From: a virus
IMG/VR virus record: IMGVR_UViG_3300025520_000001
Coordinates: 1-64,000 of that record
Strand: one strand, 5' to 3'
DNA length: 64,000 nt
In this document: in pieces, positions 1 through 64,000 of the stretch
How positions within the stretch are numbered: the first letter of the stretch is position 1
How the letters are laid out: each line of letters begins with the position of its first letter
Translations under genes and position numbers: made by a program
Notes under the pieces: generated by a model
Databases searched by the model: none
Told to the model about the DNA's origin: nothing
Seen by the model: the letters and a program-made list of their open reading frames with translations, nothing else

Positions 1-292
1 CCACTTCACTAAGCGGAATCAGCATGCCCTGCGACATCTGACCACGAATCTTGATCGAACGAATCCGACCCTTTTTGAGGGTGATCTTCGACCCAGGAGG
101 AAACAGGCGCTCCTCAAGTGAGTTAGGCAGAACGGAGTCGACCGGCACATAGAGAGCGAGTTCTCCAGGCTTGAAATTGCCCTTGCCTACGACGATTTGC
201 CAGCCTTGCACCGTCGCCAACTCGAGGCGATCTGCGTTGAGGTGACCGTTTATTGCCTGAATTTCAATGATTTCCACTCGATGTGTGCTCAT
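1..292 (-). CDS. RNA ligase-like protein, N-terminal OB-fold part (partial; gene runs off the left edge)
   Basis: ATG at 292-290, open to position 1. MSTHRVEIIEIQAINGHLNADRLELATVQGWQIVVGKGNFKPGELALYVPVDSVLP..IKIRGQMSQGMLIPL resembles N-termini of DRB0094-type phage RNA ligases (recollection only). Confidence 0.5.
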   Translation of the reverse strand, partial: MSTHRVEIIEIQAINGHLNADRLELATVQGWQIVVGKGNFKPGELALYVPVDSVLPNSLEERLFPPGSKITLKKGRIRSIKIRGQMSQGMLIPLSEV

Positions 293-449
293 GTCTTCTC
301 TTGTTCCTGTTGTGATGGAGTTTGGTTGCTAACCGCATTAATCTTAAATACAAATTAAATGGTAGTGGTTCACTAGCCAGCTTCAATTGGAGCATTATGC
401 TCAGGAATGACGCGACAGTTCGGTCGCTGATGAGGCGCTTGTGCTTCAT
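264..449 (-). CDS. small protein, LxLxS mini-protein family candidate
   Basis: ORF track 61 aa. FLSIMLQLKLASEPLPF fits the small-family motif. Overlaps the RNA-ligase start by 29 nt. Confidence 0.3.
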   Translation of the reverse strand: MKHKRLISDRTVASFLSIMLQLKLASEPLPFNLYLRLMRLATKLHHNRNKRRHEHTSSGNH

Positions 450-468
450 TGTGTCTTTGCGTCACGCC

Positions 469-960
469 CTACCGCGTTCGACCATCCAGTAGGGTATCGA
501 GGTGTCCCCACATGTCTTCCGCTTGCCCGGTCGTATACAGGGCCCGCTTGAAGTCCTCGTATTCCTTCTTGTACATGCCAACGAGATTGCCTCCCATCTC
601 AACGTTGGCAATACGGTCAGCCAGCTTAAGACGGATAGCATTCTCGCCACCCTCGCGAATCTTGGGGTACGTAAGCGCCGCTCGAGTCTTGCGATTCGGG
701 CCATCCTCATTAGTGACAGCATGTACCAGCCGCGCAACATCAGGACCAAACATCTCTTCAACTTCTTTCAACTTGGTCTCTGTGTCCTCGACGACATCAT
801 GAAGCCATGCTGCAGTAAGCATGGCTTCATCTGTGATGTTGAACCGTCGTAACACCTGCTCAACAGCAGCCAAATGGTGCGTATAAGCCAAACCAGAACC
901 GTAGTTCTGGCCTGTATGCTTCACTGCTGCAAAAAACTTAACGTGTCGAAGTGGGTCCAT
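469..960 (-). CDS. HD-domain (p)ppGpp pyrophosphohydrolase-like protein (RelA/SpoT HD_4 type)
   Basis: ORF 469..1026 starts at TTG; ATG at 960 preferred. Motifs THHLAAVEQVL and AAWLHDVVEDT. Confidence 0.7.
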   Translation of the reverse strand: MDPLRHVKFFAAVKHTGQNYGSGLAYTHHLAAVEQVLRRFNITDEAMLTAAWLHDVVEDTETKLKEVEEMFGPDVARLVHAVTNEDGPNRKTRAALTYPKIREGGENAIRLKLADRIANVEMGGNLVGMYKKEYEDFKRALYTTGQAEDMWGHLDTLLDGRTR

Positions 961-1073
961 TTTCTTTCTCGGAGTGCTGCTTGTCGTCATTAACTTCTTG
1001 CTGATTACGCTGATGTTCTTCGACAATTGTATCGAAGACCAGCTGGTTGCCCAGCATCTTCACTGGCTTTCCA

Positions 1074-1778
1074 TTAATTCTTAGTCTTCTTAGCAGGCGT
1101 TCCTTTGTCATCGACGTTTCCTCTCGGGCTGTGCGACAAAATGTACTGAACTGAAAGATTCTTCTGTAGCATGGGAATACCGATGTGGTCTACGAAGCCC
1201 AAGGACTTTGCCTGTTCAGCGTCTAGGTACAGATCCCTAGATTCGGTAAAGAGCTTCTTGAGTGCAGAAACTCCACCCTTAAGCTTGAGCTTCTTGGTGA
1301 GAAGCTTCATAATCTTCTCATTGAGCTTGGTTAGATTGGCGTGCTGAACATGAATGTCGTCAATGTGACCCGCAGCGCCAGAACTGATCTCATGAATCAT
1401 GACAGAGCTATATTCTGAAGCGAAACGCACATCTCCACACGCTAGGAGAATGGCTCCAGCACTCATCGCCTTACCGTGTGCACAGGTGATAATCTGGTTA
1501 GGAACCTGTTCCATTGCGCCAATCATGGTAAGGAGGGAATATGCGTCACCGCCGCCAGAGTCGATGTAGATGATAATCGGCTGATTGGGGTCTTGCTTGC
1601 TCTGATGCTGAATCTGCTTGACGAATGCTCTCGCCGTGTCCTCAGTGAACTTATTCACCCAAATCGGACCATCCTGGTCCATGATCTCAGGGATTTGCCC
1701 AACAACTGACACTGCTTCACCGTCCGCTTCATCTTCTTCGTGATCACAATCATTGCGCGTTTTCATGTTGAGCTTCAT
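1074..1778 (-). CDS. ClpP-family (S14) serine protease
   Basis: 234 aa. IIIYIDSGGGDAYS, HGKAMSAGAILLACGD (Ser), SSVMIHEISSG (His) match the ClpP/prohead-protease core. Confidence 0.8.
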   Translation of the reverse strand: MKLNMKTRNDCDHEEDEADGEAVSVVGQIPEIMDQDGPIWVNKFTEDTARAFVKQIQHQSKQDPNQPIIIYIDSGGGDAYSLLTMIGAMEQVPNQIITCAHGKAMSAGAILLACGDVRFASEYSSVMIHEISSGAAGHIDDIHVQHANLTKLNEKIMKLLTKKLKLKGGVSALKKLFTESRDLYLDAEQAKSLGFVDHIGIPMLQKNLSVQYILSHSPRGNVDDKGTPAKKTKN

Positions 1779-2081
1779 TTATTCTCCCAGTAAATCTTCT
1801 ATTGCTGCTTGTAATGTTTTACAATTTTTGCACGCCCCATGGTTAACGGGGTTTTCCACAAATTGAGTGCTGCATAACATGCACGGTCCACAAGCACAGT
1901 TGTCATGCAAACAGTATGTGCAGTCATAATGGTCGGCCCAAAGGTGACCACATGTTCCGCATGTATCAATCTGTGGGAGCGTCGTCACCGAGAGACCTTG
2001 GCCATTTCTTGTGCACCCTGTTTCCAACCTCGACCAGGAACATAGTTCCTGCATAGAATGCAAGCCCTGCCAAACCGGCAA
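1779..2081 (-). CDS. Cys-rich hypothetical protein
   Basis: 100 aa with many Cys/His (CGTCGHLWADHYDCTYCLHDNCACGPCMLC). Abuts the clpP-like start. Confidence 0.5.
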   Translation of the reverse strand: MPVWQGLHSMQELCSWSRLETGCTRNGQGLSVTTLPQIDTCGTCGHLWADHYDCTYCLHDNCACGPCMLCSTQFVENPVNHGACKNCKTLQAAIEDLLGE

Positions 2082-2098
2082 TCTTCGCTCGCAAAGAA

Positions 2099-2647
2099 TT
2101 AAACATCGCGGAAGATTCTCCCGCGGGCCTTCGCTTCTAAGAACCTGTCAACCTGACTCTTTTTGTCGTGTGAGATTTCGCGCTTCTTATCGTGTGCAAG
2201 CGCGAGGTCAAGGTCTTGATAGTCAGATTCTTCAACTCCGTCCTCAATCACCAAATGAACTGGACTGTGGCGAACACCATAGCCCGCTCGCTTTTTAGTG
2301 AGTCGCTTCATGAGCTGGCCAACACGGAATGTGAGGTGCTGATACACAAACGTACTTTCTTTAACCGACCGACCTTCCTTAGTACGATATTCGGGATTGA
2401 AGTTCTGAAGTGCGATACAGATTTCAGTGCGAAGATGTTGTCGAAGATCGGCCAGAGTATAGCCGGACGCGCCCAGCGGCATATCCGGGCCGCCTGTCTT
2501 GGCCTCGTTCCAGTTCTTCATACAGCTATCACGAATGAACTTCTCAACCATCGGCTCATATTTCACAACATCGTCATTAGTAAGCTTGCGACGCACAACA
2601 ACTTTCTCTTCAACTTCAGTCTCAACTTCATTGAACTCGTTTTCCAA
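2099..2647 (-). CDS. sigma-70 region-2-like / T4 gp55-like transcription factor (candidate)
   Basis: 182 aa. VVKYEPMVEKFIRD ... ICIALQNFNPEYR ... STFVYQHLTFRVGQLMKRLTKKR resembles sigma region 2.1-2.4 and gp55 (by eye). Confidence 0.45.
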   Translation of the reverse strand: MENEFNEVETEVEEKVVVRRKLTNDDVVKYEPMVEKFIRDSCMKNWNEAKTGGPDMPLGASGYTLADLRQHLRTEICIALQNFNPEYRTKEGRSVKESTFVYQHLTFRVGQLMKRLTKKRAGYGVRHSPVHLVIEDGVEESDYQDLDLALAHDKKREISHDKKSQVDRFLEAKARGRIFRDV

Positions 2648-3128
2648 AGGTTCTCCTCAGGGAATTAAATTGCTCAAGATACGTAGCTCGACCTTGGTCA
2701 TCGAGATCTAAGTAGTTTTTTGAAAACACGTGGATAAAGGCCTGCATAATAAACTCTGATAACAGCTTGTCATCAAGCTTAATTTTGCGGATAAAATCTA
2801 TAGTCTTGCGCTTTGTTGCCGCGCAACGACTACTATCCGTTTCATATTTGTGTACCAAACAATTCAACATATAATTCCACAGGCTTTCTGCGGAAGCGGT
2901 TACGGCAAACTTGTCTTGTGTGTCATCCCATCGCTCTTCGATTTGGGAACTCAACAAGTTATATAACTTCTTGTCTTCAAGAGTTTCAGTCAATTTAGAC
3001 GACTTGACAATCTCACATTGCAGTGTGATTTTGTCTGTGCGAGTTTCGCCGGGCAAACGCTTAAACTTCACGAGCGCTGGCTCTCTGGCATTTGCAATTT
3101 TAGTGAGACGTTCAAGCGGGGTCGACAT
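2628..3128 (-). CDS. hypothetical protein
   Basis: ORF track 166 aa; overlaps neighbours by 17-20 nt in a same-strand operon. Confidence 0.7.
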   Translation of the reverse strand: MSTPLERLTKIANAREPALVKFKRLPGETRTDKITLQCEIVKSSKLTETLEDKKLYNLLSSQIEERWDDTQDKFAVTASAESLWNYMLNCLVHKYETDSSRCAATKRKTIDFIRKIKLDDKLLSEFIMQAFIHVFSKNYLDLDDQGRATYLEQFNSLRRTFGKRVQ

Positions 3129-3852
3129 TAGTCACCTCATCAACAGAGTAGATAGGAAGGTCTTTGTCAACCATAATTTTCAACTTCAATAAGTTGATGA
3201 GGCCAATTTCAGCTCCACTCATGTAGCTATCAATCCACTTACCAACCTTCACGATTGTATCGGCGTTGCGAATCCGCCACTTATTATCGAGAATTAGTTC
3301 GGAAAGTAGTGCCTTTATTTCTGCCTCGGCTGAGTACTTGGTGGTACCGTTTACGTTTTGCAACCAGGCTGTACCTCGACCGGCCTGCATAGTGTTTAAT
3401 ACAGTAACAGCTCGTTCACGCATCCGCTTGCCCGACCAAACATAACTATTCATCTGGCGACTTGCACGGTCGACGGCAATTTCAAGCAGCTTCTTTTCCT
3501 CAATTTGAGGATTAATCTTTACGAGGTAAATACTGCCAACCATCGTTTTTTCAATGAAGTCAATCTCTAAATCATCAGAAACCTGCAACTGGAAGTGCGG
3601 CAATATATCAGCCATATACTGATATTCTTCCGAAGTGACAAGAGATCCCAACACAGCGCTCAGCGTTAACTCAAAAGACGTTTTTTGATACCACAACTTG
3701 TACTTTAGACGCTTAATGTCTTCTAGTTTAAGTTCTAACTTATCAGGCAGGCGTCCGAGCAATTCATTCTGCGGACTTACAACAATCTCCGTAAGTTGCG
3801 ACAAATAATCTAATTTTTCATAAGCTTCATCCCGAAGCGTACCCATTTGCAC
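3112..3852 (-). CDS. hypothetical protein
   Basis: ORF track 246 aa; GGAG 8 nt upstream of the ATG; CCGAA box at 3897. Confidence 0.75.
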   Translation of the reverse strand: MQMGTLRDEAYEKLDYLSQLTEIVVSPQNELLGRLPDKLELKLEDIKRLKYKLWYQKTSFELTLSAVLGSLVTSEEYQYMADILPHFQLQVSDDLEIDFIEKTMVGSIYLVKINPQIEEKKLLEIAVDRASRQMNSYVWSGKRMRERAVTVLNTMQAGRGTAWLQNVNGTTKYSAEAEIKALLSELILDNKWRIRNADTIVKVGKWIDSYMSGAEIGLINLLKLKIMVDKDLPIYSVDEVTNVDPA

Positions 3853-3922
3853 TCCAAAGGAACACGAATCAATATCCCTAGATGTCTAGGGATTGATTCG
3901 GATAAGAATACGGTTCTTACAA

Positions 3923-4330
3923 TTAATTGTCAGAGGGCGTCTTGATGGTGAACTCATCGGACGCCAACATCTGATTGACCAACTTGTCGAGATACCCCTC
4001 GTTCGGGTGCTGCTCCTGAACTTCCTTGAGGATCTCGGCGTATGTCGCGTGGGCCTTATCCTTGTCACGGATATTGATAGACAAGCAATATTCGCCCGTG
4101 TCATAGTTGTGAGCCTGGCCATTCGGCACAACCGGATTATAGGTGATGGTGATAGAGTATTCGTACTTCGGTTCCACCTTCTTGACAGGCGTCTTCTTAA
4201 CACCCTTCTTCTTGATGGCCTTCTTTAAAGCTTTCTGAGCTTCCGGATTGGCAAGAAATTCTTCAATTTTTACAGATAGCACTTTCTCGCAGGCCAGAAA
4301 AAACCTGCTAGTAACGATATGAATTGCCAT
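3923..4330 (-). CDS. hypothetical protein
   Basis: ORF track 135 aa; abuts 4332..4826. Confidence 0.7.
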   Translation of the reverse strand: MAIHIVTSRFFLACEKVLSVKIEEFLANPEAQKALKKAIKKKGVKKTPVKKVEPKYEYSITITYNPVVPNGQAHNYDTGEYCLSINIRDKDKAHATYAEILKEVQEQHPNEGYLDKLVNQMLASDEFTIKTPSDN

Positions 4331-4331
4331 A

Positions 4332-4826
4332 TTACGCGAGTCCTTTGGTGATTGATTGAATGTAGCTACTCAGCAACATTTCTTCTTCACCAGTGTTAAA
4401 GCGGATGGTGATCAGTGGATCGAATCCATCAGCGATGATGCTTTTTAGCACAGAGAGTTTCTCGAGCTCAAGCTCGTTGTGCTGCATAGCAAGCTCTGGC
4501 CCCAAGTTCTTATTGATTTTGGTCTGCAGTGCGGTAAGCTCAACTGCTCGACGAAGCCGTTCTTTGACGGAGGAGTCGTCGTCGATTGGATGTTGCTTTT
4601 GCGCACGCTTATGCAAGAGTTCTGCGAAAGTATTCTGAAGTGCTTCAGAGGCTTGTTTCTGCTGTTCGTATAACCCCTGCAAAGATGTTTCTACATCAGC
4701 TTTTGCCTTTTCGGCTACTTCTGCTCGCTCCTTCATAGAAAGATATCGAGCCCAAGCAATCAACGCTGCGATTATGGCAAATACACCAGACAAGAAGCAA
4801 AGCACATTGACAAGCAATTGCATCAC
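4332..4826 (-). CDS. membrane-anchored coiled-coil protein
   Basis: 164 aa; N-terminal hydrophobic helix LLVNVLCFLSGVFAIIAALIAWA followed by a charged helical region. Confidence 0.7.
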   Translation of the reverse strand: MMQLLVNVLCFLSGVFAIIAALIAWARYLSMKERAEVAEKAKADVETSLQGLYEQQKQASEALQNTFAELLHKRAQKQHPIDDDSSVKERLRRAVELTALQTKINKNLGPELAMQHNELELEKLSVLKSIIADGFDPLITIRFNTGEEEMLLSSYIQSITKGLA

Positions 4827-4859
4827 AACTCCTTTTATTTGTTGTTTATGATTTCTGAA

Positions 4860-5489
4860 TTATTCTACATCTAGATTATCGAGGAATGTTTCTGATTCAG
4901 TTGGAGACATTTCCTCGAGGGCCTTAATCAGTTCTTCAGAAGAACCAATCTCAGTCGCCTTTGACAAGACGTAGGTGTAAAATTCCTCGTCTGTGGTTTC
5001 AGTCTTCTTAAGCTTCTTTTTCCACGCCGCTAGCTTCTTCTTATCTACGTGATGGCGCCCGCGATTAAGTTCCGGTGGCACCATTCGAGTATTTGAAGCA
5101 GAGTATCCTTTCGAGTTGTCCTTCCGGTCCGGGGAAAGTACTTGTCCAGTTTTAGCTTCTGCAGCATGCGTCTGACGGATAATGGACTTGCGAGATCCAA
5201 GGCCAGAAGACTTCTTATGAGCGGTACCGTTTTTACCTTTTTGGCGTCTAAGGGCGTCGTCTGCCACTTTGTGCTCATGGAGATAGTGACCAACCTTTTT
5301 CTTATTAGAGGCTAGCTTCTTTAGACAAGAAGAGCAGCGCCCGCTAGGATTGCTCTTATTTTTCGAGGGCTTACCGCATCGAGGGCACGACTTAATCAAC
5401 TCTTCGATCTCTTCCTCGGCTGCAATGTCTCGCGCTGTCTTAAGTAACTGCTCTAACTTCTCTAGAACTGAAATGGTCTGGTCGGTCAT
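4860..5489 (-). CDS. Lys-rich zinc-ribbon protein, weak HNH_3-like C-terminal motif
   Basis: 209 aa. CPRCGKPSKNKSNPSGRCSSC; SPDRKDNSKGYSASNTRMVPPELN resembles D..DN...N..V...N of HNH_3 but lacks the first His. Confidence 0.55.
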   Translation of the reverse strand: MTDQTISVLEKLEQLLKTARDIAAEEEIEELIKSCPRCGKPSKNKSNPSGRCSSCLKKLASNKKKVGHYLHEHKVADDALRRQKGKNGTAHKKSSGLGSRKSIIRQTHAAEAKTGQVLSPDRKDNSKGYSASNTRMVPPELNRGRHHVDKKKLAAWKKKLKKTETTDEEFYTYVLSKATEIGSSEELIKALEEMSPTESETFLDNLDVE

Positions 5490-5505
5490 AGACCTTAATT
5501 ATACA

Positions 5506-5652
5506 CTATGGTGTATCCATATATCGGGCAATCACCATTTTAGCAACTCTATTTCGGTCTGTTGCAAACTTAAAAGCCAAAGAGCTGCATAAGCGCAGAG
5601 ACCGAAGGATGCCGAGTGCCCTGTATACTGAAAGTACTTCATCTGGAGGCAT
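5506..5652 (-). CDS. small protein, LxLxS mini-protein family candidate
   Basis: Internal ATG of ORF 5506..5706. MPPDEVLSVYRALGILRSLRLCSSLAFKFATDRNRV fits the family motif. Confidence 0.3.
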   Translation of the reverse strand: MPPDEVLSVYRALGILRSLRLCSSLAFKFATDRNRVAKMVIARYMDTP

Positions 5653-5702
5653 ACGATCCTTCGGTCTCTGCGCCCACTGCAAAACTTGACCCTTAGGCAC
5701 GT

Positions 5703-6125
5703 TCAATAGTTGATTGCGTCATCGATGTCGGCGAAGTAGTGAATGCCGGGAGCACACGCTTCGCTACTGAGCTCAAAAGTGCCCTTAGGCGTCACGATTT
5801 CGCCCGTTCGATAGACAAAAGAGTGATCATGACTACTATAACTGGGCTTGTAACACATGTCGCCTATGTATCGGCTAGCGTAGGAGTATGCGTAATTTAT
5901 ACCAAGGGAACGGTTCAGGTAGAACTGAGCCAGAACCAAAGCCTTTGAAGTCCTGCGCTTATTGGTTCGATCTATGCCGTCGAAAGCATTAACGTTGTAC
6001 TGTCCCATAATCTGGAGCATTACCAACACTTGACGAAGCTCACCTCGTTCGCTACGATACGTCTTCTTCCATCCAATGATGGGCTTCTTCAAGCCCATTC
6101 CAGCCGGCACTTGCTTAATCGTCAT
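5703..6125 (-). CDS. hypothetical protein
   Basis: ORF track 140 aa; C-terminal CAPGIHYFADIDDA motif seen in other phage proteins. Confidence 0.7.
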   Translation of the reverse strand: MTIKQVPAGMGLKKPIIGWKKTYRSERGELRQVLVMLQIMGQYNVNAFDGIDRTNKRRTSKALVLAQFYLNRSLGINYAYSYASRYIGDMCYKPSYSSHDHSFVYRTGEIVTPKGTFELSSEACAPGIHYFADIDDAINY

Positions 6126-6137
6126 AGCCTATCCTTA

Positions 6138-7541
6138 TTACTGCTTCTTGAAGGTGGCAGAATCGGGGATCTTGACGGTCTCGGAGCCGAACCGGCGAAG
6201 CGGGTGGTCAGACGTACCATCCTTGCTGATGACGAAGAGCGTCTGCGGGAACTTTTCGCCGGGCTTCATCCAGTCCTCGCAACGCACGTCACCGTAGCAG
6301 CCGTCGGTGACGATGATGGCCATGTCAGCCTTGTTAGTGAGGATTGACTTCATCACGGGTGTGAGGTCCGTACCACCGCTCTCGATGTCCTCACGCTTCA
6401 CCTTTGCACCCATCTTGTACTTGTCGAACTTGTAAAGCTGAGTGTGGAAGAAGCCGAGGTTGCACTTGCGTGAGCCGACTCGGAGGAACTGGTCAACGAC
6501 CTCGAGGAACCCGTTCAGCTCTTCGATGGAAATCGAGCCCGACGAGTCGAGGTAGATCTCGAGCTTCGGCAGCTCGCCGACCTTGGTGCCGCGGGCCTTG
6601 TTGCCGTAACGCTTGGACGGCCGCGTCCACGTAAAGTCACGGTCATGGCCACTCGCATGGCGCTTCATGGCCTGCATGATAAGTTGCTTGTAGTTGAGCT
6701 CAGCACGACGAGCCTTGATGTCTTCGAGCAGCTCCTTCACCGTGCCGGGCAGAGCATCGTAGTCAAGGCGAGCCTTAACCATCGCGCGCTTGGCCAACTC
6801 TTCAGTCGCATCGAGCATGTCCTTCTCTTCGACGGCGCCGTTGTCCCAGAGGTGCTCGTCGATGGTCTGCGGCAGGTCACCAGTGTCCGCGCCGCCGCCA
6901 GCATTGCCATCATCATGACCATTGCCGTCATCGGGGTCCTGGAAGCGCGTTAGGAGCTTTTCGTAGTAGTGCTCCATCGTCTGATTGGCCTTCCACGGGA
7001 TTCGCGCCTTGGTCTTGTCGTCGATATCGTAGAAGTCACGCAGGAAGATGCCGCGGCCTGGGCACATCTCGTTGGGGCACTTGACCGGGTGATCTGGGTC
7101 ATATGGCGTGCACTGCGGGCACCCATCGGGGATGTTCTTGATGAACTGGTTGATGGCCATGTCAGCGGCGATGTTCATCAGGATGCGCTTGCGGGGCGAA
7201 ATCTTGAGGAACGGCACGCGGAGGGGGTGCTTGTGCAGAATATGGCTCAGCTCGTGCAAGAGCACAGCCTTGCGCTGATCGCCGTTCAACTTCTTGCAGA
7301 AGAAGTACGGGTTGATGAGCATTTCCCAGTGCTTGGCATCCGTGTTGAACAGGATGCCGGCCGTGGGAATCTGATGGCTGTAGTTGATCGTGAGGCTCTG
7401 CAAGACAGCGCCCATGAACTGGTGCGTCTTGGTGCAGCACTCATAAATCACAGTAGCCAACGCCTGGCTCTTGAGCTCAACGCTCACGAACTCCTTATCG
7501 AGGAGGTCCTTTTCCAACTTGCCGCGAAGTCTTGATGACAT
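6138..7541 (-). CDS. VWA-domain protein with N-terminal zincin-like domain (DUF2201-type MoxR partner)
   Basis: 467 aa. HExxH LLHELSHILHKH; MIDAS-like IYLDSSGSIS. GC-rich gene with spurious antisense ORFs. Confidence 0.75.
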   Translation of the reverse strand: MSSRLRGKLEKDLLDKEFVSVELKSQALATVIYECCTKTHQFMGAVLQSLTINYSHQIPTAGILFNTDAKHWEMLINPYFFCKKLNGDQRKAVLLHELSHILHKHPLRVPFLKISPRKRILMNIAADMAINQFIKNIPDGCPQCTPYDPDHPVKCPNEMCPGRGIFLRDFYDIDDKTKARIPWKANQTMEHYYEKLLTRFQDPDDGNGHDDGNAGGGADTGDLPQTIDEHLWDNGAVEEKDMLDATEELAKRAMVKARLDYDALPGTVKELLEDIKARRAELNYKQLIMQAMKRHASGHDRDFTWTRPSKRYGNKARGTKVGELPKLEIYLDSSGSISIEELNGFLEVVDQFLRVGSRKCNLGFFHTQLYKFDKYKMGAKVKREDIESGGTDLTPVMKSILTNKADMAIIVTDGCYGDVRCEDWMKPGEKFPQTLFVISKDGTSDHPLRRFGSETVKIPDSATFKKQ

Positions 7542-7580
7542 TTAGTGTCCTTTGCTATGAAACATCTGGTGATACATCAC

Positions 7581-7592
7581 ATTATATTCGGA
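7581..7592 (-). promoter_or_regulatory. promoter-like box TCCGAATATAAT
   Basis: Minus-sense TTATCCGAATATAATGTG lies 40 nt upstream of the ATG at 7541 and contains a perfect TATAAT. Confidence 0.5.
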
Positions 7593-7599
7593 TAAGAAT

Positions 7600-8229
7600 T
7601 CAGCCTTCGTCATCATAGCTGCTGTCATTGTCGGGATCAGTTCCGAACAGCTTGACGCTTGCTTCCTTGATGAGTTGTTTCTGGTTCTTGGCGAGATGAT
7701 GCTTAATAGTCTCTTTCAAGAAGGTTTGGGCATGTTCATACACAGCAGTACGCATGCTTGACTGAAGCTCCCGCTTGAACATATCCCTTACTTCTTTAAG
7801 CAGGTTCTTCTTAGTATCCTTCAAGATGTCTGCTAATTCTTGCTGAGAAAGCAGCGTGTCCAGTTCTTGGGTGATCATAGCCTGGACTTTAGATGAAAGG
7901 TAGCTGGTCATCATCGACTGTCGACCGTTACAGTGGTCGATCTCCCAGCCATTACTCCATCGATTCTCGAAGCCAGCAATCTTCAGAACATTCGAGGCCA
8001 AAGTGCTCTTGAAGCCACGCGTGATTTCCTCGTAAGCCTCGTTTGCGAGACGATTCATGTCATTCTGAAGAAGTTTATCGACACCTTCTTCAAGAAGAGT
8101 GGCCTCTACGACAGCATCATCTTTGAGCTCGGTCGCGACCAATCCCTTCTTGGTCTTCTTGATTTCGATAAGTTTCTCATCGAGCTTAACAACAGTTCGA
8201 CTGTTAAGTGCTTTAGGCTTGTCGGTCAT
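7600..8229 (-). CDS. hypothetical protein
   Basis: ORF track 209 aa; lies between the MoxR and VWA genes. Confidence 0.75.
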   Translation of the reverse strand: MTDKPKALNSRTVVKLDEKLIEIKKTKKGLVATELKDDAVVEATLLEEGVDKLLQNDMNRLANEAYEEITRGFKSTLASNVLKIAGFENRWSNGWEIDHCNGRQSMMTSYLSSKVQAMITQELDTLLSQQELADILKDTKKNLLKEVRDMFKRELQSSMRTAVYEHAQTFLKETIKHHLAKNQKQLIKEASVKLFGTDPDNDSSYDDEG

Positions 8230-8256
8230 ACGTTTCCTTAGTTGGATTGCTAACTA

Positions 8257-8341
8257 CAAAACCCCACCAAGTGACCTGTGATTGCACAGTACGCTGTTTC
8301 TAATGACAGTCGTAGCAATCTTAAAAGGTCACTTGGTGGGG
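8257..8341 (-). terminator. long-arm hairpin with T-run (terminator-like)
   Basis: Perfect 15-bp arms 8262-8276 / 8327-8341 (ccccaccaagtgacc) with a 50-nt loop. Minus-sense GGGGTTTTG follows. Confidence 0.45.
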
Positions 8342-8430
8342 CTATTACAAGTGTAGAAGCGAAGCTGGTGATTGCCGTAACGGTGCGTCACTTAAGAGGC
8401 ATGTTAAAACAATCTTAAACAGCTTGCTTC

Positions 8431-9567
8431 TTACTTCTTGTCCACACCAGTCGCGCGGTTCACCTTGATGTTGCTCTTCATCACGGCGATGAGCTCGGGG
8501 TGATCCTTGACGAACTGGTTGAGGAAGTCCGACATGCGACCCTTCGCCACGGCGTAGCCGCAACCCTTGATGAGGTTGGCCGTCTGGTCGGCGGGGATAA
8601 TCTTCGCGACCTCGACCATCGTGTCCTCATCGATCTGGTCCGGCGTGCACTTCTCCTTCTTGCCGCCGTAAGCCTTGATGATGGAGTCGACGGTGACCGG
8701 AATCATGTCGCCACGGTACGTATCCTGAGCGCAGTGTTCCTTCAGGCGCTTGATCGCACCCTTGCGGTCCTTGAGGAGCTCCTGGGCGGTGACCGGCGCC
8801 TGATCGAAGCAGTACGAGTGGTACTCGTTGCCGATGTCCTTGCCGAGGATGCCGCACACCGTGATGCGGTGGAGCATGCGATTGTTCTGGCTGAGGCCGG
8901 CGCGTTCAGCAGCATTCACCTTGCTCCAGGTACGGGGCGAGATGTACTTGCCGTTCTGACCGAGCTCCTTGGGCGTCTTGTACACCCAGACACCGTTGCC
9001 GACGAAGCGCTGGATGTTGGCGTCCCAGTTCTTCTGCTCCATGAACTCCATGAACGTGAGCGCGTCGTACTCGACTTCGAATTCTTCGAAGCGGTCCTTA
9101 AGCGCCGCATCCATCGTGTTCACGTCGTACTCGGACGAGTCCGGGTTGACGCACGCAGCGATCATCCAGCCGGGCGGAAGGGTGTAGTTGTGAACCTTGC
9201 GGTCCGTGAGGAGCTGCATGAGGCAGTTCATGACGCCCGTCGTGCCGCGGTTCGGTTCCTCGAGGAGGATGAGACCGCTGCCGCTCGTCGGCCAGAACTC
9301 AGGGAGTCGGTGGCACGTGCGTTCGATGCCGTTGGCATCCTTGCTCGTCTCGGGGAACCCGATCAGGTCGGGAGCTTCGAGATACGCGATGCGGAGGTCG
9401 AGAAACCCGAACTTGGGGTCGATTTCACGCTGCTTGCCGACCCACTGCTGAACGATCTGCGACTTGCCGAGACCGGCGTCGCCCGTGAACATCGGGTTGA
9501 CGATTTCACCGATCTCGTTGGCCTTCTTTGCGAGATCGAGCACTGCATTGATATTAGATGGCTTCAT
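8431..9567 (-). CDS. MoxR-like AAA+ ATPase (AAA_5 type)
   Basis: 378 aa. Walker A FTGDAGLGKSQIV; Walker B LILLEEPNRG. Confidence 0.85.
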   Translation of the reverse strand: MKPSNINAVLDLAKKANEIGEIVNPMFTGDAGLGKSQIVQQWVGKQREIDPKFGFLDLRIAYLEAPDLIGFPETSKDANGIERTCHRLPEFWPTSGSGLILLEEPNRGTTGVMNCLMQLLTDRKVHNYTLPPGWMIAACVNPDSSEYDVNTMDAALKDRFEEFEVEYDALTFMEFMEQKNWDANIQRFVGNGVWVYKTPKELGQNGKYISPRTWSKVNAAERAGLSQNNRMLHRITVCGILGKDIGNEYHSYCFDQAPVTAQELLKDRKGAIKRLKEHCAQDTYRGDMIPVTVDSIIKAYGGKKEKCTPDQIDEDTMVEVAKIIPADQTANLIKGCGYAVAKGRMSDFLNQFVKDHPELIAVMKSNIKVNRATGVDKK

Positions 9568-9719
9568 TTATCTTGAGTTTCCTTACTGCGGGTTTGTACA
9601 ACGTGTTGTCATCGTTTCGGAAAAGAACTACGGTACAACTGCAACATACAAGGCCTTATAATATCTAGGCTTTGTGAACACGTCTTGCGTCTTATGCGTA
9701 ATCATCGTTTCGGAAAAGT

Positions 9720-10100
9720 ATGAGCATCACTCAATGTTTCATGGAGTACAATCAGACTATGAGCAAACTCACAATTACAGATGATCAAGAGATAATTGTT
9801 GCTGCGCTTGACACTGCTTTGCAGCAAGCACTTCTAGAGGGCGTGCAGGATGGTGGTGCTAACCCGGTACTCAGTGCTATGCAAGGCTACAACGATACAG
9901 CGATTCAACCTCAACAGGCTGCGATTAAGCTTCCCTTTAAGTCACTAGCGGCTGCTCTCATTGCTGTCATAAATCTGCGAAGAGCATTACCCACTGGAAT
10001 ATCTACCACTGTAGCTTTAGCAAAGCTCACTCCAATGGGGGTAGACGGTTCGCTTACATTTGTGGACGGTATACTCACCGCAAAGGTAGATCCTACTTAA
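9720..10100 (+). CDS. hypothetical protein (plus strand)
   Basis: ORF track 126 aa; alternative ATGs at 9741 and 9759 (GGAG upstream). Divergent from the MoxR gene. Confidence 0.5.
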   Translation: MSITQCFMEYNQTMSKLTITDDQEIIVAALDTALQQALLEGVQDGGANPVLSAMQGYNDTAIQPQQAAIKLPFKSLAAALIAVINLRRALPTGISTTVALAKLTPMGVDGSLTFVDGILTAKVDPT

Positions 10101-10357
10101 CTCTTAACCTTTGGTAGATATTTTAAGAGACTAGTCGGCAATACAGCAAAGTTAATAGTCTTTTCAGAGAGCTTCTTCTCTTTCTTCGCCTTAGATTCTG
10201 AATAATATAGAGCGCCTTCAGCCAAGGACATCATGGATGCTCCTGCTGTCTGAGTAGGATTGACCTTGTGCTCTTCCTCTACTGGTTCATTGGCAGGACA
10301 TTTAGTAATTTTGCCGCCTCTGGCTAAAAATTCTTCTACTGTTTCACGTTTTGACAT
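10097..10357 (-). CDS. hypothetical protein with GGKITKCP motif
   Basis: 86 aa. EEFLARGGKITKCPANEP is shared with 39260..39499. Confidence 0.6.
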   Translation of the reverse strand: MSKRETVEEFLARGGKITKCPANEPVEEEHKVNPTQTAGASMMSLAEGALYYSESKAKKEKKLSEKTINFAVLPTSLLKYLPKVKS

Positions 10358-10389
10358 TATCGCTCCTTATTTAATAATAACTTGAGATA

Positions 10390-10833
10390 TTAATACTGAC
10401 AATAAGGCGCGACGCCAAAGTCTTTCTCAAGTTTAAGCCACTTGGCATTTTCGCACATCTTACGATGCTGATTGCGACCACCGGTGCGCGTTTCAGTCAT
10501 GTATGCATGCAGAAGTTCATGAAAGATACTCTCAGGGACAGAGCTCTTGACACGAATTAAACGCTGTTGAGGCTCAATCTTCGCGCTGGCTCCAGTCACG
10601 TCAATTCCTCCCCAAGTGTACTCCACACGCCAGGAGTCATTTAGAGGACCAGCGGCTTGCTGCCACAGCAGTTCATATGCGCTGTTAGTTACGCGAAGCG
10701 CATCTTGACACGTAAGAACACTGTCGGCTTTTATGTTGACAGCCAATACATCTACATTGCCGCAGTAGACATAATCTGCATTCAAGGTAGCACAACCAGC
10801 GAATAGAAGAAGACTGCTCAACAATAGCTTCAC
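10390..10833 (-). CDS. lipoprotein zinc metallopeptidase (candidate)
   Basis: 147 aa. Lipobox LLLFAGCATL; HExxH IFHELLHAYM. Confidence 0.65.
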   Translation of the reverse strand: MKLLLSSLLLFAGCATLNADYVYCGNVDVLAVNIKADSVLTCQDALRVTNSAYELLWQQAAGPLNDSWRVEYTWGGIDVTGASAKIEPQQRLIRVKSSVPESIFHELLHAYMTETRTGGRNQHRKMCENAKWLKLEKDFGVAPYCQY

Positions 10834-11180
10834 TGGGGATCCTCAGCTTCGAGAATAAACTCATCAAGCTTATCAGGATCTTCTGCTAAGAAGAAATAGT
10901 CAATCTTGCGCTGTTCGTGCCACTCTTTGAACTCTTGCTGGATGCTACCCTGAATATAGTTCAGCTTGCCGTCTTTACTCTGCATGTACAAGTCGACGCG
11001 ACCCTTATAGTGGGGCGATTTAATCGCTTTGATGCGGCCATACTTTGTATTGCTGGAGTTGGTGCAACGAACCCACTCAGGTGAGAACCAGTAATTCACT
11101 CCACGCTTGGAGACGTGGTCGGGATCTCGCAGAGGCGGATTTGGAGGGGGAATACTTTTTCCTGTTTTCTTAGTTACCAT
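10830..11180 (-). CDS. hypothetical protein
   Basis: ORF track 116 aa; 4-nt overlap with 10390..10833. Confidence 0.7.
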   Translation of the reverse strand: MVTKKTGKSIPPPNPPLRDPDHVSKRGVNYWFSPEWVRCTNSSNTKYGRIKAIKSPHYKGRVDLYMQSKDGKLNYIQGSIQQEFKEWHEQRKIDYFFLAEDPDKLDEFILEAEDPQ

Positions 11181-11358
11181 GCTCGTCTCCTTTCTCTATA
11201 ATAGAATCTAATGCAACTGTGGTAGCTGCAACTCCATATTCAGCTACTAGAGCTTTAAGCTGTGACTCTAAACTGGATTTTGGAGGAGGCTTGTTTATTC
11301 TTTCTAGGCGTTCACTTAAGTTATCAAGACACGCTTGAATGAATTCGTCTCCAACCAT
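11170..11358 (-). CDS. hypothetical protein
   Basis: ORF track 62 aa; overlaps the next gene by 11 nt. Confidence 0.55.
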   Translation of the reverse strand: MVGDEFIQACLDNLSERLERINKPPPKSSLESQLKALVAEYGVAATTVALDSIIEKGDEHGN

Positions 11359-11500
11359 TGCGTCTCCTAAAGAATGAAGATAGCGGAAAAAGAACTATGG
11401 CCCCAGCGGAAGTGACCGAATACAACATTTGTACCGCGTGGTGCACAGGCTATGGTGGGAGCAAGTTTCTTTCTGCCCTTTGGGCAGCCGCTATCTTCAA

Positions 11501-11572
11501 AGCGGGCGGCGGGAATCGAACCCGCGACATTCTGCTTGGAAGGCAGAAGCTCTACCCCTGAGCTACGCCCGC
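11501..11572 (-). tRNA. tRNA-Gly: tRNA-Gly (anticodon UCC)
   Basis: Minus-sense GCGGGCGTAGCTCAGGGGTAGAGC..TCTGC-CTTCCAA-GCAGA..GCGGGTTCGATTCCCGC-CGCCCGC. Canonical cloverleaf folded by hand. Confidence 0.9.
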
Positions 11573-11893
11573 ATCTTCTTCGACCAGCTGATCAAATTCA
11601 GCGTCGACTTGATCCTCTTGAAGTTTAACCACTTTAGATTTCTTTTTAGACTTCTGCGTCTCTTCAACTGGAATAAAGATTTCCAACGGAAGGGCAACAA
11701 CACTACCATACTTACCAACGTTTAGAAGGATGTCCACGTAGATGCCATCATCGAGGTGATGAATTCGGGGCTGACCTGCATGGCAGAAGCCATCTTCTCC
11801 AAGGCCGTCTAGAATCGTCTCTATACCATTCTCGCGCATGCGAACCTTCACCTGTGGCAATCTATTCCAGCTGTCGTCTAATGAGTCTGACAA
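11552..11893 (-). CDS. hypothetical protein
   Basis: ORF track 113 aa; the last 21 nt overlap the 5' part of tRNA-Gly. Confidence 0.6.
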   Translation of the reverse strand: MSDSLDDSWNRLPQVKVRMRENGIETILDGLGEDGFCHAGQPRIHHLDDGIYVDILLNVGKYGSVVALPLEIFIPVEETQKSKKKSKVVKLQEDQVDAEFDQLVEEDAGVAQG

Positions 11894-12093
11894 GTTCTTG
11901 CTCCCTTCTTTTTCTATTTGAAAAATAATCTCTATTTAAAAATAATTCTTTTGCGTCCACGGACGTCTTGATTGTTATTAACCGAAGATTGGCCAGAAGC
12001 TGGAAAAGTAAATACGTGGCGTTATATGGCAAAACAGACTCGCCATGCGAGTGAAATAAGCGATCAAGTCGATCTTGCATTGGGCTACATTTA

Positions 12094-12447
12094 TTAGTCA
12101 CTATAGGATTCTTGGCCAAGAATATTCTCGCTTGTAGAGAAGTAGACAACCTTAATCTTCGTGGCTTTAATAGCAGCTTGACAGGACTTACATGGCTTGC
12201 TCATACCAAACTTCTGACTCTTGAGAATACGAACGACGATGAGTTCTTCAACGTCATCTCGAGCGTCGTGTGCCACTCGCTTAAGTGCGCGAACCTCAGC
12301 ATGCTGTCCACTGCCGTAGTGATTACAGGCCTTTGCAAGAATCCGGCCGCCATTGCCAATGACGATTGCGCCATGGCGATGCCTGCCTGTACTCTTGAGC
12401 GCCTCTTTATAGGCAGCTTCAACAAGCCTATCAATTCGCTTACTCAT
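12094..12447 (-). CDS. dCMP / cytidine deaminase-family zinc enzyme
   Basis: GQHAEVRAL (HAE) and SKPCKSCQAAI (PCxxC). ATG at 12447 overlaps the upstream stop (ATGA). Confidence 0.8.
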   Translation of the reverse strand: MSKRIDRLVEAAYKEALKSTGRHRHGAIVIGNGGRILAKACNHYGSGQHAEVRALKRVAHDARDDVEELIVVRILKSQKFGMSKPCKSCQAAIKATKIKVVYFSTSENILGQESYSD

Positions 12448-12722
12448 TCGCTGCTCGCATAGTCCATACAAGACACAGAACAGTAGCCGCATTCCTGCGC
12501 TGCCCGCTCATGTCTATCTCTAGTCGTATGGCCCTTATAGGGAAAGCTGCACTGCTTGCAAAGCGGCTCCTCTTCATCATCAGCTTCCACTTTGGTCCGT
12601 GAGGTGCGCTTGTTGGCCTCTTTCTTGAGGTCCTTCTCGACATAAGACTTGGTCGCGCCCTTGATAATGTTGACCATGTTGTAGTCACGGCCGGTGTAGG
12701 GCTTCTTGTTCTTTGGCTTCAT
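12444..12722 (-). CDS. hypothetical basic protein with C-terminal Cys cluster
   Basis: ORF track 92 aa. CKQCSF...CGYCSVSC. Confidence 0.6.
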   Translation of the reverse strand: MKPKNKKPYTGRDYNMVNIIKGATKSYVEKDLKKEANKRTSRTKVEADDEEEPLCKQCSFPYKGHTTRDRHERAAQECGYCSVSCMDYASSE

Positions 12723-13423
12723 AAATCCTTAGGGTTCCACTTGTGGACGCCAGCGCGGTAAGGCCAATACTTTCTTCTTAAAGCTTTAAGGTGCTGCTTC
12801 TTCTTGGCCGCGGAAAATTCACCTATGCGCTTGCAATGCTTGCACGGTTTGATAACTAGAATACGTTCGGTGGAGCGCATTTTAGCCATTAGCCGTTTAT
12901 TTTTGCTTCTAAAAACCTTGTGGCCGTTTCCTAAGCATTTAGGGCATTGATGGTCATCAGGTTTTGAGTTTATCCAGGCTTTTTCAAAGGCGTAGTTAAT
13001 TCGTTTAGCTTCCGCCCAGTCCTTATATACCTGATCCGTCTCTGGACAACTGTGCTTAACTCCTGCTGTGGAAACTAATCTGAAGCGCCCATTTTCGCGC
13101 ACCCACAGGAGGTTAGTCGCCTTACAGTACTTACACCTACCAGCACTTATGTCAGTTATATCTGTTTCGCCATTTTCAGTGCAGGTATGAGGCAAGCCGT
13201 ATTGCTCGACAAGCTGAAAATAATATCCGTGACGCACCAGATTCAGGTCGTTACGACCACATTTGAGGCACCAACCCGGGAAGATGTCCTCTTTTGTACT
13301 TTGACACTTGTGGTGTTGACCCGGCTTGTTTTTAAGGATTAAAACTGGCTTCTTCTCGAAGAAATCCCAGCTCCAATGCGCATCTGCGCCACAATGGCGA
13401 CAATTAGTAAGATTCATCTGCAT
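12719..13423 (-). CDS. multi zinc-ribbon repeat protein
   Basis: ORF 12719..13663 trimmed to the ATG at 13423 because the upstream part reads through tRNA-like sequences. Three CxxC-(27-30)-HxC repeats plus CPKC / CKHC. Confidence 0.65.
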   Translation of the reverse strand: MQMNLTNCRHCGADAHWSWDFFEKKPVLILKNKPGQHHKCQSTKEDIFPGWCLKCGRNDLNLVRHGYYFQLVEQYGLPHTCTENGETDITDISAGRCKYCKATNLLWVRENGRFRLVSTAGVKHSCPETDQVYKDWAEAKRINYAFEKAWINSKPDDHQCPKCLGNGHKVFRSKNKRLMAKMRSTERILVIKPCKHCKRIGEFSAAKKKQHLKALRRKYWPYRAGVHKWNPKDL

Positions 13424-13431
13424 CCTCTTTT

Positions 13432-13510
13432 GACTCTCGGCGGGAATCGAACCCGCAACCCTCGGCCAAGATATGGCCAGCGCTCTTCCAAACTTGAGAC
13501 GTACGAGAGG
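13432..13510 (-). tRNA. aberrant tRNA-like sequence (loop ATATCTT; identity unclear)
   Basis: Canonical T-arm GCGGGTTCGATTCCCGC. Acceptor CCTCTCG/CGAGAGT has a 1:72 mismatch. 79 nt, bulged D-stem, anticodon hairpin TGGCC-ATATCTT-GGCCG. Confidence 0.35.
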
Positions 13511-13517
13511 TACTCTA

Positions 13518-13595
13518 CGGATAGACAAGAGAATCGAACTCTTGCTAGAGGGTCCTAGTATGCTTCTAGGCGTTTCCGGAAATCCAGCTCTATCC
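13518..13595 (-). tRNA. aberrant tRNA-like sequence (loop AAGCATA; no canonical D-arm)
   Basis: Acceptor GGATAGA/TCTATCC; T-arm (C)AAGAG-TTCGATT-CTCTT(G), i.e. 6 bp or with an extra G; anticodon-like hairpin CCTAG-AAGCATA-CTAGG. Confidence 0.3.
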
Positions 13596-13598
13596 TGT

Positions 13599-14597
13599 TT
13601 AGCGGCCGAAGCCGACTTCACCTTTTTCTTCGAAGTTCTTCTTGAAGAGCTTCGAGTGGTCAATCATTTCCTGCACGACCTCAGCGTAGGACTTATCATG
13701 GAGCAGACTGCGAACGGCGATCTCTTCGAGGTGGGCAACAGAGAACTTCTCAGTTCCCTTCTTGCCAATGCAGGCCTTTTCTTCATCAGTAAGATCGCGC
13801 TTCGAGATGAAAGCCAAGAGGCGAATCTTCTCTTCATGCGAAGGCGGCTCAAGCTTGATGAGTCGGTCGAATCGACCAGGTCGGTCAGCCAGAGACTGCA
13901 AGAGGCTCTCAGGGTGGTTGGTCGTCGCCACAATGAACGTAGGGAGCTTGAACGTCAAGCCGATACCATCGAGGAGATTCAGCAAACCAGAATTGACGCC
14001 CTGGGCACCCCGGTATTCACCGGGCTCTCCTCCCCCAATATCCTCGAGGATGAGGATGACGCGGGTGCACTCGGCAGTATACTGCGCCTTATGGCTGAAG
14101 AAGTGAACAATGCTGTCCGCTTCAATTTCCGAAGTCGGCCAGAGCAGAACCACGGTGCCCGGATCTTCCGCCGCAAAATCAACGCAGAACTTCTCAATGG
14201 AGGAGGACTTGCCGAGTCCGGGCGCCGAGTACAGCAGCACGCCACGCTTCTTGGGACGATTGAGCTTCTCATAAACCGAGAGTTTATTGAAGAAGCCACG
14301 AGCTTCAGAAATGATCGCTTTCGTGCTGCTCACATCCTCGAGCAGATCACGCTTCTTAAACTCGACTCGAGAGGTCTGGAGACCAGTGGCCGTCTCCACG
14401 AGCGTGTGGAAGCCCGGCTTGATGTCAACCTTCTTCTCTTCCTGATTCGTCTGATGGGAGAGCTGGATGATGTCCGTTCCGTTCTGAAAACAGAGGTCGC
14501 TCTCCGCGAGTTCCTTAACCTTGCCCGAAATCAAGTCCTGAAACGATGTAATACTTTTAACTTCAAACTTTCCAGTGGCTTTAGTCACTTTACTCAT
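13599..14597 (-). CDS. classical-clade AAA ATPase (FtsH/Cdc48-like module)
   Basis: 332 aa. Walker A LLYSAPGLGKSS; Walker B VILILEDIGGG; second region of homology ATTNHPESLLQSLADRPGRFDRLIKLEPP. Confidence 0.85.
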   Translation of the reverse strand: MSKVTKATGKFEVKSITSFQDLISGKVKELAESDLCFQNGTDIIQLSHQTNQEEKKVDIKPGFHTLVETATGLQTSRVEFKKRDLLEDVSSTKAIISEARGFFNKLSVYEKLNRPKKRGVLLYSAPGLGKSSSIEKFCVDFAAEDPGTVVLLWPTSEIEADSIVHFFSHKAQYTAECTRVILILEDIGGGEPGEYRGAQGVNSGLLNLLDGIGLTFKLPTFIVATTNHPESLLQSLADRPGRFDRLIKLEPPSHEEKIRLLAFISKRDLTDEEKACIGKKGTEKFSVAHLEEIAVRSLLHDKSYAEVVQEMIDHSKLFKKNFEEKGEVGFGR

Positions 14598-14611
14598 GTC
14601 CTTTCTTGTTG

Positions 14612-14794
14612 TTAGATTTCAACAAACCGTTCCAAGCAATACCATCGTCTATTCACTTTAGCGAACTTTTCGGTCATATGGTCATGACGTTCACCGTCGA
14701 CCATATGACGATAATAATCGAGCGGCAGCTCATCCAGATATTTATCTGGATGCAAAGCACGTACTGTGATTTTCTTTGGGTCGTTAGTGTGCAT
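14612..14794 (-). CDS. hypothetical protein
   Basis: ORF track 60 aa; abuts 14795..15088. Confidence 0.5.
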   Translation of the reverse strand: MHTNDPKKITVRALHPDKYLDELPLDYYRHMVDGERHDHMTEKFAKVNRRWYCLERFVEI

Positions 14795-15088
14795 TCAGTT
14801 CTCAGCTAGAAACTCACGGTGTCCGTGATCAGTGACAATATTCAACTTGATGCGCTCAACGGGAAGAATTGCCCACTCGTATTCTAGCAATTGAATTCTT
14901 TGTTCGGATGAGAGAACTGCGAGCTTGGCTTGCAGCAAGCGTGCTTGTTCAGGAGACTGCCTCATCACCTTGATCTCTTCTGCTGTAATGAGCCTCTCTT
15001 GTACGAAAAAGCCGAGAAGCTCTTCGTACACAGGAGAGAGCTGTTCGAGCCGCTTAAGACACTCGATTTCACGCTTAGTGTTGCGCAT
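14795..15088 (-). CDS. hypothetical protein
   Basis: ORF track 97 aa. Confidence 0.6.
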   Translation of the reverse strand: MRNTKREIECLKRLEQLSPVYEELLGFFVQERLITAEEIKVMRQSPEQARLLQAKLAVLSSEQRIQLLEYEWAILPVERIKLNIVTDHGHREFLAEN

Positions 15089-15300
15089 TATAACCTCACT
15101 TTGAGTGGGATACTTTCGTCTTTGGTGAGATCATAGTCATACTTAACTGCTTCGGCCCCAAACTCCCAAGCATCGCGGCCGAGCTCTCTACCACTTGGTC
15201 CTTCTCCCACATATTGCTGCTTGTGATCCCACAACATGAAGACGTTCTTCTCAGGGTCGAACCTTACGGTGTACGTCTTCAGTGTATATTGTGGGATCAT
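15088..15300 (-). CDS. hypothetical protein
   Basis: ORF track 70 aa; 1-nt overlap with the next gene. Confidence 0.6.
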   Translation of the reverse strand: MIPQYTLKTYTVRFDPEKNVFMLWDHKQQYVGEGPSGRELGRDAWEFGAEAVKYDYDLTKDESIPLKVRL

Positions 15301-15320
15301 TTACCTATTATCCTTCGAAT

Positions 15321-15554
15321 TTAGATTCCGCATACTGCTTGTAGGCGAGCGCCGTGGTCTTTGTGCAACACAAGCGGATAAACGTATCGCTTGTGTCCTA
15401 CTTTAATACGACAAGTCAGATGTTCAGGCCCACTAACAAGCCAACTAACGAAGATAAGCAGGCCAAATAAGAGAATAGTAAGCCCTATTCCCGCCATGAT
15501 ATCTCGCCCTCTTATTTGACCTCTTAGGATAGCCTCGAAGAGAAAGGGATTCAT
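15321..15554 (-). CDS. small membrane protein
   Basis: ATG at 15554 inside ORF 15321..15587 (which starts at GTG). TM helix GIGLTILLFGLLIFVSWLV. Confidence 0.55.
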   Translation of the reverse strand: MNPFLFEAILRGQIRGRDIMAGIGLTILLFGLLIFVSWLVSGPEHLTCRIKVGHKRYVYPLVLHKDHGARLQAVCGI

Positions 15555-15558
15555 AGGA

Positions 15559-15840
15559 TCAATCGCACTTAATTGCGATGAACTCACTGATATAGTTAGT
15601 GAGCACCATGGCTTCCCAGTCTACGCCGTCTTCCTGCGCAATGAAGATTCGGCACTGGCCACTACTGGGCAGGGTACCAAACGTCTGTTCATAATTCCTG
15701 ATATCGTCAAAGTTAAGACCATCGAGTTCTAACGAGAACTGCTCTTCGTCCTCGAAGGAGAACTTCTCGCATTGCTTCCAGTGTGAATGACGAACACCAG
15801 AGAGACGCTCCAATTCCATCTTGATGCTATCGGAACCCAT
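15559..15840 (-). CDS. hypothetical protein
   Basis: ORF track 93 aa; 1-nt overlap with the ligase gene. Confidence 0.6.
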   Translation of the reverse strand: MGSDSIKMELERLSGVRHSHWKQCEKFSFEDEEQFSLELDGLNFDDIRNYEQTFGTLPSSGQCRIFIAQEDGVDWEAMVLTNYISEFIAIKCD

Positions 15841-16943
15841 TAGACATCCTCCCGAAAACGAAGGCCCACGGGGAACCGCGGGACGTTATTCTTGCCGGTA
15901 TAGCCCTGGAACTGGACTGTGAGCTGACGACCAACGGCCAGACTCGGCTTCTTCCAGAACTTCGACAGTTCTTCCTGATCGCCTTTCATCTTGGCTTTAA
16001 ACCGATCCCCATCAGCCGTGACACAAACAAAGATCGCTTTGCCAGCCAACTTGCCACGCCCTTCTTCCACATCCACGATCTTAAATTCTGCATCTTGAAA
16101 CTCCTTGATCTTGAGAAGGTCAGTGGAGCGCTTGTTGACGTACAAGCCGGCCGCATTGCGAACCATCGCGCCCTCGTACCCCTTCTTGAGACAAGCTTCG
16201 AAGAACTCAACTAGCTCGTCTTCATCAGCCATCTCCTTCGTCTCTACTCTCACAAGCGGATCGGAAAAATTCATGTTGGCGAGCTGTTTATTGCGCTGCT
16301 TGAAGCCACCCGAACCAGCTATATCGTAGATGTGGTATTCAACCACCTCATAGCCTTCCTTGGGCTCCGGATTCCGGATGAAGCTCGTAAGCTCTTCGAA
16401 CTTGCTTTTGTAGGCGTGATTGTAGAGCTCGCCGTCAAGGACGATGTCCTCCTTAAAATCGAGTTCCTCGATGGCCTTGTTGATGTGAGGAAGACCAGTG
16501 ATGGGTTTGCGAGTACGCGACCAGAGCGTGCACTTGCCATTCTTAACCACAGCAACACAGCGATGTCCATCGAACTTAGGCTGAGCGAACGCCGGGTACA
16601 CGATCTTATCGCCGTGCTCGTCAAACCGCTTAGCGAGCATAGGTTCGATACCACCAGTAATCAGGTCATCTACCTCTCGAGCTTCAGCCGCATCAAGCGA
16701 CTTGACATAGCCCTTCTTGAGCTTCTTCTCCCACTGGCTGGTGGCTTCAGCCTCAGCCTGCTGAGTGGGTGTAGTCGCATTGCTGCGACCTTGATTCTTG
16801 CCTTCCTTGATGACATCCTTCGTTTCTTGGATCTTGCCGCCAACCTGACCCCAACGGGTAATGATGACGTTGTCCTCTGTTGAGATCTCCCATTCCTGCT
16901 GGGCACTGGTAGAGGACAACTTGTATAGCTTAGGAAGCTTCAC
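15840..16943 (-). CDS. lig: ATP-dependent DNA ligase with N-terminal WGR-like domain
   Basis: 367 aa. Motif I AQPKFDGHRC, III LDGELY, IV EGAMVRN, V DLLKIKEF. N-terminus ITRWGQVGGKIQ...SQWEKKLKKGY looks like a WGR domain. Confidence 0.9.
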   Translation of the reverse strand: MKLPKLYKLSSTSAQQEWEISTEDNVIITRWGQVGGKIQETKDVIKEGKNQGRSNATTPTQQAEAEATSQWEKKLKKGYVKSLDAAEAREVDDLITGGIEPMLAKRFDEHGDKIVYPAFAQPKFDGHRCVAVVKNGKCTLWSRTRKPITGLPHINKAIEELDFKEDIVLDGELYNHAYKSKFEELTSFIRNPEPKEGYEVVEYHIYDIAGSGGFKQRNKQLANMNFSDPLVRVETKEMADEDELVEFFEACLKKGYEGAMVRNAAGLYVNKRSTDLLKIKEFQDAEFKIVDVEEGRGKLAGKAIFVCVTADGDRFKAKMKGDQEELSKFWKKPSLAVGRQLTVQFQGYTGKNNVPRFPVGLRFREDV

Positions 16944-17323
16944 TTAGATTTCTCCATGAGTTGATTCTCGATTGTCTTGATTGCATCGTCAATGACCTGA
17001 CGAGACCAATCGTCGAATGTCATGTTTTCAGGCTTTTGAAGCAGATAGGTGTTACCGTATTTGCCACCGTGTTTGCAGTAAAACTCGGTAACGCTAAAAT
17101 TCACACCTGCTGCTTCCATCAGCGATGTTACTCGCATCAACATGGTCTCGACAGAGACCGTATACATCTGAGGCGCCTTAGCTGTAGATGTAAGGAGCCT
17201 GATAACTAGAGGGGCTGAGTTGTTCATGTATAGATAAGAAAAGAGATCAGTTCTGATCTGATCTCGAGAGGGTAAAGGTATTGTACTTTGATGAGAAAAT
17301 ATTGGTGGCCTAACTAAGGCCAT
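16940..17323 (-). CDS. hypothetical protein
   Basis: ORF track 127 aa; 4-nt overlap with the ligase gene. Confidence 0.65.
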   Translation of the reverse strand: MALVRPPIFSHQSTIPLPSRDQIRTDLFSYLYMNNSAPLVIRLLTSTAKAPQMYTVSVETMLMRVTSLMEAAGVNFSVTEFYCKHGGKYGNTYLLQKPENMTFDDWSRQVIDDAIKTIENQLMEKSK

Positions 17324-17344
17324 TACTACCTAGAAGCGTCTTAG

Positions 17345-18124
17345 TTAAAGAGGAGGCGCTTCACCAATTCGCCGCAAGCAATCCTCAATGCCTACTACGA
17401 ATGTAAGGTTTGTATAGTCTCTATTGCCTCGTACCAGGAGACCAATTACCTTGCCGTTGTGGAACACGGGACCACCACTGTTTCCGCCGTAAGCAGGAGC
17501 GCTTGTGAGCAAGTATCCATCCATCAAGCCGCTCATGTAGCCTTCAGTGAGCATTGGCTTCTTAGCATAAAGCGCATAACCAACAACAGAGAGCTTTTCT
17601 CCCATCACAGGAACACTGTCGCCCAGTGCAGCAACTCTTCCTGCATCACAATCTGCTTCACCTACCGCTGTATCGTGTTCATCTGCAGAACCTAAAGCTA
17701 GAACCTTTAGATTACAGGTTCTGCCGTCTGCAGTTTGAATCTTGTAGCTTACGGCATCTGTACGCTTAGTTCCCTTGCTGAGGACAAGGCCTAGAAATTC
17801 AACGTTGTCTTCTTTTAGAGAACCAACTGCTGGTGTGTTTAGTACATGGAAAGCACTCAGAATTCTTGACCGTGCTGATTCCCCTTGACCAACCTTTGCA
17901 TAAACAACACCAGAACCACTCCAACTTTCCTGACCTTTTGTTGAAGTGGACTGATCTTCTTCTTCAGCGAAGCGCGTGTACTCAACTGTTACTTCGACAC
18001 GGACGGCGCTAGCCATCATTTCTAATGGAGAGACTTGAGTTCCCCGAGGAGCAGCAAAAGAAGTAGCTGCAACTAGAAGACTTACTATAGCTAATATTTT
18101 TTGAGTATTTTTTGACTTGAGCAT
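17345..18124 (-). CDS. secreted trypsin-like (S1) serine protease
   Basis: ATG at 18124 with GAGG upstream. Signal peptide LAIVSLLVAATSFAAP; active-site GGNSGGPVFHNGKVIGLL. Confidence 0.8.
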   Translation of the reverse strand: MLKSKNTQKILAIVSLLVAATSFAAPRGTQVSPLEMMASAVRVEVTVEYTRFAEEEDQSTSTKGQESWSGSGVVYAKVGQGESARSRILSAFHVLNTPAVGSLKEDNVEFLGLVLSKGTKRTDAVSYKIQTADGRTCNLKVLALGSADEHDTAVGEADCDAGRVAALGDSVPVMGEKLSVVGYALYAKKPMLTEGYMSGLMDGYLLTSAPAYGGNSGGPVFHNGKVIGLLVRGNRDYTNLTFVVGIEDCLRRIGEAPPL

Positions 18125-18189
18125 GTATACCTCGGGGTACAATGCTCTATTTTACTCATGACTACCACTTAGCCCAAGTGCTATTGGGA

Positions 18190-18648
18190 CTAATTATCGT
18201 CATCATTAGTGTTCGAAAGTATTTTTTCGCTGCGCTTATTTGGCCAAATCCCAAGTCTTTCACGTTCTTCGGGGGAAAGTCCGCCGTGTTCAACAACACG
18301 TGGAGCGTAAACCTGGCTAAGGATTTCGGCCAGTGATCTTGGTGGAGGTTTAGGCTTTGCGGCTGGTCTAGCGCCACCTCGTGACAAGGGTTTTGGCTGT
18401 TTAATTGCTTTGTCATTGTATTTAGCTAGCTTTCGCTCATAACCTTCTTCTTTCTTCTGGCGTTCCGAAGCGACGCTCTGCAAGAATTGCTCCAAGTCGC
18501 GAAAAGATAAGCCCTGAAGTTCATTGCACAAATCTTGCTTCCAACTATTACTGCTTAAGATTTGCTCTGCTCGCGCTTGCCGCTCTTCCCAATCGAGGTC
18601 AACTAAACCACACAGTTCTTCCATCTTCTTCTTGAGCTTTTTAGACAA
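18190..18648 (-). CDS. hypothetical protein
   Basis: ORF track 152 aa, charged. Confidence 0.65.
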   Translation of the reverse strand: MSKKLKKKMEELCGLVDLDWEERQARAEQILSSNSWKQDLCNELQGLSFRDLEQFLQSVASERQKKEEGYERKLAKYNDKAIKQPKPLSRGGARPAAKPKPPPRSLAEILSQVYAPRVVEHGGLSPEERERLGIWPNKRSEKILSNTNDDDN

Positions 18649-18779
18649 GAGTTAGATTGTACCGCGTTTTGAAAACGGAATATGCGGAAAAAGTTTTCTG
18701 TACACCATTATGAACGCATACGCTTGCCGAAGGTGGTGATACGCAATGGTGTGGTGCTTTGGGCTCATTTGACGCCTAT

Positions 18780-18855
18780 TGACATTTGGCGGGTTTACCT
18801 AGTACGTAACACTCTCCAGAGGACCGTGATAAACGTGTAAACCCGCCAAATGTCA
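18780..18855. repeat. perfect 19-bp inverted repeat with 38-nt spacer
   Basis: tgacatttggcgggtttac at 18780-18798; its exact reverse complement at 18837-18855. The plus strand continues gtcgttttta. Confidence 0.85.
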
Positions 18856-18891
18856 GTCGTTTTTACAACGAACCGCGGATGAAGCGACGGT

Positions 18892-19248
18892 TCACTGACC
18901 GGCGGGCTTTTCGTCGTCATCCGCGCGGCCCAGCTGAGCTTCGAGCTGACGCTCGAACACCAACTCATCGTTGGCCAGGGCATTTTCGGGCTTCACCTGC
19001 GCGAAGACCTCATCCTGGAACACCGGGTGAGTGCTGCGCATGATGATGTCAGAGAGCTGGAACTTCAGCTCCTGCTGGTTGGCCAGCGTGGGCTCCTTGA
19101 TGAAGCCATCGATGGCGCTCTGCAACTCCGTGGGAACCGGGATCTCGAAGAACTGAAAGAACTTCGCACACTCCTGGACGTCCTCAGGAGTGATGACGAC
19201 GAGGTTCTTGTTCTCCAGGTCATTGCCATTATTGCTATTCTTGCTCAT
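18892..19248 (-). CDS. acidic hypothetical protein
   Basis: ORF track 118 aa; GC-rich. Confidence 0.7.
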   Translation of the reverse strand: MSKNSNNGNDLENKNLVVITPEDVQECAKFFQFFEIPVPTELQSAIDGFIKEPTLANQQELKFQLSDIIMRSTHPVFQDEVFAQVKPENALANDELVFERQLEAQLGRADDDEKPAGQ

Positions 19249-19259
19249 TTTTGCCTTTC

Positions 19260-19287
19260 TTAGTGAGGGTATTACTTGTGTTACAAT
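19260..19287 (+). promoter_or_regulatory. sigma-70-like promoter (TTAGTG-16-TGtTACAAT)
   Basis: TTAGTG at 19260-19265, extended -10 TGTTACAAT at 19279-19287, 55 nt upstream of the plus-strand ATG at 19342. Confidence 0.4.
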
Positions 19288-19341
19288 GGACAGGTTGTAT
19301 TTGATTCGGAAAAATCGACTCTTACTGGGGTGTACTGCATT

Positions 19342-20187
19342 ATGGACAATTTAGATTTGCTTATTGAAAAGTTTAAGGAAGCCAAGACTGAGCTCCAGAA
19401 GGGGGAAGATCTTGAAAAGCAGCGTTCCCCGCTTCCGCGTGGTCGCCTAGATGTGCCAGCTCCACGGCCTTCAAGTACTGGACCTTCTCAGGCCGCTCAG
19501 ATGCAGAGCGCCGGAAATACACAACTTACACGACCTGGTGACCATGCACGTGCCAATATGTATCATGAGGCTATGGCAGGTGGCTTTCAGCCTCCTAAGC
19601 CTGGCAAGCTCACCGGCTTGGATCGAATCAGAGCGGCAAGCTCAGAACCACTTAAGCGCAGTGAGAAGCTTTCCGTGAATAAAGGTGGTCAGTGGAGCCT
19701 TGATAAGGGCGATGAGATGGACGTTAATACCGTTAGAAAGGATGACTACGACGACAAGACTAATCCCGGTGCCATCCCTATGACTGCCGACGGCGTTCCC
19801 GTGGCGACCGCGCGCACGCAGGCAGCTCAGCCTTGGCGTCCCGGCGATGCTTTTGCCGTTCAGGCACCCGAGACTAATCCGGCTGCCCCTCGTCACTTGC
19901 CTCCCCAGGAGGCCCGTGCTGTTGCTTCTCCGGCTGAAGTTGCTGGAACACACCAGGTAATGACTGAAGGAAAGGTAAAGGCGCCTGCTCTTGTTAAGCC
20001 GCCTACTCGCGCTGGTGTACCCAGCTGGCAGCCTTCAGGCGTGGCCACGCCCCTCAATGGAACTCCGACTCACATTCCTCCTGCCGATCCGAGCCCTAAA
20101 GTGAATGTTATGAAGGGCGAAGACAAGCCCAATAAGAGCTCAGAGAAGCTATCGTCGGGCAAGAATGGTCAGTGGAAACTCTGCTAA
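19342..20187 (+). CDS. Pro/Ala-rich hypothetical protein (plus strand)
   Basis: ATG at 19342 within ORF 19276..20187. Internal repeat SEKLSVNKGGQWSL / SEKLSSGKNGQWKL. Confidence 0.65.
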   Translation: MDNLDLLIEKFKEAKTELQKGEDLEKQRSPLPRGRLDVPAPRPSSTGPSQAAQMQSAGNTQLTRPGDHARANMYHEAMAGGFQPPKPGKLTGLDRIRAASSEPLKRSEKLSVNKGGQWSLDKGDEMDVNTVRKDDYDDKTNPGAIPMTADGVPVATARTQAAQPWRPGDAFAVQAPETNPAAPRHLPPQEARAVASPAEVAGTHQVMTEGKVKAPALVKPPTRAGVPSWQPSGVATPLNGTPTHIPPADPSPKVNVMKGEDKPNKSSEKLSSGKNGQWKLC

Positions 20188-20218
20188 CACTAATTAGCAG
20201 GTGAGTGACAACCATTTA

Positions 20219-20872
20219 TTACCAACCCGCAACAGCAGTAATCACAGGAAAGTGCGGTCTGAACACTTCCTCGATGATCGCTTTCGCGATGTCCGCGTGC
20301 TCCTTCTGCGTACCATTTGCGGAACGGAGCTTCAGATAAAAGAACCAGTCCCTGACGTTCCCCTTCATGTATAGGCGCGTTTTCGTGTTGAGGGGCAATA
20401 GGAATCGTGCCTGTTCTTTCGCGATGCCCATATTGAGAGCCTCTGTGTAGAGATCGTGTGAGGTGGACCACACCTTGATCTGTGCATCTCGGAACCAGCG
20501 CTTTTCGTCCTCTGTCATGTCATCTACTGAGTTCTGACGGTTCTTGAGGTCTTGCGAGCGAGCCTCATACTCCACGTATTCTGAAGCCTGAGCGTACCGT
20601 TGGCTGAATTCTTGGAAAGAGAAGCTCCAGTGACGCAGAATCTGCGCTGCGATTGCTCGTGATGTCTCGATTTCCACCGTAAAGTCAACCATTTCGAGCG
20701 GCGAAATGTGGTTGTTCTCGATGAGGTATTGCAGGAGCTTGAAGCTCGTGTTGTACTTTTCCTGACCTGCAGGGTTGCTAACCCGGGCTGTATACTCGAT
20801 GAGTTGTTCGGGTGACAGCGTCTTTCCCTCAACCTGAACTAGAGGCTGAGTCATGCTGATAAGCTTAATCAT
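20219..20872 (-). CDS. thyX: flavin-dependent thymidylate synthase ThyX
   Basis: 217 aa. ThyX signature RHWSFSFQEFSQRY (RHRxxSxxxxSxR type). Confidence 0.9.
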   Translation of the reverse strand: MIKLISMTQPLVQVEGKTLSPEQLIEYTARVSNPAGQEKYNTSFKLLQYLIENNHISPLEMVDFTVEIETSRAIAAQILRHWSFSFQEFSQRYAQASEYVEYEARSQDLKNRQNSVDDMTEDEKRWFRDAQIKVWSTSHDLYTEALNMGIAKEQARFLLPLNTKTRLYMKGNVRDWFFYLKLRSANGTQKEHADIAKAIIEEVFRPHFPVITAVAGW

Positions 20873-21183
20873 TTAGTCTCCGCGTTTATGATGTAACATT
20901 CCGTTGACAGGACGTAGTACATCACGGCTTTCTGCCGATAATGTTGTAAGGTGATGGCTACAATTTGCTTCATCACCTTCTCTTCACACATTATACGGAC
21001 TGGAATTACTCGCTCGATGTAGTCAACACCCTCGTGAACCCAAACACCTTTGCCGGGCGTAAGTATAGTAAGACCACCAGAGAGCTTTTTGACACGCTCG
21101 TCCCATTTCTTATGATGTTTTGTTCGGATAGGCTTCATGGTGTCCCCGTAGATTGTGGGAACCAAAATTTCATATAGTTTCAT
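20869..21183 (-). CDS. hypothetical protein
   Basis: ORF track 104 aa; 4-nt overlaps on both sides. Confidence 0.7.
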   Translation of the reverse strand: MKLYEILVPTIYGDTMKPIRTKHHKKWDERVKKLSGGLTILTPGKGVWVHEGVDYIERVIPVRIMCEEKVMKQIVAITLQHYRQKAVMYYVLSTECYIINAETK

Positions 21184-21398
21184 GGTAGATATTTGCTCTT
21201 GGTGTTTAAGACGAACTCATTAACTTCATAATAAGCAGCCGAACCGGGACACTGACACTGCTTCGCGGCGTTAAGTTCGACTTCTCTAGTCTCTGCTAGT
21301 TTCTTATCATCATAGATTTCGTATAGGACGCCCGAGAATTCATAGCCATCACTGTAGGTGATAGCCCACAACTTCTTCTTTTTCTTTTTGGTTACCAT
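21180..21398 (-). CDS. hypothetical protein
   Basis: ORF track 72 aa. Confidence 0.6.
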   Translation of the reverse strand: MVTKKKKKKLWAITYSDGYEFSGVLYEIYDDKKLAETREVELNAAKQCQCPGSAAYYEVNEFVLNTKSKYLP

Positions 21399-21586
21399 TC
21401 GCTTCTCTTTTGAGGGGGTTCCGGGAGTTCCACTTTAAGAGCTTTCGCTAGAAGCTGAAGGCTCTCTACAGTCCAGTCGCGCAGTTCATTTGCGTAGTTT
21501 AAAGCATTCTCCGCGTTGTAGGCTGCTCGACAACTATCACAGGTGTAGCTGTAATTACATTTACATTCACTCATATTGGTCCCCAC
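21392..21586 (-). CDS. hypothetical Cys-containing protein
   Basis: ORF track 64 aa. CKCNYSYTCDSC. Confidence 0.55.
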   Translation of the reverse strand: MGTNMSECKCNYSYTCDSCRAAYNAENALNYANELRDWTVESLQLLAKALKVELPEPPQKRSEW

Positions 21587-22023
21587 TTTCCTTCGCGGGC
21601 CGCTTTGGCCAGCTTGTCACAGTGCTCGTTGTGCTCATCGCCGTTGTGACCTCTGACCCAGCGTTGTCGTGCATCTACTCTGTTATATGCAGCCTGCAGA
21701 TCACGCTGCAACCCTCGTAGGTGTTCTGCCTTGCAGCGCCACTTTCCAGAGGCATAGCCAAGGACTAATTGTGAGTCTGCAACCAAAACAACTTGTGCAT
21801 TCTGCCAGCTATTTTGCTGAATAATTGCCTCAACACGCTTTAATCCTTCGACGGCGGCTGTCAACTCTGCCACATTGTTGGTTGCTTTAGGCAAGTATCC
21901 GCTACCGTCTTCTAGCGGAACTTTGTCGACTACAATGCGCCAGCCATACCCACCATCTGATTCCATGGTGTTACCGGAACCATCACTGAAAACTTCTATT
22001 AAAGTTGGTTTATTCATGTTCAT
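21571..22023 (-). CDS. rnhA: ribonuclease HI
   Basis: 150 aa. FSDGSGN (Asp), NNVAELTA (Glu), LVADSQLV (Asp), GHNGDEHNEHCDKLA. Confidence 0.85.
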   Translation of the reverse strand: MNMNKPTLIEVFSDGSGNTMESDGGYGWRIVVDKVPLEDGSGYLPKATNNVAELTAAVEGLKRVEAIIQQNSWQNAQVVLVADSQLVLGYASGKWRCKAEHLRGLQRDLQAAYNRVDARQRWVRGHNGDEHNEHCDKLAKAAREGKWGPI

Positions 22024-22029
22024 GAAATG

Positions 22030-22043
22030 ATTATACTTTTGGA
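22030..22043 (-). promoter_or_regulatory. promoter-like box TCCAAAAGTATAAT abutting the ATG (leaderless configuration)
   Basis: Minus-sense TTTTCCAAAAGTATAATCATTTCATG. TATAAT ends 6 nt before the rnhA ATG. Confidence 0.4.
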
Positions 22044-22152
22044 AAAAATCCCCTGGCTTCTAGCATTCATCGCAGGGTAGAATCTATGAACAATTTATGG
22101 GGAGATTCAAAGATTGTGGGTGTCCTCATATCCACATTAAAGGAATTTAAGA

Positions 22153-23934
22153 ATGTTCGAACCAACTGGTTTTTCTTTGCAAATTTTTAAGGAGCGCTAC
22201 GCGTTCACCGAGTCAGAAAGCTTCCATGATGCTTGCAAGCGAGTAGCTGAGCAGATGGCCCGTGCCGAACTCCCTGACAAGCAGAAGGCTCACAGCGATA
22301 AGTTCTTTGAGGTTCTGAGCGACAATCTCTTTGTGCCTGGGGGCAGAATCTGGTACAACTCAGGTCGCACTAACCCGCAGCTATTAAACTGCTTTGTCCT
22401 TAATCCTGATAAGGATTCAAGAGAGGGTTGGGGTCGTACAGCCTCTGATATGATCACTACGTCCATGACGGGCGGCGGCTGCGGCGACGATTTCTCAGAT
22501 GTGCGTCCTCGCGGATCTAACATTACAGGCCAGAAAGGTCAGGCGCCTGGCGCTGTTGAACTCATGCGTTTAGTCGATGCGTGTGCTCGACCCGTTAAGA
22601 ACGGTGGCCAGCGTCGCGTTGCGCTCATGTTCAGCCTCGACCTCGATCACCCGGATATTGAGGAATTCCTCAACGCCAAGCTACAGCAAGGGGAGTTGAG
22701 TCACGCAAACGTGAGCGTTCGTAGCAAGCGCACCAAGGAGTTTATTAAGGCCGTTAAGAACGATGCTGACTGGGAATTGTCTTGGAAAGGCAAGTATAAG
22801 CGTGAAGTTCGCGCTAAGGAACTTTGGAATACTATCGTGCAGAATGCCTACAACTCTGCCGAACCCGGGTTCCTGAACTGGGAACTTGTAGAGTCGGAAA
22901 GCAACATCTGGTACATTGAACCACTCGTTACGACTAACCCCTGTGGTGAAATCGCGCTAAGCGCTTATGATTGCTGCTGCCTAGGACACTTGGTATTGCC
23001 GCGCTTTATTAAGGACGGAGAGATTGACTATCACACGCTTGGCAATACTATTCGCACCGCAGTTCGCTTCTTAGACAATGTACTCACCGTCAACCACTAT
23101 CCAATTCCTGAGATGAAGGCAAAAAGTCACAACCTTCGTCGCATCGGACTCGGTACCACGGGACTTGCCGATGCGCTTGCGATGTTAGGCTATCGTTATG
23201 GTTCTGAGCAGGGAAATAAGTTTGTTGATAAACTGTATCGGTTCATCTCTAAGGCTGCGTACGAGAGCTCTGTTCTTCTTGCGGCTGAAAAGGGCGCATT
23301 CCCTCTTTGTCAACCGGAGAAGCACGTAGAGTCAGGCTTCATGAAGCGGATGCCGGAGAAGATTCGCGCGCTCGTTCGTGAAAACGGCATCCGCAACTGT
23401 GCTATCCTCACTCAGGCGCCGACCGGTACAGTCTCTATTCTCAGCGGCAATTGCAGCTCAGGTATTGAGCCTATGTTCGCACCTGCTTACGAGCGTCGCT
23501 ATTGGGCCGGAGACGAGCGCAAGATGGAACTCGTGTATCACCCGCTCTTCGCACAGTTCATGCGCGATGGCAAGAACGTAGATCACTTTGTCGGTAGCCA
23601 GTCATTAACCGTCCGTGATCATCTAGAGGTTCAGGCGATTGTGCAGAAGCACGTTGATAACGCCGTCTCAAAGACCGTTAATATCGCCGAGGATTGTCCC
23701 GTTGATGAGATGGAGGCCGCGTGGTTAGAATACCTACCCCGTCTCAAGGGAACCACTTTCTATCGCGAGAACACGCGCGGATTCGTCAATCCTAAGACAG
23801 GTTTGCTAGAGGAACCGCCGCTTAAGGCTCTCACCTTAGATGAAGCTACATTTAAGTTCTGGTCAGAAAACCACATTGAAGACACCGAGACGAACGATTG
23901 TGCCTCAGGTGCCTGCGAGATTAAGTTCAAGTAA
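22153..23934 (+). CDS. nrdJ: class II (adenosylcobalamin-dependent) ribonucleotide reductase
   Basis: 593 aa. TTNPCGEIALSAYDCCCLGHL active-site region, C-terminal Cys pair CASGACEIKFK. AAAGGA RBS. Confidence 0.9.
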   Translation: MFEPTGFSLQIFKERYAFTESESFHDACKRVAEQMARAELPDKQKAHSDKFFEVLSDNLFVPGGRIWYNSGRTNPQLLNCFVLNPDKDSREGWGRTASDMITTSMTGGGCGDDFSDVRPRGSNITGQKGQAPGAVELMRLVDACARPVKNGGQRRVALMFSLDLDHPDIEEFLNAKLQQGELSHANVSVRSKRTKEFIKAVKNDADWELSWKGKYKREVRAKELWNTIVQNAYNSAEPGFLNWELVESESNIWYIEPLVTTNPCGEIALSAYDCCCLGHLVLPRFIKDGEIDYHTLGNTIRTAVRFLDNVLTVNHYPIPEMKAKSHNLRRIGLGTTGLADALAMLGYRYGSEQGNKFVDKLYRFISKAAYESSVLLAAEKGAFPLCQPEKHVESGFMKRMPEKIRALVRENGIRNCAILTQAPTGTVSILSGNCSSGIEPMFAPAYERRYWAGDERKMELVYHPLFAQFMRDGKNVDHFVGSQSLTVRDHLEVQAIVQKHVDNAVSKTVNIAEDCPVDEMEAAWLEYLPRLKGTTFYRENTRGFVNPKTGLLEEPPLKALTLDEATFKFWSENHIEDTETNDCASGACEIKFK

Positions 23935-23982
23935 AGAATATTTGCCAGGGCTTGAAAAGCCCTAAGGCCTTAAATACTCTAA

Positions 23983-24050
23983 AAACCCCTAGATACGGAT
24001 TGCTATGGTTTGGTATTGCAATTACTACCATAGTCTGTATCCTGGGGTTT
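23983..24050. terminator. long imperfect hairpin between convergent genes (bidirectional terminator candidate)
   Basis: Arms aaacccc/ggggttt, gatac/gtatc, ctatggt/accatag. Minus-sense GGGGTTTTTAG follows. A second small hairpin lies at 23947-23963. Confidence 0.5.
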
Positions 24051-24206
24051 GTACTTATCCAAGTGCTTGCTCTCACATTAAATACCATGAGCCCATCAAT
24101 TGGAGTTTCTCTAACGTATTAAAGAAGCCGCGCGCAGGGTTATTGCTTGATCGGGTGAGCCAGATGCCCTTTATTGCTGGCCATGTGTGCGCATAAGGAA
24201 ATAATG

Positions 24207-24374
24207 TCATAGCTTCCAATCTCTTATCAAATCAAGCTTACACATGATTCGTATAAGTGGACGATAAGAATTATCGTAACTAGTCATTTTGATGATTGCT
24301 GCGGTCCGCTCAATATCCTTAATGGCTTTACTTAGCTCACTCAATGACTCTAGTATTTCGCTCGGAATTTTCAT
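24207..24374 (-). CDS. small hypothetical protein (55 aa)
   Basis: Hand-translated MKIPSEILESLSELSKAIKDIERTAAIIKMTSYDNSYRPLIRIMCKLDLIRDWKL. ATGA overlap with the upstream stop. Confidence 0.4.
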   Translation of the reverse strand: MKIPSEILESLSELSKAIKDIERTAAIIKMTSYDNSYRPLIRIMCKLDLIRDWKL

Positions 24375-24730
24375 AAAAAGCGGTTCCGCGCGCTTTCAAT
24401 TACTTGAAATGCTGTTCTGACGGCTTGTTCTTCCGCTGCTGCCGGATTGCCTACCCAGCGAGCGAACGAGAAGAATGGAGGTTTGATAGGCCGTCTAACT
24501 ACTTCATCGTGGTACGTATCTAGCGCCAGAAGCATTTGCTCTGGTTCCAGATCGTGATTCTTGACGATGGCCTGACATCGAGTGAAGGCATTGATGTATG
24601 CTTCTTGATCTGCCTTATTCTCGTGCCACGCTGCAGTCCATCGCTTGGTCCCTTCTAAGGACGCATAGATGGAGTCGCATACTGCCTCCATATACCATCG
24701 AGACTTAAGTGTTCTAGGAAGAAAGGGCAT
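24371..24730 (-). CDS. hypothetical protein
   Basis: ORF track 119 aa. Confidence 0.7.
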   Translation of the reverse strand: MPFLPRTLKSRWYMEAVCDSIYASLEGTKRWTAAWHENKADQEAYINAFTRCQAIVKNHDLEPEQMLLALDTYHDEVVRRPIKPPFFSFARWVGNPAAAEEQAVRTAFQVIESARNRFL

Positions 24731-24731
24731 A

Positions 24732-24962
24732 TTAGAGGAATTTCAGGTCTTCGGGCTTTCCGCCTAGCCTAGTAAAATCTTTAACGGCTGCCTGCAGCTT
24801 CATCTCAGCGGAGAGCTTCGCAAGGCCGGTGGTTTGCACCATTTCAATGGCATGCTTTACAATCTCTCGACTGTAATTTTGCAGGTACTTCCACCGATTT
24901 AAATGTTCATCTTCTTGTTGGGTGATGGGAGTACCGTGCAGCGTGGCGTGAATTTTACTCAT
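24732..24962 (-). CDS. hypothetical protein
   Basis: ORF track 76 aa. Confidence 0.6.
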   Translation of the reverse strand: MSKIHATLHGTPITQQEDEHLNRWKYLQNYSREIVKHAIEMVQTTGLAKLSAEMKLQAAVKDFTRLGGKPEDLKFL

Positions 24963-25222
24963 GGCTTAAGTGGACGATACATGCCGACAGCTGTCAGTAA
25001 ATTGACTGCGTACTTCGCTATCTCATTTGACGTTCTATTCGACCCTGCGAAGGCGGGCGCTAATGCAGCAACCATCCGGACAAGCTCATCACGCGTAAAG
25101 GATTCATTCGCAGCCGTCTCCAAATCCTTGAGACGTTTATTGGCGCGTTCAAGTTCGTCGCGCAGCCGCTGATTCTTTTGCTGCTCTCTCTCGACTAAAT
25201 CTCTCAACTCTCTATCAGACAT
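24959..25222 (-). CDS. coiled-coil hypothetical protein
   Basis: ORF track 87 aa. Confidence 0.6.
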   Translation of the reverse strand: MSDRELRDLVEREQQKNQRLRDELERANKRLKDLETAANESFTRDELVRMVAALAPAFAGSNRTSNEIAKYAVNLLTAVGMYRPLKP

Positions 25223-25307
25223 TTAGGCCTTTCGGGCTTAAAGCCAGAGTACGTATACTCTGTATCGGTAATAGAACCACGTCCAAAGAAGAAGGAATGC
25301 GACTAGA

Positions 25308-25487
25308 TTAGCTCTCGCTGCTCTTGTAGTGGTCATTGAAGCGCTTCATGTCTTCGTCAGAGAGACCTTCGCCCATCCAGTCTAGGATACCAAGCGACTT
25401 GTCAATATCCCACTGCACAGAGGCGGGGAGTTTAAAGTAGTTACTGGGACGCTGAAATGAGCGTTCAAACATTTGTCGTTCATTCAT
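25308..25487 (-). CDS. small hypothetical protein (59 aa)
   Basis: Hand-translated MNERQMFERSFQRPSNYFKLPASVQWDIDKSLGILDWMGEGLSDEDMKRFNDHYKSSES. Confidence 0.5.
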   Translation of the reverse strand: MNERQMFERSFQRPSNYFKLPASVQWDIDKSLGILDWMGEGLSDEDMKRFNDHYKSSES

Positions 25488-25674
25488 CAGCGGCCTTTGT
25501 AATATCGTCGAACGCCTTCTCGCCTTCCTTGACGCCCTTCTCCATCGCCTCAGTGACGCCGTCCGGGTCTAGCTGGACCGCCTTGGCCGTAGCACGCACT
25601 GCGGTCTTGGCAACAGCCGCTGTAAGCTTCACAGGAGCCAGTGCGGTCTCTACGAAGAAATCAAAGAGCCCCAT
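25480..25674 (-). CDS. small hypothetical protein
   Basis: ATG at 25674 (MGLFDFFVETAL...) within ORF 25480..25743; lies 2 nt after the upstream stop. Confidence 0.5.
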   Translation of the reverse strand: MGLFDFFVETALAPVKLTAAVAKTAVRATAKAVQLDPDGVTEAMEKGVKEGEKAFDDITKAADE

Positions 25675-25675
25675 G

Positions 25676-25870
25676 TTACTTGCCTCCCCTCTGGGCTTCC
25701 TTGCGGAGCTTGTCGGCGATCTTTGCGCGCTCGCGCTCAGCAACCAGGCCGACCTTGTTCAGCCAAGCGAGCTGTTCCTTGGTGGTGCGCTTGTTGGCCA
25801 ACTGAACGGCCTCAGCGCGGGCACGACGCTCACTGCGAATCTGCTGGGTACGAGGATACGAACCAATCAT
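25676..25870 (-). CDS. basic hypothetical protein
   Basis: ORF track 64 aa. Confidence 0.55.
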   Translation of the reverse strand: MIGSYPRTQQIRSERRARAEAVQLANKRTTKEQLAWLNKVGLVAERERAKIADKLRKEAQRGGK

Positions 25871-25873
25871 TGT

Positions 25874-26185
25874 TTACTTCTCCTTGAGAATTTTATCGAT
25901 TAACTGCGTGTTTAAATCGGGGTGAGTGCCAGAATCTACAACCTGCTTCATGACTTCCTGATAAGTCTCATACGCCTCATCGCGTGAAGCGCACTGAACA
26001 TTGCACGTGAACAAATCGAAGGCGTTAACCGAGTTGTTGTTTTCCAGGTGGCCAGTAATAACCACTTGCCAATTATCTCGGGAAACCGGTTTGTTTTCAA
26101 CGTAGTCAACGTTCTGAACTGATTGAACGTATATTGCGGTGCAATGCTTCAAATTGAGAAAGACATCTTTTGTAAAGATAATCAT
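25874..26185 (-). CDS. hypothetical protein
   Basis: ORF track 103 aa. Confidence 0.65.
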   Translation of the reverse strand: MIIFTKDVFLNLKHCTAIYVQSVQNVDYVENKPVSRDNWQVVITGHLENNNSVNAFDLFTCNVQCASRDEAYETYQEVMKQVVDSGTHPDLNTQLIDKILKEK

Positions 26186-26502
26186 GGACGGTTATGGAGC
26201 CTCATGTAAGGATATACGGCCTGCGTGTATGTGTGCTGGTTTACCAACTCCAGGCGCCGCACGACATAAATAAAATGTGTCATGTGCTGACGCCGCTCCA
26301 TACGACGACGATTCCGGATGAGCCCGATGTCGTCGTATATCTTAGAGATGGCGGCCACTGGCAACAGGATTGGCCAGAGAAACGTTATCGCTAGCGTCTC
26401 ATACCAATGCAGTCGTTCGTGCTCGGGCTGTTGGTCAGTTAAACACGCTGTCATTGCAATTGCCGACATTACAATGTAAACGACTGCTAGGTAAATATAC
26501 AT
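26182..26502 (-). CDS. membrane protein
   Basis: ORF track 106 aa, two hydrophobic helices. Confidence 0.6.
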   Translation of the reverse strand: MYIYLAVVYIVMSAIAMTACLTDQQPEHERLHWYETLAITFLWPILLPVAAISKIYDDIGLIRNRRRMERRQHMTHFIYVVRRLELVNQHTYTQAVYPYMRLHNRP

Positions 26503-26532
26503 GTCCGTTGTTCTAGAATCGTTTCGGATTGG

Positions 26533-26964
26533 TTACATTGTTACTAACGCAACCGCGTGTAACAATTTATTGAGGAAGCTAGCAATGGGATCAAACGCCA
26601 TTGCTAAGAGTAGCCAGTAAGGTGCGTACTTCAGGTTAATGAAGCCCATAGGAGTCCAATGGCTTACACCGTAATCCCAAGGAACTCTACCAATAATCAT
26701 CTTCAAAACCCAGGCACTCAGTGCTTCAGCGCCATAGATAATAGGGACATAGATGAAGGCCTTGAGATAGAAAGGCCACGTGATTGCGTCAGAGATTGTC
26801 TCTAGGATAAGAGCCGTGAACCCGTATACCAAACACATCCATAAATAGGTCTTAGCGGTCGCGTCCCAATGCTTTCTGATTAAGGAACCAATGCCAGTAA
26901 AGAAGACCTCAATGAGTAAACCTAAACACCCATAGATGATAGCCTTCTGCAATAAGATCAGCAT
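26533..26964 (-). CDS. polytopic membrane protein
   Basis: 143 aa, about 4 TM helices. ATG begins 2 nt after the tRNA-Met discriminator. Confidence 0.7.
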   Translation of the reverse strand: MLILLQKAIIYGCLGLLIEVFFTGIGSLIRKHWDATAKTYLWMCLVYGFTALILETISDAITWPFYLKAFIYVPIIYGAEALSAWVLKMIIGRVPWDYGVSHWTPMGFINLKYAPYWLLLAMAFDPIASFLNKLLHAVALVTM

Positions 26965-26965
26965 G

Positions 26966-27038
26966 TAGCGGACGTCGGAGTCGAACCGACTGTTCTCAGG
27001 TTATGAGCCTGCTGTGTAAACCGTTTCACTCGCCCGCT
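26966..27038 (-). tRNA. tRNA-Met: tRNA-Met/Ile2-type (anticodon CAU)
   Basis: Minus-sense AGCGGGC..GTG-AAACGGTTTA-CAC..GCAGG-CTCATAA-CCTGA..GTCGGTTCGACTCCGAC-GTCCGCT. 3-bp D-stem; one mismatch in the anticodon stem. Confidence 0.8.
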
Positions 27039-27055
27039 GCAACTATTCTACTAAG

Positions 27056-27334
27056 TTATCCGTCAATGCCCGGAATTCCGTCTAGGAGGGGAATGGCTCT
27101 GATGCCATAGTCAGTACAGTCCCCATCCATATACATGTCGGGGTCATAGAGATTCTTACGCTTAGGAGCAGCATAGCGACCGCCCTTCTCTTTAGCAATA
27201 GCCACAGAATCTTCCTTAGCAAGCCGTGCGTGGTCTAGAGCTCTATCTTTATCTTGATAGGCGCAAACCGCCCACTCTGCATAATCTTCATATTCGCCTG
27301 AAGACCCAAACACAACCCAAACATTGACGCTCAT
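27056..27334 (-). CDS. hypothetical protein
   Basis: ORF track 92 aa. Confidence 0.65.
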   Translation of the reverse strand: MSVNVWVVFGSSGEYEDYAEWAVCAYQDKDRALDHARLAKEDSVAIAKEKGGRYAAPKRKNLYDPDMYMDGDCTDYGIRAIPLLDGIPGIDG

Positions 27335-27483
27335 TACCCGTCCTCGTCTAGATCGTCGCTGCCCTCGTCCTCTTCATCCTCGGGCAGCCAGTCTTCTAAG
27401 TCAGACCTATCCTGAAGGCAATCAAAGCAGATACCCCCATCGTTGCAATGTCTGTAATCTCCACACTCTTCACACTTCTGCAT
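27334..27483 (-). CDS. small acidic Cys-rich protein (49 aa)
   Basis: Hand-translated MQKCEECGDYRHCNDGGICFDCLQDRSDLEDWLPEDEEDEGSDDLDEDG. ATGA and TAATG overlaps. Confidence 0.45.
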   Translation of the reverse strand: MQKCEECGDYRHCNDGGICFDCLQDRSDLEDWLPEDEEDEGSDDLDEDG

Positions 27484-27935
27484 CATGACTCGTTATTGTC
27501 CTCTAATACCGTAGACAGGGCCTTGTTTGCTTCGTATTGATCAGCAATCACCTGTATTCCTTCCATATCTACTTTTATACCATCATGCGGTCGGCTTGGA
27601 GCATGCGGCAACCACATACCATCAATCTGATTTTTTTCGTTATAGAAAAAAGAAATAGCTAGAGACACTCTCAGAGATGAGAGTTGCTCTACTGTTTCAG
27701 CCATCAGATTTTTGAGTTGCTCTTGCGTTCGCATCAAACCTAGCCGCGCACTTTCTATCTTGCGTTCGAGCTCGAACTCGGTCCATTTCTTATGTCTACC
27801 GCTGGCTAAGAGCTTTCGGTAATAGGATGCCTTCCATGCTGCACGATCGTTTACTTGATGTGCAGCTCTCCCTCGTAAAATCAGGACACAAAGCTTACCT
27901 AGCCTTTCCTGCCTATCGCTTTCATCATTGGTCAT
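27483..27935 (-). CDS. hypothetical protein
   Basis: ORF track 150 aa. Confidence 0.65.
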   Translation of the reverse strand: MTNDESDRQERLGKLCVLILRGRAAHQVNDRAAWKASYYRKLLASGRHKKWTEFELERKIESARLGLMRTQEQLKNLMAETVEQLSSLRVSLAISFFYNEKNQIDGMWLPHAPSRPHDGIKVDMEGIQVIADQYEANKALSTVLEDNNES

Positions 27936-28415
27936 TTAGACGTACCAGGCTGGCTGGCCCCTTCCCTTGGCCCAACGGGCAATCTTTCGCTTCTCTCCGC
28001 AGTAATAGGCGCGATAGGCGACCACCGGGTCAGCATTCTTGTACTGATCAGGCATGCACTGGGCAAACGGCGTCATTGGTCCGCTGGTAATCGGAGGAGG
28101 ATTAGCACTGAGCCAGTCAATAACTTCCTGGCATTTATGCACTTTTTTATATCGTTCGGTGTATTCAGTGCTCAAAGCTTGAGCGTGCTTTAAGAGCCAC
28201 TGCCAGTTTGCTGTAGATTCTCGAGTCCACTTAGCGCTTGGGTGATTATAGTGGGTACGCTTATATGGTGCTAGTCCGGGGTCGTACGGCGAGCACAACA
28301 GCTGTACACTTTCTAGTGTCATCTTAACTACATGCTTGTCGGATTGATACTGCGCCGCTAGCACAGGGTCAAGGTCTAGTACGAATATGTTCACAGACCT
28401 TTTGCCCCGCGCCAC
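27936..28415 (-). CDS. conserved hypothetical protein (possibly pyrimidine-dimer-glycosylase-like family, unverified)
   Basis: 159 aa. LDLDPVLAAQYQSDKHVVKMTLESVQLL...THYNHPSAKW...EYTERYKKVH recalls a widespread phage/giant-virus family. Confidence 0.55.
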   Translation of the reverse strand: MARGKRSVNIFVLDLDPVLAAQYQSDKHVVKMTLESVQLLCSPYDPGLAPYKRTHYNHPSAKWTRESTANWQWLLKHAQALSTEYTERYKKVHKCQEVIDWLSANPPPITSGPMTPFAQCMPDQYKNADPVVAYRAYYCGEKRKIARWAKGRGQPAWYV

Positions 28416-28534
28416 AAATTCTTGCTAGCGCGCTTGTATGCATCATAACTGATAAGCTTTAATGTCGTTATCACGACCAAGAACGGGTACACGCACAGCG
28501 GGTTAGTTGTAGACCTGGTTTTATCATGCGCCAT
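28391..28534 (-). CDS. LxLIS mini-protein family member
   Basis: ATG at 28534 in ORF 28391..28597. MAHDKTRSTTNPLCVYPFLVVITTLKLISYDAYKRASKNLW... Confidence 0.4.
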   Translation of the reverse strand: MAHDKTRSTTNPLCVYPFLVVITTLKLISYDAYKRASKNLWRGAKGL

Positions 28535-28838
28535 TGTTACTTTTTTGCTGACGATTCTTAAACAGCTCCCATGGCCCAATTTCATTAGGTTCGTCACTTA
28601 GACCGATGGCGTTTTTATCTGTATACGGAAGCGCGGAATTGTGCCAATAGGCTTCATCCTCTTCGCGATACACCTTGATTTCATACCATTCGCCATCTGC
28701 GGCAAACGCGGTGCAGTTGAGTTCCGTATCGTCAATGGCTGCTTGGATGGCGTTTCGTAGGTTCTCAAGTGCTTCCTTGTTGCCCACAATAAAGGCATGA
28801 TCGTGATTATAGACTTGTGCGTAGATATGAAGTTTCAT
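28524..28838 (-). CDS. hypothetical protein
   Basis: ORF track 104 aa. Confidence 0.65.
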   Translation of the reverse strand: MKLHIYAQVYNHDHAFIVGNKEALENLRNAIQAAIDDTELNCTAFAADGEWYEIKVYREEDEAYWHNSALPYTDKNAIGLSDEPNEIGPWELFKNRQQKSNNGA

Positions 28839-28850
28839 AGTTATTTTTCT

Positions 28851-28988
28851 TCATGAAGCGAGCCAGATAATCCTATGTGTGCCGGCGTAGGCAGAATGCG
28901 TGATGAGATTTAGGTTGTACAAGTGAAAGGCAAACATCATTGTTAATATTTTACCATCGCTTGTTGCTTTACCTTCAAAGTAAGTCAT
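28851..28988 (-). CDS. LxLIS mini-protein family member (45 aa)
   Basis: Hand-translated MTYFEGKATSDGKILTMMFAFHLYNLNLITHSAYAGTHRIIWLAS. ATGA overlap with the HNH stop. Confidence 0.4.
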   Translation of the reverse strand: MTYFEGKATSDGKILTMMFAFHLYNLNLITHSAYAGTHRIIWLAS

Positions 28989-29365
28989 AAGTACTTGAGT
29001 TGATTGCCCTTCTCAAAGTTATGCTTGTAACACATGGGCTGACGGTTCTCGATGCGATCACTACCGCCACGTGACTTAGGAAGCTTGTGATCGGATGTAA
29101 GCATAACCTCTTCGCCGTTCAGTTTGCAGTAAAGATTCAAGTGGTACTTGTCAAACGGACCACAAGTTCTTTCGATGGCAAAGTACTGCCCATGGACGGC
29201 ACAGTCAGGCACGCAACACTTCAGGCCATACACATGATAAGTGCGAAGACGATTGCCAACAGTGGAGCACTCAATGCCTTCGTACTCGAAAGGCTTGCCC
29301 TCTGCGATGGCCTTCATTACCTTGTCAACAGGAACAGTGCCAAGTCGCTCGTACATTTTTACCAC
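28985..29365 (-). CDS. HNH endonuclease
   Basis: 126 aa. TSDHKLPKSRGGSDRIENRQPMCYKHNFEKGN. Confidence 0.85.
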   Translation of the reverse strand: MVKMYERLGTVPVDKVMKAIAEGKPFEYEGIECSTVGNRLRTYHVYGLKCCVPDCAVHGQYFAIERTCGPFDKYHLNLYCKLNGEEVMLTSDHKLPKSRGGSDRIENRQPMCYKHNFEKGNQLKYL

Positions 29366-29760
29366 GACACCCTCAACTTCTCGTGATAATCCTTACCCAG
29401 AAAGTCATAGAAGTACTGGAGGATTTCCTTCTTCCAGAGTTCAGTGGAGTCACTGTTCATGTAATAGTCCCACTCAGGAAGGTGCAAGAAGCCACCGTTA
29501 CTGATCTGGTCATTGCAGTCGCAAATCCAGTGCCAAAAGTCCTGGTATGGAATACTGGGATCGAAGGGTTGCTTATGCCTGCCCGCGTAGTCCCGGAAGT
29601 CCTTGCCATGCAGCTTTTCGAGGTAGTCTGCGACTTCATTGTAGTCCCAGTACTCGATGACGTGCTTCATCGGCGGAGTCGGCGTGCTTGCAACGGTGGT
29701 ATTCACCTTCTTGCTCACTTTCTTGTTTGTCTTCTTAGAAATTACTCTCTTCTTCGCCAC
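29359..29760 (-). CDS. hypothetical protein
   Basis: ORF track 133 aa, basic N-terminus. Confidence 0.7.
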   Translation of the reverse strand: MAKKRVISKKTNKKVSKKVNTTVASTPTPPMKHVIEYWDYNEVADYLEKLHGKDFRDYAGRHKQPFDPSIPYQDFWHWICDCNDQISNGGFLHLPEWDYYMNSDSTELWKKEILQYFYDFLGKDYHEKLRVSW

Positions 29761-30011
29761 GGTCCCCTCGTATTGCTATCTGAATTCCTGCGTAACGCAT
29801 CTAAGTTGAAATTGTTCTGCATCTTAATGTAGTCGGCATCACCTTGGATTGGCCGCGACATCAGTGAACCTACAATCCAGAAATAGAACAACCAGCCTGT
29901 TGCCGAGAAGAAGATGATTAAGATCTTCGACACGTCGCAAGCATACATTATCGCCGCAACAACCGCATCGAGGATTGTACTGTAGACAAGTATTCGAACC
30001 ATAGAGTGCAC
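29742..30011 (-). CDS. small membrane protein
   Basis: ORF track 89 aa (GTG start; ATG at 30002). Two TM helices. Confidence 0.5.
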   Translation of the reverse strand: MHSMVRILVYSTILDAVVAAIMYACDVSKILIIFFSATGWLFYFWIVGSLMSRPIQGDADYIKMQNNFNLDALRRNSDSNTRGPWRRRE

Positions 30012-30026
30012 ACCCTTTCATACACT

Positions 30027-30038
30027 CTTATATTCGGA
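30027..30038 (-). promoter_or_regulatory. promoter-like box TCCGAATATAAG
   Basis: Minus-sense CCTTATCCGAATATAAGAGTG lies about 15-25 nt upstream of the 30011/30002 start. Confidence 0.45.
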
Positions 30039-30045
30039 TAAGGAA

Positions 30046-30288
30046 TTATCTGAAATCTTTGGGTTGCCAGGTTTGGAGTTCTTTAGTCTCAACCATCACA
30101 ACCACATACGGATCCACGGGCTCGTAGGTACCCAAGAGAAACGCATTATTCTCGAGCAAATTCTTCACGTTGCGCCGCTCAGTCCAAACGTCGCCCGTCA
30201 TCGACCATCCTCCGCCACTGTAGCTCTTCTTACGGAAGTATTCCCCAGTTAAAGTATTCTTAATCATGTAGCCGATCATAGCAACCAT
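30046..30288 (-). CDS. hypothetical protein
   Basis: ORF track 80 aa. Confidence 0.6.
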   Translation of the reverse strand: MVAMIGYMIKNTLTGEYFRKKSYSGGGWSMTGDVWTERRNVKNLLENNAFLLGTYEPVDPYVVVMVETKELQTWQPKDFR

Positions 30289-30448
30289 CCTTTAGAATTG
30301 GTTCGTTAATGACTTTACCGGGCAGAGTTTCTAACTCGCGTAAAAGAATAAGCGCTTCGCGGGGCGTGAGGCCTTCGCCTCGACGAACGCGCTTTTTAAT
30401 TTCTTCAAGACGTCTGGCCTTTGCTTGTGTTTTAGCTTGTTTGCTCAT
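30260..30448 (-). CDS. basic hypothetical protein
   Basis: ORF track 62 aa. ATG begins 2 nt after the tRNA-Leu(CAA) discriminator. Confidence 0.55.
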   Translation of the reverse strand: MSKQAKTQAKARRLEEIKKRVRRGEGLTPREALILLRELETLPGKVINEPILKDGCYDRLHD

Positions 30449-30449
30449 G

Positions 30450-30532
30450 TACCCATGGCCAGAGTCGAACTGGCACGTCCGTGAGAACAGCGGTTTTTGA
30501 GACCGCCGCGTTTACCATTCCGCCACATGGGC
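30450..30532 (-). tRNA. tRNA-Leu: tRNA-Leu (anticodon CAA), type II
   Basis: GCCCATG..GCGGAATGGTAAACGC..GCGGT-CTCAAAA-ACCGC, long variable arm, GCCAGTTCGACTCTGGC-CATGGGT. Confidence 0.9.
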
Positions 30533-30684
30533 AACTCCCCACTACATTTATCCGGGTTAGTGGGCAACCCGTGGAACACCGGAGCAGCTTGCCGTTATAG
30601 GACGTCACCCTGATTACTCAGGAACCTCCTAAGTACCGCTTGCACGAGGTTGCGCTCTCCATGGCGCAGGCCGGTGTGATTCTG

Positions 30685-30837
30685 TCAATCTGTATTTACG
30701 GTGGCTGTTTTACATCTACTGCATCTAGGCCACGCACCTTCAAACTTGTAATAATAAGGTGCTTGTTCTTTGTGGCCAATCTTCTGGCACAAATGAAACA
30801 TCAAGTCTCTGTAAAGCCATTTGATTTGGTTAATCAT
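30685..30837 (-). CDS. small hypothetical protein (50 aa)
   Basis: Hand-translated MINQIKWLYRDLMFHLCQKIGHKEQAPYYYKFEGAWPRCSRCKTATVNTD. ATGA overlap with the upstream stop. Confidence 0.4.
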   Translation of the reverse strand: MINQIKWLYRDLMFHLCQKIGHKEQAPYYYKFEGAWPRCSRCKTATVNTD

Positions 30838-31067
30838 AGTTTAGAGATTACATCTTTAATGCTCCAAGCCTTGCCGCGGATACATCTTCGTTCAGCATAG
30901 AGTACATTCGTATTGGGGTCACGAGTGACATTGCCAAACGCACTGATGTACTCTGTCCCGTCTCTTCGCCTGTAAATACAGCGGTTCTTCTCCAATCGAG
31001 TCTCGGAGTATACGCCGTTGATATACCAGCGGACCTCAACATCTTCGCGACGATTTGCTTTTGCCAT
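30834..31067 (-). CDS. hypothetical protein
   Basis: ORF track 77 aa. Confidence 0.6.
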   Translation of the reverse strand: MAKANRREDVEVRWYINGVYSETRLEKNRCIYRRRDGTEYISAFGNVTRDPNTNVLYAERRCIRGKAWSIKDVISKL

Positions 31068-31075
31068 GAGTTGCC

Positions 31076-31324
31076 TTACGGCCAGTACTTTGGAGGCCGT
31101 CTGTTCCTTCGCTCTCGACTTTCTCTTTTTCTCTTGACATTGATGCCATTGAAGGCGCTTTTGTACCGATCATCCTGCATCTCATATGCACTCGGGCATT
31201 GATCGCAAGTAGAACCATCTGGCAGAGTTCCGTACCCCGCGTTGCAGCAGTTGTTGCCACATTTGCCACAAACGACCATTATTACTTCGCAGTGGCTGCA
31301 TATTTCCCAATGATGATTGCTCAT
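31076..31324 (-). CDS. Cys-rich zinc-binding protein
   Basis: 82 aa. CSHCEVIMVVCGKCGNNCCN...CDQC. ATG begins 2 nt after the upstream tRNA. Confidence 0.6.
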   Translation of the reverse strand: MSNHHWEICSHCEVIMVVCGKCGNNCCNAGYGTLPDGSTCDQCPSAYEMQDDRYKSAFNGINVKRKRESRERRNRRPPKYWP

Positions 31325-31325
31325 G

Positions 31326-31411
31326 AGCCCGGAGTGAGATTCGAACTCACGATGTCCAGTAAAGGAGGCAGATTACAAATCTGCTGCTCTCGGCCACTAA
31401 GCGACCCGGGC
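31326..31411 (-). tRNA. type II tRNA with atypical anticodon loop UUUGUAA (UGU in the canonical register)
   Basis: GCCCGGG..GCTTAGTGGCCGAGAGC-A-GCAGA-TTTGTAA-TCTGC, 17-nt variable arm, GTGAGTTCGAATCTCAC-TCCGGGC-T. Anticodon stem identical to tRNA-Tyr at 43373. Confidence 0.65.
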
Positions 31412-31413
31412 AT

Positions 31414-31527
31414 TTACTTAATCAATAAGTTATAAAGTACACCGAGTTCGGCGTAGCTTCTTTTTCGAAGAAGCCCAATCTTCCAAAGTAGGCATAAGAA
31501 ATTCCACTTTTCAATTATGCTGCTCAT
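31414..31527 (-). CDS. LxL mini-protein family candidate (37 aa)
   Basis: Hand-translated MSSIIEKWNFLCLLWKIGLLRKRSYAELGVLYNLLIK. Stop lies 2 nt from the tRNA 5' end. Contains CTACGCCGAAC. Confidence 0.3.
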   Translation of the reverse strand: MSSIIEKWNFLCLLWKIGLLRKRSYAELGVLYNLLIK

Positions 31528-31547
31528 GGCTCTTTGTGCCATGCCTT

Positions 31548-31745
31548 TTAACTGACGTCCCAATCAACCACATATTCCAACATGATCATCTTGTTGGTGG
31601 TAGAGATCGGTTGATTAGAAATACGGCTAAATGACCCAACTTCCAGTACTTCTTCATTGCCGTTGGCCCATCGCATCTTCATCTTCTGTCCAATGCTCAC
31701 AGTCTTATTCCACTGTACATATATTAGTTTCTTTGCTGTGCTCAT
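31548..31745 (-). CDS. hypothetical protein
   Basis: ORF track 65 aa. Confidence 0.55.
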   Translation of the reverse strand: MSTAKKLIYVQWNKTVSIGQKMKMRWANGNEEVLEVGSFSRISNQPISTTNKMIMLEYVVDWDVS

Positions 31746-31897
31746 TAGCCCACTATATGCTTGTCATTCTTGTGTTCAGAAATCATTTGCCACATGAGCC
31801 GCAAGAAAGTACTTTCTATGTAGAGATACCCACTCCAATAAGCACACCAACAAGCCTCAGGACTAATCTCGGCTGGCCTGGATTTCCAAATTTTCAT
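31745..31897 (-). CDS. small hypothetical protein (50 aa)
   Basis: ATG at 31897 (MKIWKSRPAEI...) in ORF 31745..31975. Begins 2 nt after the tRNA-Ala discriminator. Confidence 0.3.
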   Translation of the reverse strand: MKIWKSRPAEISPEACWCAYWSGYLYIESTFLRLMWQMISEHKNDKHIVG

Positions 31898-31898
31898 A

Positions 31899-31971
31899 TG
31901 GAGCTTAAGGGGTTCGAACCCTTGACCTTCGGCTTGCAAAGCCGCTGCTCTCCCAACTGAGCTAAAGCCCC
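31899..31971 (-). tRNA. tRNA-Ala: tRNA-Ala (anticodon UGC)
   Basis: GGGGCTT-TA-GCTCAGTTGGGAGAGC-A-GCGGC-TTTGCAA-GCCGA-AGGTC-AAGGGTTCGAACCCCTT-AAGCTCC-A, with G3:U70. Confidence 0.92.
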
Positions 31972-32008
31972 TCACTGGTAATTATCTTACCAGTTTACTA
32001 CTTACAAC

Positions 32009-32353
32009 TTAGTCACCCTGCTCGCGTGAGCGACGGATGGCAGCCTGAAGAACCGCCTTGACAGCCTTGAACTTGATGTTCTTGCTCTTCGCGAAGGACT
32101 CGAAGCTCGTGTGACCGAGGCTGTTGCAGATCGCGAGCTTGGCCTTCGTCGTCGTGACACCGGCCTCCTTCGCAACCTTCTCGAGCATGCCAGCAAGGTT
32201 CGTACGGCCCTTGGCAGCAGCCGTGGTTCGCACGTTGAACTGCGGGCTCAACGGATCACTGTTCTTCCACGTCTTGCGATTAGGCGACGTGGTGTAGCTC
32301 TTGCCGTCATGGAACTTGTTCAACACCTTGCTGAGGAATGTACTTGTCTTCAT
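32009..32353 (-). CDS. basic hypothetical protein
   Basis: ATG at 32353 with GGAGAAAG upstream (ORF 32009..32362). Confidence 0.65.
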   Translation of the reverse strand: MKTSTFLSKVLNKFHDGKSYTTSPNRKTWKNSDPLSPQFNVRTTAAAKGRTNLAGMLEKVAKEAGVTTTKAKLAICNSLGHTSFESFAKSKNIKFKAVKAVLQAAIRRSREQGD

Positions 32354-32399
32354 GTTTATCACTTTCTCCGTTTCTTTTACTTCTGGGTTAGTGCTGCTG

Positions 32400-32819
32400 T
32401 TACGCCTTTACCGGCTCCACAACTATCTCTATGTGGACTTTTTCGCCGTTCTTAATTGCTTCCTTAATCTTCGCAAAGAGAGCTTCATAAGCAAGCTTGC
32501 TCTCTAGCACCTTATCTGTCTGGCGAACTCGGCCCGGAAGCAAGCAGCCTTCCGTGTCTGCTGCTGTGTTGCCGGGGTGGATGCGAATGCCCGTGTACTG
32601 CGGCACATTGCACACTAGCGGCATTTCTACCTTGAAGCGGTTTGACATGTTCACGATGACCTGATAACGACCAGTCGGGATCGCAGTCTTAGCCGGCGTC
32701 TTTACCCAAGGCGTCGGATAGTGATCCTCAATCATGAAGCATTCAAACTTACCGTCTACTGTCAACTCGCCGATTGTTGAGTTCGGCGTTAACCACTTTC
32801 TCGTCAGCTTCAATTCCAT
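32400..32819 (-). CDS. DUF5675-like / YkuD-fold cell-wall enzyme (candidate)
   Basis: 139 aa. STIGELTVDGKFECFMIED, TAIPTGRYQV, GIRIHPGNTAADTEGCLLPG (His...Cys as in L,D-transpeptidase-fold proteins). Confidence 0.55.
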   Translation of the reverse strand: MELKLTRKWLTPNSTIGELTVDGKFECFMIEDHYPTPWVKTPAKTAIPTGRYQVIVNMSNRFKVEMPLVCNVPQYTGIRIHPGNTAADTEGCLLPGRVRQTDKVLESKLAYEALFAKIKEAIKNGEKVHIEIVVEPVKA

Positions 32820-32866
32820 AACTAGCTCCTGTTAAAGAGCTAATTATACCTTAAACTTAAAACAGG

Positions 32867-32983
32867 TCAGCAGGCTCCGACTCCTGCACTTCCACGTTTT
32901 TCGGGTGCATGCAAGTCCCGCGTCCTTTAGCCCCGGAAGCTTATGGACAATGGCGTTCTTACCAGGTTGAACTATGACCCCAC
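32867..32983 (-). ncRNA. intergenic element with a tRNA 5'-half-like start (uncertain)
   Basis: Minus-sense GGGGTCA-TA-GTTC-AACCTGGTAA-GAAC (canonical acceptor and D-arm), then about 70 nt without an anticodon arm, ending GCAGG-AGTCGGAG-CCTGC-TGACC. Confidence 0.2.
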
Positions 32984-32986
32984 AAC

Positions 32987-33337
32987 TTATGACTCCTTAA
33001 TATCCATGATTTCAAAGTCTTCGTAGTCGATGTCGAAGTCCAGATCCCCGTCGGCGAGCTGCTGCTCGATCAGCTGGCATACCTCTTCTTGGGAGGGAAT
33101 TCCGCTGCTAGGAATGTCCATAGTGATGGTGGTCTCGAAGCGCAGCTTGACGTCAAACGTCTTCATCTCCTCACCGAGGAGCTTCACACGGACCTTATTC
33201 ACCCAGTCGCCATTACAAGCGTTTTCCTCTTCGAGGAACGTCTTGAGCTTCTTGACGAGTTCACTCTTCTTGATGACCAACATGTCATCTGCCTGCTGCT
33301 TTACTGTAACTTCTGACTTCTTCTTGCGTGATACCAA
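32987..33337 (-). CDS. acidic hypothetical protein
   Basis: ORF track 116 aa. TTG start preceded by AAGGAG at 7 nt. Confidence 0.65.
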   Translation of the reverse strand: MVSRKKKSEVTVKQQADDMLVIKKSELVKKLKTFLEEENACNGDWVNKVRVKLLGEEMKTFDVKLRFETTITMDIPSSGIPSQEEVCQLIEQQLADGDLDFDIDYEDFEIMDIKES

Positions 33338-33348
33338 AGGGATTCTCC

Positions 33349-33459
33349 TTACCAGAATTTCTGCACAAAATGTGCAACAGCGTAGACAATGCCAGCAAAC
33401 ATCATCAACCAGATGGCAAACGACAGCGCCATCATTGCAACAAGACTCTTTTCTTTCAT
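33349..33459 (-). CDS. small single-TM peptide (36 aa)
   Basis: Hand-translated MKEKSLVAMMALSFAIWLMMFAGIVYAVAHFVQKFW. Confidence 0.35.
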   Translation of the reverse strand: MKEKSLVAMMALSFAIWLMMFAGIVYAVAHFVQKFW

Positions 33460-33548
33460 TAGTCCTTGGGGAGCAGACGGTTAGTCCACAACAGCAATAA
33501 CGCTATCACGACTATTCCAAACAGAATCAGCAAAGCATCGGTAATCAT
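33459..33548 (-). CDS. small single-TM peptide (29 aa)
   Basis: Hand-translated MITDALLILFGIVVIALLLLWTNRLLPKD. TAATG overlap with the next ORF. Confidence 0.3.
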   Translation of the reverse strand: MITDALLILFGIVVIALLLLWTNRLLPKD

Positions 33549-33568
33549 TACAAATTCTTTATACCGAT

Positions 33569-33769
33569 TTATTTTTCGTTTTGGTTTTCTATCTTTTCCG
33601 CCAGCCAACGGATATCTCTAAGGTATTTAGAAGTTCGAAAGTAAGACCTTAAATTGGCGAGCTTTAAATCATTAACCACGTACATAAACCTGCTTAAGGA
33701 ACGAGTGAGGTCCCAAAGGTCAGGCTTAGATTTAAAAGGTGATAGCATGTTAAAAGTGCGTAAGCCCAA
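33569..33769 (-). CDS. small protein, LxL mini-protein family candidate
   Basis: ORF track 66 aa. LSRFMYVVNDLKLANLRSYF. Confidence 0.45.
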   Translation of the reverse strand: MGLRTFNMLSPFKSKPDLWDLTRSLSRFMYVVNDLKLANLRSYFRTSKYLRDIRWLAEKIENQNEK

Positions 33770-33978
33770 ACCGCGATGTTGAGCCCAATCCTACCAACAC
33801 GGTAGTGTTGGCCAATTACCCCAACAAACAAAATCAACACGTTAACCACGAGAAGCTTGATGAACAAGAAGTAGAGGATGCCTTTGGCCAAAGCGTGGGC
33901 CATGATGGCATTCATCTCTTCAGCACCGTTATCTAGTGCAACCAGGGTGCAATAGGCATCTACGCTATTGAATAGCAT
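33694..33978 (-). CDS. membrane protein (DUF5658-like, tentative)
   Basis: ATG at 33978 (MLFNSVDAYCTLVALDNGAEEMNAIM...) in ORF 33694..34056. Overlaps 33569..33769, so only one of the two may be real. Confidence 0.5.
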   Translation of the reverse strand: MLFNSVDAYCTLVALDNGAEEMNAIMAHALAKGILYFLFIKLLVVNVLILFVGVIGQHYRVGRIGLNIAVWAYALLTCYHLLNLSLTFGTSLVP

Positions 33979-34006
33979 TAGCAGCAAAGAATGAGCATGT
34001 CGCTTT

Positions 34007-34402
34007 TTACTTCTTGGCAAACTTAGCGCTGAGACGCTCAAATTCCTTGCGGTCATGGTCCTCTCGGGCTTTGGTTTGTTCTATCAACTCCCACAGACGA
34101 GCTTCATACTGCGCATCAGTCTCCAAGCCTTCGACTGTGCAATACAGTTTCGCGTACTGCGAACCATAATCATCCTCGAGTTCTGTGTCCATCTTCACAT
34201 CCTCGAGTGTTTTGCCCCACTGTTCGGCAAAAGCTTTTGCCTCTCCCACCAGATCAGTCACGCGACTGATGTAGGTGGCATCGTGCCGCTGCGTAATCTC
34301 TCTGCGGGGATTTTGCTCTTTAAGAGCTTCCTGTTCTGACTTTGACAGCCATCGAAACTTTTCCGCTTGAGTATTGTAGTAGTTTTCTGTTCTGTAATAC
34401 AT
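34007..34402 (-). CDS. hypothetical protein
   Basis: ORF track 131 aa; GAGGGA RBS. Confidence 0.7.
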   Translation of the reverse strand: MYYRTENYYNTQAEKFRWLSKSEQEALKEQNPRREITQRHDATYISRVTDLVGEAKAFAEQWGKTLEDVKMDTELEDDYGSQYAKLYCTVEGLETDAQYEARLWELIEQTKAREDHDRKEFERLSAKFAKK

Positions 34403-34423
34403 GTGTCCCTCGCTTCAGTATTG

Positions 34424-34497
34424 CGCGCCCAGCAGGATTCGAACCTGCGACCCCCGACTTAGAAGGTCGGTGCTCTGTCCGGCTGAGCTATGGGCGC
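34424..34497 (-). tRNA. tRNA-Arg: tRNA-Arg (anticodon UCU)
   Basis: GCGCCCA-TA-GCTCAGCCGGACAGAGC-A-CCGAC-CTTCTAA-GTCGG-GGGTC-GCAGGTTCGAATCCTGC-TGGGCGC-G. Confidence 0.92.
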
Positions 34498-34503
34498 AGA
34501 CCT

Positions 34504-34971
34504 TCAGTACGTCCCAGCGACCCGACGCACCTTGTAGCGGCTCGGCACCTTCACTGCCGCGAGCCGAGCATCCATGCCGCGGACGGTGTGGGGCGGAACG
34601 TTGTGTACGTTGCGAGTAGCACCCACAGCCGCCGGAGTATCGACCTGCACGATCTCAACATCGTAGTCGAACGCCTCACCCAGAGCGACGTACGGTGCCA
34701 TGTCTTCCAGGTTGATGTTGGTGTTGTCCACAATGATGAGGTCAGTGTTGTTTCGCACTTCACTAAGGAACCGCTTGAGGCAAAACTTGTGCGCCTCGCC
34801 CAGCTTCGTGACGTCGAACTTGTATTCGCCCTTGTCGTCCACGAAGAAGTCGTCGGCGGAAACAATAATCGAGCGAACGCCATTCTCCATAGCTTCAAGC
34901 TGCAGCTTCTTGGCCAGAGTCGACTTGCCAGCACCAGAGATACCGCGCATCACCTTCACTTGCTTGAGCAT
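34504..34971 (-). CDS. P-loop kinase, polynucleotide-kinase-like (AAA_33 type)
   Basis: 155 aa. MRGISGAGKSTLAKKL, IIVDNTNINLEDM, ATRNVHNVPPHTVRGM parallel the T4 Pnk kinase-domain motifs. Confidence 0.75.
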   Translation of the reverse strand: MLKQVKVMRGISGAGKSTLAKKLQLEAMENGVRSIIVSADDFFVDDKGEYKFDVTKLGEAHKFCLKRFLSEVRNNTDLIIVDNTNINLEDMAPYVALGEAFDYDVEIVQVDTPAAVGATRNVHNVPPHTVRGMDARLAAVKVPSRYKVRRVAGTY

Positions 34972-35126
34972 TGTTTACCTTTCTAAAAGAGACCCTACCC
35001 AATGGACCTGTTCAGGCTAGCACCTTATTAGGGACTTACTCCATGGATCCGCGTCCGTGACTTGTGTGTTGTCTCACGCTTAAAACACGGTGTTTGGGTC
35101 AGAACCATCGCATGTACGAATATCGT

Positions 35127-35164
35127 TTCGGATAAGGGCGTGGGCGCGCCCGAAGCAGTGTCAG
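35127..35164 (-). promoter_or_regulatory. regulatory cassette, variant copy (CTGACACTGCTTCGG + CCGAAA box)
   Basis: Minus-sense GGCTGACACTGCTTCGGGCGCGCCCACGCCCTTATCCGAAACGATATTCG, about 150 nt upstream of the kinase ATG. Confidence 0.45.
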
Positions 35165-35236
35165 CCGTTTCTTATGATCGCTTGTCGGTATGCTTTACCT
35201 GTGCACAATCCTAGCGACACCATAAAATACAATATT

Positions 35237-35256
35237 AAGCGAACCCTGCTTCGCTT
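35237..35256 (-). terminator. hairpin with T-rich tail
   Basis: Minus-sense AAGCGAA-GCAGGG-TTCGCTT then AATATTGTATTTTAT, just after the stop at 35272. Confidence 0.4.
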
Positions 35257-35271
35257 AGCGTTGGGGCTCAA

Positions 35272-35505
35272 CTAGCTGTCCCGCTTCACTGCAATAAAAG
35301 TACCAACAAGAGTTCCTAGCGCAGCGGGAACCATAATCCATCGGTCTTCTACAATCAGAAGAGTGAGAGAGGCGCCGATGAGATAGATGGCGACTGACCA
35401 CAAGGATGCAGGAACTGCCTTCTTGTTTGAGACACCTGAAATGTACTTAGCCCAACCATAGTCGAGCAGAATCATTAGAAAAAATGTTGCGATGTATTTG
35501 GTCAT
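35272..35505 (-). CDS. small membrane protein
   Basis: ORF track 77 aa, two or three TM helices. Confidence 0.6.
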   Translation of the reverse strand: MTKYIATFFLMILLDYGWAKYISGVSNKKAVPASLWSVAIYLIGASLTLLIVEDRWIMVPAALGTLVGTFIAVKRDS

Positions 35506-35629
35506 GAACTTTTTACCAGAAAAAGTCTATAGTGGGCTTCACGGTACGTTTGATATGAACAAAGACCTAGATAATACACTGCGATTAATAAGTCGCGCAC
35601 CGCCACCTGATAATGTATCGTGGGCATTA

Positions 35630-35872
35630 TCATATCTTGACATTAACAGCAATAATCGGAGTAGGAATTTCAAGTACTTCTTTAGTGGCTTCTACTGTAA
35701 CTGTGAACGAAAGTCTCTTGCCAATTTCCTTAACGAAGGAATCAGCTGTGCCGTTAAAAGAAGCTACGTAACGGCTTATGGCGTGATCAGCGTCAAGAGC
35801 ATAGAAAGATTTCGGGTGACGCCAGGAACCAACTACAGTATACATTCGTCTCAGCTCACATACGCGTTTCAT
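35630..35872 (-). CDS. hypothetical protein
   Basis: ORF track 80 aa. Confidence 0.6.
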   Translation of the reverse strand: MKRVCELRRMYTVVGSWRHPKSFYALDADHAISRYVASFNGTADSFVKEIGKRLSFTVTVEATKEVLEIPTPIIAVNVKI

Positions 35873-35970
35873 GGTTTTTTAAGAAGAGCTTGAAGGTAGG
35901 CTGCTCCCATAACTATTCTAGAGAAGAGTTTCAAGCGACAGCAAACATCCAAAAAGGGAGCAAATTGCAT
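35869..35970 (-). CDS. LxL mini-protein family candidate (33 aa)
   Basis: Hand-translated MQFAPFLDVCCRLKLFSRIVMGAAYLQALLKKP. ATGA overlap with the next gene. Confidence 0.3.
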   Translation of the reverse strand: MQFAPFLDVCCRLKLFSRIVMGAAYLQALLKKP

Positions 35971-35974
35971 GTAG

Positions 35975-36103
35975 CTAGTGCGCACCAGTAACCACCAAAA
36001 AATGAGCGTTAGCGTAACTTGTTTTACAACACAGCTTCAATCGGTAGATACAGTCTAAAATCGCAAACACAGACGTGCGTGCATCAAGGTCTTTTTGGTC
36101 CAT
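35975..36103 (-). CDS. LxL mini-protein family member (42 aa)
   Basis: Hand-translated MDQKDLDARTSVFAILDCIYRLKLCCKTSYANAHFLVVTGAH. GGGAGA 12 nt upstream. Confidence 0.4.
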   Translation of the reverse strand: MDQKDLDARTSVFAILDCIYRLKLCCKTSYANAHFLVVTGAH

Positions 36104-36122
36104 GTTTACTGTATCTCCCTAT

Positions 36123-36167
36123 ACAAAAATAGGTCAGGATAGGCCGCTAAGCACTATCCTGACCTAT
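36123..36167 (-). terminator. rho-independent terminator
   Basis: 14-bp stem ATAGGTCAGGATAG / CTATCCTGACCTAT with an 11-nt loop, followed by TTTTTG in minus sense; lies 33 nt after the 36200 stop. Confidence 0.65.
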
Positions 36168-36199
36168 ATGTTCCACCATATCGTGGCACCCTAAGCAGA

Positions 36200-36661
36200 T
36201 TACCCCTGCTGCGGAAGGAGGTGACGAAGGCTCTCGGGAATGGCGGCCACGTTCACCGTCTTCTTGGGCTTCAACTCGTTGATCCGCTTGTCGATCTCGA
36301 GCTGGATCTCCGACTTCGCCGTCTCATCGGTGGTGACCGAGAGGAGCGTGCGCATGGCCTTGAGCGTCTCGTCGCCCGAACCCGTGCGGGTACCCGGGTT
36401 CTTGGCCATGTAAGCCACATTGCCATTGAGCCGCTTGTCCTTGCGGAGCCAATTGCTCACGAGTCCGCTGACATACGCGGAGAGCTTGGCGCTGTCGGAC
36501 GCATCGCCCTGATAGACGATCTCTCCGGCCTGGAAACCCGCGATGAGCGCGGCCTGAACCTTGCCGCGCTCATCCTTGGTGAGCTCAACAGCTTCGCTGA
36601 ACTCAGTGGAACCACGAACATCACAAATCGCCTGAAAAACTGCATCCTTCTGCTTGGACAT
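36200..36661 (-). CDS. NWLRKDKR-family protein, paralog 1
   Basis: 153 aa. SNWLRKDKRLNGNVAYMAKNPGTRTGSGDETLKAM...LPESLRHLL aligns along its whole length with 58837..59292 and 62460..62924. Confidence 0.8.
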   Translation of the reverse strand: MSKQKDAVFQAICDVRGSTEFSEAVELTKDERGKVQAALIAGFQAGEIVYQGDASDSAKLSAYVSGLVSNWLRKDKRLNGNVAYMAKNPGTRTGSGDETLKAMRTLLSVTTDETAKSEIQLEIDKRINELKPKKTVNVAAIPESLRHLLPQQG

Positions 36662-36772
36662 ACATTCCTTTTACTTGTTTAAACTACGAGAAAACTGCCA
36701 CAGTAACAACTTCCCAACCCATTTGGGACACAAGATGTTTGTTTCGGATTCGTATCGTAAGACAACGAGTGG

Positions 36773-37294
36773 TTACCACTCCCACTCATTTACGTATTTG
36801 TCTCGCATGTTCGGCCAGATCCTGTAGCGAATAAGGGCCAACTGATTTTTGCGAGTGAAATAACTAAAACTACCAGTCCCCACGCAACAGCCGCACACAC
36901 CCATGCTATTCTTTGAGGGGTCAGAAGAGTATCCACTGCCCTTGCACACAGGACACGTGCCGTCAGGATGTTCGTTGATTCGCTTCTTCTCTGCCTCGTA
37001 CTTGTCTTTCTTATTTTGCTTTTCCTTGGCCATGAAGGCGATACGCTCGTCGCACGCGTGTGGTAACCCGTAACTCTCAGTGAGAACCATTTTCTTTCCT
37101 TTAGAAATGGGGTCAACCTCTTCAGCCCAATGGAGGTCACTGGATGTACAGTACTTGCACTTCACTGCCTTAAGTTCATTGTCAGCACAAAAGTGCTTCC
37201 TCGCAGTGTTCTCGTCGAATAGAGTCCACTTACCATTGATAGACTTTTCCCAGTAAACTTTCTCCGCGCCGCAGCGCTTGCACCTAGTACTCAT
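36773..37294 (-). CDS. zinc-ribbon repeat protein (paralog of 12719..13423)
   Basis: 173 aa. RCKRCGAEKVYW...KHFC and KCKYCTSSDLHW...PHAC repeats, plus CPVCKGSG...CGCCVGTG. Confidence 0.7.
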   Translation of the reverse strand: MSTRCKRCGAEKVYWEKSINGKWTLFDENTARKHFCADNELKAVKCKYCTSSDLHWAEEVDPISKGKKMVLTESYGLPHACDERIAFMAKEKQNKKDKYEAEKKRINEHPDGTCPVCKGSGYSSDPSKNSMGVCGCCVGTGSFSYFTRKNQLALIRYRIWPNMRDKYVNEWEW

Positions 37295-37460
37295 CTTCTT
37301 CCTCTATCTCAAGCAAGTTGGTGTCACAAGTAATAGCTCGGTCATATGTGCGCTGACTAATCATGTCCATCTTGACCATCATCCATATCACGGTTGTTAT
37401 GGAGCGATCTACTCGGAACATTTCACCCCTAGTCCAACACCACTTTGGCTGATTATTCAT
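37284..37460 (-). CDS. LxLIS mini-protein family member (58 aa)
   Basis: ATG at 37460 with GGAG 7 nt upstream. ...TTVIWMMVKMDMISQRTYDRAITC... Confidence 0.4.
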   Translation of the reverse strand: MNNQPKWCWTRGEMFRVDRSITTVIWMMVKMDMISQRTYDRAITCDTNLLEIEEEDEY

Positions 37461-37504
37461 AAGGTAGCTCCGTTCGCAAGAGTTACGCTCGGCATGAATA
37501 AGCC

Positions 37505-37810
37505 TTACCGAACTTTCCACTTTTCATTCTTGAGGTTCGCGATGCTCATGATCGCATCCTCTGCTTTTTGCCAGCGAGGACTGCATTCGCAAGGCTTGCT
37601 GCTTTCGATCCAATCTCCATTGTGGCCATTCTCGAAACTATCATCTATTTCACCGTAGCCGTGACAAATAGGACAGTTGGGCTTGGGATTCACCTTAATG
37701 GGTCGTCCACCGTCTTCACACACCCTGCGGATTTTAGCAAGCCGCGCCTTGACATCCTTTAACTCCGCACGAAGAGCTGAAAGCTCAGCTGAATTATGCG
37801 CGTTGCTCAT
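37505..37810 (-). CDS. hypothetical protein with CPICHGYG zinc motif
   Basis: ATG at 37810 (MSNAHNSAELSALRAEL...) in ORF 37505..37912. ATGA overlap with the upstream stop. Confidence 0.6.
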   Translation of the reverse strand: MSNAHNSAELSALRAELKDVKARLAKIRRVCEDGGRPIKVNPKPNCPICHGYGEIDDSFENGHNGDWIESSKPCECSPRWQKAEDAIMSIANLKNEKWKVR

Positions 37811-37995
37811 TCTAGCGCCTCCGAGATATCGTCGACCTTGCAGTAATAGAGGTACGGCTCTTCCCATTCCTTCTTTGCCTTTGCCATGGCCTTTTGAGCG
37901 TCTTCTGCCCACACCAGGCCATACCCGTATTTGTCAGGTCCACCTTCACCATAGGTTTGGGGGTAACGAAGGGTCGCAATGAATAGTTTCTTCAC
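37807..37995 (-). CDS. hypothetical protein
   Basis: ORF track 62 aa. Confidence 0.6.
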   Translation of the reverse strand: MKKLFIATLRYPQTYGEGGPDKYGYGLVWAEDAQKAMAKAKKEWEEPYLYYCKVDDISEALE

Positions 37996-38003
37996 GACTT
38001 TTC

Positions 38004-39197
38004 CTATAATGCAGCGATCGCGGCGTCCAATTCGTCCACAGAATCGCCAAGAAACACTATACCTTTCATCTTCTTTCCACTCACAGTCTTTCCGTCTTCA
38101 TATCTTCGCCCACGCTTCAAAGCAGTTAAGATAGCTCGGACTCGAGGATCTCTCGTGACGTGATCTGGACAATCACAGGGATCGTATGGACTACTGCAAA
38201 GAGAGCATTCCCATCCATCGCTATACAATTTTCGCTTTGCCATCATTCCACCACGTAGGTCCATGAGGTCTTCATTCGTGCTCGACCTCGACCGGGGTGC
38301 AAGTACAGCCCCAGCGTCATCGAGGTGCTCGTAGTCGTCCTCGCCACCGAACGTCGCGCTGCAGATGTTGCACGGGTCGCCGTCGCAGACGTGGCGCTGT
38401 GGCTCGACTAGAGAGCGTGCAGCTTTGGCGGCTTTCTCCCACACCTCGCGGTCCGGGACGGGTTCGACGTGCAGCAGCGTTACGGGCTCGCGCACCGAGG
38501 GCGCGGGAATCAGAGCGCGCTGCTTCGCGTCGAAGGCTCGGCAGTCGTCGCACTCACCGCAACCGACGTGACAAAATATTTCCGGCGTCGGCGCGGGGAC
38601 GGTGCCGGAGAGGGCGGCGTCGATTTCCGCCCATCGCGCCTGCGTGATGCCGCACCGCGAGCACCGGGGCGACGACTCGGCGGGCTGCCAGTCACAGCCG
38701 TTCCAGCCGCCACACTTCATGCGCTCGGCATCCAGCGCCTCCCGAAGCCGCTCGGCGTCGGATTTCACCTCATTCAACTCCTCGGCCAATGCGTCGCGCT
38801 CGGCCTCTCGCTGGCGAGCAACGAGCATCTGGTGCGCGGCGTCGGCCTCGGCCTTCAGCAGGTCGCCGGTCAACCCGTCGAGCGACTTGTCCGCCTCACG
38901 GAGTGCGGCTTCGGCCTTCTCGGCGCGCTCGCGCGTCACCTGCACCAGCTCTCGCGCCGTGTCGTTGAGGGACGCCATGCCCCGCGCCGTGGCGAGGTCG
39001 CGCCGGTACTCGATGTTACGGCCCGCCGATTCCGCGAGGTTCGCGTTCGCCGTGGCGAGGTCGCGCTCCAGTTCCGCGATGCGATTCACGGTCGCGCGGA
39101 TGCGCCGGTCTTCGCACTGGTCCGATGTGCACGGCTGCGCGCTCATGCAGCGGCGAGCCGGCAGGTCCGTCAACGTGTACGGCTTCGCGTCACCCAC
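38004..39197 (-). CDS. GC-rich coiled-coil / multi-Cys hypothetical protein
   Basis: 397 aa; Ala/Arg/Glu-rich coiled coil followed by several CxxC clusters. Strikingly GC-rich, with 6 spurious overlapping ORFs in the track. Confidence 0.75.
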   Translation of the reverse strand: MGDAKPYTLTDLPARRCMSAQPCTSDQCEDRRIRATVNRIAELERDLATANANLAESAGRNIEYRRDLATARGMASLNDTARELVQVTRERAEKAEAALREADKSLDGLTGDLLKAEADAAHQMLVARQREAERDALAEELNEVKSDAERLREALDAERMKCGGWNGCDWQPAESSPRCSRCGITQARWAEIDAALSGTVPAPTPEIFCHVGCGECDDCRAFDAKQRALIPAPSVREPVTLLHVEPVPDREVWEKAAKAARSLVEPQRHVCDGDPCNICSATFGGEDDYEHLDDAGAVLAPRSRSSTNEDLMDLRGGMMAKRKLYSDGWECSLCSSPYDPCDCPDHVTRDPRVRAILTALKRGRRYEDGKTVSGKKMKGIVFLGDSVDELDAAIAAL

Positions 39198-39259
39198 GGT
39201 CCACCCCCAGCAGCTTTTGCTCCGCAGTCACCTTAATGAGCTCTTGGCAACTGTACATA

Positions 39260-39499
39260 TTACCCACCGTTGACGAGTCTCAACGCTTCCTCGGCGGTGA
39301 AACCGGCTTTGAGAGCTGCAGCGAACTGATTGGCTTTCATCTTCAGTTCATCAGCCTTCGCCAACTTCTTCTCTTCTGCGCGAAGGAGGGTCCACACGCT
39401 CTTGGCCTCCCCGTTGCTCGGCGGGCACTTTGTAATCTTCGTACCTGCAGGAATAACAGTCTGCGTCTTGATGTGCACGTGTATCTCCTTGTGGATCAA
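39260..39499 (-). CDS. hypothetical protein with KITKCP motif
   Basis: 79 aa. IPAGTKITKCPPSNGEA, compare 10097..10357. Confidence 0.6.
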   Translation of the reverse strand: MIHKEIHVHIKTQTVIPAGTKITKCPPSNGEAKSVWTLLRAEEKKLAKADELKMKANQFAAALKAGFTAEEALRLVNGG

Positions 39500-39543
39500 T
39501 ATAGGTTCGGTTTGGCTTTTAGGTTGCGCAGTTGCCTGTTAAT

Positions 39544-40005
39544 TCAGTCAGGTTCATGCAGGTTTTTGAAAAGATCGTCAATCATTTTCTTGGCCTGCTT
39601 TTCCAACGTTTTCTCCGAAGGTTTTTTCTTCACCTTCTTGGGTTTGGTCGGCGCAGCCTTACTCTTTGCACGACCAAACCTCATCGGCTCTTCCTCCACT
39701 GGATCGAGCTCTCCGCGTGTCATAGAGCTCAAACCAAGCATACGGATCGGGTCGTGTTCCTTTACCAGACCATCTTCAATGCCGAGCTTAATGCTGTCAC
39801 CAAGCTCACCTTCCCACTCGTCAGTATCGAGGTCGCGCTGCAGCCAAACATAAGGCATGACAGCTTCGTCGGTTTTACCAACAGATACCACAATCATGTT
39901 GGTGGCATTGTCTTCCATTGCCGCAGCGACCTTCTCACCCAGTTCATCTAGGTCTGATGCTTCTTCGCGGCGCTCTCGTCTACCTAGAATCTGGATGAAG
40001 AACAC
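39544..40005 (-). CDS. hypothetical charged protein
   Basis: ORF track 153 aa. Confidence 0.7.
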   Translation of the reverse strand: MFFIQILGRRERREEASDLDELGEKVAAAMEDNATNMIVVSVGKTDEAVMPYVWLQRDLDTDEWEGELGDSIKLGIEDGLVKEHDPIRMLGLSSMTRGELDPVEEEPMRFGRAKSKAAPTKPKKVKKKPSEKTLEKQAKKMIDDLFKNLHEPD

Positions 40006-40006
40006 A

Positions 40007-40300
40007 TTACTCCTTGTTGAGAAGGAGAGCCTTCAGCGCCCGCGACAAGGCAAGCCGTTCGCCGCGCTTGGCATTCGGGGTGTCCCGCGGGTTGCGCTTG
40101 GCCTCGCCCACGAAGACCTTCTTCTCGTAGTTAATCATGGCAATTGTGAAGTTGCCGTGGGTGATGGTTGTGGTCTGCGCGTTGTTATTGAGGTCCTCCG
40201 TGTCCACACACATGGCCTCGTGGTTGGCGTTATCTTCCTTCAGGGCCGCGCGCATCACACCGGGAAGCATCTCGATCAGCACACTATTATCGACTCGCAT
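40007..40300 (-). CDS. hypothetical protein (DUF1876-like, tentative)
   Basis: 97 aa. GEAKRNPRDTPNAKRGERLALSRALKAL. Confidence 0.6.
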   Translation of the reverse strand: MRVDNSVLIEMLPGVMRAALKEDNANHEAMCVDTEDLNNNAQTTTITHGNFTIAMINYEKKVFVGEAKRNPRDTPNAKRGERLALSRALKALLLNKE

Positions 40301-40329
40301 CTGTTTTTCCTTATTAAGTACTGCGTTGA

Positions 40330-40506
40330 TTACTTCTTGGTTTCGACTTCATCATCGACCATGATGTCACGACCGACGTACTCACCATGCTTCTCGAGCT
40401 GAACACGTCCCATTTGCTGGACCTTCTGCAGCGCTTCAAGACTCGAAGTTGCATTCACTTCAACTACAAACGAATCGACAACTTCAACACTAATGCAGTA
40501 TTTCAT
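40330..40506 (-). CDS. small hypothetical protein (58 aa)
   Basis: Hand-translated MKYCISVEVVDSFVVEVNATSSLEALQKVQQMGRVQLEKHGEYVGRDIMVDDEVETKK. Confidence 0.45.
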   Translation of the reverse strand: MKYCISVEVVDSFVVEVNATSSLEALQKVQQMGRVQLEKHGEYVGRDIMVDDEVETKK

Positions 40507-40601
40507 ACCGTTCCTAAGGTGGCAATCTCGTCGAAGCCATCCCAGTCAGAGACTTCAAACATAGTTCCACACACAATTACCCAACGACCCCATGGCAACA
40601 T
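40503..40601 (-). CDS. very small ORF (32 aa)
   Basis: MLPWGRWVIVCGTMFEVSDWDGFDEIATLGTV; ATGA overlap with the next ORF. Confidence 0.25.
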   Translation of the reverse strand: MLPWGRWVIVCGTMFEVSDWDGFDEIATLGTV

Positions 40602-40617
40602 GCGAGAACTCCTAGTC

Positions 40618-40959
40618 TTAAGACGCCTTACCCTTATGGTTAGTAGGAGAGAACTCACTCACTGTTTCGAACTGAACAGCGGGCGTGGTAGACAAGTGTC
40701 CGCCGAGCTGGCATGACTTGCCCTTGTGGAGACCAGAGTTGTTCTTCCAGAACTCCATGTACTTTTCGCGGTCGCTATTGGATTTGAACTTGAGGATTGT
40801 GGCCTGCGACTGCTTGCCATCTGCACTTTGCAGACCTACATACTTGATGGCTGTTTCCTCTGCGCACTCATGGCACTCATTAATCTTGCCGCCAGCACGC
40901 AGCTTTTCGGGTGAACGGGCGTCGAACTCAATCTCACAATGTACACAGACTCTTTTCAC
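40618..40959 (-). CDS. zinc-ribbon hypothetical protein
   Basis: 113 aa, GTG start with AGGAG upstream. CVHCEIEF...CHEC. Confidence 0.6.
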   Translation of the reverse strand: MKRVCVHCEIEFDARSPEKLRAGGKINECHECAEETAIKYVGLQSADGKQSQATILKFKSNSDREKYMEFWKNNSGLHKGKSCQLGGHLSTTPAVQFETVSEFSPTNHKGKAS

Positions 40960-40976
40960 GTTTGTTATGCTCCTAA

Positions 40977-41049
40977 TAGGCCCACCAGGAGTCGAACCCG
41001 GAACCCGTCGCTTATATGGCGACCGCTCTGCCAGTTGAGCTATAGGCCC
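40977..41049 (-). tRNA. tRNA-Ile-like (anticodon UAU) with A at position 33
   Basis: GGGCCTA-TA-GCTCAACTGGCAGAGC-G-GTCGC-CATATAA-GCGAC-GGGTT-CCGGGTTCGACTCCTGG-TGGGCCT-A. Otherwise canonical. Confidence 0.7.
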
Positions 41050-41054
41050 GCTTG

Positions 41055-41297
41055 TTATTGTTTACTTCTCAACTCAAGTAGTTCTGCTCTCAGCAGCATC
41101 ACGCTACGCTCTAGGTGCTTCACTTCATCTTGATTGTTGTATGGCACCAACTCGCTTGGGTCCATAGCACTCTGGATATTAGTATTCAGTTTGAGATTCT
41201 TAAAGCACCTACATCCACCGTTGGTTCGCATGCAGCCGCGTGGTCTAATGCAAGCAAATGTGCAACTTTGATCCCCGCAACCCGGTTCTCGTTCCAT
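41055..41297 (-). CDS. Cys-rich hypothetical protein
   Basis: ATG at 41297 (MEREPGCGDQSCTFACIRPRGCMRTNGGCRCF...) in ORF 41055..41372. The promoter-like box abuts the ATG. Confidence 0.55.
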   Translation of the reverse strand: MEREPGCGDQSCTFACIRPRGCMRTNGGCRCFKNLKLNTNIQSAMDPSELVPYNNQDEVKHLERSVMLLRAELLELRSKQ

Positions 41298-41323
41298 GTG
41301 TTCTAATACGTTCGGAAATGTAT

Positions 41324-41977
41324 TTAGATGTCCAGAACCACCGGAAGACCGGGGTTTGCGGAGCTGTTCCAATGGTGGATAGGACCGACAGAGCAGTTGT
41401 GTAGGTTGGTCTGCCCGTTATTAACAGTCCATGTTCCGGTATCTTCGTGGATGTGGCCGTAGAAGACGTGCTTTGGCTTCTTCTGCTCGAGAGCGCGAAG
41501 CAGTTCACTACATCCAACTCGTTCGCCATGTACTGTCAAGTCACCATAGCCCAAAGGCGGCCCATGGACCAACAATACATCTAAGTCGTTTGGAATCTTA
41601 TTCCAGTGAACATGTAAGTTTCCACGGTGGACGTTGAAAGCCCAGTCGTGGAACCACGGCTGCCAAGGCGACCCGTAGAACTTCTTGCCTTCAATTTCGC
41701 AGCCAGAGTCCATGAGATAAGTACAGCCGGCATCCTGCAGAGCCTTTACTGCCTCTGGTACCAGAGCTCCATACTTGCTGTCTTTGTCCAGACAGAAATC
41801 GTGGTTGCCGGCGATGATGACCTTGTGCTTGTGCGACTGTGTTTTCAACCAGGCTGCAACCTGTTTGATTTGTGTCAAAGTGCCACTGCCCGTAAGATCT
41901 CCTGCAACAACCAGCACGTCACCGTCAGGAACATGAACCTGCTGATTATGCACGTCTGCAATCGCTATGATACGCAT
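41324..41977 (-). CDS. calcineurin-like metallophosphoesterase
   Basis: 217 aa. IIAIADVHN, VVAGDLTGSG, IIAGNHD, LLVHGPP, FYGHIHE. Confidence 0.85.
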   Translation of the reverse strand: MRIIAIADVHNQQVHVPDGDVLVVAGDLTGSGTLTQIKQVAAWLKTQSHKHKVIIAGNHDFCLDKDSKYGALVPEAVKALQDAGCTYLMDSGCEIEGKKFYGSPWQPWFHDWAFNVHRGNLHVHWNKIPNDLDVLLVHGPPLGYGDLTVHGERVGCSELLRALEQKKPKHVFYGHIHEDTGTWTVNNGQTNLHNCSVGPIHHWNSSANPGLPVVLDI

Positions 41978-41980
41978 GTA

Positions 41981-42286
41981 TTAGTCCTCGTCGTAGAAAG
42001 GATCGTCGTCATTATCGTACGACTGTTCCTCTTCAGAGCTAGCGAGCCACAGCTCGTCGCTCAATTCCTTCACTTCCTCGCTCGTAAGCGGAATGTCTCT
42101 TTGCTTGAACCCATCGTAGTAGAGCGCGCGAACGGCATCTACGCCACCGCTGCTCGGCGGTTCATTCCAGCTCATCTTGGTAGGCGGGTCAACAAGGCCA
42201 AACACCTCGACGTTGATTTCAGTTTCAGAGATACCTTCGCCACGAGTAAGCGTGGTCACTCGACAAACAGTACGATTTCGGTCCAT
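41981..42286 (-). CDS. acidic hypothetical protein
   Basis: ORF track 101 aa; GAGGAGA RBS. Confidence 0.65.
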   Translation of the reverse strand: MDRNRTVCRVTTLTRGEGISETEINVEVFGLVDPPTKMSWNEPPSSGGVDAVRALYYDGFKQRDIPLTSEEVKELSDELWLASSEEEQSYDNDDDPFYDED

Positions 42287-42308
42287 GGTTGTCTCCTCTT
42301 GATATTTG

Positions 42309-42360
42309 TGGGCCCACCAGGATTCGAACCTGGAACGAACCAGTTATGAGCTATAGGCCC
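42309..42360 (-). pseudogene. truncated tRNA (52 nt; D-arm 3' half and anticodon-stem 5' strand missing)
   Basis: GGGCCTA-TA-GCTCATAA-CTGGT-TCGTT-CCAGGTTCGAATCCTGG-TGGGCCC-A. The D-stem GCTC runs straight into a CTCATAA anticodon loop. Confidence 0.5.
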
Positions 42361-42362
42361 AG

Positions 42363-42527
42363 TCAACCTTCGGTGCAGCTACAGCAATCCATGCCAACGT
42401 GTGAGCAATACTTGGGGCGTACGGTGTAGTCAACTGCGTACATCTTGGACGACAGAGGATATGCAGTGTAGAAGTACACTACAGGAACAGGCCGCTTCGT
42501 CTGGAACTTGTATTCGTGGCTGGCCAT
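42363..42527 (-). CDS. small Cys-containing ORF (54 aa)
   Basis: Hand-translated MASHEYKFQTKRPVPVVYFYTAYPLSSKMYAVDYTVRPKYCSHVGMDCCSCTEG. Lies between two tRNA-like elements. Confidence 0.3.
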   Translation of the reverse strand: MASHEYKFQTKRPVPVVYFYTAYPLSSKMYAVDYTVRPKYCSHVGMDCCSCTEG

Positions 42528-42544
42528 GACCAATGCTTTCTTTG

Positions 42545-42644
42545 TGGAGAAGCCGGGACTCGAACCCGGTTCAATCGCCGCTAACTATGCCGTAACCCAG
42601 CATTGCCCTTTCTGCGAGGCGATTACAGCGCTGGGAGCTTCCCC
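42545..42644 (-). ncRNA. 100-nt tRNA-like RNA with G3:U70 acceptor and non-tRNA core
   Basis: GGGGAAG...CCGGGTTCGAGTCCCGG-CTTCTCC-A. Acceptor and T-arm are canonical. The 59-nt core has a 7-bp stem AATCGCC/GGCGATT and a possible pseudoknot CCCAGC/GCTGGG. Confidence 0.45.
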
Positions 42645-42652
42645 ATTACTAC

Positions 42653-42985
42653 TTACTTCTCGAACGGCAGACCACAACCGTATTCCTTCTCCTTCAGCCT
42701 GGTCAGTGTGTTCTGCACGACTGTCTTGTCGACTGGTGACAACTTCTTTTCATCGAGCATTGCGATGTTGTAGCAGAGCCCACGCAGCCTCGCGATGACC
42801 TTGAGATATTTCCTCTCAGTCTTTGACTTCGCCTTCTTCTTGGACTTTTTATGAGTCTTCGCTTCACATTTGCTACACACTTTACCGCTATTGCCAATGA
42901 AATACTTGGTCCCGACTTGTTTGCTACACACCGAGCAGTAGGGTGCTTCCCAGCCCTTGGTGTCAAAAACAGTTACTTTAATCAA
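42653..42985 (-). CDS. zinc-ribbon, Lys-rich hypothetical protein
   Basis: 110 aa. CSVCSKQ...CSKCEAK. Confidence 0.65.
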   Translation of the reverse strand: MIKVTVFDTKGWEAPYCSVCSKQVGTKYFIGNSGKVCSKCEAKTHKKSKKKAKSKTERKYLKVIARLRGLCYNIAMLDEKKLSPVDKTVVQNTLTRLKEKEYGCGLPFEK

Positions 42986-42999
42986 GTGTTACTCCTTGT

Positions 43000-43347
43000 T
43001 TACCAAATCACCTTCTGCTTGTGGAACTTCTTGTAAGCCACCATGCAAAGCAGCATTACCACGCAGAAGCTGAGGAAGTCGAAGAGATTACGTGCTGGGG
43101 TCGCAGTCGTTAAAACCATGACCTTCATTGACAGCAGCCGCATTAGCAAGCCAACGGCGATTACAAGCACACAGAACATGCTCCAAGGAGGGAAGCTCTC
43201 CAGCGTCGCGAGCAGGGCAATTGCCGTCGCCACCACACTCTTTGACGAGCCAACAGGGACCTTCACCAAAGTAGGTACCGCAGACTGGACACTTCGACAT
43301 TTGCGTTCCTCCACGTAGTCTTGCCACCGAATTTGCCGGTTGCGCAT
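43000..43347 (-). CDS. membrane protein ORF (alternative frame, overlaps 43088..43300)
   Basis: ORF 43000..43353. ATG at 43347 lies 5 nt after TAGAAT of a CCGAAC box (leaderless-type). Three hydrophobic segments. Confidence 0.35.
   Translation of the reverse strand: MRNRQIRWQDYVEERKCRSVQSAVPTLVKVPVGSSKSVVATAIALLATLESFPPWSMFCVLVIAVGLLMRLLSMKVMVLTTATPARNLFDFLSFCVVMLLCMVAYKKFHKQKVIW
43088..43300 (-). CDS. Cys-rich small protein (70 aa)
   Basis: ATG at 43300 preceded by GGAGGA at 6 nt. MSKCPVCGTYFGEGPCWLVKECGGDGNCP... Confidence 0.5.
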   Translation of the reverse strand: MSKCPVCGTYFGEGPCWLVKECGGDGNCPARDAGELPSLEHVLCACNRRWLANAAAVNEGHGFNDCDPST

Positions 43348-43372
43348 GTGCAATTCTATGTTCGGAAACGTG

Positions 43373-43458
43373 TGGGAGTGATAGGGATCGAACCTATTTG
43401 TGGCCTAAGCCACGGCAGATTTACAGTCTGCTGCACCGACCTTTAGTGCGTCACTCCC
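43373..43458 (-). tRNA. tRNA-Tyr: tRNA-Tyr (anticodon GUA), type II
   Basis: GGGAGTG..GCAGA-CTGTAAA-TCTGC, long variable arm CGTGGCTTAGGCCACAA, ATAGGTTCGATCCCTAT-CACTCCC-A. Confidence 0.92.
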
Positions 43459-43462
43459 GGAA

Positions 43463-43600
43463 TTACTTGCCGCAGTGCTTGACTAGCTTTCCTGAGAGCC
43501 TACACGTCATCACCGCACTGGACCCGTAGCGCTCAGTAAGCACTACAGGTTGGTTGCAACACATCTTGGGAAAGACTATCACTTCAACTTTATCGCCCAT
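43463..43600 (-). CDS. small Cys-containing ORF (45 aa)
   Basis: Hand-translated MGDKVEVIVFPKMCCNQPVVLTERYGSSAVMTCRLSGKLVKHCGK. Stop lies 4 nt from the tRNA-Tyr 5' end. Confidence 0.35.
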   Translation of the reverse strand: MGDKVEVIVFPKMCCNQPVVLTERYGSSAVMTCRLSGKLVKHCGK

Positions 43601-43602
43601 AG

Positions 43603-43893
43603 CTAATAGTTGTTGTAGCTATTTTCGCTGAAGTTTACCAACTTGCCTTCAGCATCGAACTCTACGTACTTCGTGTGGAGATCCATACCGTGGCCGAACT
43701 CGATACGCTCATTCTCTACACGCTTGCTGTTAACGACCTGTCGGCCATTGACAGTCTTGGTCTCGACTGTTTCAGTGTATGGTCGAACCACGTTTACGAA
43801 GCACTCGCCAGTGTAGCGACGCTGGAGAACGGCCATAATCAGCTCACGATCTGTATACTGCGAAAACTTGTTCTTGCTCATGTTATTCACCAT
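43603..43893 (-). CDS. hypothetical protein
   Basis: ORF track 96 aa. Confidence 0.65.
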   Translation of the reverse strand: MVNNMSKNKFSQYTDRELIMAVLQRRYTGECFVNVVRPYTETVETKTVNGRQVVNSKRVENERIEFGHGMDLHTKYVEFDAEGKLVNFSENSYNNY

Positions 43894-44114
43894 GTATTAT
43901 CGGGTAACTCATCCACTAACTGCTTAATTTTACCTACACGACTGGGCTCTTCGCCTTCAGAATAGCTATTAAAGGGGTTGTAAGGATTATCCTTAGGGTC
44001 TTGGTGGCGGTGCGTATGATACAGCAAGGCATCTGTGACTAATTCGAGCTTGCGCTCCAACTCTGCTACACGTGCTTCCAACTCTGCCGTATTACTCATC
44101 TGACCACCCAACAA
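43887..44114 (-). CDS. hypothetical protein
   Basis: ORF track 75 aa. Confidence 0.6.
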   Translation of the reverse strand: MLGGQMSNTAELEARVAELERKLELVTDALLYHTHRHQDPKDNPYNPFNSYSEGEEPSRVGKIKQLVDELPDNTW

Positions 44115-44358
44115 AGATATTCAGCTTTCCTACTCCCCATGCTAAGGTTTGCACCTTGCCGCCCAAACCTTCTGCACCAGAAGTGATACGGCGTTCCATG
44201 GGAACGCCAGCAGCCTTCAGCACATCGCTGGCTGCTTGCTTGCCGTGGACCTTATGCACTTCCCAGGCTTTCTCTGCTACCTCTTGGCTCACTGGAAAAC
44301 CCGCTTTAGCACAGTCCGCTACTATCTCTGCAACTTGAATCTCGTCTGGCGAACTCAT
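44092..44358 (-). CDS. hypothetical protein
   Basis: ATG at 44358 with AGGAG upstream. The longer ORF 44092..44484 reads through tRNA-Leu. Confidence 0.6.
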   Translation of the reverse strand: MSSPDEIQVAEIVADCAKAGFPVSQEVAEKAWEVHKVHGKQAASDVLKAAGVPMERRITSGAEGLGGKVQTLAWGVGKLNIFVGWSDE

Positions 44359-44369
44359 AATTACTCCTG

Positions 44370-44453
44370 TACACCGAGAGGGACTCGAACCCTCACAGAC
44401 CGAAGTCCCGCGGATTTTAAGTCCGCTGCGTCTACCGATTCCGCCATCAGTGC
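44370..44453 (-). tRNA. tRNA-Leu: tRNA-Leu (anticodon UAA), type II
   Basis: GCACTGA..GCGGAATCGGTAGACGC-A-GCGGA-CTTAAAA-TCCGC, long variable arm, GAGGGTTCGAGTCCCTC-TCGGTGT-A. Confidence 0.9.
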
Positions 44454-44459
44454 GTTGGC

Positions 44460-44651
44460 TTAAATATCCCGAGCGATCCCGCAAAGATCACGGATATCGT
44501 GGGTGGACATACCGATCTTCTCGATGGCGACGCCTTGGACCTTCTTCTTGCGCTTGTTACTCTTGGCAACACCAGGATTGCCAGTGAACTGGTTGGCGGG
44601 CTTGTTGGTGAGCGACATGACGGCCAGAAGCTTCAGAATTTCTTCGTGCAC
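44460..44651 (-). CDS. hypothetical protein
   Basis: ORF track 63 aa. Confidence 0.55.
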   Translation of the reverse strand: MHEEILKLLAVMSLTNKPANQFTGNPGVAKSNKRKKKVQGVAIEKIGMSTHDIRDLCGIARDI

Positions 44652-44661
44652 GGTATTTCCT

Positions 44662-45033
44662 TTAGCAGCCGGCTCGACGCTCAGCAGCGCACTCCATATG
44701 GTACTGTCGTTCGTCTTCCTGCAAATCTTGATATCGCTTCAACAGTTCCTCGTACTTCCCAGTGCAGGCTTCCACATCGAGGACCTGCGTGACCCGCAGC
44801 CCCTTGCACTCTTCGCAGCGAACGTCGTAGCAGCCACCACGCTTGAAGTACTCATCCTTCTCTTCATCGGTGGAGAAGCTCTCCTCGAACTCTTCCATGG
44901 AGTAAGCGTGCCCGCCGATGCTGGGAGCAAGGTGCGTGCCATGGCCTTCGCAACGGTCACACACAGCCATCTTGGACGGAAGTTCGTGCTCCGTCTCGTT
45001 GCCGTCATCGTCCATCGTAGTGAACTTGATCAT
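44662..45033 (-). CDS. Cys-rich (DnaJ CR-like) hypothetical protein
   Basis: ATG at 45033 (MIKFTTMDDDGNETEHELPSKMAVCDRCEGHGTH...CEECKG...) in ORF 44662..45207. Confidence 0.65.
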   Translation of the reverse strand: MIKFTTMDDDGNETEHELPSKMAVCDRCEGHGTHLAPSIGGHAYSMEEFEESFSTDEEKDEYFKRGGCYDVRCEECKGLRVTQVLDVEACTGKYEELLKRYQDLQEDERQYHMECAAERRAGC

Positions 45034-45041
45034 GACTTTTC

Positions 45042-45182
45042 TCAGAGCGAAACGGCGTACTTGTAGAGAAGGAAGAGAATGAAGGCGGGAATGGCGAACC
45101 GGATTACCATGTACATCAGCGATGCAAGCCCCAGTGCAAGCTTGAGGAAGCAGATTGAGAGATTTTCCAAGAACTTGATCAT
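45042..45182 (-). CDS. small membrane peptide (46 aa)
   Basis: Hand-translated MIKFLENLSICFLKLALGLASLMYMVIRFAIPAFILFLLYKYAVSL. Confidence 0.4.
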   Translation of the reverse strand: MIKFLENLSICFLKLALGLASLMYMVIRFAIPAFILFLLYKYAVSL

Positions 45183-45188
45183 TGTAGA

Positions 45189-45389
45189 TTACCGGGTGAA
45201 CCGCCAATAAGACGGGTTGGGGTTGAGCTCTAACGCAGTAAAGACTGCGTTCGCGCAGGTCTTCGGGCTCATGGTGCGAAGAACCTCATCGAGCACCACC
45301 TGCTGAACAAGCGGATGCTGATGCTGACGCAGAAAACCAACAACGCCGCGAAGAAGAGTGATGCGCTTCATGTGTATCTCCTTGTGCAA
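45189..45389 (-). CDS. hypothetical protein
   Basis: ORF track 66 aa. Confidence 0.5.
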   Translation of the reverse strand: MHKEIHMKRITLLRGVVGFLRQHQHPLVQQVVLDEVLRTMSPKTCANAVFTALELNPNPSYWRFTR

Positions 45390-45408
45390 GGATATGCGTT
45401 CGGAAATG

Positions 45409-45603
45409 TTACCAGTTGTTGGTAAGCCAATCTCGAAGCAGATACAGGCGCCAGTCTTCGTAGAAGGTATCTGCGTCAGTGCCAGTTACTTTGGTATACA
45501 GGTCGGCTCGCTGAGCGTATAACTCATTCATAAACAACTGCCCCATTCTCTGGTGCTTCTGCTGCTTAAATTTCTGCAGGGTTTGCTGCCAAAACTCTTC
45601 CAT
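45409..45603 (-). CDS. hypothetical protein
   Basis: ORF track 64 aa. Confidence 0.55.
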   Translation of the reverse strand: MEEFWQQTLQKFKQQKHQRMGQLFMNELYAQRADLYTKVTGTDADTFYEDWRLYLLRDWLTNNW

Positions 45604-45614
45604 AGTGACCTTAG

Positions 45615-45821
45615 TTACTGCTTGACGCAGGAGATGCCGTATCCACTGTAGATGTAGCAGATCACCCCAGCATCAGCGTCGACGTACTTAGCTACAGAAC
45701 TGCTGCGGAAACGGTCCACTTCAACGATGTTGCTAACCTGCTCCGAAGGCTGTACTGTCGCGGCCGATCCACAGGCGATCGGCAGGATAAACGCAGCAAT
45801 CAAGATGAAGTAAATTCGCAT
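45615..45821 (-). CDS. small lipoprotein
   Basis: ATG at 45821. MRIYFILIAAFILPIACGSAA contains a lipobox. Confidence 0.55.
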   Translation of the reverse strand: MRIYFILIAAFILPIACGSAATVQPSEQVSNIVEVDRFRSSSVAKYVDADAGVICYIYSGYGISCVKQ

Positions 45822-45832
45822 GTTTTCTCCAG

Positions 45833-46039
45833 TTATCGAGTTACACAGCGCTGGCACTCGTGCAAGGGGACATACCGCCACTTCTTGCAAACCCTATAGT
45901 TCGTGTACATCTCGATACACTCAGTGTAGTCGCCGCACTGATTGGTTTCCCACTTCTTGCAGGGCTGCCGCGAGTACCAGATACCAGCAGCCGACAAACA
46001 GATAAGCACTATAATACCAAAAGTAATCCAGGCGCGCAT
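45833..46039 (-). CDS. small TM plus Cys-rich protein
   Basis: ATG at 46039. MRAWITFGIIVLICLSAAGIWYSRQPCKKWETNQCGDYTEC... Confidence 0.5.
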   Translation of the reverse strand: MRAWITFGIIVLICLSAAGIWYSRQPCKKWETNQCGDYTECIEMYTNYRVCKKWRYVPLHECQRCVTR

Positions 46040-46040
46040 A

Positions 46041-46334
46041 TTAGTACAAGTTCTCCGAGTACAGAGTTCCGCCATTGGCCGAGTCTCCGCCGCAGCGACG
46101 GTGAATCTGATTGTTCTTCTCAGCGACCTGCCAAGCTTCAGTCCGCGTGTAGAACTTACCGAACTGGTCGATGAAACCTTGCTCTGCACAGCGCCAGCGA
46201 TTGGAATCACTGTCTTTAAGGTTCATGATGGTCTCACGCATGGTCTTGTCCATGTGACGAGGTCCTACTACAACCTGGCCGTCTTCGTCTCTGATAGCTG
46301 CGCAGACGATTCGTGGTTCAGCAAGGTTGCTCAC
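46041..46334 (-). CDS. hypothetical protein
   Basis: GTG at 46334 overlaps the upstream TGA. VSNLAEPRIVCAAIRDEDGQVVVGPRHMD...GFIDQFGKFYTRTEAW... Confidence 0.5.
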   Translation of the reverse strand: MSNLAEPRIVCAAIRDEDGQVVVGPRHMDKTMRETIMNLKDSDSNRWRCAEQGFIDQFGKFYTRTEAWQVAEKNNQIHRRCGGDSANGGTLYSENLY

Positions 46335-46549
46335 GACTTCTTTTCCTTGGCTAGTCGGATCTGGTTCTTCTTCTGCCACTCGAAAGCGCACATCAAAATT
46401 GAGTGCATCGAGGTGTGCAGACCTTTGCTGCCGCCCATGATGAAGGCCTCTGCACCCAACGTGGTACACCACTGCCGGAACTTGTTAAAGTCCCAGTCAG
46501 TTGCATCATCGCTATTATTGTTTGGCCACTCGGGTTTCTTTTCTGTCAT
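46331..46549 (-). CDS. hypothetical protein
   Basis: ORF track 72 aa. Confidence 0.55.
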   Translation of the reverse strand: MTEKKPEWPNNNSDDATDWDFNKFRQWCTTLGAEAFIMGGSKGLHTSMHSILMCAFEWQKKNQIRLAKEKKS

Positions 46550-46551
46550 TG

Positions 46552-46761
46552 TCAGACCTCGTCAAAGAGCAGGACCTGCTTCTGGTCCAGCGTAAGGGTT
46601 TTACCCTTAGTAAGATTACTGCCGCACATCATCCGCTGTGTGCGATGGTGGACCCAATATGCATCCCAGGCCGTCAAGCGCTTTCTGTGCCACCACAGGA
46701 AAAGTTTTAGAAGAACGACTGATCGCAGTCGCTTCACGCATTTAAGCGGCTCTAACCTCAT
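46552..46761 (-). CDS. hypothetical protein
   Basis: ORF track 69 aa. Confidence 0.5.
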   Translation of the reverse strand: MRLEPLKCVKRLRSVVLLKLFLWWHRKRLTAWDAYWVHHRTQRMMCGSNLTKGKTLTLDQKQVLLFDEV

Positions 46762-46994
46762 GAGAGCTTTTTAAAGTTATTGTAGTCGCACTCGAGAAGA
46801 GTGTTGCCATCACTGTCGATGACATCTAGACCACGCTCTCCAACGGCGATCACTGTAAACTGGTGACCAGCAGTGAAAGTACCCTTGATCACCTTGACAT
46901 CGTTCCAGAGTTGGACTTTGTCGCCCTTGCCAATAGTTGCAGGAATGAACACAATTGCTCCTTTGCTAGAATTAATCGGTGGGGCAGCGGCCAT
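46758..46994 (-). CDS. hypothetical protein
   Basis: ORF track 78 aa. Confidence 0.6.
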   Translation of the reverse strand: MAAAPPINSSKGAIVFIPATIGKGDKVQLWNDVKVIKGTFTAGHQFTVIAVGERGLDVIDSDGNTLLECDYNNFKKLS

Positions 46995-47123
46995 TCCCGC
47001 CTCAGTGTGCGTTCACAATATTCACACACGTTCTTTTCTGGACTTTCGTCCAGTTTTTTGGGGAGATACCCTCAGCACGTACTTGACCGGTACTTTCGGT
47101 GCCTACTCTTTCTCCAACCCCAG

Positions 47124-47196
47124 TGAGACCGGTGGGGATCGAACCCACACTCCTCGGCTTAAAAGGCCGGTGCTTTACCAATTAAGCTACGGTCTC
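47124..47196 (-). tRNA. tRNA-Lys: tRNA-Lys (anticodon UUU)
   Basis: GAGACCG-TA-GCTTAATTGGTAAAGC-A-CCGGC-CTTTTAA-GCCGA-GGAGT-GTGGGTTCGATCCCCAC-CGGTCTC-A. Confidence 0.92.
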
Positions 47197-47610
47197 AAAA
47201 ATCTTTTAAGATTGTTTCTGCCAAAAAGTCTTCCGCAAGGTTCACACCTTCAGTCTGATTATTCTTAGGCTTCTCAATTCTCAGAGTCAACCCTCCGTCA
47301 TACTTATCGATGAAAGATGACTTCACTAGATAAAGTTTATCGCTACTCAGATCAAGAACTGAAAAGTAATCTAGATCGCTGCTACTGTATTTGTGCCTGT
47401 ATCCTGGACCGGACTTCCAAAAGGGTAAGCGGATCGTCCCGTTGTTAGGCGAAAAGCCTTACACTGCACCTTATATAGTTTGCCGTCTTTCTCGACGATT
47501 AAGTCTATAGGAGACAAATCACCTACTTCCTTAAAGATAGCAAAACCGTTCTTTGCGAAGAACAAGGAAGCTGATAGCAGTCCTATATCCCCTTTAGTTT
47601 TAGAATGCAT
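47195..47610 (-). pseudogene. PD-(D/E)XK (PDDEXK_5-like) endonuclease gene interrupted by a 1-nt frameshift
   Basis: Frame A: MHSKTKGDIGLLSASLFFAKNGFAIFKEVGDLSPIDLIVEKDGKLYKVQCKAF... Frame B from about 47455: SPNNGTIRLPFWKSGPGYRHKYSSSDLDYFSVLDLSSDKLYLVK...ILKDF. The junction is the run aaaa at 47452-47455. Confidence 0.65.
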
Positions 47611-47659
47611 TAAACTATTGCACCTTCAGAAAATCTACCAGCTGAGCCACTATCTCGAC

Positions 47660-47866
47660 TTACTTAAGTACGTACCACAGGTTAAAGTGAGAAATGTTAT
47701 GAAGCTTAAATAAGCCCATCACTTGCAGTATGTAGTGCTTTAGACGCTTCCCCTCTTCTACTGCCTGCTGGTGAAGCTTATTATTTTGCTTTTCTACTTC
47801 TTGCTCTTGTTTCCGCTTTTTATGCTTCTGCTGATGTTTCCGAATACGCGGCTCTCGCTGGCCCAT
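47660..47866 (-). CDS. Lys-rich small protein with LxL-type C-terminal helix
   Basis: ORF track 68 aa. HYILQVMGLFKLHNISHFNLW. Confidence 0.5.
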   Translation of the reverse strand: MGQREPRIRKHQQKHKKRKQEQEVEKQNNKLHQQAVEEGKRLKHYILQVMGLFKLHNISHFNLWYVLK

Positions 47867-48202
47867 CTATCGCCTTGTAGCTTTCGTCTTAAGCTTTCGC
47901 TTCTCTACGTTGGAGGCAATGTAGAACAACGTTACTTGCCACAACTTGATTGGTTTCTTCCACGACTTGTATTGCAGATTCCACTTAAAATCAATCGTCT
48001 CGATGAGGTGAGCTCCTCGAAAGGAAACTGCCTGACGCTCATCCAGCCACTTCATCAGAAGTCCCCTGAAGACGGACTCTGGCATTCTTTGCCCTTCATT
48101 GTCCGAGTTCGCGTAAATCTCAATTTGCTTCCTACGGTTTCCAAAAATGTACAACCTTTCTGGATTCGACAGTGCTCGAATGTAGCTCATATATCGCCCC
48201 AC
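47867..48202 (-). CDS. hypothetical protein
   Basis: ORF track 111 aa. Confidence 0.65.
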   Translation of the reverse strand: MGRYMSYIRALSNPERLYIFGNRRKQIEIYANSDNEGQRMPESVFRGLLMKWLDERQAVSFRGAHLIETIDFKWNLQYKSWKKPIKLWQVTLFYIASNVEKRKLKTKATRR

Positions 48203-48372
48203 GGCTTAAAAGGGTAGCCGACCCGGTCACGATTCCAGCTAACTATTAGTCCTTCTTGCAGGAAGGTTTCTCGTCGTTGGTGGGCAGGACCTGCAAGTCC
48301 ATCCCAATCGGCCATAAAAGTCCTGTGCTTGGCGTTCACAGGTAAACACTCGAGCCGTTTTACATGCGTCAC
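48187..48372 (-). CDS. hypothetical protein
   Basis: ORF track 61 aa, GTG start. Confidence 0.45.
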   Translation of the reverse strand: MTHVKRLECLPVNAKHRTFMADWDGLAGPAHQRRETFLQEGLIVSWNRDRVGYPFKPWGDI

Positions 48373-48636
48373 GGCTTACGCGAGCTTATCGACGCACAGC
48401 TTAGCTCCTCGACGTGCAAGCAAATCCACGCCACGGGCGTTGCCACCGTTAGGACCGCCTTTCGCAAACCTCGTACTTCCACTTCTCCATGGCCGCAATA
48501 GAAGGCAACCACTTCCACGAAGTGCTGCAGGTTCACTTATGCCTCAGCCTAACCTACTGTAGTTGCTGTACTAGAGTCGTGTTCATACAGTAGGACTCTC
48601 GCAATCTGAGGTCTTCGTTCGACATGTGGGTATACG

Positions 48637-48684
48637 TTCGGATTAGTACTGTACTCGTGGGGTGCGCCGGCGTAGCAGTGTCAG
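48637..48684 (-). promoter_or_regulatory. regulatory cassette (CTGACACTGCTACGC + CCGAACGTATAC)
   Basis: gcgtagcagtgtcag at 48670-48684; ttcgga at 48637-48642. Immediately downstream (minus sense) of the 48701-48742 terminator. Confidence 0.55.
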
Positions 48685-48700
48685 TTGACATAGTCCCCTC

Positions 48701-48742
48701 AAAATAAAAAAGGCGGATAGGCCCAGTTGGCCTATCCGCCTT
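48701..48742 (-). terminator. rho-independent terminator
   Basis: Minus-sense AAGGCGGATAGGCC-AACTG-GGCCTATCCGCCTT followed by TTTTTATTTT, 18 nt after the stop of 48761..50578. Confidence 0.85.
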
Positions 48743-48760
48743 AATTAACTTAATTCTATT

Positions 48761-50578
48761 TTAGTACTGACAACCGGGCCAGGTAATAGGATACCAAGCG
48801 CCATTAAAATAGCAACCCTGGTCTACAACCTGTCCACGGTACATCAGATCAAAAACGACACCATTCTGACGATCCACCATACTGAGACCAAAGATAGCCT
48901 TAGGTGCATTGAGTGGATTACCGGGAGCTGGAGGAAGCTGAGACCAGCCAGAGTATGTCGTATTACCATAGCGACCATTGCTATATAGATCGTTTTGGTC
49001 GTTGAGGACATACATTCCGTTCACGTCACCATTAGATCGACCGTTGTTATTGGCAACTCCATTCGGCCAACCGTGAATACCTTCAATTGCGTTAGCTGAG
49101 ATTGCCCACGCTTTTCCAAAAGAACTATCATGTGGTGCAAACACGAGTTCGCGTGTCGTGCGGGAACGAGAACCATCGCTGTATATTAAGCTGCAGTAAT
49201 AGGTGTTGCCCCAACCACTGATATTGCGCATAGATCCACACGAGACCGCGCCAACGCGTCCAGTAAGGATTGACGCTGTTCCAGTGAAATCTCCCAATCT
49301 GCTAGGTGCGAGCAGTTGCTTGGTTATAGTCCAAGCTGACGCACTGTCAGGACCCCAAGACGAGCTTCCGCAGTTGAATGCAGCATACAGGGTGTTTCCA
49401 CAGCTAACATACACCGGCGTAACTCCCGCTGGAATAGTCGCGACAACAAGACTGGGAGTAACCGTAAATGCATCAATACCTACAGCAACAATCCGGTCGG
49501 AGATGGGATCATAAGTGGCTGTATGAATTGAAACTATGCCAGAATTGCTTGATAAAACTCTGCCACGAAAAGTCCAGTTCCTGCCATTATCATCAGAGGT
49601 GAACACCGCGTTGTACATGAACACCCACGTCTTATTCCTGACATGATCTCTAACGATCGCGGGAGTAGGAGTGTAGAGTTCACTCCCAGGGAGTGTAGCG
49701 TAGTTGCCAGTCTGCGGTGTATTGGGAGGCACGCGAGCGTCGAACCAGACGTTCGTAGGACTAGTGAACGTGTACTGAAAAGGAACCCAGATTTGGTTCT
49801 GCGTCTGAAGGTGCAGAATCGCGTAGCAGTTTGCGATATCGTAACCCTGACAGTCATACTGCATGGCAGCAGGTGACGATCTACTTGTACGCATGAAACG
49901 TAAGTTACCCACAGTATCTACGTCTACGCAGTCGATTGAATCCTTTACTGTGTTATCAGCGCAAGCAAAAGGAGTGTGACCTAAACTACGGTCAGGAAAT
50001 GCTGCGTGCCGTTGGGGCTCATACCAACCATACAAGTACTGCTTTCTGACAATAGGCCAAGAAGCAAGGCCACCTTGAGTAGCGTTCAGACGAGACGCGG
50101 GTGTGTTTAAGCTACCAGTGCCGGAACCAGTTCCGGTTAGCGCATTCATTGCAGAAGCGAAGATAGCGTGCACTGCATCATGCCCCGGAAGATCACCAGA
50201 GAACTGAGTCGATGTGCCGATGGATGCCTGGAAATTTCCATTAGCGCATGACGCATATCCTGTGCCAACGGTGATAACTGAAAAGGATGACTGGCAGGAC
50301 GTGGCGCTGGTCGTACCAGCGTAATAATAGCGATACTTAGAGCCAGAAGCTCTCAGCATTGAGAGTGCTTGGTTGACAATGCCAATGGGAACTGGAATGC
50401 CACCGGGTGGAGGAGGAATACCTGGAGGCCAAATAGTAGAAGGTACTGATGAATGGACATATACAGGAACGTCGATTACAGTTCCGTTAGGCCATGACGC
50501 ACTTGAAAGCTCCGAGAAAGCCTGAGCTTGAGCAACAACAGAGAACATGAGAATACATAAAAATAGAAACTTTTTCAT
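48761..50578 (-). CDS. secreted BNR/Asp-box-containing protein (beta-propeller-like; possible glycosidase or receptor-binding protein)
   Basis: 605 aa. Signal peptide MKKFLFLCILMFSVVAQAQA, Asp-box TSDDNGRNW, rich in G/S/T/N/Y/W. Confidence 0.75.
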   Translation of the reverse strand: MKKFLFLCILMFSVVAQAQAFSELSSASWPNGTVIDVPVYVHSSVPSTIWPPGIPPPPGGIPVPIGIVNQALSMLRASGSKYRYYYAGTTSATSCQSSFSVITVGTGYASCANGNFQASIGTSTQFSGDLPGHDAVHAIFASAMNALTGTGSGTGSLNTPASRLNATQGGLASWPIVRKQYLYGWYEPQRHAAFPDRSLGHTPFACADNTVKDSIDCVDVDTVGNLRFMRTSRSSPAAMQYDCQGYDIANCYAILHLQTQNQIWVPFQYTFTSPTNVWFDARVPPNTPQTGNYATLPGSELYTPTPAIVRDHVRNKTWVFMYNAVFTSDDNGRNWTFRGRVLSSNSGIVSIHTATYDPISDRIVAVGIDAFTVTPSLVVATIPAGVTPVYVSCGNTLYAAFNCGSSSWGPDSASAWTITKQLLAPSRLGDFTGTASILTGRVGAVSCGSMRNISGWGNTYYCSLIYSDGSRSRTTRELVFAPHDSSFGKAWAISANAIEGIHGWPNGVANNNGRSNGDVNGMYVLNDQNDLYSNGRYGNTTYSGWSQLPPAPGNPLNAPKAIFGLSMVDRQNGVVFDLMYRGQVVDQGCYFNGAWYPITWPGCQY

Positions 50579-50634
50579 TTCTTTCCTTTTGTTAGAAACG
50601 CACTACGACGACATCTTATTGATACTTCGAGTGT

Positions 50635-50862
50635 TTAAGGAGAAGCTTCCTGCTTAAGCAGCTGATCGACGATGAGCTTGCGGATAGGCTGGAATAGCAC
50701 AAAGTCTATTACGGCGATAAGAGTAATGAAGAGGCCCCAGAAGAGAATTTCATTCTGAGTAATAACTTCCACAAGTGCGACGCAGAGATACGCCACATAC
50801 ATTGTGAGTGTCATGTAAGGAATTGCATAAGCAATAAACTTCAGCAGTCGATTCTTGGTCAT
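50635..50862 (-). CDS. small membrane protein
   Basis: ORF track 75 aa, two TM helices. Confidence 0.6.
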   Translation of the reverse strand: MTKNRLLKFIAYAIPYMTLTMYVAYLCVALVEVITQNEILFWGLFITLIAVIDFVLFQPIRKLIVDQLLKQEASP

Positions 50863-50869
50863 TTTAGTT

Positions 50870-51322
50870 TCACTTAGTGTGTTTAGAGATTACGGCCGAG
50901 AGGTCTTTAAGAAGCTCAGTTCGCTTGGCATCTGAATCTACAGCTCTATTGTAGAGATCCTTATTATTAGCGATGATACTGTTCCAGTTTTTCTCGTAAT
51001 ATTCGCGCTGAGCCATTTCTTCTCCGCAGGCTTTTGCGTGTGCAGAGACTTCTGCTTGCAATTCCTTGTTTCGCTTACGAAGCTCGGCTAGCCTAGTACG
51101 CATGGTATCCATGGCGTCTCTGACAGCAGCAGGAACCGCGGTTACATCTGCGGTTCGCGGCTCGTCGCACGCACCGACGCTGAACTCGTCTAGATATGAG
51201 TCTACGCTACGAAGAGCAGCCTCATACTCATCTCGCTTATCAAAAACAGAATTGAGGCCAGGCTGACAACGCCTGCACCAACAGTGGTCGTCATACTGGT
51301 CATGCTCAAAATGTTCTTTCAC
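50870..51322 (-). CDS. hypothetical protein
   Basis: ORF track 150 aa. Confidence 0.7.
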   Translation of the reverse strand: MKEHFEHDQYDDHCWCRRCQPGLNSVFDKRDEYEAALRSVDSYLDEFSVGACDEPRTADVTAVPAAVRDAMDTMRTRLAELRKRNKELQAEVSAHAKACGEEMAQREYYEKNWNSIIANNKDLYNRAVDSDAKRTELLKDLSAVISKHTK

Positions 51323-51326
51323 TTGT

Positions 51327-51881
51327 TTACCTTATTCTTCCCGGATGCCACGGACGGACAACTATCATCCTGCGGCGAACTATTTGTTCCGGTACCGGAA
51401 CATCATCTTCATCTTCATAGCAGAACCAAGCCTTGAGGAAGGCTTTGTGCGTTACTGCTGTGTACTTTCCAAGTACAGGCTCCATCATGTAAATATAGTT
51501 GTGGTCCATACCACATACAACTGAGTAATGTCCGCCGCCATCGTAGTCCCACAGGACGATTACTGGACCATTGCGTAGTTCGGCTTTCAACTTTGAGAGA
51601 GAAGCGCCATCTTCCATGGTAGCGAAGAAGCCTGCTCTGCGGCTCGCAAGCACTAATCCTTCACTCCAGGTCCCGTACTTGCGAGATGCACCAGACCACT
51701 CGGCTACACGCTTTTCAGTAACTCTGAGTCCATAGAATCGCATGATACTGGTGAGCGAAGCAGGACCACAGTAATTCGTGGTCTGCAGTACTAACGGAAC
51801 CTTATGTTTCCTAAGTCGCTTGGTGGCCACGTGACCCTCTCGGGGTCTATTATACCTGTGGCATGGCCTCCCAACGACCAT
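51327..51881 (-). CDS. C39-like (papain-fold) cysteine peptidase
   Basis: 184 aa. TTNYCGPASLTSIMRFYG (Cys) and GGGHYSVVCGMD (His). Confidence 0.75.
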   Translation of the reverse strand: MVVGRPCHRYNRPREGHVATKRLRKHKVPLVLQTTNYCGPASLTSIMRFYGLRVTEKRVAEWSGASRKYGTWSEGLVLASRRAGFFATMEDGASLSKLKAELRNGPVIVLWDYDGGGHYSVVCGMDHNYIYMMEPVLGKYTAVTHKAFLKAWFCYEDEDDVPVPEQIVRRRMIVVRPWHPGRIR

Positions 51882-51900
51882 AGTGGGTCAACTTAGACCC

Positions 51901-52080
51901 TCACTTATTTTCTGAGAGACCTTTGAGCCATTCTTTGAATGCAGGCCGTGGGTCCACTTCGGCTTCAGCAGCGACCTTAACTGCTTCTCTAAGTCCAATG
52001 CGGCGACCTCGCTCCCGTCCCCACATGTAGCCAGTATAGTGGGCAAGTGCCCACCCAATTAACAAAAACACAGTTCCCAT
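51901..52080 (-). CDS. small TM protein (59 aa)
   Basis: Hand-translated MGTVFLLIGWALAHYTGYMWGRERGRRIGLREAVKVAAEAEVDPRPAFKEWLKGLSENK. Confidence 0.45.
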   Translation of the reverse strand: MGTVFLLIGWALAHYTGYMWGRERGRRIGLREAVKVAAEAEVDPRPAFKEWLKGLSENK

Positions 52081-52251
52081 TTACTTATCTCTCTTTGACT
52101 GCTTTGACAGCACTTCTGCGATTGCCCACTCAATGAGTCCGGAGCATTCGCTGGGAAGTACTTGTCCCCAGTGCTTGCAGGTCTTCTTGTGGTGGTCGCC
52201 ACATTTCTCACCACAGGTAGCACACAACGTCATCGGGTCTGGGATGTCCAT
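52081..52251 (-). CDS. small Cys-containing protein
   Basis: ATG at 52251 (MDIPDPMTLCATCGEKCGDHHKKTCKHW...) in ORF 52081..52326. Confidence 0.5.
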   Translation of the reverse strand: MDIPDPMTLCATCGEKCGDHHKKTCKHWGQVLPSECSGLIEWAIAEVLSKQSKRDK

Positions 52252-52252
52252 T

Positions 52253-52696
52253 TCATTCCTCTTCACTGCGGTCTGGGTCGAAGTAGTCTTCGGCTTCGGT
52301 CTTGTACTCTTCCTTCGCTTCTCCATCGACGAGAATTTGAGCGAGTCGCTTCACCTGATGCCATGAGAGACGAATTCCGGCGGCTTCAGTTCTGTGAGCA
52401 AAGAAGTAGCTGAAGCAGATCTGCTTGATCTGAAATCTGAGGTCTTCAGGGTTCTTCTTGTAGCCATCCGGGTCGTCGAGCCACTTGCGAAAGCGGACAA
52501 GACCTTCCTCGAAGACTCGCTGGTCTTGCTTCAGACGAGTGTTCACCTCATCTTCAATCCAGACCCAAAGACCTCGCTTACGGCCATCCTTGGTGACAAA
52601 CAGCTTGGTGAAAAACAAGCTGTCAGGGTAGCGAAAGCCACCGAGAGTTCTGTTTCCCTCGCGGGGAGAGTGATACACCATCTTGTCATCGCTCAT
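52253..52696 (-). CDS. hypothetical protein
   Basis: ORF track 147 aa. Confidence 0.7.
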   Translation of the reverse strand: MSDDKMVYHSPREGNRTLGGFRYPDSLFFTKLFVTKDGRKRGLWVWIEDEVNTRLKQDQRVFEEGLVRFRKWLDDPDGYKKNPEDLRFQIKQICFSYFFAHRTEAAGIRLSWHQVKRLAQILVDGEAKEEYKTEAEDYFDPDRSEEE

Positions 52697-52920
52697 GGCA
52701 TCTTTCTTTGGTGGAGCTTATCCCACTCCACTAAGCAGTGGGTACAGGTAGCAAGAACAACATGAGGCGTGAACTCTTCGTAGATGTCGCCTGGTATGAG
52801 CACGAACTGTGTATCGCAGAATCCAAAAGCCACTGGATATGCAGCGCGTTTCTCGATACGCTGATTACACCAGTAACCCTCATCCAGCGAGAGAGTCTCT
52901 ATGCTTTTGAGCAGATGCAT
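52693..52920 (-). CDS. hypothetical protein
   Basis: ORF track 75 aa. Confidence 0.55.
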   Translation of the reverse strand: MHLLKSIETLSLDEGYWCNQRIEKRAAYPVAFGFCDTQFVLIPGDIYEEFTPHVVLATCTHCLVEWDKLHQRKMP

Positions 52921-53543
52921 TACGGGTTTCTCTTCAACAGCTGCTCCAGTTGCTCGATAGCCCGCGGAGTATTCACGGCCAACTTGAGTTCTTCAGACTT
53001 GCCATCACGCTCAGCTTCGAGCCACTCCTTGAAATCTACCACGGCTTTGCGGAGCTCTTGACTTCGAGCCATGAGAGCATTTCGCTCGGCGACAATCAAG
53101 GTGACTCCTTCTACGAGAGTCATGTGGTAAACCTCGGGAGGAAGAGCATCGGCAATAGCCTGTCTCACGGAGCCCAGCTTCTTCAGCGTCTCGTCGCGCT
53201 CCTTAAGCGCATGCTTGAGCGTGCTGATGGTCTGCTCGAGCGTCTTGCGTGGTGGCGTGTTCGCCCAACCGAGCATGGCAGCGATGGAGTCAATGGTCTG
53301 CTGCGCCTCTTTGAGAGCACGCTGCGTTTCTTGGAGCGGACTCGTATTGTCAGCCATCCGGCCTTCCAGCAGACGCTTGGTATCGTCCGAAAGGAAGTTG
53401 AGCTGCTGAGCCCTTGTCACCATGGAGGGATTGCTGCCGTGCAGCAACTTCTCGTTCACCACGTCGTTGACGAACTCGACCGCCGCATCACGCTGGCGAA
53501 CCACGCGAGCCAGCTCATCTCGAACCATCTTCAGTTCATCCAT
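52920..53543 (-). CDS. coiled-coil hypothetical protein
   Basis: ORF track 207 aa. Confidence 0.7.
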   Translation of the reverse strand: MDELKMVRDELARVVRQRDAAVEFVNDVVNEKLLHGSNPSMVTRAQQLNFLSDDTKRLLEGRMADNTSPLQETQRALKEAQQTIDSIAAMLGWANTPPRKTLEQTISTLKHALKERDETLKKLGSVRQAIADALPPEVYHMTLVEGVTLIVAERNALMARSQELRKAVVDFKEWLEAERDGKSEELKLAVNTPRAIEQLEQLLKRNP

Positions 53544-53567
53544 GGTGTTATTTCTTTCCGTTCTTGA

Positions 53568-53966
53568 TTACTTTGTTCGCCGCGACTTCGTGGCTTCGTT
53601 GTACACAGTCAAGTCTCCGATGAGAGACTCGAACATCTGGCGCATGTTCGGGTTGTTCTCGAACATGCGATGTCCGCTGTTAAGCTTCGACCGAGCCTCT
53701 CCAACGAAGGTTTCAGCGGCCCAGTGTTCCACGCCGGTCAAGCGCTTGACAATCCGAAGGGCATCGCTAATACGCTCGTCGTTGAGAGCAGACAAGAGAT
53801 CAGCGATGTCTTCGGCATCGAGTTCTCGAGGCGGAGGAGGAAACATCTGGTCGAGCTTCTTCTTGAGCTCACGAAGCTCTTGCTCCTCAACGTCTGCGTG
53901 AATCTTGTCCTTGTTGACATCAACGATGGTGATGCTGTAAGTCTTCTTCTCGGCGATGGTGACCAT
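53568..53966 (-). CDS. paralog of 55525..55959 (diverged bL12-CTD-like segment)
   Basis: 132 aa. MVTIAEKKTYSITIV... and ISDALRIVKRLTGVEHWAAETFVGEA align with [12 protein letters not shown]... and [30 protein letters not shown]. Confidence 0.65.
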   Translation of the reverse strand: MVTIAEKKTYSITIVDVNKDKIHADVEEQELRELKKKLDQMFPPPPRELDAEDIADLLSALNDERISDALRIVKRLTGVEHWAAETFVGEARSKLNSGHRMFENNPNMRQMFESLIGDLTVYNEATKSRRTK

Positions 53967-54014
53967 GCCAAAACTCCTTTCTTTATCCAGCGTACATGTG
54001 AATGTACGTTCGGA

Positions 54015-54200
54015 TTAGTCTGCGCTTTCCCGGAAGTACTCGTCAATGCGTTTATTGTTTTGCTCAATAAACTTGTCAAGTACTTTATCCCTACTGTCTT
54101 TAGACCACAAAGATAGTAGGTGGCCGTTGCAGATTAGACAAGCAACAAGTCGCTCTTTTGTTAGGAGATCCGTGTAGGAGACTGGCTTTGCAATGCTCAC
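54015..54200 (-). CDS. LxLxS mini-protein family member
   Basis: ORF track 61 aa. RLVACLICNGHLLSLWSKDSRDKVLDKF. Confidence 0.5.
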   Translation of the reverse strand: MSIAKPVSYTDLLTKERLVACLICNGHLLSLWSKDSRDKVLDKFIEQNNKRIDEYFRESAD

Positions 54201-54201
54201 A

Positions 54202-54399
54202 CTATCTCCCGTTTAAGTGATTAATCCGAGCTTGCTCGAGGATCTCGTCAATGCCCTGCCTTTGACGAGAGTATAGGTCTTCGAGCTCTTTTCTTATTGT
54301 CCACAGACTCAAGCGATACCCGAGCAACACAAACTTAGCGAGGCATAGGTATTGCTCTGATAAGTGTGCTACAGTTGGACTTTTTTTAAGCAAGCTCAA
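54202..54399 (-). CDS. LxLxS mini-protein family member
   Basis: ORF track 65 aa. QYLCLAKFVLLGYRLSLWTIRKELEDLY. Confidence 0.5.
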   Translation of the reverse strand: MSLLKKSPTVAHLSEQYLCLAKFVLLGYRLSLWTIRKELEDLYSRQRQGIDEILEQARINHLNGR

Positions 54400-54739
54400 T
54401 TTCTACAGCCACCTTCATGCGAGGAGAGATGGACGAAAGAACATGAGAGACGCGGATGTTCTCAATTGGAGTTGGAGTGTACTTCTGGCCGACTAAGTAT
54501 TCCACGTATTCTACCGCTGCCGCTTGTGTGGGAAATGAGAAATACTGTATGGTCTCGATGTGCTCGGTATGCTCAGGATAGCCATGACCAGGCGCAACTC
54601 GAGAGCGCTCATCGCCTGGAACCCAGATGCTATCGGTTTTGTGGACAATTACTGCCCAATGTTCAGCAGTCGGAATGTCTTTGAGCGACCTTGCCGGCGT
54701 CACTGCGTACAGTTCGCGATCTCGTTGGTTGCTTACCAT
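54386..54739 (-). CDS. hypothetical protein
   Basis: ORF track 117 aa. Confidence 0.65.
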   Translation of the reverse strand: MVSNQRDRELYAVTPARSLKDIPTAEHWAVIVHKTDSIWVPGDERSRVAPGHGYPEHTEHIETIQYFSFPTQAAAVEYVEYLVGQKYTPTPIENIRVSHVLSSISPRMKVAVEIELA

Positions 54740-54921
54740 ATGCTGTGTTTCCTTGCTGCCTCTTTGAGGCGTGCTGCTGTTATATCCACCATTGCCTTTG
54801 TCAAGGCACTTTCGCTGAACAGTTTTAGTTTACAGCATTTCTTTAAGAAAAAGCGCACAAGGAAATAGCCTCGCACGAGACTATCTGGTGAATATTTGCG
54901 GCCTACGCTCGCACTGTGCAT
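54733..54921 (-). CDS. LxLxS mini-protein family member
   Basis: ORF track 62 aa. GYFLVRFFLKKCCKLKLFSESALTKAMVDI. Confidence 0.5.
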   Translation of the reverse strand: MHSASVGRKYSPDSLVRGYFLVRFFLKKCCKLKLFSESALTKAMVDITAARLKEAARKHSIW

Positions 54922-54922
54922 A

Positions 54923-55150
54923 TTAAAACTGCAGCTGAGGCACGAGCTCGAGAAAATCGTAGCTGTTCTGCACGATGTTCTCGTTGTCCACTACGAAGAC
55001 TGACAGCACATCGACCCATGCCAAACTAAGGTCTTGCGCCTGTTCAGGTTCAGTGGCTCCGCCATCGCGCCACGCGGTCACTTCAAACACCGTACCAGCC
55101 TTATATTCTTGACCGCGAGTTCCGGCTGCGACAGCATACACTTTCGGCAC
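54923..55150 (-). CDS. hypothetical protein
   Basis: ORF track 75 aa. Confidence 0.6.
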   Translation of the reverse strand: MPKVYAVAAGTRGQEYKAGTVFEVTAWRDGGATEPEQAQDLSLAWVDVLSVFVVDNENIVQNSYDFLELVPQLQF

Positions 55151-55243
55151 TTGAGACTCCCTCTTCCAAAGTTGTTTGTTGCACTAAAAGAACCATGCGT
55201 GGCTCTCGTTGAGAGTCTAGAACACCTGTGCCGCGCATGGTTG

Positions 55244-55357
55244 TTATACGTTCGGATACGCGCCAGTGTACCACCTAAACTTTTCATACCACGCTTCCTG
55301 TGCTATCTCTCTTTCAGTTTTACGAGAAATAAGTTCAAGCTTGCGAAGCACCGCCAT
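55244..55357 (-). CDS. LxLIS mini-protein family member, N-terminally short (37 aa)
   Basis: MAVLRKLELISRKTEREIAQEAWYEKFRWYTGAYPNV. The family-like sequence YDAVIDL continues upstream without a start codon. A CCGAAC box lies in its last codons. Confidence 0.25.
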   Translation of the reverse strand: MAVLRKLELISRKTEREIAQEAWYEKFRWYTGAYPNV

Positions 55358-55373
55358 CAAGTCTATGACGGCG

Positions 55374-55514
55374 TCATAATTTAGCGCGCGAAATCAGCAG
55401 GTCCCAGTATGCAACGCATACTTGCTTGTAGGTCTCAGGCTGCACAATATGTAGCTTCTTAAGCACTATCAAGAAGTATATAACTGTGCTCGGATGGTCG
55501 CGTAGTTGCAACAT
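55374..55514 (-). CDS. LxL mini-protein family member (46 aa)
   Basis: Hand-translated MLQLRDHPSTVIYFLIVLKKLHIVQPETYKQVCVAYWDLLISRAKL. Confidence 0.4.
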   Translation of the reverse strand: MLQLRDHPSTVIYFLIVLKKLHIVQPETYKQVCVAYWDLLISRAKL

Positions 55515-55524
55515 GAATCTTTAA

Positions 55525-55959
55525 TTAGTCGTTCAAGAAGTTCTTGACGGTGTTGAGGTACAGCCGGCGGTTGAAGAAGAGCTCCCTCACCGCCTCAACC
55601 CGAGGGTTGTCGAACAGAGACGTGTAGTTGCGACCGGAATTGGTATTCTTGAGGTGACCCACGAAGTACTCCACGAGGTCCTTGGCCTCCTTGAGGCCGA
55701 TGCGGTTGTCTCCGTTGATGGTGGCACCGCCAATCTCGCGGATCACCTTGATGCAGTCGATGTGGCTGGGGTTGTCGCTACCCAACATCGAGATGAGCTG
55801 ATCCAGCTTGACCTCGAGGTTGCGCTGCTCAACCGTGATCACGTTGGTCTGAGCAAACTCGTTCTGCAGCTGACGGAGGAGATCCAGCGCCTCAGCTTCG
55901 GCGAGTCGAAGTTCATGAGCGTTGAGGATGAGGGTGTACGAGCGCTTGAGCGTGACCAT
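55525..55959 (-). CDS. protein with ribosomal bL12 (L7/L12) C-terminal-domain-like segment
   Basis: 144 aa. [30 protein letters not shown] versus E. coli bL12 [21 protein letters not shown], with 10 identical consecutive residues ([10 protein letters not shown]). Confidence 0.7.
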   Translation of the reverse strand: [144 protein letters not shown]

Positions 55960-55988
55960 GATGGTTGCCTTTCAAGTGTAAGTCGTTT

Positions 55989-56010
55989 AAGAAAACAGAG
56001 GTCGCCTCTG
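55989..56010 (-). terminator. terminator-like hairpin inside a 5' leader (attenuator candidate)
   Basis: Minus-sense CAGAGG-CGA-CCTCTG followed by TTTTCTT. Lies between the CCGAAC box (56040) and the ATG at 55959. Confidence 0.45.
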
Positions 56011-56064
56011 TACTCTTCTGGTTGACATGCGATTGTATGTTCGGTTTAGTAACCTAAATTAGCC

Positions 56065-56205
56065 CTAGAACAGTCTGTGTCTAAGTCGAGTCATCACTAT
56101 TATTCCTGTGTCGACTTTTATGATTCCGAGATTTACCATCATGCGCAGCACATCGTGATAGTGGTTGTACTCGTCTCTAGAAATCATTGTTATGACTGAG
56201 TCCAT
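56065..56205 (-). CDS. LxLIS mini-protein family member (array III-5, 46 aa)
   Basis: MDSVITMISRDEYNHYHDVLRMMVNLGIIKVDTGIIVMTRLRHRLF. Confidence 0.45.
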   Translation of the reverse strand: MDSVITMISRDEYNHYHDVLRMMVNLGIIKVDTGIIVMTRLRHRLF

Positions 56206-56339
56206 GGTTTCTTTGCCATAGTTTTCGTGGCTTCCACTCTGCTATCTTCGGCGATTAGACCCAAATCCTTTAACAGCCAAAAGAAAAAGTATAGTCGCCT
56301 GCGCTGCGGCTGGCTTAGTTTTAGATCACTTTCTTCCAT
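56190..56339 (-). CDS. LxLIS mini-protein family member (array III-4, 49 aa)
   Basis: MEESDLKLSQPQRRRLYFFFWLLKDLGLIAEDSRVEATKTMAKKPWTQS. Confidence 0.45.
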   Translation of the reverse strand: MEESDLKLSQPQRRRLYFFFWLLKDLGLIAEDSRVEATKTMAKKPWTQS

Positions 56340-56452
56340 ATCAATCTTGAAACTTCAAATCTTGTCTGCTCTGAGACAAGTTTTAGGTCCAACATCAGCC
56401 ACACTAATCCGTATAGCTGTTCTGCACGCTCAACAGTTATTTGTTTAAGCAT
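56321..56452 (-). CDS. LxLIS mini-protein family member (array III-3, 43 aa)
   Basis: MLKQITVERAEQLYGLVWLMLDLKLVSEQTRFEVSRLIWKKVI. Confidence 0.45.
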   Translation of the reverse strand: MLKQITVERAEQLYGLVWLMLDLKLVSEQTRFEVSRLIWKKVI

Positions 56453-56478
56453 TAATGCTCATTGCTCACGCAGTTGCT

Positions 56479-56610
56479 TTACTTAAGCATCTTTGGGAGA
56501 CGCGCTGCAGCGAGCCTTGTCGCTATTTGTCTAGTATTCATTCCGATAAGCTTTAGGTCCACCATCATCCAGAGGAAATGATAGAGCGCATAGTATTTAC
56601 TTGGTTGCAT
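56479..56610 (-). CDS. LxLIS mini-protein family member (array III-2, 43 aa)
   Basis: MQPSKYYALYHFLWMMVDLKLIGMNTRQIATRLAAARLPKMLK. Confidence 0.45.
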   Translation of the reverse strand: MQPSKYYALYHFLWMMVDLKLIGMNTRQIATRLAAARLPKMLK

Positions 56611-56734
56611 TATACTTCTTCCTCAAGAATTTGCAGATCTTGCTCCTAGATTCCTTGCCGATAAGGCCAGCAAAGGACAGAACCCATATAAAATTGTTGT
56701 ACCTGTAGAATTCTGGCGGATTAAACAGAATCAT
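56597..56734 (-). CDS. LxLIS mini-protein family member (array III-1, 45 aa)
   Basis: MILFNPPEFYRYNNFIWVLSFAGLIGKESRSKICKFLRKKYNATK. Confidence 0.45.
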   Translation of the reverse strand: MILFNPPEFYRYNNFIWVLSFAGLIGKESRSKICKFLRKKYNATK

Positions 56735-56745
56735 CTAGTGTCTGC

Positions 56746-57081
56746 TCACGATGCAGAAAAAACAGAGAGACCGCAGTATGTACTGCCATTAGTCCCATCG
56801 TAGTTGAAGAGTGGATGCCCCATCTCGCCCAAAGCCTGAGTAAATGCGTGTAGGTCTTCAATGAAGAATCGGAGCATAAAGGGGCTTAGTCCGTCAGTGC
56901 AGAAGTCGAAGCTCACCAAGATGCAGTCAGGAGTCGGGGAAAACTGGAAAGCTTGAGTCTCAAGAAACTTCGAATGCGTAGCGCGCTTCACATACTCACC
57001 CCATGTGATTACTTCGGCCTTGCCCAGCTTTGGCCACATGTGATTGAGGAGCGCAACTGCATTCTTGAGTTCTGCAAGCAT
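56746..57081 (-). CDS. hypothetical protein
   Basis: ORF track 111 aa; AAGGGGA RBS. First gene after cassette c. Confidence 0.7.
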   Translation of the reverse strand: MLAELKNAVALLNHMWPKLGKAEVITWGEYVKRATHSKFLETQAFQFSPTPDCILVSFDFCTDGLSPFMLRFFIEDLHAFTQALGEMGHPLFNYDGTNGSTYCGLSVFSAS

Positions 57082-57117
57082 GCTGTCCCCTTAGTTGGTT
57101 GTGTAAGCAAATATCTA

Positions 57118-57177
57118 TTCGGAATAGCAAATAGCAGTATAGCGCCGGCGTAGCAGTGTCAGCGGCTATAGCCGCTG
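57118..57177 (-). promoter_or_regulatory. regulatory cassette (hairpin + CTGACACTGCTACGC + CCGAAT box)
   Basis: Hairpin cagcggc-tata-gccgctg at 57160-57177; 15-mer at 57148-57162; ttcgga at 57118-57123. Confidence 0.55.
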
Positions 57178-57281
57178 CGCACCGCCAACCAGGTGTATGA
57201 AGATGACGTAGTCGGAGGGAGCGCAGTATGCATTATCAAGAAGAACGGCCGAACTACGGGGGGTTAGTCCGCCACGTCATC

Positions 57282-57662
57282 TCACTTCTTTTCGTTAAGG
57301 AGCTCGAAGAACTGCTTTGCTCCGTCTTCCTTCGAGATGATGCCTGCGTCGACCGCCAGCTTGATGAGCTGGAACTTGTCGTTGGGCGTCCCGCTCGAGG
57401 CCGGCGCCTTCTGCTTGGGGTTCACCCACGACTCGATGAGGCACGTCGGCTGCCGGCCGACGATGTAGTTGAGCGGATTGCTGAACGCGCGGGTTCCCGG
57501 GCGGATGCTCCAACGACCCTGCTGGAGCCAACCCATCATGATCTCGCCCACCTTCTTGCGCTGCTCATCGGTGATGACGAGGTTGCCGCGCACAGGCGCG
57601 TGGCCGAGGACCTGCTGAAGGGCGGTGCGGAGAGCGTCCTGCTGCGAATTGAACTTGTCCAT
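57282..57662 (-). CDS. diverged NW[LV]RKDKR-family paralog
   Basis: ATG at 57662 with AAAGGA upstream. VITDEQRKKVGEIMMGWLQQG and LNYIVGRQPTCLIESWVNPKQK parallel the family blocks. Confidence 0.65.
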   Translation of the reverse strand: MDKFNSQQDALRTALQQVLGHAPVRGNLVITDEQRKKVGEIMMGWLQQGRWSIRPGTRAFSNPLNYIVGRQPTCLIESWVNPKQKAPASSGTPNDKFQLIKLAVDAGIISKEDGAKQFFELLNEKK

Positions 57663-57876
57663 GGTAGTTTCCTTTTTTGTCAACTTTAAGTGGGAACCAA
57701 TTTCCCATCTCGTATCGACAGGTGAATATATGTTCGGATTAGTTCTTCACCTGTAGTTCGACAGCATTATCACTTCTTGTACTTATTCAACAGTACGGCA
57801 CGTGTTTAGTTCCTGATAATGGCGGGACTGGCGAGAGCAAAGAGAGCGGTGAAGGAGCCGATGAGATAGAAGGCGA

Positions 57877-58005
57877 TCACAGCTTCACCTTCTTGCTGGT
57901 CTGCTGGAGATTCACCTTCAGGAGCTGAACCACGAGCTTTCTGAGCTCGCGAACCTTGGCCTGCAGCTTACGGATCTTCTTGTGGTTGTGTGGCTTACGC
58001 TTCAT
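57877..58005 (-). CDS. highly basic small protein (42 aa)
   Basis: Hand-translated MKRKPHNHKKIRKLQAKVRELRKLVVQLLKVNLQQTSKKVKL. GAAAGGA RBS. Confidence 0.45.
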   Translation of the reverse strand: MKRKPHNHKKIRKLQAKVRELRKLVVQLLKVNLQQTSKKVKL

Positions 58006-58018
58006 GGCTTGTGTCCTT

Positions 58019-58222
58019 TCACGTCTGCTTGTAGAAGTTCGTGGTCAATACCGACATGCGGTAGTTCTCAGTCTCGTCCAGCGTTTCGACTTCCATGGTG
58101 AGACCGTGGTCTTCTATGACCCGAACGCGGACTTCAGAGCCATCTTGGTAGCGGATCACACCAACTTGACCCACAGTCTCGTTTCGTCTCTTCAACTCTT
58201 CCTGTCGCTGTTCTTCGGTCAT
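58019..58222 (-). CDS. hypothetical protein
   Basis: ORF track 67 aa. Confidence 0.6.
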   Translation of the reverse strand: MTEEQRQEELKRRNETVGQVGVIRYQDGSEVRVRVIEDHGLTMEVETLDETENYRMSVLTTNFYKQT

Positions 58223-58225
58223 GGC

Positions 58226-58459
58226 TCACACCTTCGGAAGGAGTTCTTCCATTGTTTCGAGGATGAACTGCTTGAGTTTAAGCTCAAACTGTTCCCAGAG
58301 TACAGCAGCTCCAAGCGGGTCTACCTGCTCGTGTGGAGCATCGTGAAGGACGTAGCCAATCATAGTCGCAGCATCAGCTGGACTAATGGTGCCATTGAGC
58401 AGCTGATTCCTGATGGAGAGCAGCTCAATGTACGTCCGCCTCACCTTGATATGGGCCAC
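58226..58459 (-). CDS. hypothetical protein
   Basis: ORF track 77 aa. Confidence 0.6.
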   Translation of the reverse strand: MAHIKVRRTYIELLSIRNQLLNGTISPADAATMIGYVLHDAPHEQVDPLGAAVLWEQFELKLKQFILETMEELLPKV

Positions 58460-58467
58460 AAGTACTC

Positions 58468-58701
58468 CTAACAGCCTGCGTGACGTGCTTTGTCGCGGGC
58501 CATGATGATAGCCTCATCGCGGCCGGTCCACCCCTCTTGGTTGAGGTATTGCTCCCATTCCATCTGGAAGTCTTCGGTCTTTCCCCCGAGTTCTTCTGCG
58601 AACGAAGCGAGAAACTCCTTCTTCTCCTCGACACGCTCTTCTTTGGTGAGCTCGTTCCACAGGAGCTTGTTGCGGTCACGCAAAGTCGTGTTCCTTTCCA
58701 T
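58468..58701 (-). CDS. hypothetical protein
   Basis: ORF track 77 aa. Confidence 0.6.
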   Translation of the reverse strand: MERNTTLRDRNKLLWNELTKEERVEEKKEFLASFAEELGGKTEDFQMEWEQYLNQEGWTGRDEAIIMARDKARHAGC

Positions 58702-58728
58702 GCTTTGTTGGGGACAAGCGTATTTATG

Positions 58729-58807
58729 TTCGGTTTAGTACCGAGCCTCAGCGTAGCAGTGTCAGCGCAAACAGTTCCACCCCATCCCCTGTACGAGCGG
58801 GATGGGG
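58729..58807 (-). promoter_or_regulatory. regulatory cassette (hairpin + CTGACACTGCTACGC + CCGAAC box)
   Basis: Hairpin ccccatccc / gggatgggg at 58780-58807; 15-mer at 58751-58765; ttcggt at 58729-58734. Confidence 0.55.
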
Positions 58808-58836
58808 CGGGAACCTGATGGCCTGTGACCTCGAGG

Positions 58837-59292
58837 TTACTTCGTCTGTACGAGGTGGCGGAGGCTCGGCGGGAGCGCTTCCACGTTGACCTCGACGCGC
58901 GGCCTGAGCTCCGCCTGGCGAGCCTCGATGGCCTTCTGGATCTCCTGCTTGGCCGCCGGGTCGGTGGTGATGGCCAGGAGGCTCTTCATCGCCTTGATGC
59001 TCTCGTCGCCGCTGCCGCTCCGCGAGCCCGGGTTCTTGGCGACGTACTGCGTGCCGCCGTTGAGCCGCTTGTCCTTGCGGAGCCAGTTGTTGACCAGGCC
59101 CGGCACGTACTTGCGGATGGCCACCTCGTCCGCGTTCTTGCTGTGCTGCGTGACGCCGAGCAGGAACATCTGCACCACCATATCGTGGATCTGCGTGAGC
59201 TGCTGCTTGGTCGGCTGGTACGCCTCGCCGTTGCTCTCGCCCATGACCTGCGTCACCGCCTGGAAGACCGCTTCACCCTGAGTGATCGACAT
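58837..59292 (-). CDS. NWLRKDKR-family protein, paralog 2
   Basis: 151 aa. VNNWLRKDKRLNGGTQYVAKNPGSRSGSGDESIKAM...LPPSLRHLV. Confidence 0.8.
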   Translation of the reverse strand: MSITQGEAVFQAVTQVMGESNGEAYQPTKQQLTQIHDMVVQMFLLGVTQHSKNADEVAIRKYVPGLVNNWLRKDKRLNGGTQYVAKNPGSRSGSGDESIKAMKSLLAITTDPAAKQEIQKAIEARQAELRPRVEVNVEALPPSLRHLVQTK

Positions 59293-59508
59293 ACTGTTTA
59301 CCTTTCAACTGCATGCTACGTGGTTAGTGTTACGACTACGTTTACGGTTTTAGCTAAGCTTTATTGCTCGCGTTATAACCGTGTTGGGTTGTACTTCATG
59401 GTTGAACTACGACTACGCTTCTTACGACTATGATAGACTTTATTGTCCATCATCATCGTGAATGTTTTTAGGTTCGGAAACGTGAGGTAAGGTGCGGAAC
59501 TAATTACA

Positions 59509-59631
59509 CTAATTAGCTCGACGAGCGAAAAGGTTATTTGCTATAGCCTTATGGGTGGCTTTCGACATGAGTCTAAAGCACTTTATCATGTAGCAAAAAT
59601 TCAGCACCACAATAATCTGTCGGTAGGACAT
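59509..59631 (-). CDS. LxL mini-protein family candidate (40 aa)
   Basis: MSYRQIIVVLNFCYMIKCFRLMSKATHKAIANNLFARRAN. Confidence 0.35.
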   Translation of the reverse strand: MSYRQIIVVLNFCYMIKCFRLMSKATHKAIANNLFARRAN

Positions 59632-59639
59632 ATTTTCTA

Positions 59640-59939
59640 TCACATGGTGTCCAATCGCTCGTCCCAGATATATTCAGTGAGCACCGAGTCAGTAGAGGCA
59701 CTGATGAGTTTTAAGTCTCGCAGAGTCGCGAGAAAGTCAAATACTACCCACACTACCTCTCTGTTTAACTTCCCCATGGTCCTTATTTCAGGTGTCCTGG
59801 TCACGTACACGCACCAACTCCTCTTGCGCGTCGCTACGCGCCCACATAAAGTCCATGACTTTTCTATCCGTCTCTGCCGAGATGATTCCAAGTAGTCGAA
59901 GTCCCCAAAGCAGATGTCTGACCCTGTAAACACCGCCAT
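59640..59939 (-). CDS. two-unit LxLIS family protein (99 aa)
   Basis: ORF track. Unit 1 ICFGDFDYLESSRQRRIEKSW; unit 2 VVWVVFDFLATLRDLKLISASTDSVLTEYIW. Confidence 0.5.
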   Translation of the reverse strand: MAVFTGSDICFGDFDYLESSRQRRIEKSWTLCGRVATRKRSWCVYVTRTPEIRTMGKLNREVVWVVFDFLATLRDLKLISASTDSVLTEYIWDERLDTM

Positions 59940-60133
59940 CAGATACCTTTATCATACCTCAACCTATATATGAGGATGCTCATTGCGTGGCTATCTGTCT
60001 TCCCGCTGATTAGCCCCATCAATCGGAGCAATAGTAGAAACAAGCCAATTCTGTTCGTGGCGGTGTGTTGCCACTCCCCACTCCCACCGCCACCGCCACC
60101 GTTAATTATGCTTGATCCCATTGGAGTATTCAT
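59939..60133 (-). CDS. LxLIS mini-protein family member (64 aa)
   Basis: ORF track. RIGLFLLLLRLMGLISGKTDSHAMSILIYRL, with a Gly6 run near the N-terminus. Confidence 0.5.
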   Translation of the reverse strand: MNTPMGSSIINGGGGGGSGEWQHTATNRIGLFLLLLRLMGLISGKTDSHAMSILIYRLRYDKGI

Positions 60134-60245
60134 GTGTGAACTTCAACATCACTTCGTGATCTGTCTTCCAGCTGACAAGGCCCAACTCTCGCATCAGGAA
60201 TAGCAGACGAGAGGTGCGGGTGAGTGTGATCCAGTCGCCCTGCAT
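60102..60245 (-). CDS. LxLIS mini-protein family member (47 aa)
   Basis: MQGDWITLTRTSRLLFLMRELGLVSWKTDHEVMLKFTHEYSNGIKHN. GAGGA 8 nt upstream. Confidence 0.45.
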   Translation of the reverse strand: MQGDWITLTRTSRLLFLMRELGLVSWKTDHEVMLKFTHEYSNGIKHN

Positions 60246-60299
60246 ACGAATAGTCCTCACGAGCTTTTACACCCTCCCGTAATTCCCATTAAGTTCGGA

Positions 60300-60650
60300 A
60301 TAGCTACTACACCTCTCTACACACCTACACTAAAATCGACTTACCAACGACTATCCTATATACTCTCCCTTACAGCTATACTAATACTCTGTAATACACA
60401 CTCTATCCCTATCCTCAATACTGTCTATAGGGGAAGGGAGGAATACTCCATATCAGTACTACTCTGTATCCCTAGAGGAGGGAGAAACTAGCCACTTCAA
60501 GCCTGTAACCTGCAGTATTTATTAGGAGAGGTGTGAAGAAAAGTCCAGTGTGGCCGCAGTCACTGCAAGGCCACCTGACTTATCAAGGGCTTACGCTTGG
60601 CCCCATGTGCGCCATCATGCTACATCCCTGTCCCCCTGCATGCCCATATA
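60300..60650 (-). pseudogene. decayed copies of the LxLIS mini-protein family (ORF-free stretch)
   Basis: Minus-sense MQGDRDVA*WRTWGQA*ALDKSGGLAVTAATLDFSSHLS* (compare 60102..60245) and ..VLRIGIECVLQSISIAVRESI*DSRW*. The family motif is interrupted by stops. Confidence 0.35.
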
Positions 60651-60654
60651 TCTG

Positions 60655-60680
60655 TTCGGAGCCCGGCGTAGCAGTGTCAA
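60655..60680 (-). promoter_or_regulatory. regulatory cassette, compact copy (TTGACACTGCTACGC-6 nt-CCGAAC)
   Basis: gcgtagcagtgtcaa at 60666-60680; ttcgga at 60655-60660. Preceded by a polypurine/polypyrimidine imperfect palindrome at 60684-60716. Confidence 0.5.
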
Positions 60681-60723
60681 CACCCTCTTCCTCCCTCCTC
60701 TATAGGGAGAAGGGAGAGAAACA

Positions 60724-60873
60724 CTAGGGAGAAAAGGGGAAGGATTGCCAGTCGTAATAGATCTTTCTCTTAGTATCTAGAGAGATTAGATGTAAGCGAT
60801 AGAGGACGTCGGCCAATCTATATAGCTTTATTCGAGATCCATGCAGCCCGATTCGAGATTGATTACTCTTCAT
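60724..60873 (-). CDS. LxLIS mini-protein family member (array I-h, 49 aa)
   Basis: MKSNQSRIGLHGSRIKLYRLADVLYRLHLISLDTKRKIYYDWQSFPFSP. Confidence 0.45.
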   Translation of the reverse strand: MKSNQSRIGLHGSRIKLYRLADVLYRLHLISLDTKRKIYYDWQSFPFSP

Positions 60874-61012
60874 AGTTAGGCGGAGCCTTGGCCCACTCCC
60901 TCCAGGTCATTACTATCACTTGCTCTCTGGTACTAAAGGAGATGAGATTTAGGCGATAGAGGACCTCATAGAGACTATAGAGGAAGTTGCGTTTAGTTAT
61001 GTTGAGCTTCAA
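60863..61012 (-). CDS. LxLIS mini-protein family member (array I-g, 49 aa, TTG start)
   Basis: (M)KLNITKRNFLYSLYEVLYRLNLISFSTREQVIVMTWREWAKAPPNYEE. Confidence 0.4.
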   Translation of the reverse strand: MKLNITKRNFLYSLYEVLYRLNLISFSTREQVIVMTWREWAKAPPNYEE

Positions 61013-61013
61013 T

Positions 61014-61151
61014 TCATTCTCTATCCCAGAATTGGGTCAGAAGATTGAGGCGAGTCTCATTAGAGATTAGGCCCAGGAGATAGAGGATCCAAGTGAAGTA
61101 GCGGATCTCTTCATATTTGCTTGCACTTATTTTTTGGTTCGGAGGAGGCAT
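61014..61151 (-). CDS. LxLIS mini-protein family member (array I-f, 45 aa)
   Basis: MPPPNQKISASKYEEIRYFTWILYLLGLISNETRLNLLTQFWDRE. TAATG overlap with I-e. Confidence 0.45.
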   Translation of the reverse strand: MPPPNQKISASKYEEIRYFTWILYLLGLISNETRLNLLTQFWDRE

Positions 61152-61285
61152 TAGTGTCTCCTAGTCCAGAGACTATTTATGTTCCTCATGCGGGTCTGGT
61201 AAGAGATGATCTGTATCCTATAGAGGAATATAGAGATCTTGTGGATGTGTAGGTAGGCTTCGTGGTTGAGAGTGTTGAGGTTCAT
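61151..61285 (-). CDS. LxLIS mini-protein family member (array I-e, 44 aa)
   Basis: MNLNTLNHEAYLHIHKISIFLYRIQIISYQTRMRNINSLWTRRH. TGATG overlap with I-d. Confidence 0.45.
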   Translation of the reverse strand: MNLNTLNHEAYLHIHKISIFLYRIQIISYQTRMRNINSLWTRRH

Positions 61286-61422
61286 CAGTATCTCCTGTCC
61301 CACAGTATGTCTAGGGTACGCATGCGGGTCTTACGGGAGATAAGCTGCAGTGTGTACAGCATGTAGCTTACATTGATGAGGTGTATGTACTGTTTGTGGT
61401 CTATGCGTTGAGCTATTACCAC
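61285..61422 (-). CDS. LxLIS mini-protein family member (array I-d, 45 aa, GTG start)
   Basis: (M)VIAQRIDHKQYIHLINVSYMLYTLQLISRKTRMRTLDILWDRRY. Confidence 0.4.
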   Translation of the reverse strand: MVIAQRIDHKQYIHLINVSYMLYTLQLISRKTRMRTLDILWDRRY

Positions 61423-61583
61423 AGCGGCATCTCGTCCAGGATGGAGTCATTAGCACTGCGCCTGGTCACCTCAGAAATGAGTCCCAGCTGCATCAGCACG
61501 TATATGAAGTCAGCTATCTTATAACCCTGCTGACGAGAGTACTTGAAATGGGGTTTCCGCTCCCCTTTGTAATTAAAGGTCAT
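61416..61583 (-). CDS. LxLIS mini-protein family member (array I-c, 55 aa)
   Basis: MTFNYKGERKPHFKYSRQQGYKIADFIYVLMQLGLISEVTRRSANDSILDEMPLW. ATG immediately follows the I-b stop. Confidence 0.45.
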   Translation of the reverse strand: MTFNYKGERKPHFKYSRQQGYKIADFIYVLMQLGLISEVTRRSANDSILDEMPLW

Positions 61584-61733
61584 TCAGTAATGGAGGTAGA
61601 TGGCATTGATAGCACGAACTCTAGTCGCCTCAGAGATGAGGCCTAGGATAGAGAGTACGGCCAGGAAGTCGGCCTGGCAGTAATACTCGTCCCAAGTAGA
61701 GTTGTAATTAGCGGTTGAAGTCGACACGGGCAT
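61584..61733 (-). CDS. LxLIS mini-protein family member (array I-b, 49 aa)
   Basis: MPVSTSTANYNSTWDEYYCQADFLAVLSILGLISEATRVRAINAIYLHY. Confidence 0.45.
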   Translation of the reverse strand: MPVSTSTANYNSTWDEYYCQADFLAVLSILGLISEATRVRAINAIYLHY

Positions 61734-61866
61734 AAGAGTTTAAAAGGGCTTTCGTGCGGCTTTCAGCGCCGCAGAGCCTCAGGAAGTACATGGTCCACAG
61801 GATGTAACTGATGGAGGTGCGCTCTAAGAAGGTGAAAGAGCGCCCGCGAGGTTCCTGCGCCTCCAT
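61708..61866 (-). CDS. LxL mini-protein family member (array I-a, 52 aa)
   Basis: MEAQEPRGRSFTFLERTSISYILWTMYFLRLCGAESRTKALLNSYARVDFNR. ATGA overlap with the stop of 61866..62255. Confidence 0.45.
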   Translation of the reverse strand: MEAQEPRGRSFTFLERTSISYILWTMYFLRLCGAESRTKALLNSYARVDFNR

Positions 61867-62255
61867 CAGTGAGAGTCGATGAAGGCCTGGAGCTCTTTCA
61901 CCTTCTCGCTGTAGAGGTGGATGCTGCTGCCGTACTTGTGGAGGTACTCGACGAGTCCCTTGGCGTACTCCTTGGCCTCATTGCCCTGGAGCGTCTCTGC
62001 CTGGCTGATGAGCTTGTCTCCCTCCACATCGCAGACGTGGTAGAGCTTGCCTTCGTGCTCGGAGAGCCAGCTGTTGGTGAAGTCTTCCCACTCTTCCAGC
62101 TCGCTGGACTCCTCGAGGAGCTCGGTCTCAGCAGTGACCATGAGCTCATGGTCGATGTAGCTGTAGCACCAGCCGCCATCCCAGGCATACTTGACGTGGC
62201 TCTCATTCACCTGCTCAGTGAACTGCTGCTTCAGCTGCTCGAGCTTGTCGCTCAT
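61866..62255 (-). CDS. acidic hypothetical protein
   Basis: ATG at 62255 (MSDKLEQLKQQF...) with GCAAGGAGCAAAGCC upstream. ORF 61866..62306. Confidence 0.75.
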   Translation of the reverse strand: MSDKLEQLKQQFTEQVNESHVKYAWDGGWCYSYIDHELMVTAETELLEESSELEEWEDFTNSWLSEHEGKLYHVCDVEGDKLISQAETLQGNEAKEYAKGLVEYLHKYGSSIHLYSEKVKELQAFIDSH

Positions 62256-62293
62256 GGCTTTGCTCCTTGCTAGGGCGTGTGAGCACTTATACG

Positions 62294-62356
62294 TTCGGCG
62301 AAGCAACTGCCCCTAGGCGTAGCAGTGTCAGCCGGCTCTGTACTAGCAGCCGGCTG
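62294..62356 (-). promoter_or_regulatory. regulatory cassette (hairpin + CTGACACTGCTACGC + CCGAACGTATAAG)
   Basis: Hairpin cagccggc...gccggctg at 62329-62356; 15-mer at 62317-62331; ttcggc at 62294-62299. Confidence 0.55.
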
Positions 62357-62459
62357 CACCACTCTGAGCCAAGTCATCTCCGGAGCAGGGAGCACGCTCA
62401 GACTGGAGGGAGTGCCGTCCCTCGTTTCCTAGACTCGCCTCTACGCTCGCTCCTACTAC

Positions 62460-62924
62460 TTACTTCACGAAGGCCCGCAGGTGCTCGGGCAGCTTGCTGA
62501 TGTCGAGCTGGACCTTCGGCTTGAGCTCTTCGAGGCGCTTGTCGATCTCCGCCTGCACGGCCAGCTTGGCCTCGGGGTCGGTCACCACGGAAAGCAGGAC
62601 CTTGAGGTTCTTGAGCTGTTCGTCACCGCTGCCGGTGCGGGAACCGGGATTCTTCGGGGCGTAGGTGACGCCACCGTTCATCCGCTTGTCCTTCCGCACC
62701 CAGTTGTTGGTGAGGCCGGGGATGTACTTCTTCAGCGAGATCTCGTCGTTGCCGCCCGAGTTCTTCTGCACCTCGCCGTTGAGGAAGCCGAGGAGGATGC
62801 GCTCGTGGACCTTTTCCGTCTGGTCCTTGGTCCACTGCGTGGTCGACGGCACCGGGCCATCGAGCTTGCCATCGTTGCCGAAGACGGAGAGAACCGCGAG
62901 GTACACCAATTCGCCCTGAGTCAT
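62460..62924 (-). CDS. NWVRKDKR-family protein, paralog 3
   Basis: ATG at 62924 (MTQGELVYLAV...) with CAAGGAGCAATACC upstream. TNNWVRKDKRMNGGVTYAPKNPGSRTGSGDEQLKNL...LPEHLRAFV. Confidence 0.8.
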   Translation of the reverse strand: MTQGELVYLAVLSVFGNDGKLDGPVPSTTQWTKDQTEKVHERILLGFLNGEVQKNSGGNDEISLKKYIPGLTNNWVRKDKRMNGGVTYAPKNPGSRTGSGDEQLKNLKVLLSVVTDPEAKLAVQAEIDKRLEELKPKVQLDISKLPEHLRAFVK

Positions 62925-63008
62925 GGTATTGCTCCTTGCTTGGACTACGTTCGAGTTGGACTGCACTATGATGAACTCTATGCTTCGTTCATCGTGACCT
63001 AATATAGG

Positions 63009-63063
63009 TTCGGATGAGTCGGAGCGGGTGCGTAGCAGTGTCAGCGGGCATGGTGACCCGCTG
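63009..63063 (-). promoter_or_regulatory. regulatory cassette (hairpin + CTGACACTGCTACGC + CCGAACCTATATT)
   Basis: Hairpin cagcggg-catggtga-cccgctg at 63042-63063; 15-mer at 63030-63044; ttcgga at 63009-63014. Confidence 0.55.
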
Positions 63064-63090
63064 CATAGCTTACTTCGTGGGAGTAGTGAG

Positions 63091-63309
63091 TTAGGCTGCG
63101 CGGCGGGTGTTCTGGTCGAGGTCCAGCGCCTTGATGCCCTTGCCGTTGAGGAAGCCGAGCATCACCGGGTCAGAGACCTGGACAGCGTCGTCGAACCACG
63201 AGGCGAGCGGCTTGTCGCTCTCCACCTCGTCGAACTCAGCACGCTGGAAGAAGGGGTCGAAGGAGCCGAGCAGGACGCTGAGAGAGTTGGGGTACGAGAT
63301 GAAGTGCAT
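63091..63309 (-). CDS. short protein related to the N-terminal domain of the NW[LV]RKDKR family
   Basis: 72 aa. DPVMLGFLNGKGI compares with HERILLGFLNGEV of 62460..62924. CCAAGGAGAGCAACC upstream. Confidence 0.6.
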   Translation of the reverse strand: MHFISYPNSLSVLLGSFDPFFQRAEFDEVESDKPLASWFDDAVQVSDPVMLGFLNGKGIKALDLDQNTRRAA

Positions 63310-63387
63310 GGTTGCTCTCCTTGGGTTGATATGTTGATGTGTGTTCGGTTCAGCGAGCAGGGATATAGAGTCCCCGCTCTTAGCTAC

Positions 63388-63687
63388 TTAGTTAAGGCAC
63401 CACTTGCCGCCGTGCCTGTGGTACTTGTCAGTGCCACTCGCAGTTACTCCGCCTTCTTTGAACAGCTCGATGAGTTCTTTGTCAGCGCCTTTCTTCTTCA
63501 GCCACTCAGCGCCTTTCTCGACCGCCGCCTCATCATCAGCGGCTTCAGCAACCTCGAGATCGCACTCCCAGTAGACCTCAAAGTCTTCCTGAGAATCGTC
63601 CTCAAAGGTGAGAGTGAGCATGGTGAGCTGCTTGGGGTCATCCAAGTTCGGCTCGAAACCAACCATGAGGTGTTTGATAGTCTTCAA
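63388..63687 (-). CDS. acidic hypothetical protein
   Basis: ORF track 99 aa. TTG start with AAAGG upstream (alternative ATG at 63666). Confidence 0.6.
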   Translation of the reverse strand: MKTIKHLMVGFEPNLDDPKQLTMLTLTFEDDSQEDFEVYWECDLEVAEAADDEAAVEKGAEWLKKKGADKELIELFKEGGVTASGTDKYHRHGGKWCLN

Positions 63688-63740
63688 TCAGTTGCCTTTC
63701 AGTCAGTGGGCTTTATTACCTTATGACTTAATAATATAAG

Positions 63741-63784
63741 TTCGGTGTAGTGCGTAGCAGTGTCAGTGGGCACCTGGCCCACTG
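63741..63784 (-). promoter_or_regulatory. regulatory cassette (hairpin + CTGACACTGCTACGC-6 nt-CCGAACTTATATT)
   Basis: Hairpin cagtgggc-acct-ggcccactg at 63764-63784; 15-mer at 63752-63766; ttcggt at 63741-63746. Confidence 0.55.
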
Positions 63785-63873
63785 AACTGTCTGACTGGTA
63801 TTACTTCATGGCCTTGTGCCAGGCCGTCATGAAGACACCGAGGAACAACCCGTATCCGATGAGCCAGTACATC

Positions 63874-64000
63874 TTAGTACCAGCTCGCCATCGGCATCGA
63901 GTCGCTCGCCATGATCGGGTGCGGAGCGTGGATCATCTCGTAGCGGGTGAAGGGGTCATGGTTGATGAGCTCGGTCTGGAGCGTGGTCTTCGTCTTCACG
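63874..64000 (-). CDS. hypothetical protein, C-terminal end (partial; gene starts beyond the right edge)
   Basis: Open frame from 63999 to TAA at 63876-63874. ...VKTKTTLQTELINHDPFTRYEMIHAPHPIMASDSMPMASWY. Confidence 0.45.
   Translation of the reverse strand, partial: VKTKTTLQTELINHDPFTRYEMIHAPHPIMASDSMPMASWY

Follow-up and report, generated by a model that had tools for sequence, protein, structure and literature searches.

A near-invariant 15-mer between a hairpin and a promoter-like box in the early region of an uncultured phage group

In the early-gene region of an uncultured phage, the same short sequence recurs in the spaces between genes, which raises the question of what it does there. 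The stretch of DNA analysed, here called the window, comprises 64,000 nucleotides of the IMG/VR record IMGVR_UViG_3300025520_000001. The phage is an uncultured myovirus with a genome of probably about 170 kb, and it is not recognisable as a T4 relative.

Occurrence and conservation of the 15-mer

The window contains six exact copies of CTGACACTGCTACGC on the minus strand, which is the gene sense, and two variants (Table 1). A search of the window located the plus-strand form, GCGTAGCAGTGTCAG, exactly at 48670, 57148, 58751, 62317, 63030 and 63752, a copy with one mismatch at 60666 (...GTCAA, or TTGACACTGCTACGC in gene sense) and a copy with two mismatches at 35150-35164, which confirms the positions listed in an earlier note on this DNA. 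When up to two mismatches are allowed, the window contains ten matches against 0.14 expected, a number equalled in none of 100 shuffles. All eight copies are intergenic and on the gene (minus) strand, mainly at 57-64 kb within the early region; three further partial copies, at 1706, 21252 and about 9808, are located inside ORFs in the opposite orientation. The cluster of cassettes to which the copies belong begins where a divergently transcribed structural module (tail-sheath/Nudix) adjoins it, in this phage as well as in six or more relatives. No further 15-mer was found in the 10 kb upstream of copy 1 in L105, where the gene strand switches.

The 15-mer is nearly letter-perfect in more than 200 non-redundant copies from relatives, on uncultured phage contigs with unrelated flanks. 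It is present in its exact form at 104 IMG/VR loci, many of which contain two to five copies each, and a scan of metagenomes identified more than 115 loci. The locus L226, which was retrieved through a protein and not through the motif, also bears three copies. The 15-mer is all-or-none, being nearly exact or missing: among 191 strong boxes of the type described below, the best upstream match had 0, 1, 2, 3 or at least 5 mismatches in 60, 23, 2, 2 and 104 cases, respectively. Variation is almost wholly confined to positions 1, 2 and 8. It had been considered that the sequence might belong to a known mobile repeat, but no match was identified in Rfam or in the literature searched, nor among plasmid or phage records. 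The 15-mer is confirmed as a real, conserved intergenic phage signal.

When relatives are compared, the 15-mer and the box are the only conserved parts of the intergenic DNA, and the genes between the cassettes differ. The genes beside the 15-mer vary widely in kind, and 39% of the copies are flanked by no gene of the ~150-aa family. Ordinary activators usually bind degenerate sites, and the near-invariance of the 15-mer suits recognition of the polymerase type, or base pairing, better than an ordinary activator site.

Table 1. Positions of the 15-mer copies, hairpins and boxes in the window
Feature	Position	Strand	Remarks
15-mer copy 1, CTGACACTGCTACGC	63752..63766	-	Exact match; first copy of leftward early region
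Hairpin fused to copy 1, stem CAGTGGGC...GCCCACTG	63764-63784	-	3' arm ends in motif CTG; folding -13.7 kcal/mol
Box CCGAACTTATATT	63733..63745	-	6 nt after copy 1; upstream of gene 63388-63687
15-mer copy 2	63030..63044	-	Exact match
Hairpin fused to copy 2	63042..63063	-	Folding -14.2 kcal/mol
Box CCGAACCTATATT	63001..63013	-	16 nt after copy 2; upstream of gene 62460-62924/62966 (~150-aa family)
15-mer copy 3	62317..62331	-	Exact match
Hairpin fused to copy 3	62329..62356	-	Folding -19.5 kcal/mol
Box CCGAACGTATAAG	62286..62298	-	18 nt after copy 3; upstream of gene 61866-62255
15-mer copy 4, variant TTGACACTGCTACGC	60666..60680	-	One mismatch
Hairpin upstream of copy 4	60687..60721	-	Ends 6 nt upstream; folding -19.8 kcal/mol
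Box CCGAACAGATATA	60647..60659	-	6 nt after copy 4
15-mer copy 5	58751..58765	-	Exact match
Separate strong hairpin upstream of copy 5	58777..58810	-	11-14 nt upstream; after stop codon of gene 58837-59292; folding -26.4 kcal/mol, z = -3.9
Box CCGAACATAAATA	58721..58733	-	17 nt after copy 5
15-mer copy 6	57148..57162	-	Exact match
Hairpin fused to copy 6	57160..57177	-	Folding
Box CCGAATAGATATT	57110..57122	-	25 nt after copy 6; upstream of gene 56746-57081
15-mer copy 7	48670..48684	-	Exact match
Canonical intrinsic terminator, 14-bp stem then TTTTTTATTTT	48710..48742	-	After 605-aa gene; ends 25 nt upstream of copy 7; folding -31.6 kcal/mol, z = -7.2
Box CCGAACGTATACC	48629..48641	-	28 nt after copy 7
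15-mer copy 8, degenerate variant CTGACACTGCTTCGG	35150..35164	-	Two mismatches
Box CCGAAACGATATT	35119..35131	-	18 nt after copy 8; upstream of tRNA-Arg (34423-34497)
Box-only promoter-like site, no 15-mer	59465..59477	-	Upstream of gene 58837-59292
Box-only promoter-like site	57725..57737	-	Upstream of gene 57282-57662
Box-only promoter-like site	55243..55255	-	Weaker PWM score
Box-only promoter-like site	39498..39510	-	Top PWM score

The promoter-like box, its spacing and the hairpins

A second, strand-specific motif, CCGAnnC[T/G]ATATA, is located downstream of every copy of the 15-mer in the window. The window contains 11 matches to CCGAANNNATA, where 1.06 would be expected, and each is on the minus strand; the boxes are followed by a Shine-Dalgarno sequence and a start codon at a median distance of 30-40 nt. 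In agreement with the earlier note, the arrangement is not a sigma-70 -35/-10 pair: the -35-like CTGACA is placed 21-43 bp away from the TATA, and sigma-70 -35/-10 sites are not enriched in the region. From its sequence and placement, we infer that the box behaves as a promoter. The mean PWM score is 15.4 for boxes with a 15-mer versus 13.3 for those without, and since the former are not weaker than the others, they are unlike classic activator-dependent weak promoters. About 5% of the copies in the family have no box within 100 nt and are instead followed by a long non-coding stretch. In the window, roughly 550 nt without an ORF of at least 50 aa follow the box of copy 4, and in L226 the same T-first variant of the 15-mer is followed by non-coding DNA that is partly conserved.

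All eight copies are located 6-28 nt upstream of a CCGAA box, as had been described, and the variable spacing had been taken to mean that the two motifs are separate elements. The gap is, however, quantised at about 7, 16 and 25 nt. It peaks at 7, 15-16 and 25 nt across 96 non-redundant copies, with a 10-bp period (Rayleigh R = 0.44; none of 10,000 jittered nulls as strong), and the periodicity was replicated in 115 new copies from an independent metagenome set (R = 0.34 at 9.5 bp; none of 10,000 nulls as strong). The orientation is also fixed, with an inverted 15-mer upstream of only 1 among 425 boxes. The phased gap and the fixed orientation argue that the 15-mer and the box work as one unit at the DNA level. 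The 15-mer is located 12-14, 20-25 or 32-35 bp upstream of the TATA, and its centres are estimated at about -33, -42 and -52 if the TATA is placed at -12. Such helical phasing is also compatible with a repressor that contacts the polymerase.

A stable upstream hairpin (-8 kcal/mol or better) is present at 86% of the 15-mer copies and missing from 14%, and the upstream structure is weaker at box-only promoters than at the 15-mer copies. The stems are free to vary in sequence, while the loops are of the RNA type and 3-8 nt in size, with one of 13 nt. UUCG and GNRA are enriched, making up 11 of 27 tetraloops, and CTTCGG is found in 20 of 234 upstream regions. In about half of the hairpins, the motif's own CTG forms the end of the 3' arm. 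This fusion is far commoner than simple packing predicts, which hints at a role of the motif at the RNA level or in termination.

Folding bore out the four fused CAG...CTG hairpins that had been noticed in the window, as well as the separate hairpin 14 nt upstream of the fifth copy. The description was incomplete for the copy at 60666, where the hairpin ends 6 nt upstream, and for the copy at 35150, which has no hairpin and whose fold is no better than those of shuffles. Similarly, the statement that there is no U-tract, and hence no classical terminator, holds for most copies, and only about 10% of the hairpins have a T-rich tail, but it fails for the copy at 48670, which is preceded by a hairpin and a T-tract at 48710-48742. 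In the relative L071, the 15-mer is located beyond the T tract at five copies with canonical terminators, so the RNA there can do without it.

Resemblance to known systems

The promoter-early stem-loop (PeSL) cassettes of T4-type phages, whose anatomy and function have been described (PMC2839356, PMC4122927), are likewise small terminator-promoter composites found in multiple copies among the short orphan genes of a hypervariable early region. Both share the order of stop codon, GC-rich stem-loop, upstream promoter element, -10 element, Shine-Dalgarno sequence and start codon, and in both, relatives exchange the intervening genes but retain the repeats. However, PeSL promoters consist of a plain sigma-70 consensus with an AT-rich upstream region, whereas the cassettes studied here have no sigma-70 -35/-10 pair, a CCGAnnC extension of the -10-like element, and a GC-balanced, near-invariant 15-mer at three distances one helical turn apart. 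Recombination at the repeats is a property of PeSLs and is only proposed here.

The T4 middle promoters (MotA box and sigma-70 -10; PMC2988021) also have a phage-specific upstream box in place of the -35, acting with a -10-type element. The MotA box serves as the site of a phage activator, a monomer that makes contact with the polymerase (PMC2988021), and the box has a TGCT core in common with the 15-mer. It is, however, only 9 bp long, tolerant to substitutions and fixed at 12 +/- 1 bp from the -10, while the 15-mer is nearly invariant and found at three distances. No homologue of MotA or AsiA was detected. Class I/II activator sites and UP-element subsites are similarly placed upstream, on one helix face and at positions that differ by whole turns, but they are usually palindromic or AT-rich and degenerate, whereas the 15-mer is asymmetric, GC-balanced and almost invariant.

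The stoperators of cluster A mycobacteriophages are asymmetric multi-copy sites of 13-15 bp that are oriented with transcription in short intergenic spaces, and the protein that binds them is a monomer carrying two DNA-binding domains (PMC9283540). They differ in that they are found genome-wide in temperate phages and do not require a set position relative to a promoter box or hairpin, while the 15-mer is early-clustered and phased with the promoter. The promoters of the T7/SP6 and N4 virion polymerases are also highly conserved, asymmetric and repeated before genes, and the early N4 promoters combine a hairpin with conserved bases, but no gene for such a polymerase was found in the DNA searched here. 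Furthermore, the N4 loops are of 3 nt, unlike the RNA-type loops of 3-8 nt and freely variable stems described above.

Alternative readings and the proposed cassette

We consider that there is about an even chance that the repeated unit is a PeSL-like terminator-promoter cassette in which the 15-mer is the DNA site for a factor contacting the polymerase at the box. An unlikely alternative is that an early-made phage protein binds the asymmetric 15-mer as a monomer, as at a stoperator, causing orientation-dependent shut-off of the adjacent early promoter and a block of upstream read-through, and thereby silencing the early region later in infection. The near-invariant, multi-copy, oriented sites in short intergenic spaces are the hallmark of stoperators (PMC9283540), their place right after a hairpin and right before a promoter permits both functions, and boxes that are already strong would need repression more than activation. 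Yet a roadblock or plain occlusion leaves the 10-bp phasing with the box unexplained, and in the third spacing class the centre of the site, about 40 bp upstream of the TATA, is too far away to occlude the polymerase. The sites are also limited to the early region rather than genome-wide, and no repressor-like gene was recognised. Among the roles suggested in the earlier note, a protein-binding site is the best of the three, while an RNA 3'-end or processing element is not favoured as the main role, because the 15-mer is located beyond the T tract in relatives with ordinary terminators; the fused U-less hairpins may keep such a function alive as a secondary role. As a main role, the hairpin and the following ACACUGCUACGC would either terminate or pause transcription independently of a U tract, possibly with the help of a factor, or provide an end that stabilises the RNA, with the conserved sequence substituting for the U tract. 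The hairpin arms that end exactly in the motif CTG, the scarcity of T-rich tails, the UUCG/GNRA loops, the association of strong hairpins with the 15-mer and not with box-only promoters, and the few copies without a nearby box all agree with this. We find it doubtful, as the RNA should already have ended where the 15-mer is downstream of a T tract (48710-48742 in the window and the five copies in L071), the 14% of copies without a hairpin include that at 35150, and an RNA element has no reason to hold a 10-bp-phased gap to a DNA box or to be followed by a box at nearly every copy.

The 15-mer might also be an independent promoter in tandem with that of the box, read directly by a second polymerase or sigma factor, like a T7/SP6-type or -10-only late promoter, with transcripts beginning at the 15-mer or immediately after it. 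In length, asymmetry and near-invariance, the 15-mer recalls the promoters of single-subunit polymerases, TGACACT is common to it and the SP6 promoter, and some copies stand alone before non-coding stretches. A very conserved and probably sigma-like protein of 182 aa, encoded at 2099-2647, could be such a reader. This is nevertheless improbable, since tandem promoters predict neither helical phasing nor a near-obligatory downstream box, the copies are in an early-type region and not before structural genes, and a search of the window, L105 and about 0.9 Mb of related loci, in which each genome is partly covered, yielded no signature motif of an RNA polymerase. Localised nicks in T5-, phiKMV- and tf-type phages lie at strand-specific, exactly conserved motifs of 10-20 nt, and the 15-mer could be a site of DNA transactions (a nick made at a specific site, a target of recombination or homing, or a mobile repeat) that is intergenic by chance. 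PeSL repeats are recombination points (PMC2839356), and the genes between the copies are shuffled among relatives. This explanation is very improbable, however, given that the tight, phased and oriented coupling to a box and a hairpin is unexpected for a nick or homing site, that there are no terminal inverted repeats, target duplications or associated nuclease or transposase genes, that the neighbouring genes are so varied, and that the plasmid and phage records and the literature searched contain no match.

In the favoured PeSL-like cassette, the promoter and terminator activities are predicted from the sequence. The unit recurs among the small, rapidly evolving genes with which the leftward (early) transcription region begins, and in gene sense it reads from the upstream stop codon through a GC-rich RNA hairpin, (A)CTGACACTGCTACGC(C), a spacer that is rich in C and measures about 7, 16 or 25 nt, and the -10-like box to a leader of about 30-40 nt, the Shine-Dalgarno sequence and the start codon. 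The hairpin would end or attenuate the upstream transcript, and its position abutting the 15-mer is proposed to insulate the site and the promoter from read-through. The 15-mer, as double-stranded DNA, would dock a putative conserved, sequence-specific factor, either phage-encoded or delivered with the virion, that touches the box-bound RNA polymerase from one helix face. This factor would most likely recruit or stabilise the polymerase, so that the strongest early promoters are marked, and the 15-mer would thus stand where the T4-type PeSL cassettes have an AT-rich UP element and a -35 hexamer. The cassette punctuates the early-gene region of a large group of uncultured phages with genomes of roughly 100-180 kb, and by analogy with the PeSLs, its repeated conserved sequence is probably also a recombination point for the shuffling of genes between cassettes.

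Copies and conservation of the 15-mer

The plus-strand sequence GCGTAGCAGTGTCAG occurs in six exact copies in the window, and two further copies contain one and two mismatches (see table), which confirms the positions proposed in the earlier note, as well as the intergenic placement (8/8 copies). With up to two mismatches allowed, the window contains 10 matches, compared to 0.14 expected. Since the genes are almost all located on the minus strand, which holds nearly all window genes, ten tRNAs, and one doubtful tmRNA call, the motif in gene sense is CTGACACTGCTACGC, and weak flanking preferences lengthen it to (A)CTGACACTGCTACGC(C). Six of the eight copies are located within 57-64 kb, in the first 7 kb of the leftward region, where they are surrounded by small ORFs of 50-170 amino acids with no match in Pfam or PHROG. 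A motif scan identified no gene-orientation copies between 1 and 35 kb of the window. Partial copies in the opposite orientation, CTGACACTGCTT, are present inside minus-strand ORFs at three sites. For their 11-mer, 0.015 occurrences are expected on one strand and two were seen, and their TT change is also present in the 35150 variant.

The 15-mer recurs in relatives, where the earlier note had proposed to look for it. Exact copies are present in 104 IMG/VR stretches, often two to five per stretch, on contigs of up to 177 kb, and more than 115 metagenome stretches with the 15-mer are among the matches listed. The order of elements in the relatives is constant: hairpin, 15-mer, spacer, a CCGAA-type box, leader, Shine-Dalgarno sequence, and ATG; the first four are here called the cassette. 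The sequences flanking the cassettes are unrelated, the genes between the conserved cassettes in two related loci (L090 and L226) differ from those in the window, and alignment is confined to the cassette motifs and to the bodies of genes from a single family. L226, a 125-kb contig with two exact copies and one TTGACA-variant copy, was retrieved via a protein, independently of the motif, and the association is therefore not an artefact of the locus collection. The conservation of the 15-mer is all-or-none: the best match upstream of 191 strong boxes has 0, 1, 2, 3, and at least 5 mismatches in 60, 23, 2, 2, and 104 cases, respectively, and the rare substitutions fall at positions 1, 2, and 8, as in the T8C variant of L031. 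The feature is real, strongly non-random, and family-wide. Searches with megablast and blastn gave no nucleotide match between the early region and GenBank phages, and no paper with the 15-mer, in one orientation or the other, came up in a literature search.

Positions of motif copies, hairpins, boxes, genes, and other features in the window and in related loci
Feature	Sequence	Position	Strand	Basis
15-mer, exact	Window	48670, 57148, 58751, 62317, 63030, 63752	minus (gene sense)	
15-mer, one mismatch	Window	60666		
15-mer, two mismatches	Window	35150		
Partial copies, opposite orientation	Window	1706-1720, ~9808-9818, 21252-21266	plus	
Box-less 15-mer copies	L009; L036; L044; L074	2420; 2375; 12662; 12632		
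Box-only sites (no 15-mer)	Window	59477, 57737, 55255, 39510		
Fused CAG...CTG hairpins	Window	63764-63784, 63042-63063, 62329-62356, 57160-57177		folding
Separate strong hairpin	Window	58777-58810		folding
Hairpin ending 6 nt upstream of motif	Window	60687-60721		folding
Textbook hairpin + T-tract terminator before the 48670 copy	Window	48710-48742		folding
~150-aa family, three paralogues	Window	58837-59292, 62460-62966, 36200-36661	minus	
~150-aa family member	L105	9065-9553		
182-aa protein	Window	2099-2647	minus	
Canonical RpoD-like sigma factor	L081	7122-7823		
593-aa ribonucleotide reductase	Window	22153-23934	plus	
tmRNA call	Window	42544-42692	minus	ARAGORN
Non-coding stretch	Window	~60100-60650		
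Partly conserved counterpart	L226	~8150-8800		
Mini-ORF tandem arrays	Window	~60690-61866	minus	
Mini-ORF tandem arrays	L105	~6100-8900		

Hairpins, boxes, and helical spacing

Folding recovered the hairpins that had been described at the copies, and no hairpin was found at the 35150 copy. The statement that they have no U-tract holds for the fused hairpins, which run into ACACTGCTACGC, but not for the 48670 copy, which is preceded by a hairpin plus T tract. An intrinsic (Rho-independent) terminator consists of a GC-rich hairpin followed by a U tract within 0-2 nt, and we did not assign the cassette to this class, as only this last hairpin in the window has that arrangement. T-rich tails follow only about 10% of the hairpins in the family. 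Of the box-linked copies, 86% are preceded within 45 nt by a hairpin with a folding energy of -8 kcal/mol or lower, and about half of these hairpins have a 3' arm that ends at T2 or G3 of the motif. Upstream structure is weaker at box-only promoters than at the 15-mer copies. UUCG/GNRA loops are enriched (11/27 tetraloops), and CTTCGG is found in 20/234 upstream regions. This loop enrichment suggests that the hairpins are built to work in RNA, where they would serve as terminators, attenuators, or 3' stabilisers. In L071, a relative with ordinary T-tract terminators, the 15-mer comes after the T tract and is therefore not needed in the RNA there; the frequent fusion of hairpin and 15-mer leaves room for a secondary role in termination. 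The 15-mer could also pair with an upstream complement, but the corresponding AGCAGT and TGTCAG are only mildly enriched and found in a small minority of copies, so extensive upstream base-pairing is no general feature.

The CCGAA box, CCGAANNNATA, occurs 11 times in the window, all on the minus strand, compared to 1.06 expected, and the position weight matrix built on the window and relatives has CCGAnnC[T/G]ATATA as its consensus. Across the family, the median distance from the end of the box to the Shine-Dalgarno sequence and start codon is 30-40 nt. Pairs of sigma-70 -35/-10 hexamers are not enriched in the region (10 found vs 13 expected). Because of this lack of enrichment and its position before the Shine-Dalgarno sequence and start codon, the box is the best candidate for the core promoter, which would be of the -10-only or extended -10 kind. 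On the gene strand, the spacers between the 15-mer and the box are rich in C and poor in G, both in the window and in relatives, with CCCAC, CACCC, and CCCCA as the commonest 5-mers. Several unrelated phages share a recurrent GAGCT(C) sub-motif a short way past the 15-mer.

The variable distance between the 15-mer and the box had been taken in the earlier note to mean that they are separate elements. Our analysis does not support this, since the spacing is quantised with the helical period and the orientation is fixed. The distances peak at 5-8, 13-18, and 25-28 nt, and those in the window are 6, 6, 16, 17, 18, 18, 25, and 28 nt. Among 96 non-redundant copies, Rayleigh R was 0.44 at a 10-bp period, and 0/10,000 jittered nulls were as strong. 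The same three peaks were obtained for 115 new non-redundant metagenome copies (R = 0.34 at 9.5 bp; 0/10,000 nulls), in a scan that took spacings from 4 to 34 nt equally. Only 1 inverted 15-mer was found upstream of 425 boxes. One-turn periodicity combined with a fixed orientation is the mark of two DNA-bound partners that are obliged to face each other, and a purely RNA-level element or two independent signals are, for this reason, hard to reconcile with the data. Positions whole turns apart (9.5-10 bp) in one orientation are as in a face-of-helix upstream activator or UP-type element. If the TATA is placed at -12, the 15-mer is centred near -33, -42, or -52.

Genomic setting and candidate readers

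The window ends in a sequence identical to that with which IMG/VR contig 3300001796_000003 begins. Contigs of about 172.6 kb encode proteins that are 99-100% identical to the window proteins, which points to a probable genome size of about 170 kb. The window contains genes for a class II ribonucleotide reductase, ThyX, a DNA ligase, a MoxR-type ATPase, a ClpP-like protease, and tRNAs; the 593-aa ribonucleotide reductase is among the very few plus-strand genes. L105, which covers the 10 kb past the window end, contains no further copy and encodes a tail sheath and a Nudix protein on the opposite strand. The leftward region, which starts back-to-back with the structural module, therefore has the 63752 copy as its first element. 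Early regions devoted to host takeover typically have the layout seen in these first 7 kb. Among cultured phages, a similar sheath is found only in Myxococcus phage Mx1 (37% identity), which was dropped as a model phage because it lacks the 15-mer, the box, and the conserved ~150-aa protein family described below. In bacterial genomes, a gapped-pattern search gave as its sole match a phage-sized contig binned in a Cytophagales MAG, and Cytophagales is disfavoured as host by the strong Shine-Dalgarno use in these loci.

A few copies in related loci have no box within 100 nt. Between them and the next box and gene lie 270-480 nt of non-coding, repeat-rich DNA, in which no known ncRNA was found. 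A non-coding stretch of ~550 nt in the window lies downstream of a TTGACA-variant copy, carries purine/pyrimidine-rich inverted repeats, and is partly conserved (75-83%, in short blocks) in L226, also after a TTGACA-variant copy. It may be an ncRNA or an origin. Rfam identified only tRNAs in the window and seven related loci, and in E-value mode gave no match at window positions 59900-60700. Tandem arrays of mini-ORFs of ~40-50 aa with an L..LGLIS.ETR-like motif are found in the window and in L105, in stretches with no ORF of at least 60 aa. The tmRNA called by ARAGORN has the odd tag ASQKGQCWVTA, and the Rfam gathering scan contained no tmRNA; the call is probably false, or the RNA very divergent.

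Pfam and PHROG scans of ~30 window proteins identified no transcription factor, and neither the window and L105 (~74 kb of the probably ~172-kb genome) nor ~0.9 Mb of related loci, each covering part of a genome, contained an RNA polymerase signature motif. A 182-aa protein has 60-86% identity to more than 400 metagenome proteins and no Pfam match. Its fold matches are weak and mostly to phage sigma factors, including gp55-type late sigmas, suggesting that it is probably a divergent late sigma factor and that the phage probably redirects the host polymerase, as T4 does. L081 encodes a canonical RpoD-like sigma factor with the region 2.4 motif FSTYATWWIR, which was not found in the window or the other loci.

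The most conserved gene next to the cassettes encodes the ~150-aa family, which is present in 127/160 element-bearing loci. These proteins are all-helical and most strongly conserved in their core (YxPGLxxNWLRKDKRLNGG..AKNPGSRxGSGD). They have more than 960 homologues in metagenomes, an AF2 pLDDT of 86, and no Pfam, PHROG, or PDB/fold match. However, 39% of the cassettes have no family member on either side, and the idea that the element is a private promoter or terminator of this family was therefore rejected. The family is a putative reader or just the only conserved early gene.

Known systems and interpretation

Several known systems share single features with the cassette. A sigma-70 promoter has TTGACA-like -35 and TATAAT-like -10 hexamers 16-18 bp apart, whereas the (C/T)TGACA-to-TATA distance here is 9 + spacer + 7, that is, 21-24, 29-34, or 41-44 bp, and there is no conserved hexamer 17 bp past CTGACA. 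In the sigma-54 promoter, TGGCAC-N5-TTGC, the GG and GC dinucleotides are invariant, whereas the motif has TGACAC, with GA for GG, and, in direct reading, a GC one base too close; space for an upstream enhancer is absent because the hairpin abuts the motif. A T7/SP6-type promoter requires a single-subunit polymerase gene in the same genome, and no polymerase signature motif was seen in the ~74 kb of the window and L105 or in the ~0.9 Mb of related loci; this reading is improbable. The promoters of the N4 virion polymerase have a 5-7-bp stem, a 3-nt loop, and a fixed distance to the start, together with a giant virion polymerase gene. Here, the loops are 3-8 nt (one of 13), only 5/84 are of 3 nt, the stems are 7-14 bp and often have UUCG/GNRA loops, and no related locus contains an ORF of more than 950 aa. 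In a lambda-type nut site, a conserved boxA comes first and a boxB hairpin, itself conserved in sequence, comes second, whereas here the hairpin precedes the motif and its sequence is not conserved. The T4 middle promoter, in which a distance of 12 +/- 1 bp separates the MotA box from the -10 element downstream (PMC2988021), is similar in that a phage-specific box is paired with a -10 element, but its spacing is fixed, as opposed to three classes one helical turn apart. The stoperators of mycobacteriophages are asymmetric 13-14-bp intergenic sites in many transcription-oriented copies (PMC9283540), and the 15-mer is likewise asymmetric, multi-copy, intergenic, and oriented with transcription. 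However, stoperators occur genome-wide in temperate phages with a cognate repressor, whereas the 15-mers cluster at the head of one region, and no repressor or integrase was recognised among the scanned proteins.

The closest known kind is the promoter-early stem-loop (PeSL) of T4-type phages. It joins a stem-loop terminator to a sigma-70 early promoter with an AT-rich region upstream, and its copies separate the orphan genes of hyperplastic regions, where they act as points of recombination (PMC2839356, PMC4122927). The layout and the setting are the same: a repeated intergenic motif in a hypervariable region of small orphan genes. A stem-loop lies upstream of the promoter in 86% of the copies, has RNA-type loops, and may act as a terminator or attenuator. 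The present cassette differs in that it has no sigma-70 consensus and that its upstream element is GC-balanced rather than AT-rich. Judged from the sequences, it is very probably a composite early terminator-promoter unit and is best described as a terminator-promoter cassette of a phage kind, new in its variant, in which the 15-mer would be a DNA-level, face-of-helix partner of the box. The stem-loop would terminate the upstream unit, and a factor bound to the 15-mer would face the box promoter from one side of the helix. Whether this role is a positive, recruiting one is an evenly balanced question, the remaining weight being shared by a negative, stoperator-like role, a role as a U-less terminator, and that of an independent promoter.

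It is also conceivable, but improbable, that the hairpin and the 15-mer form a protein-coupled terminator-promoter junction. A conserved phage factor on the 15-mer would then have two tasks, to complete U-tract-independent termination where hairpin and motif are fused, and to recruit RNA polymerase, or pass it on, to the promoter that follows at a distance of one, two, or three helical turns, with the ~150-aa family or the 182-aa sigma-like protein as candidate readers. Such a junction, if true, would be a bacterial-virus analogue of the coupling between terminator factor and promoter that occurs at eukaryotic rDNA.

The exact 15-mer plus box provides a practical tag for these phages and their early regions in metagenomes. 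The near-invariant 15-bp upstream element and the three discrete helix-phased spacings are unusual traits, and they give a testable prediction about a putative factor that contacts RNA polymerase. The cassette would delimit the transcription units of the early, host-takeover region, and PeSL-type terminator-promoter cassettes would thus occur beyond the T4-like phages. It gives a regulatory map for a widespread phage clade of hundreds of contigs, many from freshwater and wastewater, that is known solely from metagenomes and whose one cultured representative outside it, the distantly related Myxococcus phage Mx1, does not carry the motif.

Follow-up and report, generated by a model that had tools for sequence, protein, structure and literature searches.

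Copies of ribosomal proteins are a known kind of phage gene, and bL12-like genes have been known in phages since 2019 (PMC6375957). Virus-encoded proteins with a bL12 domain were described by Mizuno et al. (2019, Nat Commun 10:752; PMC6375957), among them those of the Ralstonia phage RSB3, the roseophage DSS3P2 and the Salmonella phage FSL SP-076. These are phage proteins with detectable similarity to bL12's C-terminal domain (CTD) and with conserved factor-contact residues. The N-terminal domain that binds to the stalk is often missing from them, the bL12-like domain is often embedded in an unrelated polypeptide, and they occur in varied genomic contexts. In bL12 itself, NMR titrations placed the contacts of the CTD with translational GTPases at residues 66-70 and 80-85, and the contact with uL11 consists of K95 and the cleft between helices alpha4 and alpha6 (PMC3505967).

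Here we describe P0001, a protein from a complete uncultured 172.6-kb viral contig with direct terminal repeats, of which a stretch of 64,000 nucleotides (the window) was analysed. P0001 resembles the proteins of Mizuno et al. in the respects listed for them above, and the HHpred-type profile similarity to the bL12 domain seen in those proteins was also found for the P0001 family.

The two genes and their surroundings

The first-pass annotation of the window had reported two open reading frames on the minus strand, P0001 and P0002. Both are present at the positions given in Table 1, and the amino acid strings quoted from them were found in both. The P0001 ATG is preceded by a Shine-Dalgarno-like site (GAAAGG) and P0002 by a ribosome-binding site (AAAGGAG). 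The two genes lie in a block of orphan genes, and we found no functional clue in their neighbors. The ribonucleotide reductase (RNR) and ligase of this phage are at best 35-39% identical to other sequences, those of phages of Proteobacteria.

Table 1. Positions in the window of the two genes, of the segments of P0001 discussed in the text and of the upstream elements.
Feature	Position	Strand	Description	Basis
P0001 gene	55525..55959	-	144 aa plus stop	ORF and translation
P0002 gene	53568..53966	-	132 aa plus stop	ORF and translation
bL12 alpha4-alpha5-like hairpin	55660..55776	-	P0001 residues 62-100	PF00542, TIGR00855, hhalign
Loop insertion ATINGDNR	55702..55725	-	8 residues, P0001 79-86, between the two helices	Gap in HMMER and hhalign
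Promoter-like box ACTAAnCCGAACrTAnA...	56025..56044	-	Upstream of P0001	
Promoter-like box, same as that of P0001	53994..54013	-	27 nt before the P0002 ATG	
GC stem cagagg-cga-cctctg, then T-run	55991..56010	-	Downstream of the box, ahead of the P0001 start codon	Read off the sequence

A promoter-like box is common to P0001, P0002 and a few neighboring small genes. The window contains it five times, where 0.07 occurrences would be expected, and its strict form occurs five times in the whole genome, always on the minus strand and between 48.6 and 58.7 kb. The same box stands 29 nt upstream of P0003, the ortholog of P0001 in L003. No hairpin corresponding to the GC stem was found upstream of P0002 or P0003.

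P0001 is a genuine and conserved gene, and the small family to which it belongs was found only in a clade of uncultured large phages. Among billions of proteins, this family comprises only four sequence clusters of 144-153 aa, and the full-length relatives P0003, P0005 and P0006 are 32-35% identical to P0001. Synteny with L003 extends over genes of 140, 115 and 150 aa, whose counterparts in the window measure 133, 111 and 144 aa. P0005 shares a single 5.7-kb contig with a P0003-type gene, so that at least one related phage carries two or more copies of the family. In related phages, genes of 151 aa adjoin P0003 and P0005. Neither megablast nor tblastn against 50,697 phage records detected anything for P0001 or P0002, and scans of IMG/VR for relatives returned only L002, which shares the motif but does not belong to the family. 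The metagenome scan matches L004-L007 turned out to be ordinary bacterial rplL genes, which we set aside as relatives and reused as bL12 reference, and a match to the 1857-aa repeat protein P0004 was dismissed as spurious.

A bL12-like hairpin in P0001

Compared with Pfam PF00542, P0001 gave an E-value of 0.0022 and 18.7 bits (residues 63-101 on profile positions 9-39 of 67), and as a single sequence it thus misses the cut-off of 25.9 bits. It was nevertheless the sole match to this profile in a six-frame search of the whole phage genome (18.3 bits), and over both searches only positions 9-40 of the profile were covered. With NCBIfam TIGR00855 the score was 18.2 bits (cut-off 84.4), over profile positions 65-101 of 125. 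Among the relatives, P0005 scored 13.2 bits against PF00542 and P0003 had no match. Comparison of profiles gave a far clearer signal: with hhalign, the profile of the four-member family matched true bL12 with a probability of 96.2% (E=2.6e-9), and the hairpin alone reached a score of 47.6 (E=1e-8) over 32 columns; in all, the likeness spans no more than 31-32 columns. In addition, a run of 10 residues of P0001 is identical to the bL12 consensus at every position. At the level of sequence profiles, these results establish a core segment of P0001 as homologous to helices alpha4 and alpha5 of the bL12 CTD, and it is to this hairpin that the bL12 likeness of P0001 is confined.

The turn between the two helices is enlarged. 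The insertion had initially been counted as 6 residues, and alignment to bL12 by both HMMER and hhalign corrects this to 8 (ATINGDNR). In the AlphaFold model, residues 79-85 form a small beta-bridge excursion. An insertion of about 8 residues is also found in P0003, and one of 5 in P0005 and P0006.

The hairpin holds nine of the 22 columns that are invariant in the family: I67, D68, I70, K71, R74, L89, E91, A92 and D94, which align to V66, A67, I69, K70, R73, L80, E82, A83 and D85 of bL12. Seven of them (I70, K71, R74, L89, E91, A92, D94) are columns invariant in true bL12 too. The bL12 contact residues 66-70 and 80-85 correspond to IDCIK and LKEAKD in P0001, with I67, the equivalent of V66, inside the first stretch. 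The proposal that P0001 carries the factor-contact helices of bL12 is thus borne out, the retained segment being exactly the surface of bL12 that contacts translation factors.

The rest of P0001

Outside the hairpin we found no likeness to the bL12 CTD. The tail of the family, compared by hhalign with the beta2-alpha6-beta3 part of bL12, scored only 5.8 (P=0.67), and no counterpart of the uL11-contact region was detectable in P0001. A single-sequence AlphaFold prediction of P0001 was too poor for use (pLDDT 50), and the model that we used rests on four sequences (pLDDT 73, pTM 0.62; pLDDT 80-91 over residues 41-100). It contains six helices and no strand of at least three residues. A helix at residues 43-59 occupies the place that beta1 has in the bL12 alignment, and the tail that is unlike beta2-alpha6-beta3 gives way to a long helix at the C terminus (119-143). 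Searches with this model by Foldseek (PDB) and VIA-align (48,161 chains) did not return bL12, an absence that does not exclude the fold; the best matches (E 0.28, Z 5.5) were generic helical bundles and hairpins. Whole-fold searches of this kind are uninformative for a short local motif such as the hairpin. The ESM Atlas gave no feature matches for P0001 and P0002, and their structural neighbors there, with TM of at most 0.47, were all generic. The prediction places the hairpin in a scaffold that appears all-helical and unlike that of bL12. Under the refuting condition set in the first-pass annotation, a bL12-CTD fold is not supported for P0001, since the likeness stops at a two-helix hairpin of about 32 residues and the predicted structure is all-helical.

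The profile of the bL12 N-terminal domain (PF16320) rings in 13 of 14 control genomes, while in this phage it found nothing at E<=10. The N-terminal helix of the family alone, compared by hhalign to bL12's N-terminal domain, gave a score of 16.1 (P=0.006, probability 6%). The first-pass annotation had stated that neither gene has this domain and that the two are unlikely to be plain copies of a ribosomal protein. Both statements hold: no N-terminal domain is detectable in either gene, and the match in P0001 is limited to the hairpin.

Two other readings of the bL12 likeness can be weighed against these data. That it is a chance match is suggested by the failure of P0001, as a single sequence, to reach any curated cut-off and by a phmmer search of the PDB in which it attained only an E-value of about 1.3. 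Profile-profile E-values of 1e-8 to 3e-10, the ten contiguous residues identical to the bL12 consensus and the preservation of the motif in relatives from other samples all speak against it; the profile-profile comparisons effectively refute this reading, and we consider coincidence to be hardly credible. At the opposite extreme, the family could be a strongly diverged full-length bL12, which would still enter the stalk by means of what is left of its N-terminal helix and so produce phage-modified ribosomes. The hhalign alignment to full-length bL12 is indeed collinear over 76 columns, and in it a helix of the family (L..EA..L...L..eF) is aligned to the main helix in bL12's N-terminal domain. 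Moreover, when Mizuno et al. (2019) examined ribosome fractions by mass spectrometry, they recovered one peptide of the bL12-domain protein of phage FSL SP-076 (PMC6375957). However, the score of that helix lies in the range of 15-17 that unrelated ORFs reach (as calibrated separately, using the profile of the entire family), PF16320 is without a match in the genome, and the first helix of bL12 is absent, as is beta2-alpha6-beta3 with the uL11 contact (K95; PMC3505967). In the work of Mizuno et al., furthermore, the tagged phage bL12-domain protein was unusable for ribosome purification (PMC6375957). The remnant of an N-terminal domain raised by the collinear alignment was rejected as unproven after a split test and the PF16320 scan, and a full-length bL12 in disguise appears very unlikely to us.

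P0002 as a possible paralog

P0002 had been described as a second carrier of the bL12 segment, in a diverged version. We could measure no bL12 similarity in it: there was no Pfam match at E<=10, hhalign gave a probability of 0.6%, and the PF00542 scan of the genome returned nothing for it. As P0002 is without a bL12 signature, the two proteins proposed to carry the segment become one, P0001.

The paralogy proposed for the two genes is weakly supported. BLASTP of P0001 against P0002 found nothing (E=2.5), and no homologs of P0002, an orphan, were found from which a profile could be built. By hhalign, the match of P0002 to the family profile had a probability of 28-60% (P=1e-4 to 6e-4) and was limited to residues 1-80. 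When P0001 was left out of the profile, P0002 scored 27.8, compared with a maximum of 16.8 for 260 random ORFs of the same size from the genome. It was also the best non-self match in an hmmsearch of 1373 ORFs, but with only 8.5 bits (E=0.1) and hardly ahead of the next ORF (8.1 bits); over the hmmsearch runs its scores were 7-8.5 bits (E 0.1-0.3). Starting at residue 1, the two proteins align in register as far as alpha4, where the match is conservative (D68, L70, R71, K74, G78).

P0002 might instead have no relation to P0001. Two small helical early proteins would then have the MVT start in common, and match weakly at the profile level, by coincidence. The BLASTP result, hmmsearch scores about level with those of another ORF, the low hhalign probability and the lack of P0002 homologs for profile building would all be in keeping with this, and because the same surface features had led to the choice of P0002, the test is not fully independent. 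On the other hand, none of the random ORFs approached the score of P0002 against the profile excluding P0001, the alignment keeps its register from the first residue through the conservatively matched alpha4, and the same rare box lies upstream of both genes. Unrelatedness is a genuine possibility, although not the one that we favor: judging from the profile comparisons, P0002 is, in roughly its first 80 residues, probably an old paralog of P0001 that is now remote and strongly diverged. It would then have kept the N-terminal part with a conservatively substituted alpha4 and lost the alpha5 signature. Because of this loss, any putative activity of P0001 is probably not common to P0002, and the idea of a factor mimic is plausible for P0001 only.

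A possible function for the hairpin

Lacking both a stalk anchor and the uL11 contact, P0001 would hardly serve as a stalk subunit, and if its hairpin is functional the protein would be expected to act off the ribosome. The best explanation that we can offer, and we hold it tentatively, is that the conserved hairpin still docks on translational GTPases. Its surface would have been kept because it docks onto the G domain of such factors (helix D of EF-Tu, G' of EF-G, IF2, RF3), and P0001 may act away from the ribosome as a free adaptor or competitor by which a factor is tethered or diverted.

Several points count against docking. Binding of the bL12 CTD to factors is weak, with a Kd of 0.1-0.4 mM (PMC3505967), and the action of bL12 on the ribosome depends on multivalency and on uL11, which are both missing here. 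EF-Tu is very abundant, which makes its simple titration by P0001 implausible. The loop insertion of 5-8 residues could alter the angle between the two helices. In bL12, I70, L89 and A92 pack into the core and may owe their conservation to structure, and P0003, which reads PLPEARD, has lost two of the lysines. A complex prediction for residues 38-144 of P0001 with the G domain of E. coli EF-Tu gave 0.02 (mark 0.32), which speaks neither for nor against binding.

The hairpin may also be no more than a robust pair of helices within a widespread three-helix mini-domain, which many phage and bacterial proteins would reuse for another partner or as plain scaffold; P0001 would in that case have nothing to do with translation. 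The module does occur in unrelated contexts: in phrog_26927, 23470, 35727, 5819 and 2546, in NCBIfam NF005269 ('hypothetical protein'), in an ORF of L002 and in the three-repeat bacterial protein P0007, which adjoins a two-component system. P0001 fits this module at least as well as true bL12 (55.6 and 47.6), and only generic helical hairpins and bundles came out of the fold searches. Yet the surface charges (the equivalents of K70, R73, E82 and D85) are invariant in a family whose overall identity is just about 33%, and across unrelated scaffolds. Such invariance despite divergence argues for a conserved binding partner, and for this surface no partner is known other than the translational-GTPase G domain (PMC3505967). 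We regard reuse for other ends as only slightly less likely than docking on a translational GTPase, our preferred reading.

A wider proposal, which we consider rather doubtful, would treat the alpha4-alpha5 hairpin as a portable docking tag for translational GTPases that phages attach to their own scaffolds. P0001 would then be a free early protein with an enlarged loop, capturing EF-Tu, EF-G, IF2 or RF3 from the stalk and either biasing translation in the host or delivering the factor to a phage complex, and P0002 a paralog whose specificity was lost or changed.

The P0001 family and the hairpin-only modules offer a simple test case for whether the minimal GTPase-binding surface of bL12 is sufficient alone, and pose a second question, whether translation factors are redirected by phages. 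If the hairpin binds something else, they would instead caution against giving such proteins the label 'ribosomal protein L7/L12'.

Comparison with known systems

The proteins of Mizuno et al. (2019) are described as having conserved uL11 as well as EF-G/EF-Tu residues, whereas P0001 has alpha4-alpha5 only, without the uL11-contact part. P0001 further differs from them by its loop insertion of 5-8 residues, its score below the Pfam cut-off, its orphan family of four clusters and its phage of about 172 kb. With the CTD of bacterial bL12 (PF00542, TIGR00855; PDB 1CTF, 1DD3), P0001 shares the alpha4-alpha5 sequence, namely the equivalents of the invariant I69, K70, R73, L80, E82, A83 and D85 and the identical run of 10 residues. 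In contrast to bL12, it shows neither the N-terminal dimerization and uL10-binding domain nor the hinge, beta1, beta2, beta3 or alpha6, its fold being predicted as all-helical, and its alpha4-alpha5 turn carries the insertion.

There are also uncharacterized phage and bacterial proteins in which the two helices of bL12 stand outside the bL12 fold, as they do in P0001. These hairpin-only modules include phrog_26927, phrog_23470, phrog_35727, phrog_5819 and NF005269/PRK06771, the 240-aa P0007 with three tandem copies of the hairpin, the 146-aa ORF of L002, and hypothetical proteins of the Streptomyces phages Evy and Targaryen. Compared directly with the hairpin PHROGs, P0001 gave weak matches (E 0.02-0.2); the family profile A2, compared by hhalign with an alignment of the L002 module and P0007's three repeats, reached 96.8% (E=2.9e-10, 31 columns, score 55.6). 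Such recurrence in several PHROG families and in L002 suggests that the bL12 hairpin is a portable module. The hairpin-only modules keep the canonical tight turn of about six residues from the alpha4 Arg to the alpha5 Leu, as in bL12, whereas the P0001 family has its insertion of 5-8 residues and different flanking helices.

A last parallel is the N-terminal domain of EF-Ts, a precedent for a two-helix motif with a proposed EF-Tu contact in a fold other than that of the bL12 CTD. Wieden, Wintermeyer and Rodnina reportedly recognized a motif common to EF-Ts and L7/12 in 2001, and Kothe et al. are said to have related helix D of EF-Tu to helices 4 and 5 of L7/12 in 2004. A Pfam scan of P0001 returned no EF-Ts or UBA family; compared with the EF-Ts motif, the sequence of P0001 is specifically bL12-like.

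A bL12-like hairpin in P0001

Both ORFs called by the first-pass annotation, P0001 (144 aa) and P0002 (132 aa), exist, and the peptides it quoted are present in their translations. As a single sequence, P0001 shows a marginal similarity to bL12: it scored 18.7 bits against Pfam Ribosomal_L12 (E=0.0022; cut-off 25.9) and 18.2 bits against TIGR00855 (cut-off 84.4), and phmmer against PDB chains retrieved Thermotoga bL12 at E about 1.3. An exhaustive HMMER and profile search found only three more clusters of relatives, P0003, P0005 and P0006 (150-153 aa, 32-35% identity), which align with P0001 over the full length. The profile of these four sequences matched four genuine bL12 proteins in hhalign with a probability of 96.2% (E=2.6e-9). 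In split alignments, the hairpin (the two-helix segment at P0001 residues 62-100) alone scored 47.6 over 32 columns (E=1e-8); the N-terminal helix alone scored 16.1 (P=0.006, probability 6%), to be read against 15-17 for unrelated ORFs when the entire family profile was calibrated separately, and the C-terminal tail scored 5.8 against beta2-alpha6-beta3. Over the whole genome, PF00542 matched at a single place, covering model positions 9-40 of 67. PF16320, the bL12 N-terminal-domain model, had no match in the whole genome at E<=10, with 13 of 14 control genomes positive, which bears out the first-pass remark that this domain is missing. Because the profile-profile match, the split scores and these two scans agree, the similarity of P0001 to bL12 is, as judged from sequence, genuine and limited to helices alpha4-alpha5. 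Chance was excluded as its source. The loop inserted between the two helices, previously given as 6 residues, has 8 in P0001 and 5 in P0005 and P0006.

Nine of the 22 invariant columns of the family lie in the hairpin (I67, D68, I70, K71, R74, L89, E91, A92, D94). Seven of them (I70, K71, R74, L89, E91, A92, D94) are also invariant in true bL12, where they correspond to E. coli residues I69, K70, R73, L80, E82, A83 and D85; I67 aligns with bL12 V66. NMR titrations map the EF4 and EF-G contacts of the bL12 C-terminal domain (CTD) to residues 66-70 and 80-85, with a Kd of 0.1-0.4 mM, and the uL11 contact to K95 and the alpha4/alpha6 cleft (PMC3505967). Since the retained columns match the NMR-mapped stretches, P0001 keeps the factor-contact stretches and has neither the stalk anchor nor the region used for the uL11 contact.

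The AlphaFold model of P0001 (four sequences; pLDDT 73, pTM 0.62, residues 41-100 at 80-91) consists of helices at residues 5-16, 21-36, 43-59, 66-77, 89-104 and 119-143, and its sole beta element is a tiny bridge within the inserted loop. bL12 was absent among its Foldseek, VIA-align and ESM Atlas neighbors, which are generic helical proteins, a result still compatible with local hairpin likeness. The model argues against a bL12 alpha/beta domain, and the CTD fold on which the first-pass annotation made its reading depend was recovered neither by Foldseek nor by profile comparison, where similarity is confined to alpha4-alpha5.

P0002, a probable distant paralog

A word-indexed search of a 5.8-billion protein collection and searches of IMG/VR and phage records gave no homologs of P0002. 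It has no Pfam match to bL12, reaches 0.6% in hhalign against bL12, and should not, from its sequence, be called bL12-like; of the two proteins proposed to carry a CTD-like segment, only P0001 retains that description. BLASTP of P0002 against the P0001 family gave nothing, and in hmmsearch with a P0001-less profile it was the top non-self hit among 1373 ORFs at 8.5 bits, with another ORF at 8.1 bits. With that profile, hhalign scored P0002 at 27.8, against a maximum of 16.8 in 260 random ORFs of similar size, and hhalign against the P0001 family gave 28-60% over residues 1-80. From the start codon onward, P0002 and the family align in register as far as alpha4, where the substitutions are conservative (D, L, R, K and G opposite family D68, I70, K71, R74 and G78); the alpha5 signature is lost. 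P0002 is somewhat more probably than otherwise an old paralog in which the bL12 motif is no longer present. The P0001 family can be multi-copy: P0005 and a P0003-type gene occur together on one 5.7-kb contig of a related phage.

Upstream signals and neighborhood

P0001 and P0002 are each preceded by a Shine-Dalgarno-like site and by the box ACTAAnCCGAACrTAnA. The window holds five boxes (0.07 expected), and the strict form occurs five times in the entire 172-kb genome, always on the minus strand. On a separate metagenomic contig (L003), boxes precede two orthologous genes, one lying 29 nt upstream of P0003, which is orthologous to P0001. The box is likely a phage-specific promoter class and, because this same rare element precedes both genes, P0001 and P0002 probably belong to one regulatory class. 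A GC stem followed by a T-run, found before neither P0002 nor P0003, may serve P0001 as a terminator or attenuator in its leader.

The viral contig (172,623 bp) is complete, with direct terminal repeats, and the window is its initial 64 kb. Its ribonucleotide reductase and DNA ligase reach at best 35-39% identity to isolated phages, all with Proteobacteria hosts. The 48-59 kb region is a series of small minus-strand genes, almost all without a family match. Ten tRNA genes lie at 11.5-47.2 kb, and an eleventh at 141.9 kb, outside the window.

Features of the P0001 region and of related contigs
Feature	Position	Strand	Remarks
tmRNA-like candidate	42544-42692	-	149 nt (ARAGORN), tag ASQKGQCWVTA, amid tRNA genes; could be a false positive
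Strict boxes (five)	48622-58733	-	
P0002	53568-53966	-	132 aa
61-aa ORF	54015-54200	-	L.LW motif, like helical tails; may form a small paralog pair with the 65-aa ORF
65-aa ORF	54202-54399	-	adjoins the 61-aa ORF; same motif
117-aa ORF	54386-54739	-	phrog_29558 (E=6.5e-11, function not assigned); sole neighbor with a family match
P0001	55525-55959	-	144 aa
PF00542 match	55654-55773		
GC stem and T-run	55991-56010	-	cagagg-cga-cctctg; between box and P0001 start codon
Five tandem mini-ORFs	56065-56734	-	43-49 aa, common hydrophobic-W...DLgLI motif; between 111-aa gene and P0001
111-aa gene	56746-57081	-	upstream of P0001, no family match; syntenic with L003 115-aa gene, alike by eye (CTD motif in both, ...F.A-type tails)
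133-aa gene	57282-57683	-	upstream of P0001, no family match; syntenic with L003 140-aa gene
Boxes on L003	52-71; 965-984		
140-aa gene on L003	70-492		
115-aa gene on L003	494-841		
P0007 on L008	4001-4723	+	bacterial, 240 aa, three tandem bL12-hairpin modules; MAG contig

Possible function and relation to known phage proteins

We tentatively favor a reading in which P0001 would be free in the cell, off the ribosome, with the bL12 factor-docking surface carried by its own helical scaffold, and would dock as an adaptor or competitor onto a translational GTPase at its G domain. A complex predicted for P0001 residues 38-144 and the E. coli EF-Tu G domain scored 0.02 against a mark of 0.32, a value that weighs neither for nor against such docking. 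That it is a diverged bL12 joining the stalk is very improbable, the retained segment being the factor-contact part and the anchor being gone.

The main alternative, which we consider only slightly less likely, makes the hairpin a structural or binding unit that is used repeatedly and has a different partner. As a module by itself, the hairpin is found in P0007, in several PHROG families and one NCBIfam model, all without assigned function, in hypothetical proteins of Streptomyces phages Evy and Targaryen, and in a 'ribosomal protein' of Dinoroseobacter phage R7L. A 146-aa viral ORF (IMG/VR record L002) exceeds the Pfam cut-off, yet covers profile positions 5-36 only. Against an alignment of hairpin modules, the P0001 family does as well as against bL12 (96.8%, E=2.9e-10, 31 columns). 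The data fit a direct origin of its hairpin from a host rplL and an origin from another module alike. A two-component system, with a histidine kinase and a response regulator, lies next to P0007 in divergent orientation.

As to P0001 as a putative GTPase-binding protein, Wieden and colleagues reportedly described in 2001 that EF-Ts and L7/12 share a motif, proposed to contact EF-Tu, and Kothe and colleagues reportedly dealt in 2004 with helix D of EF-Tu together with helices 4 and 5 of L7/12. By analogy, these leads suggest that the hairpin may be functional in more than one fold. The first-pass observation was confirmed in part and its interpretation partly supported.

Several records filed as phages, among them OR846596.1, OR844998.1 and CAKLQH020000005.1, contain near full-length rplL matches (bL12 residues 1-81) and look like host DNA or contamination, not phage bL12 genes. 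Phage bL12-domain proteins have already been published, often within larger proteins without the N-terminal domain; for one of them a single peptide was detected in ribosome fractions, and its tagged form failed to purify ribosomes (Mizuno et al., 2019, PMC6375957). P0001 belongs to the same class, within which its sequence marks it as a new variant, hairpin-only and insertion-bearing.
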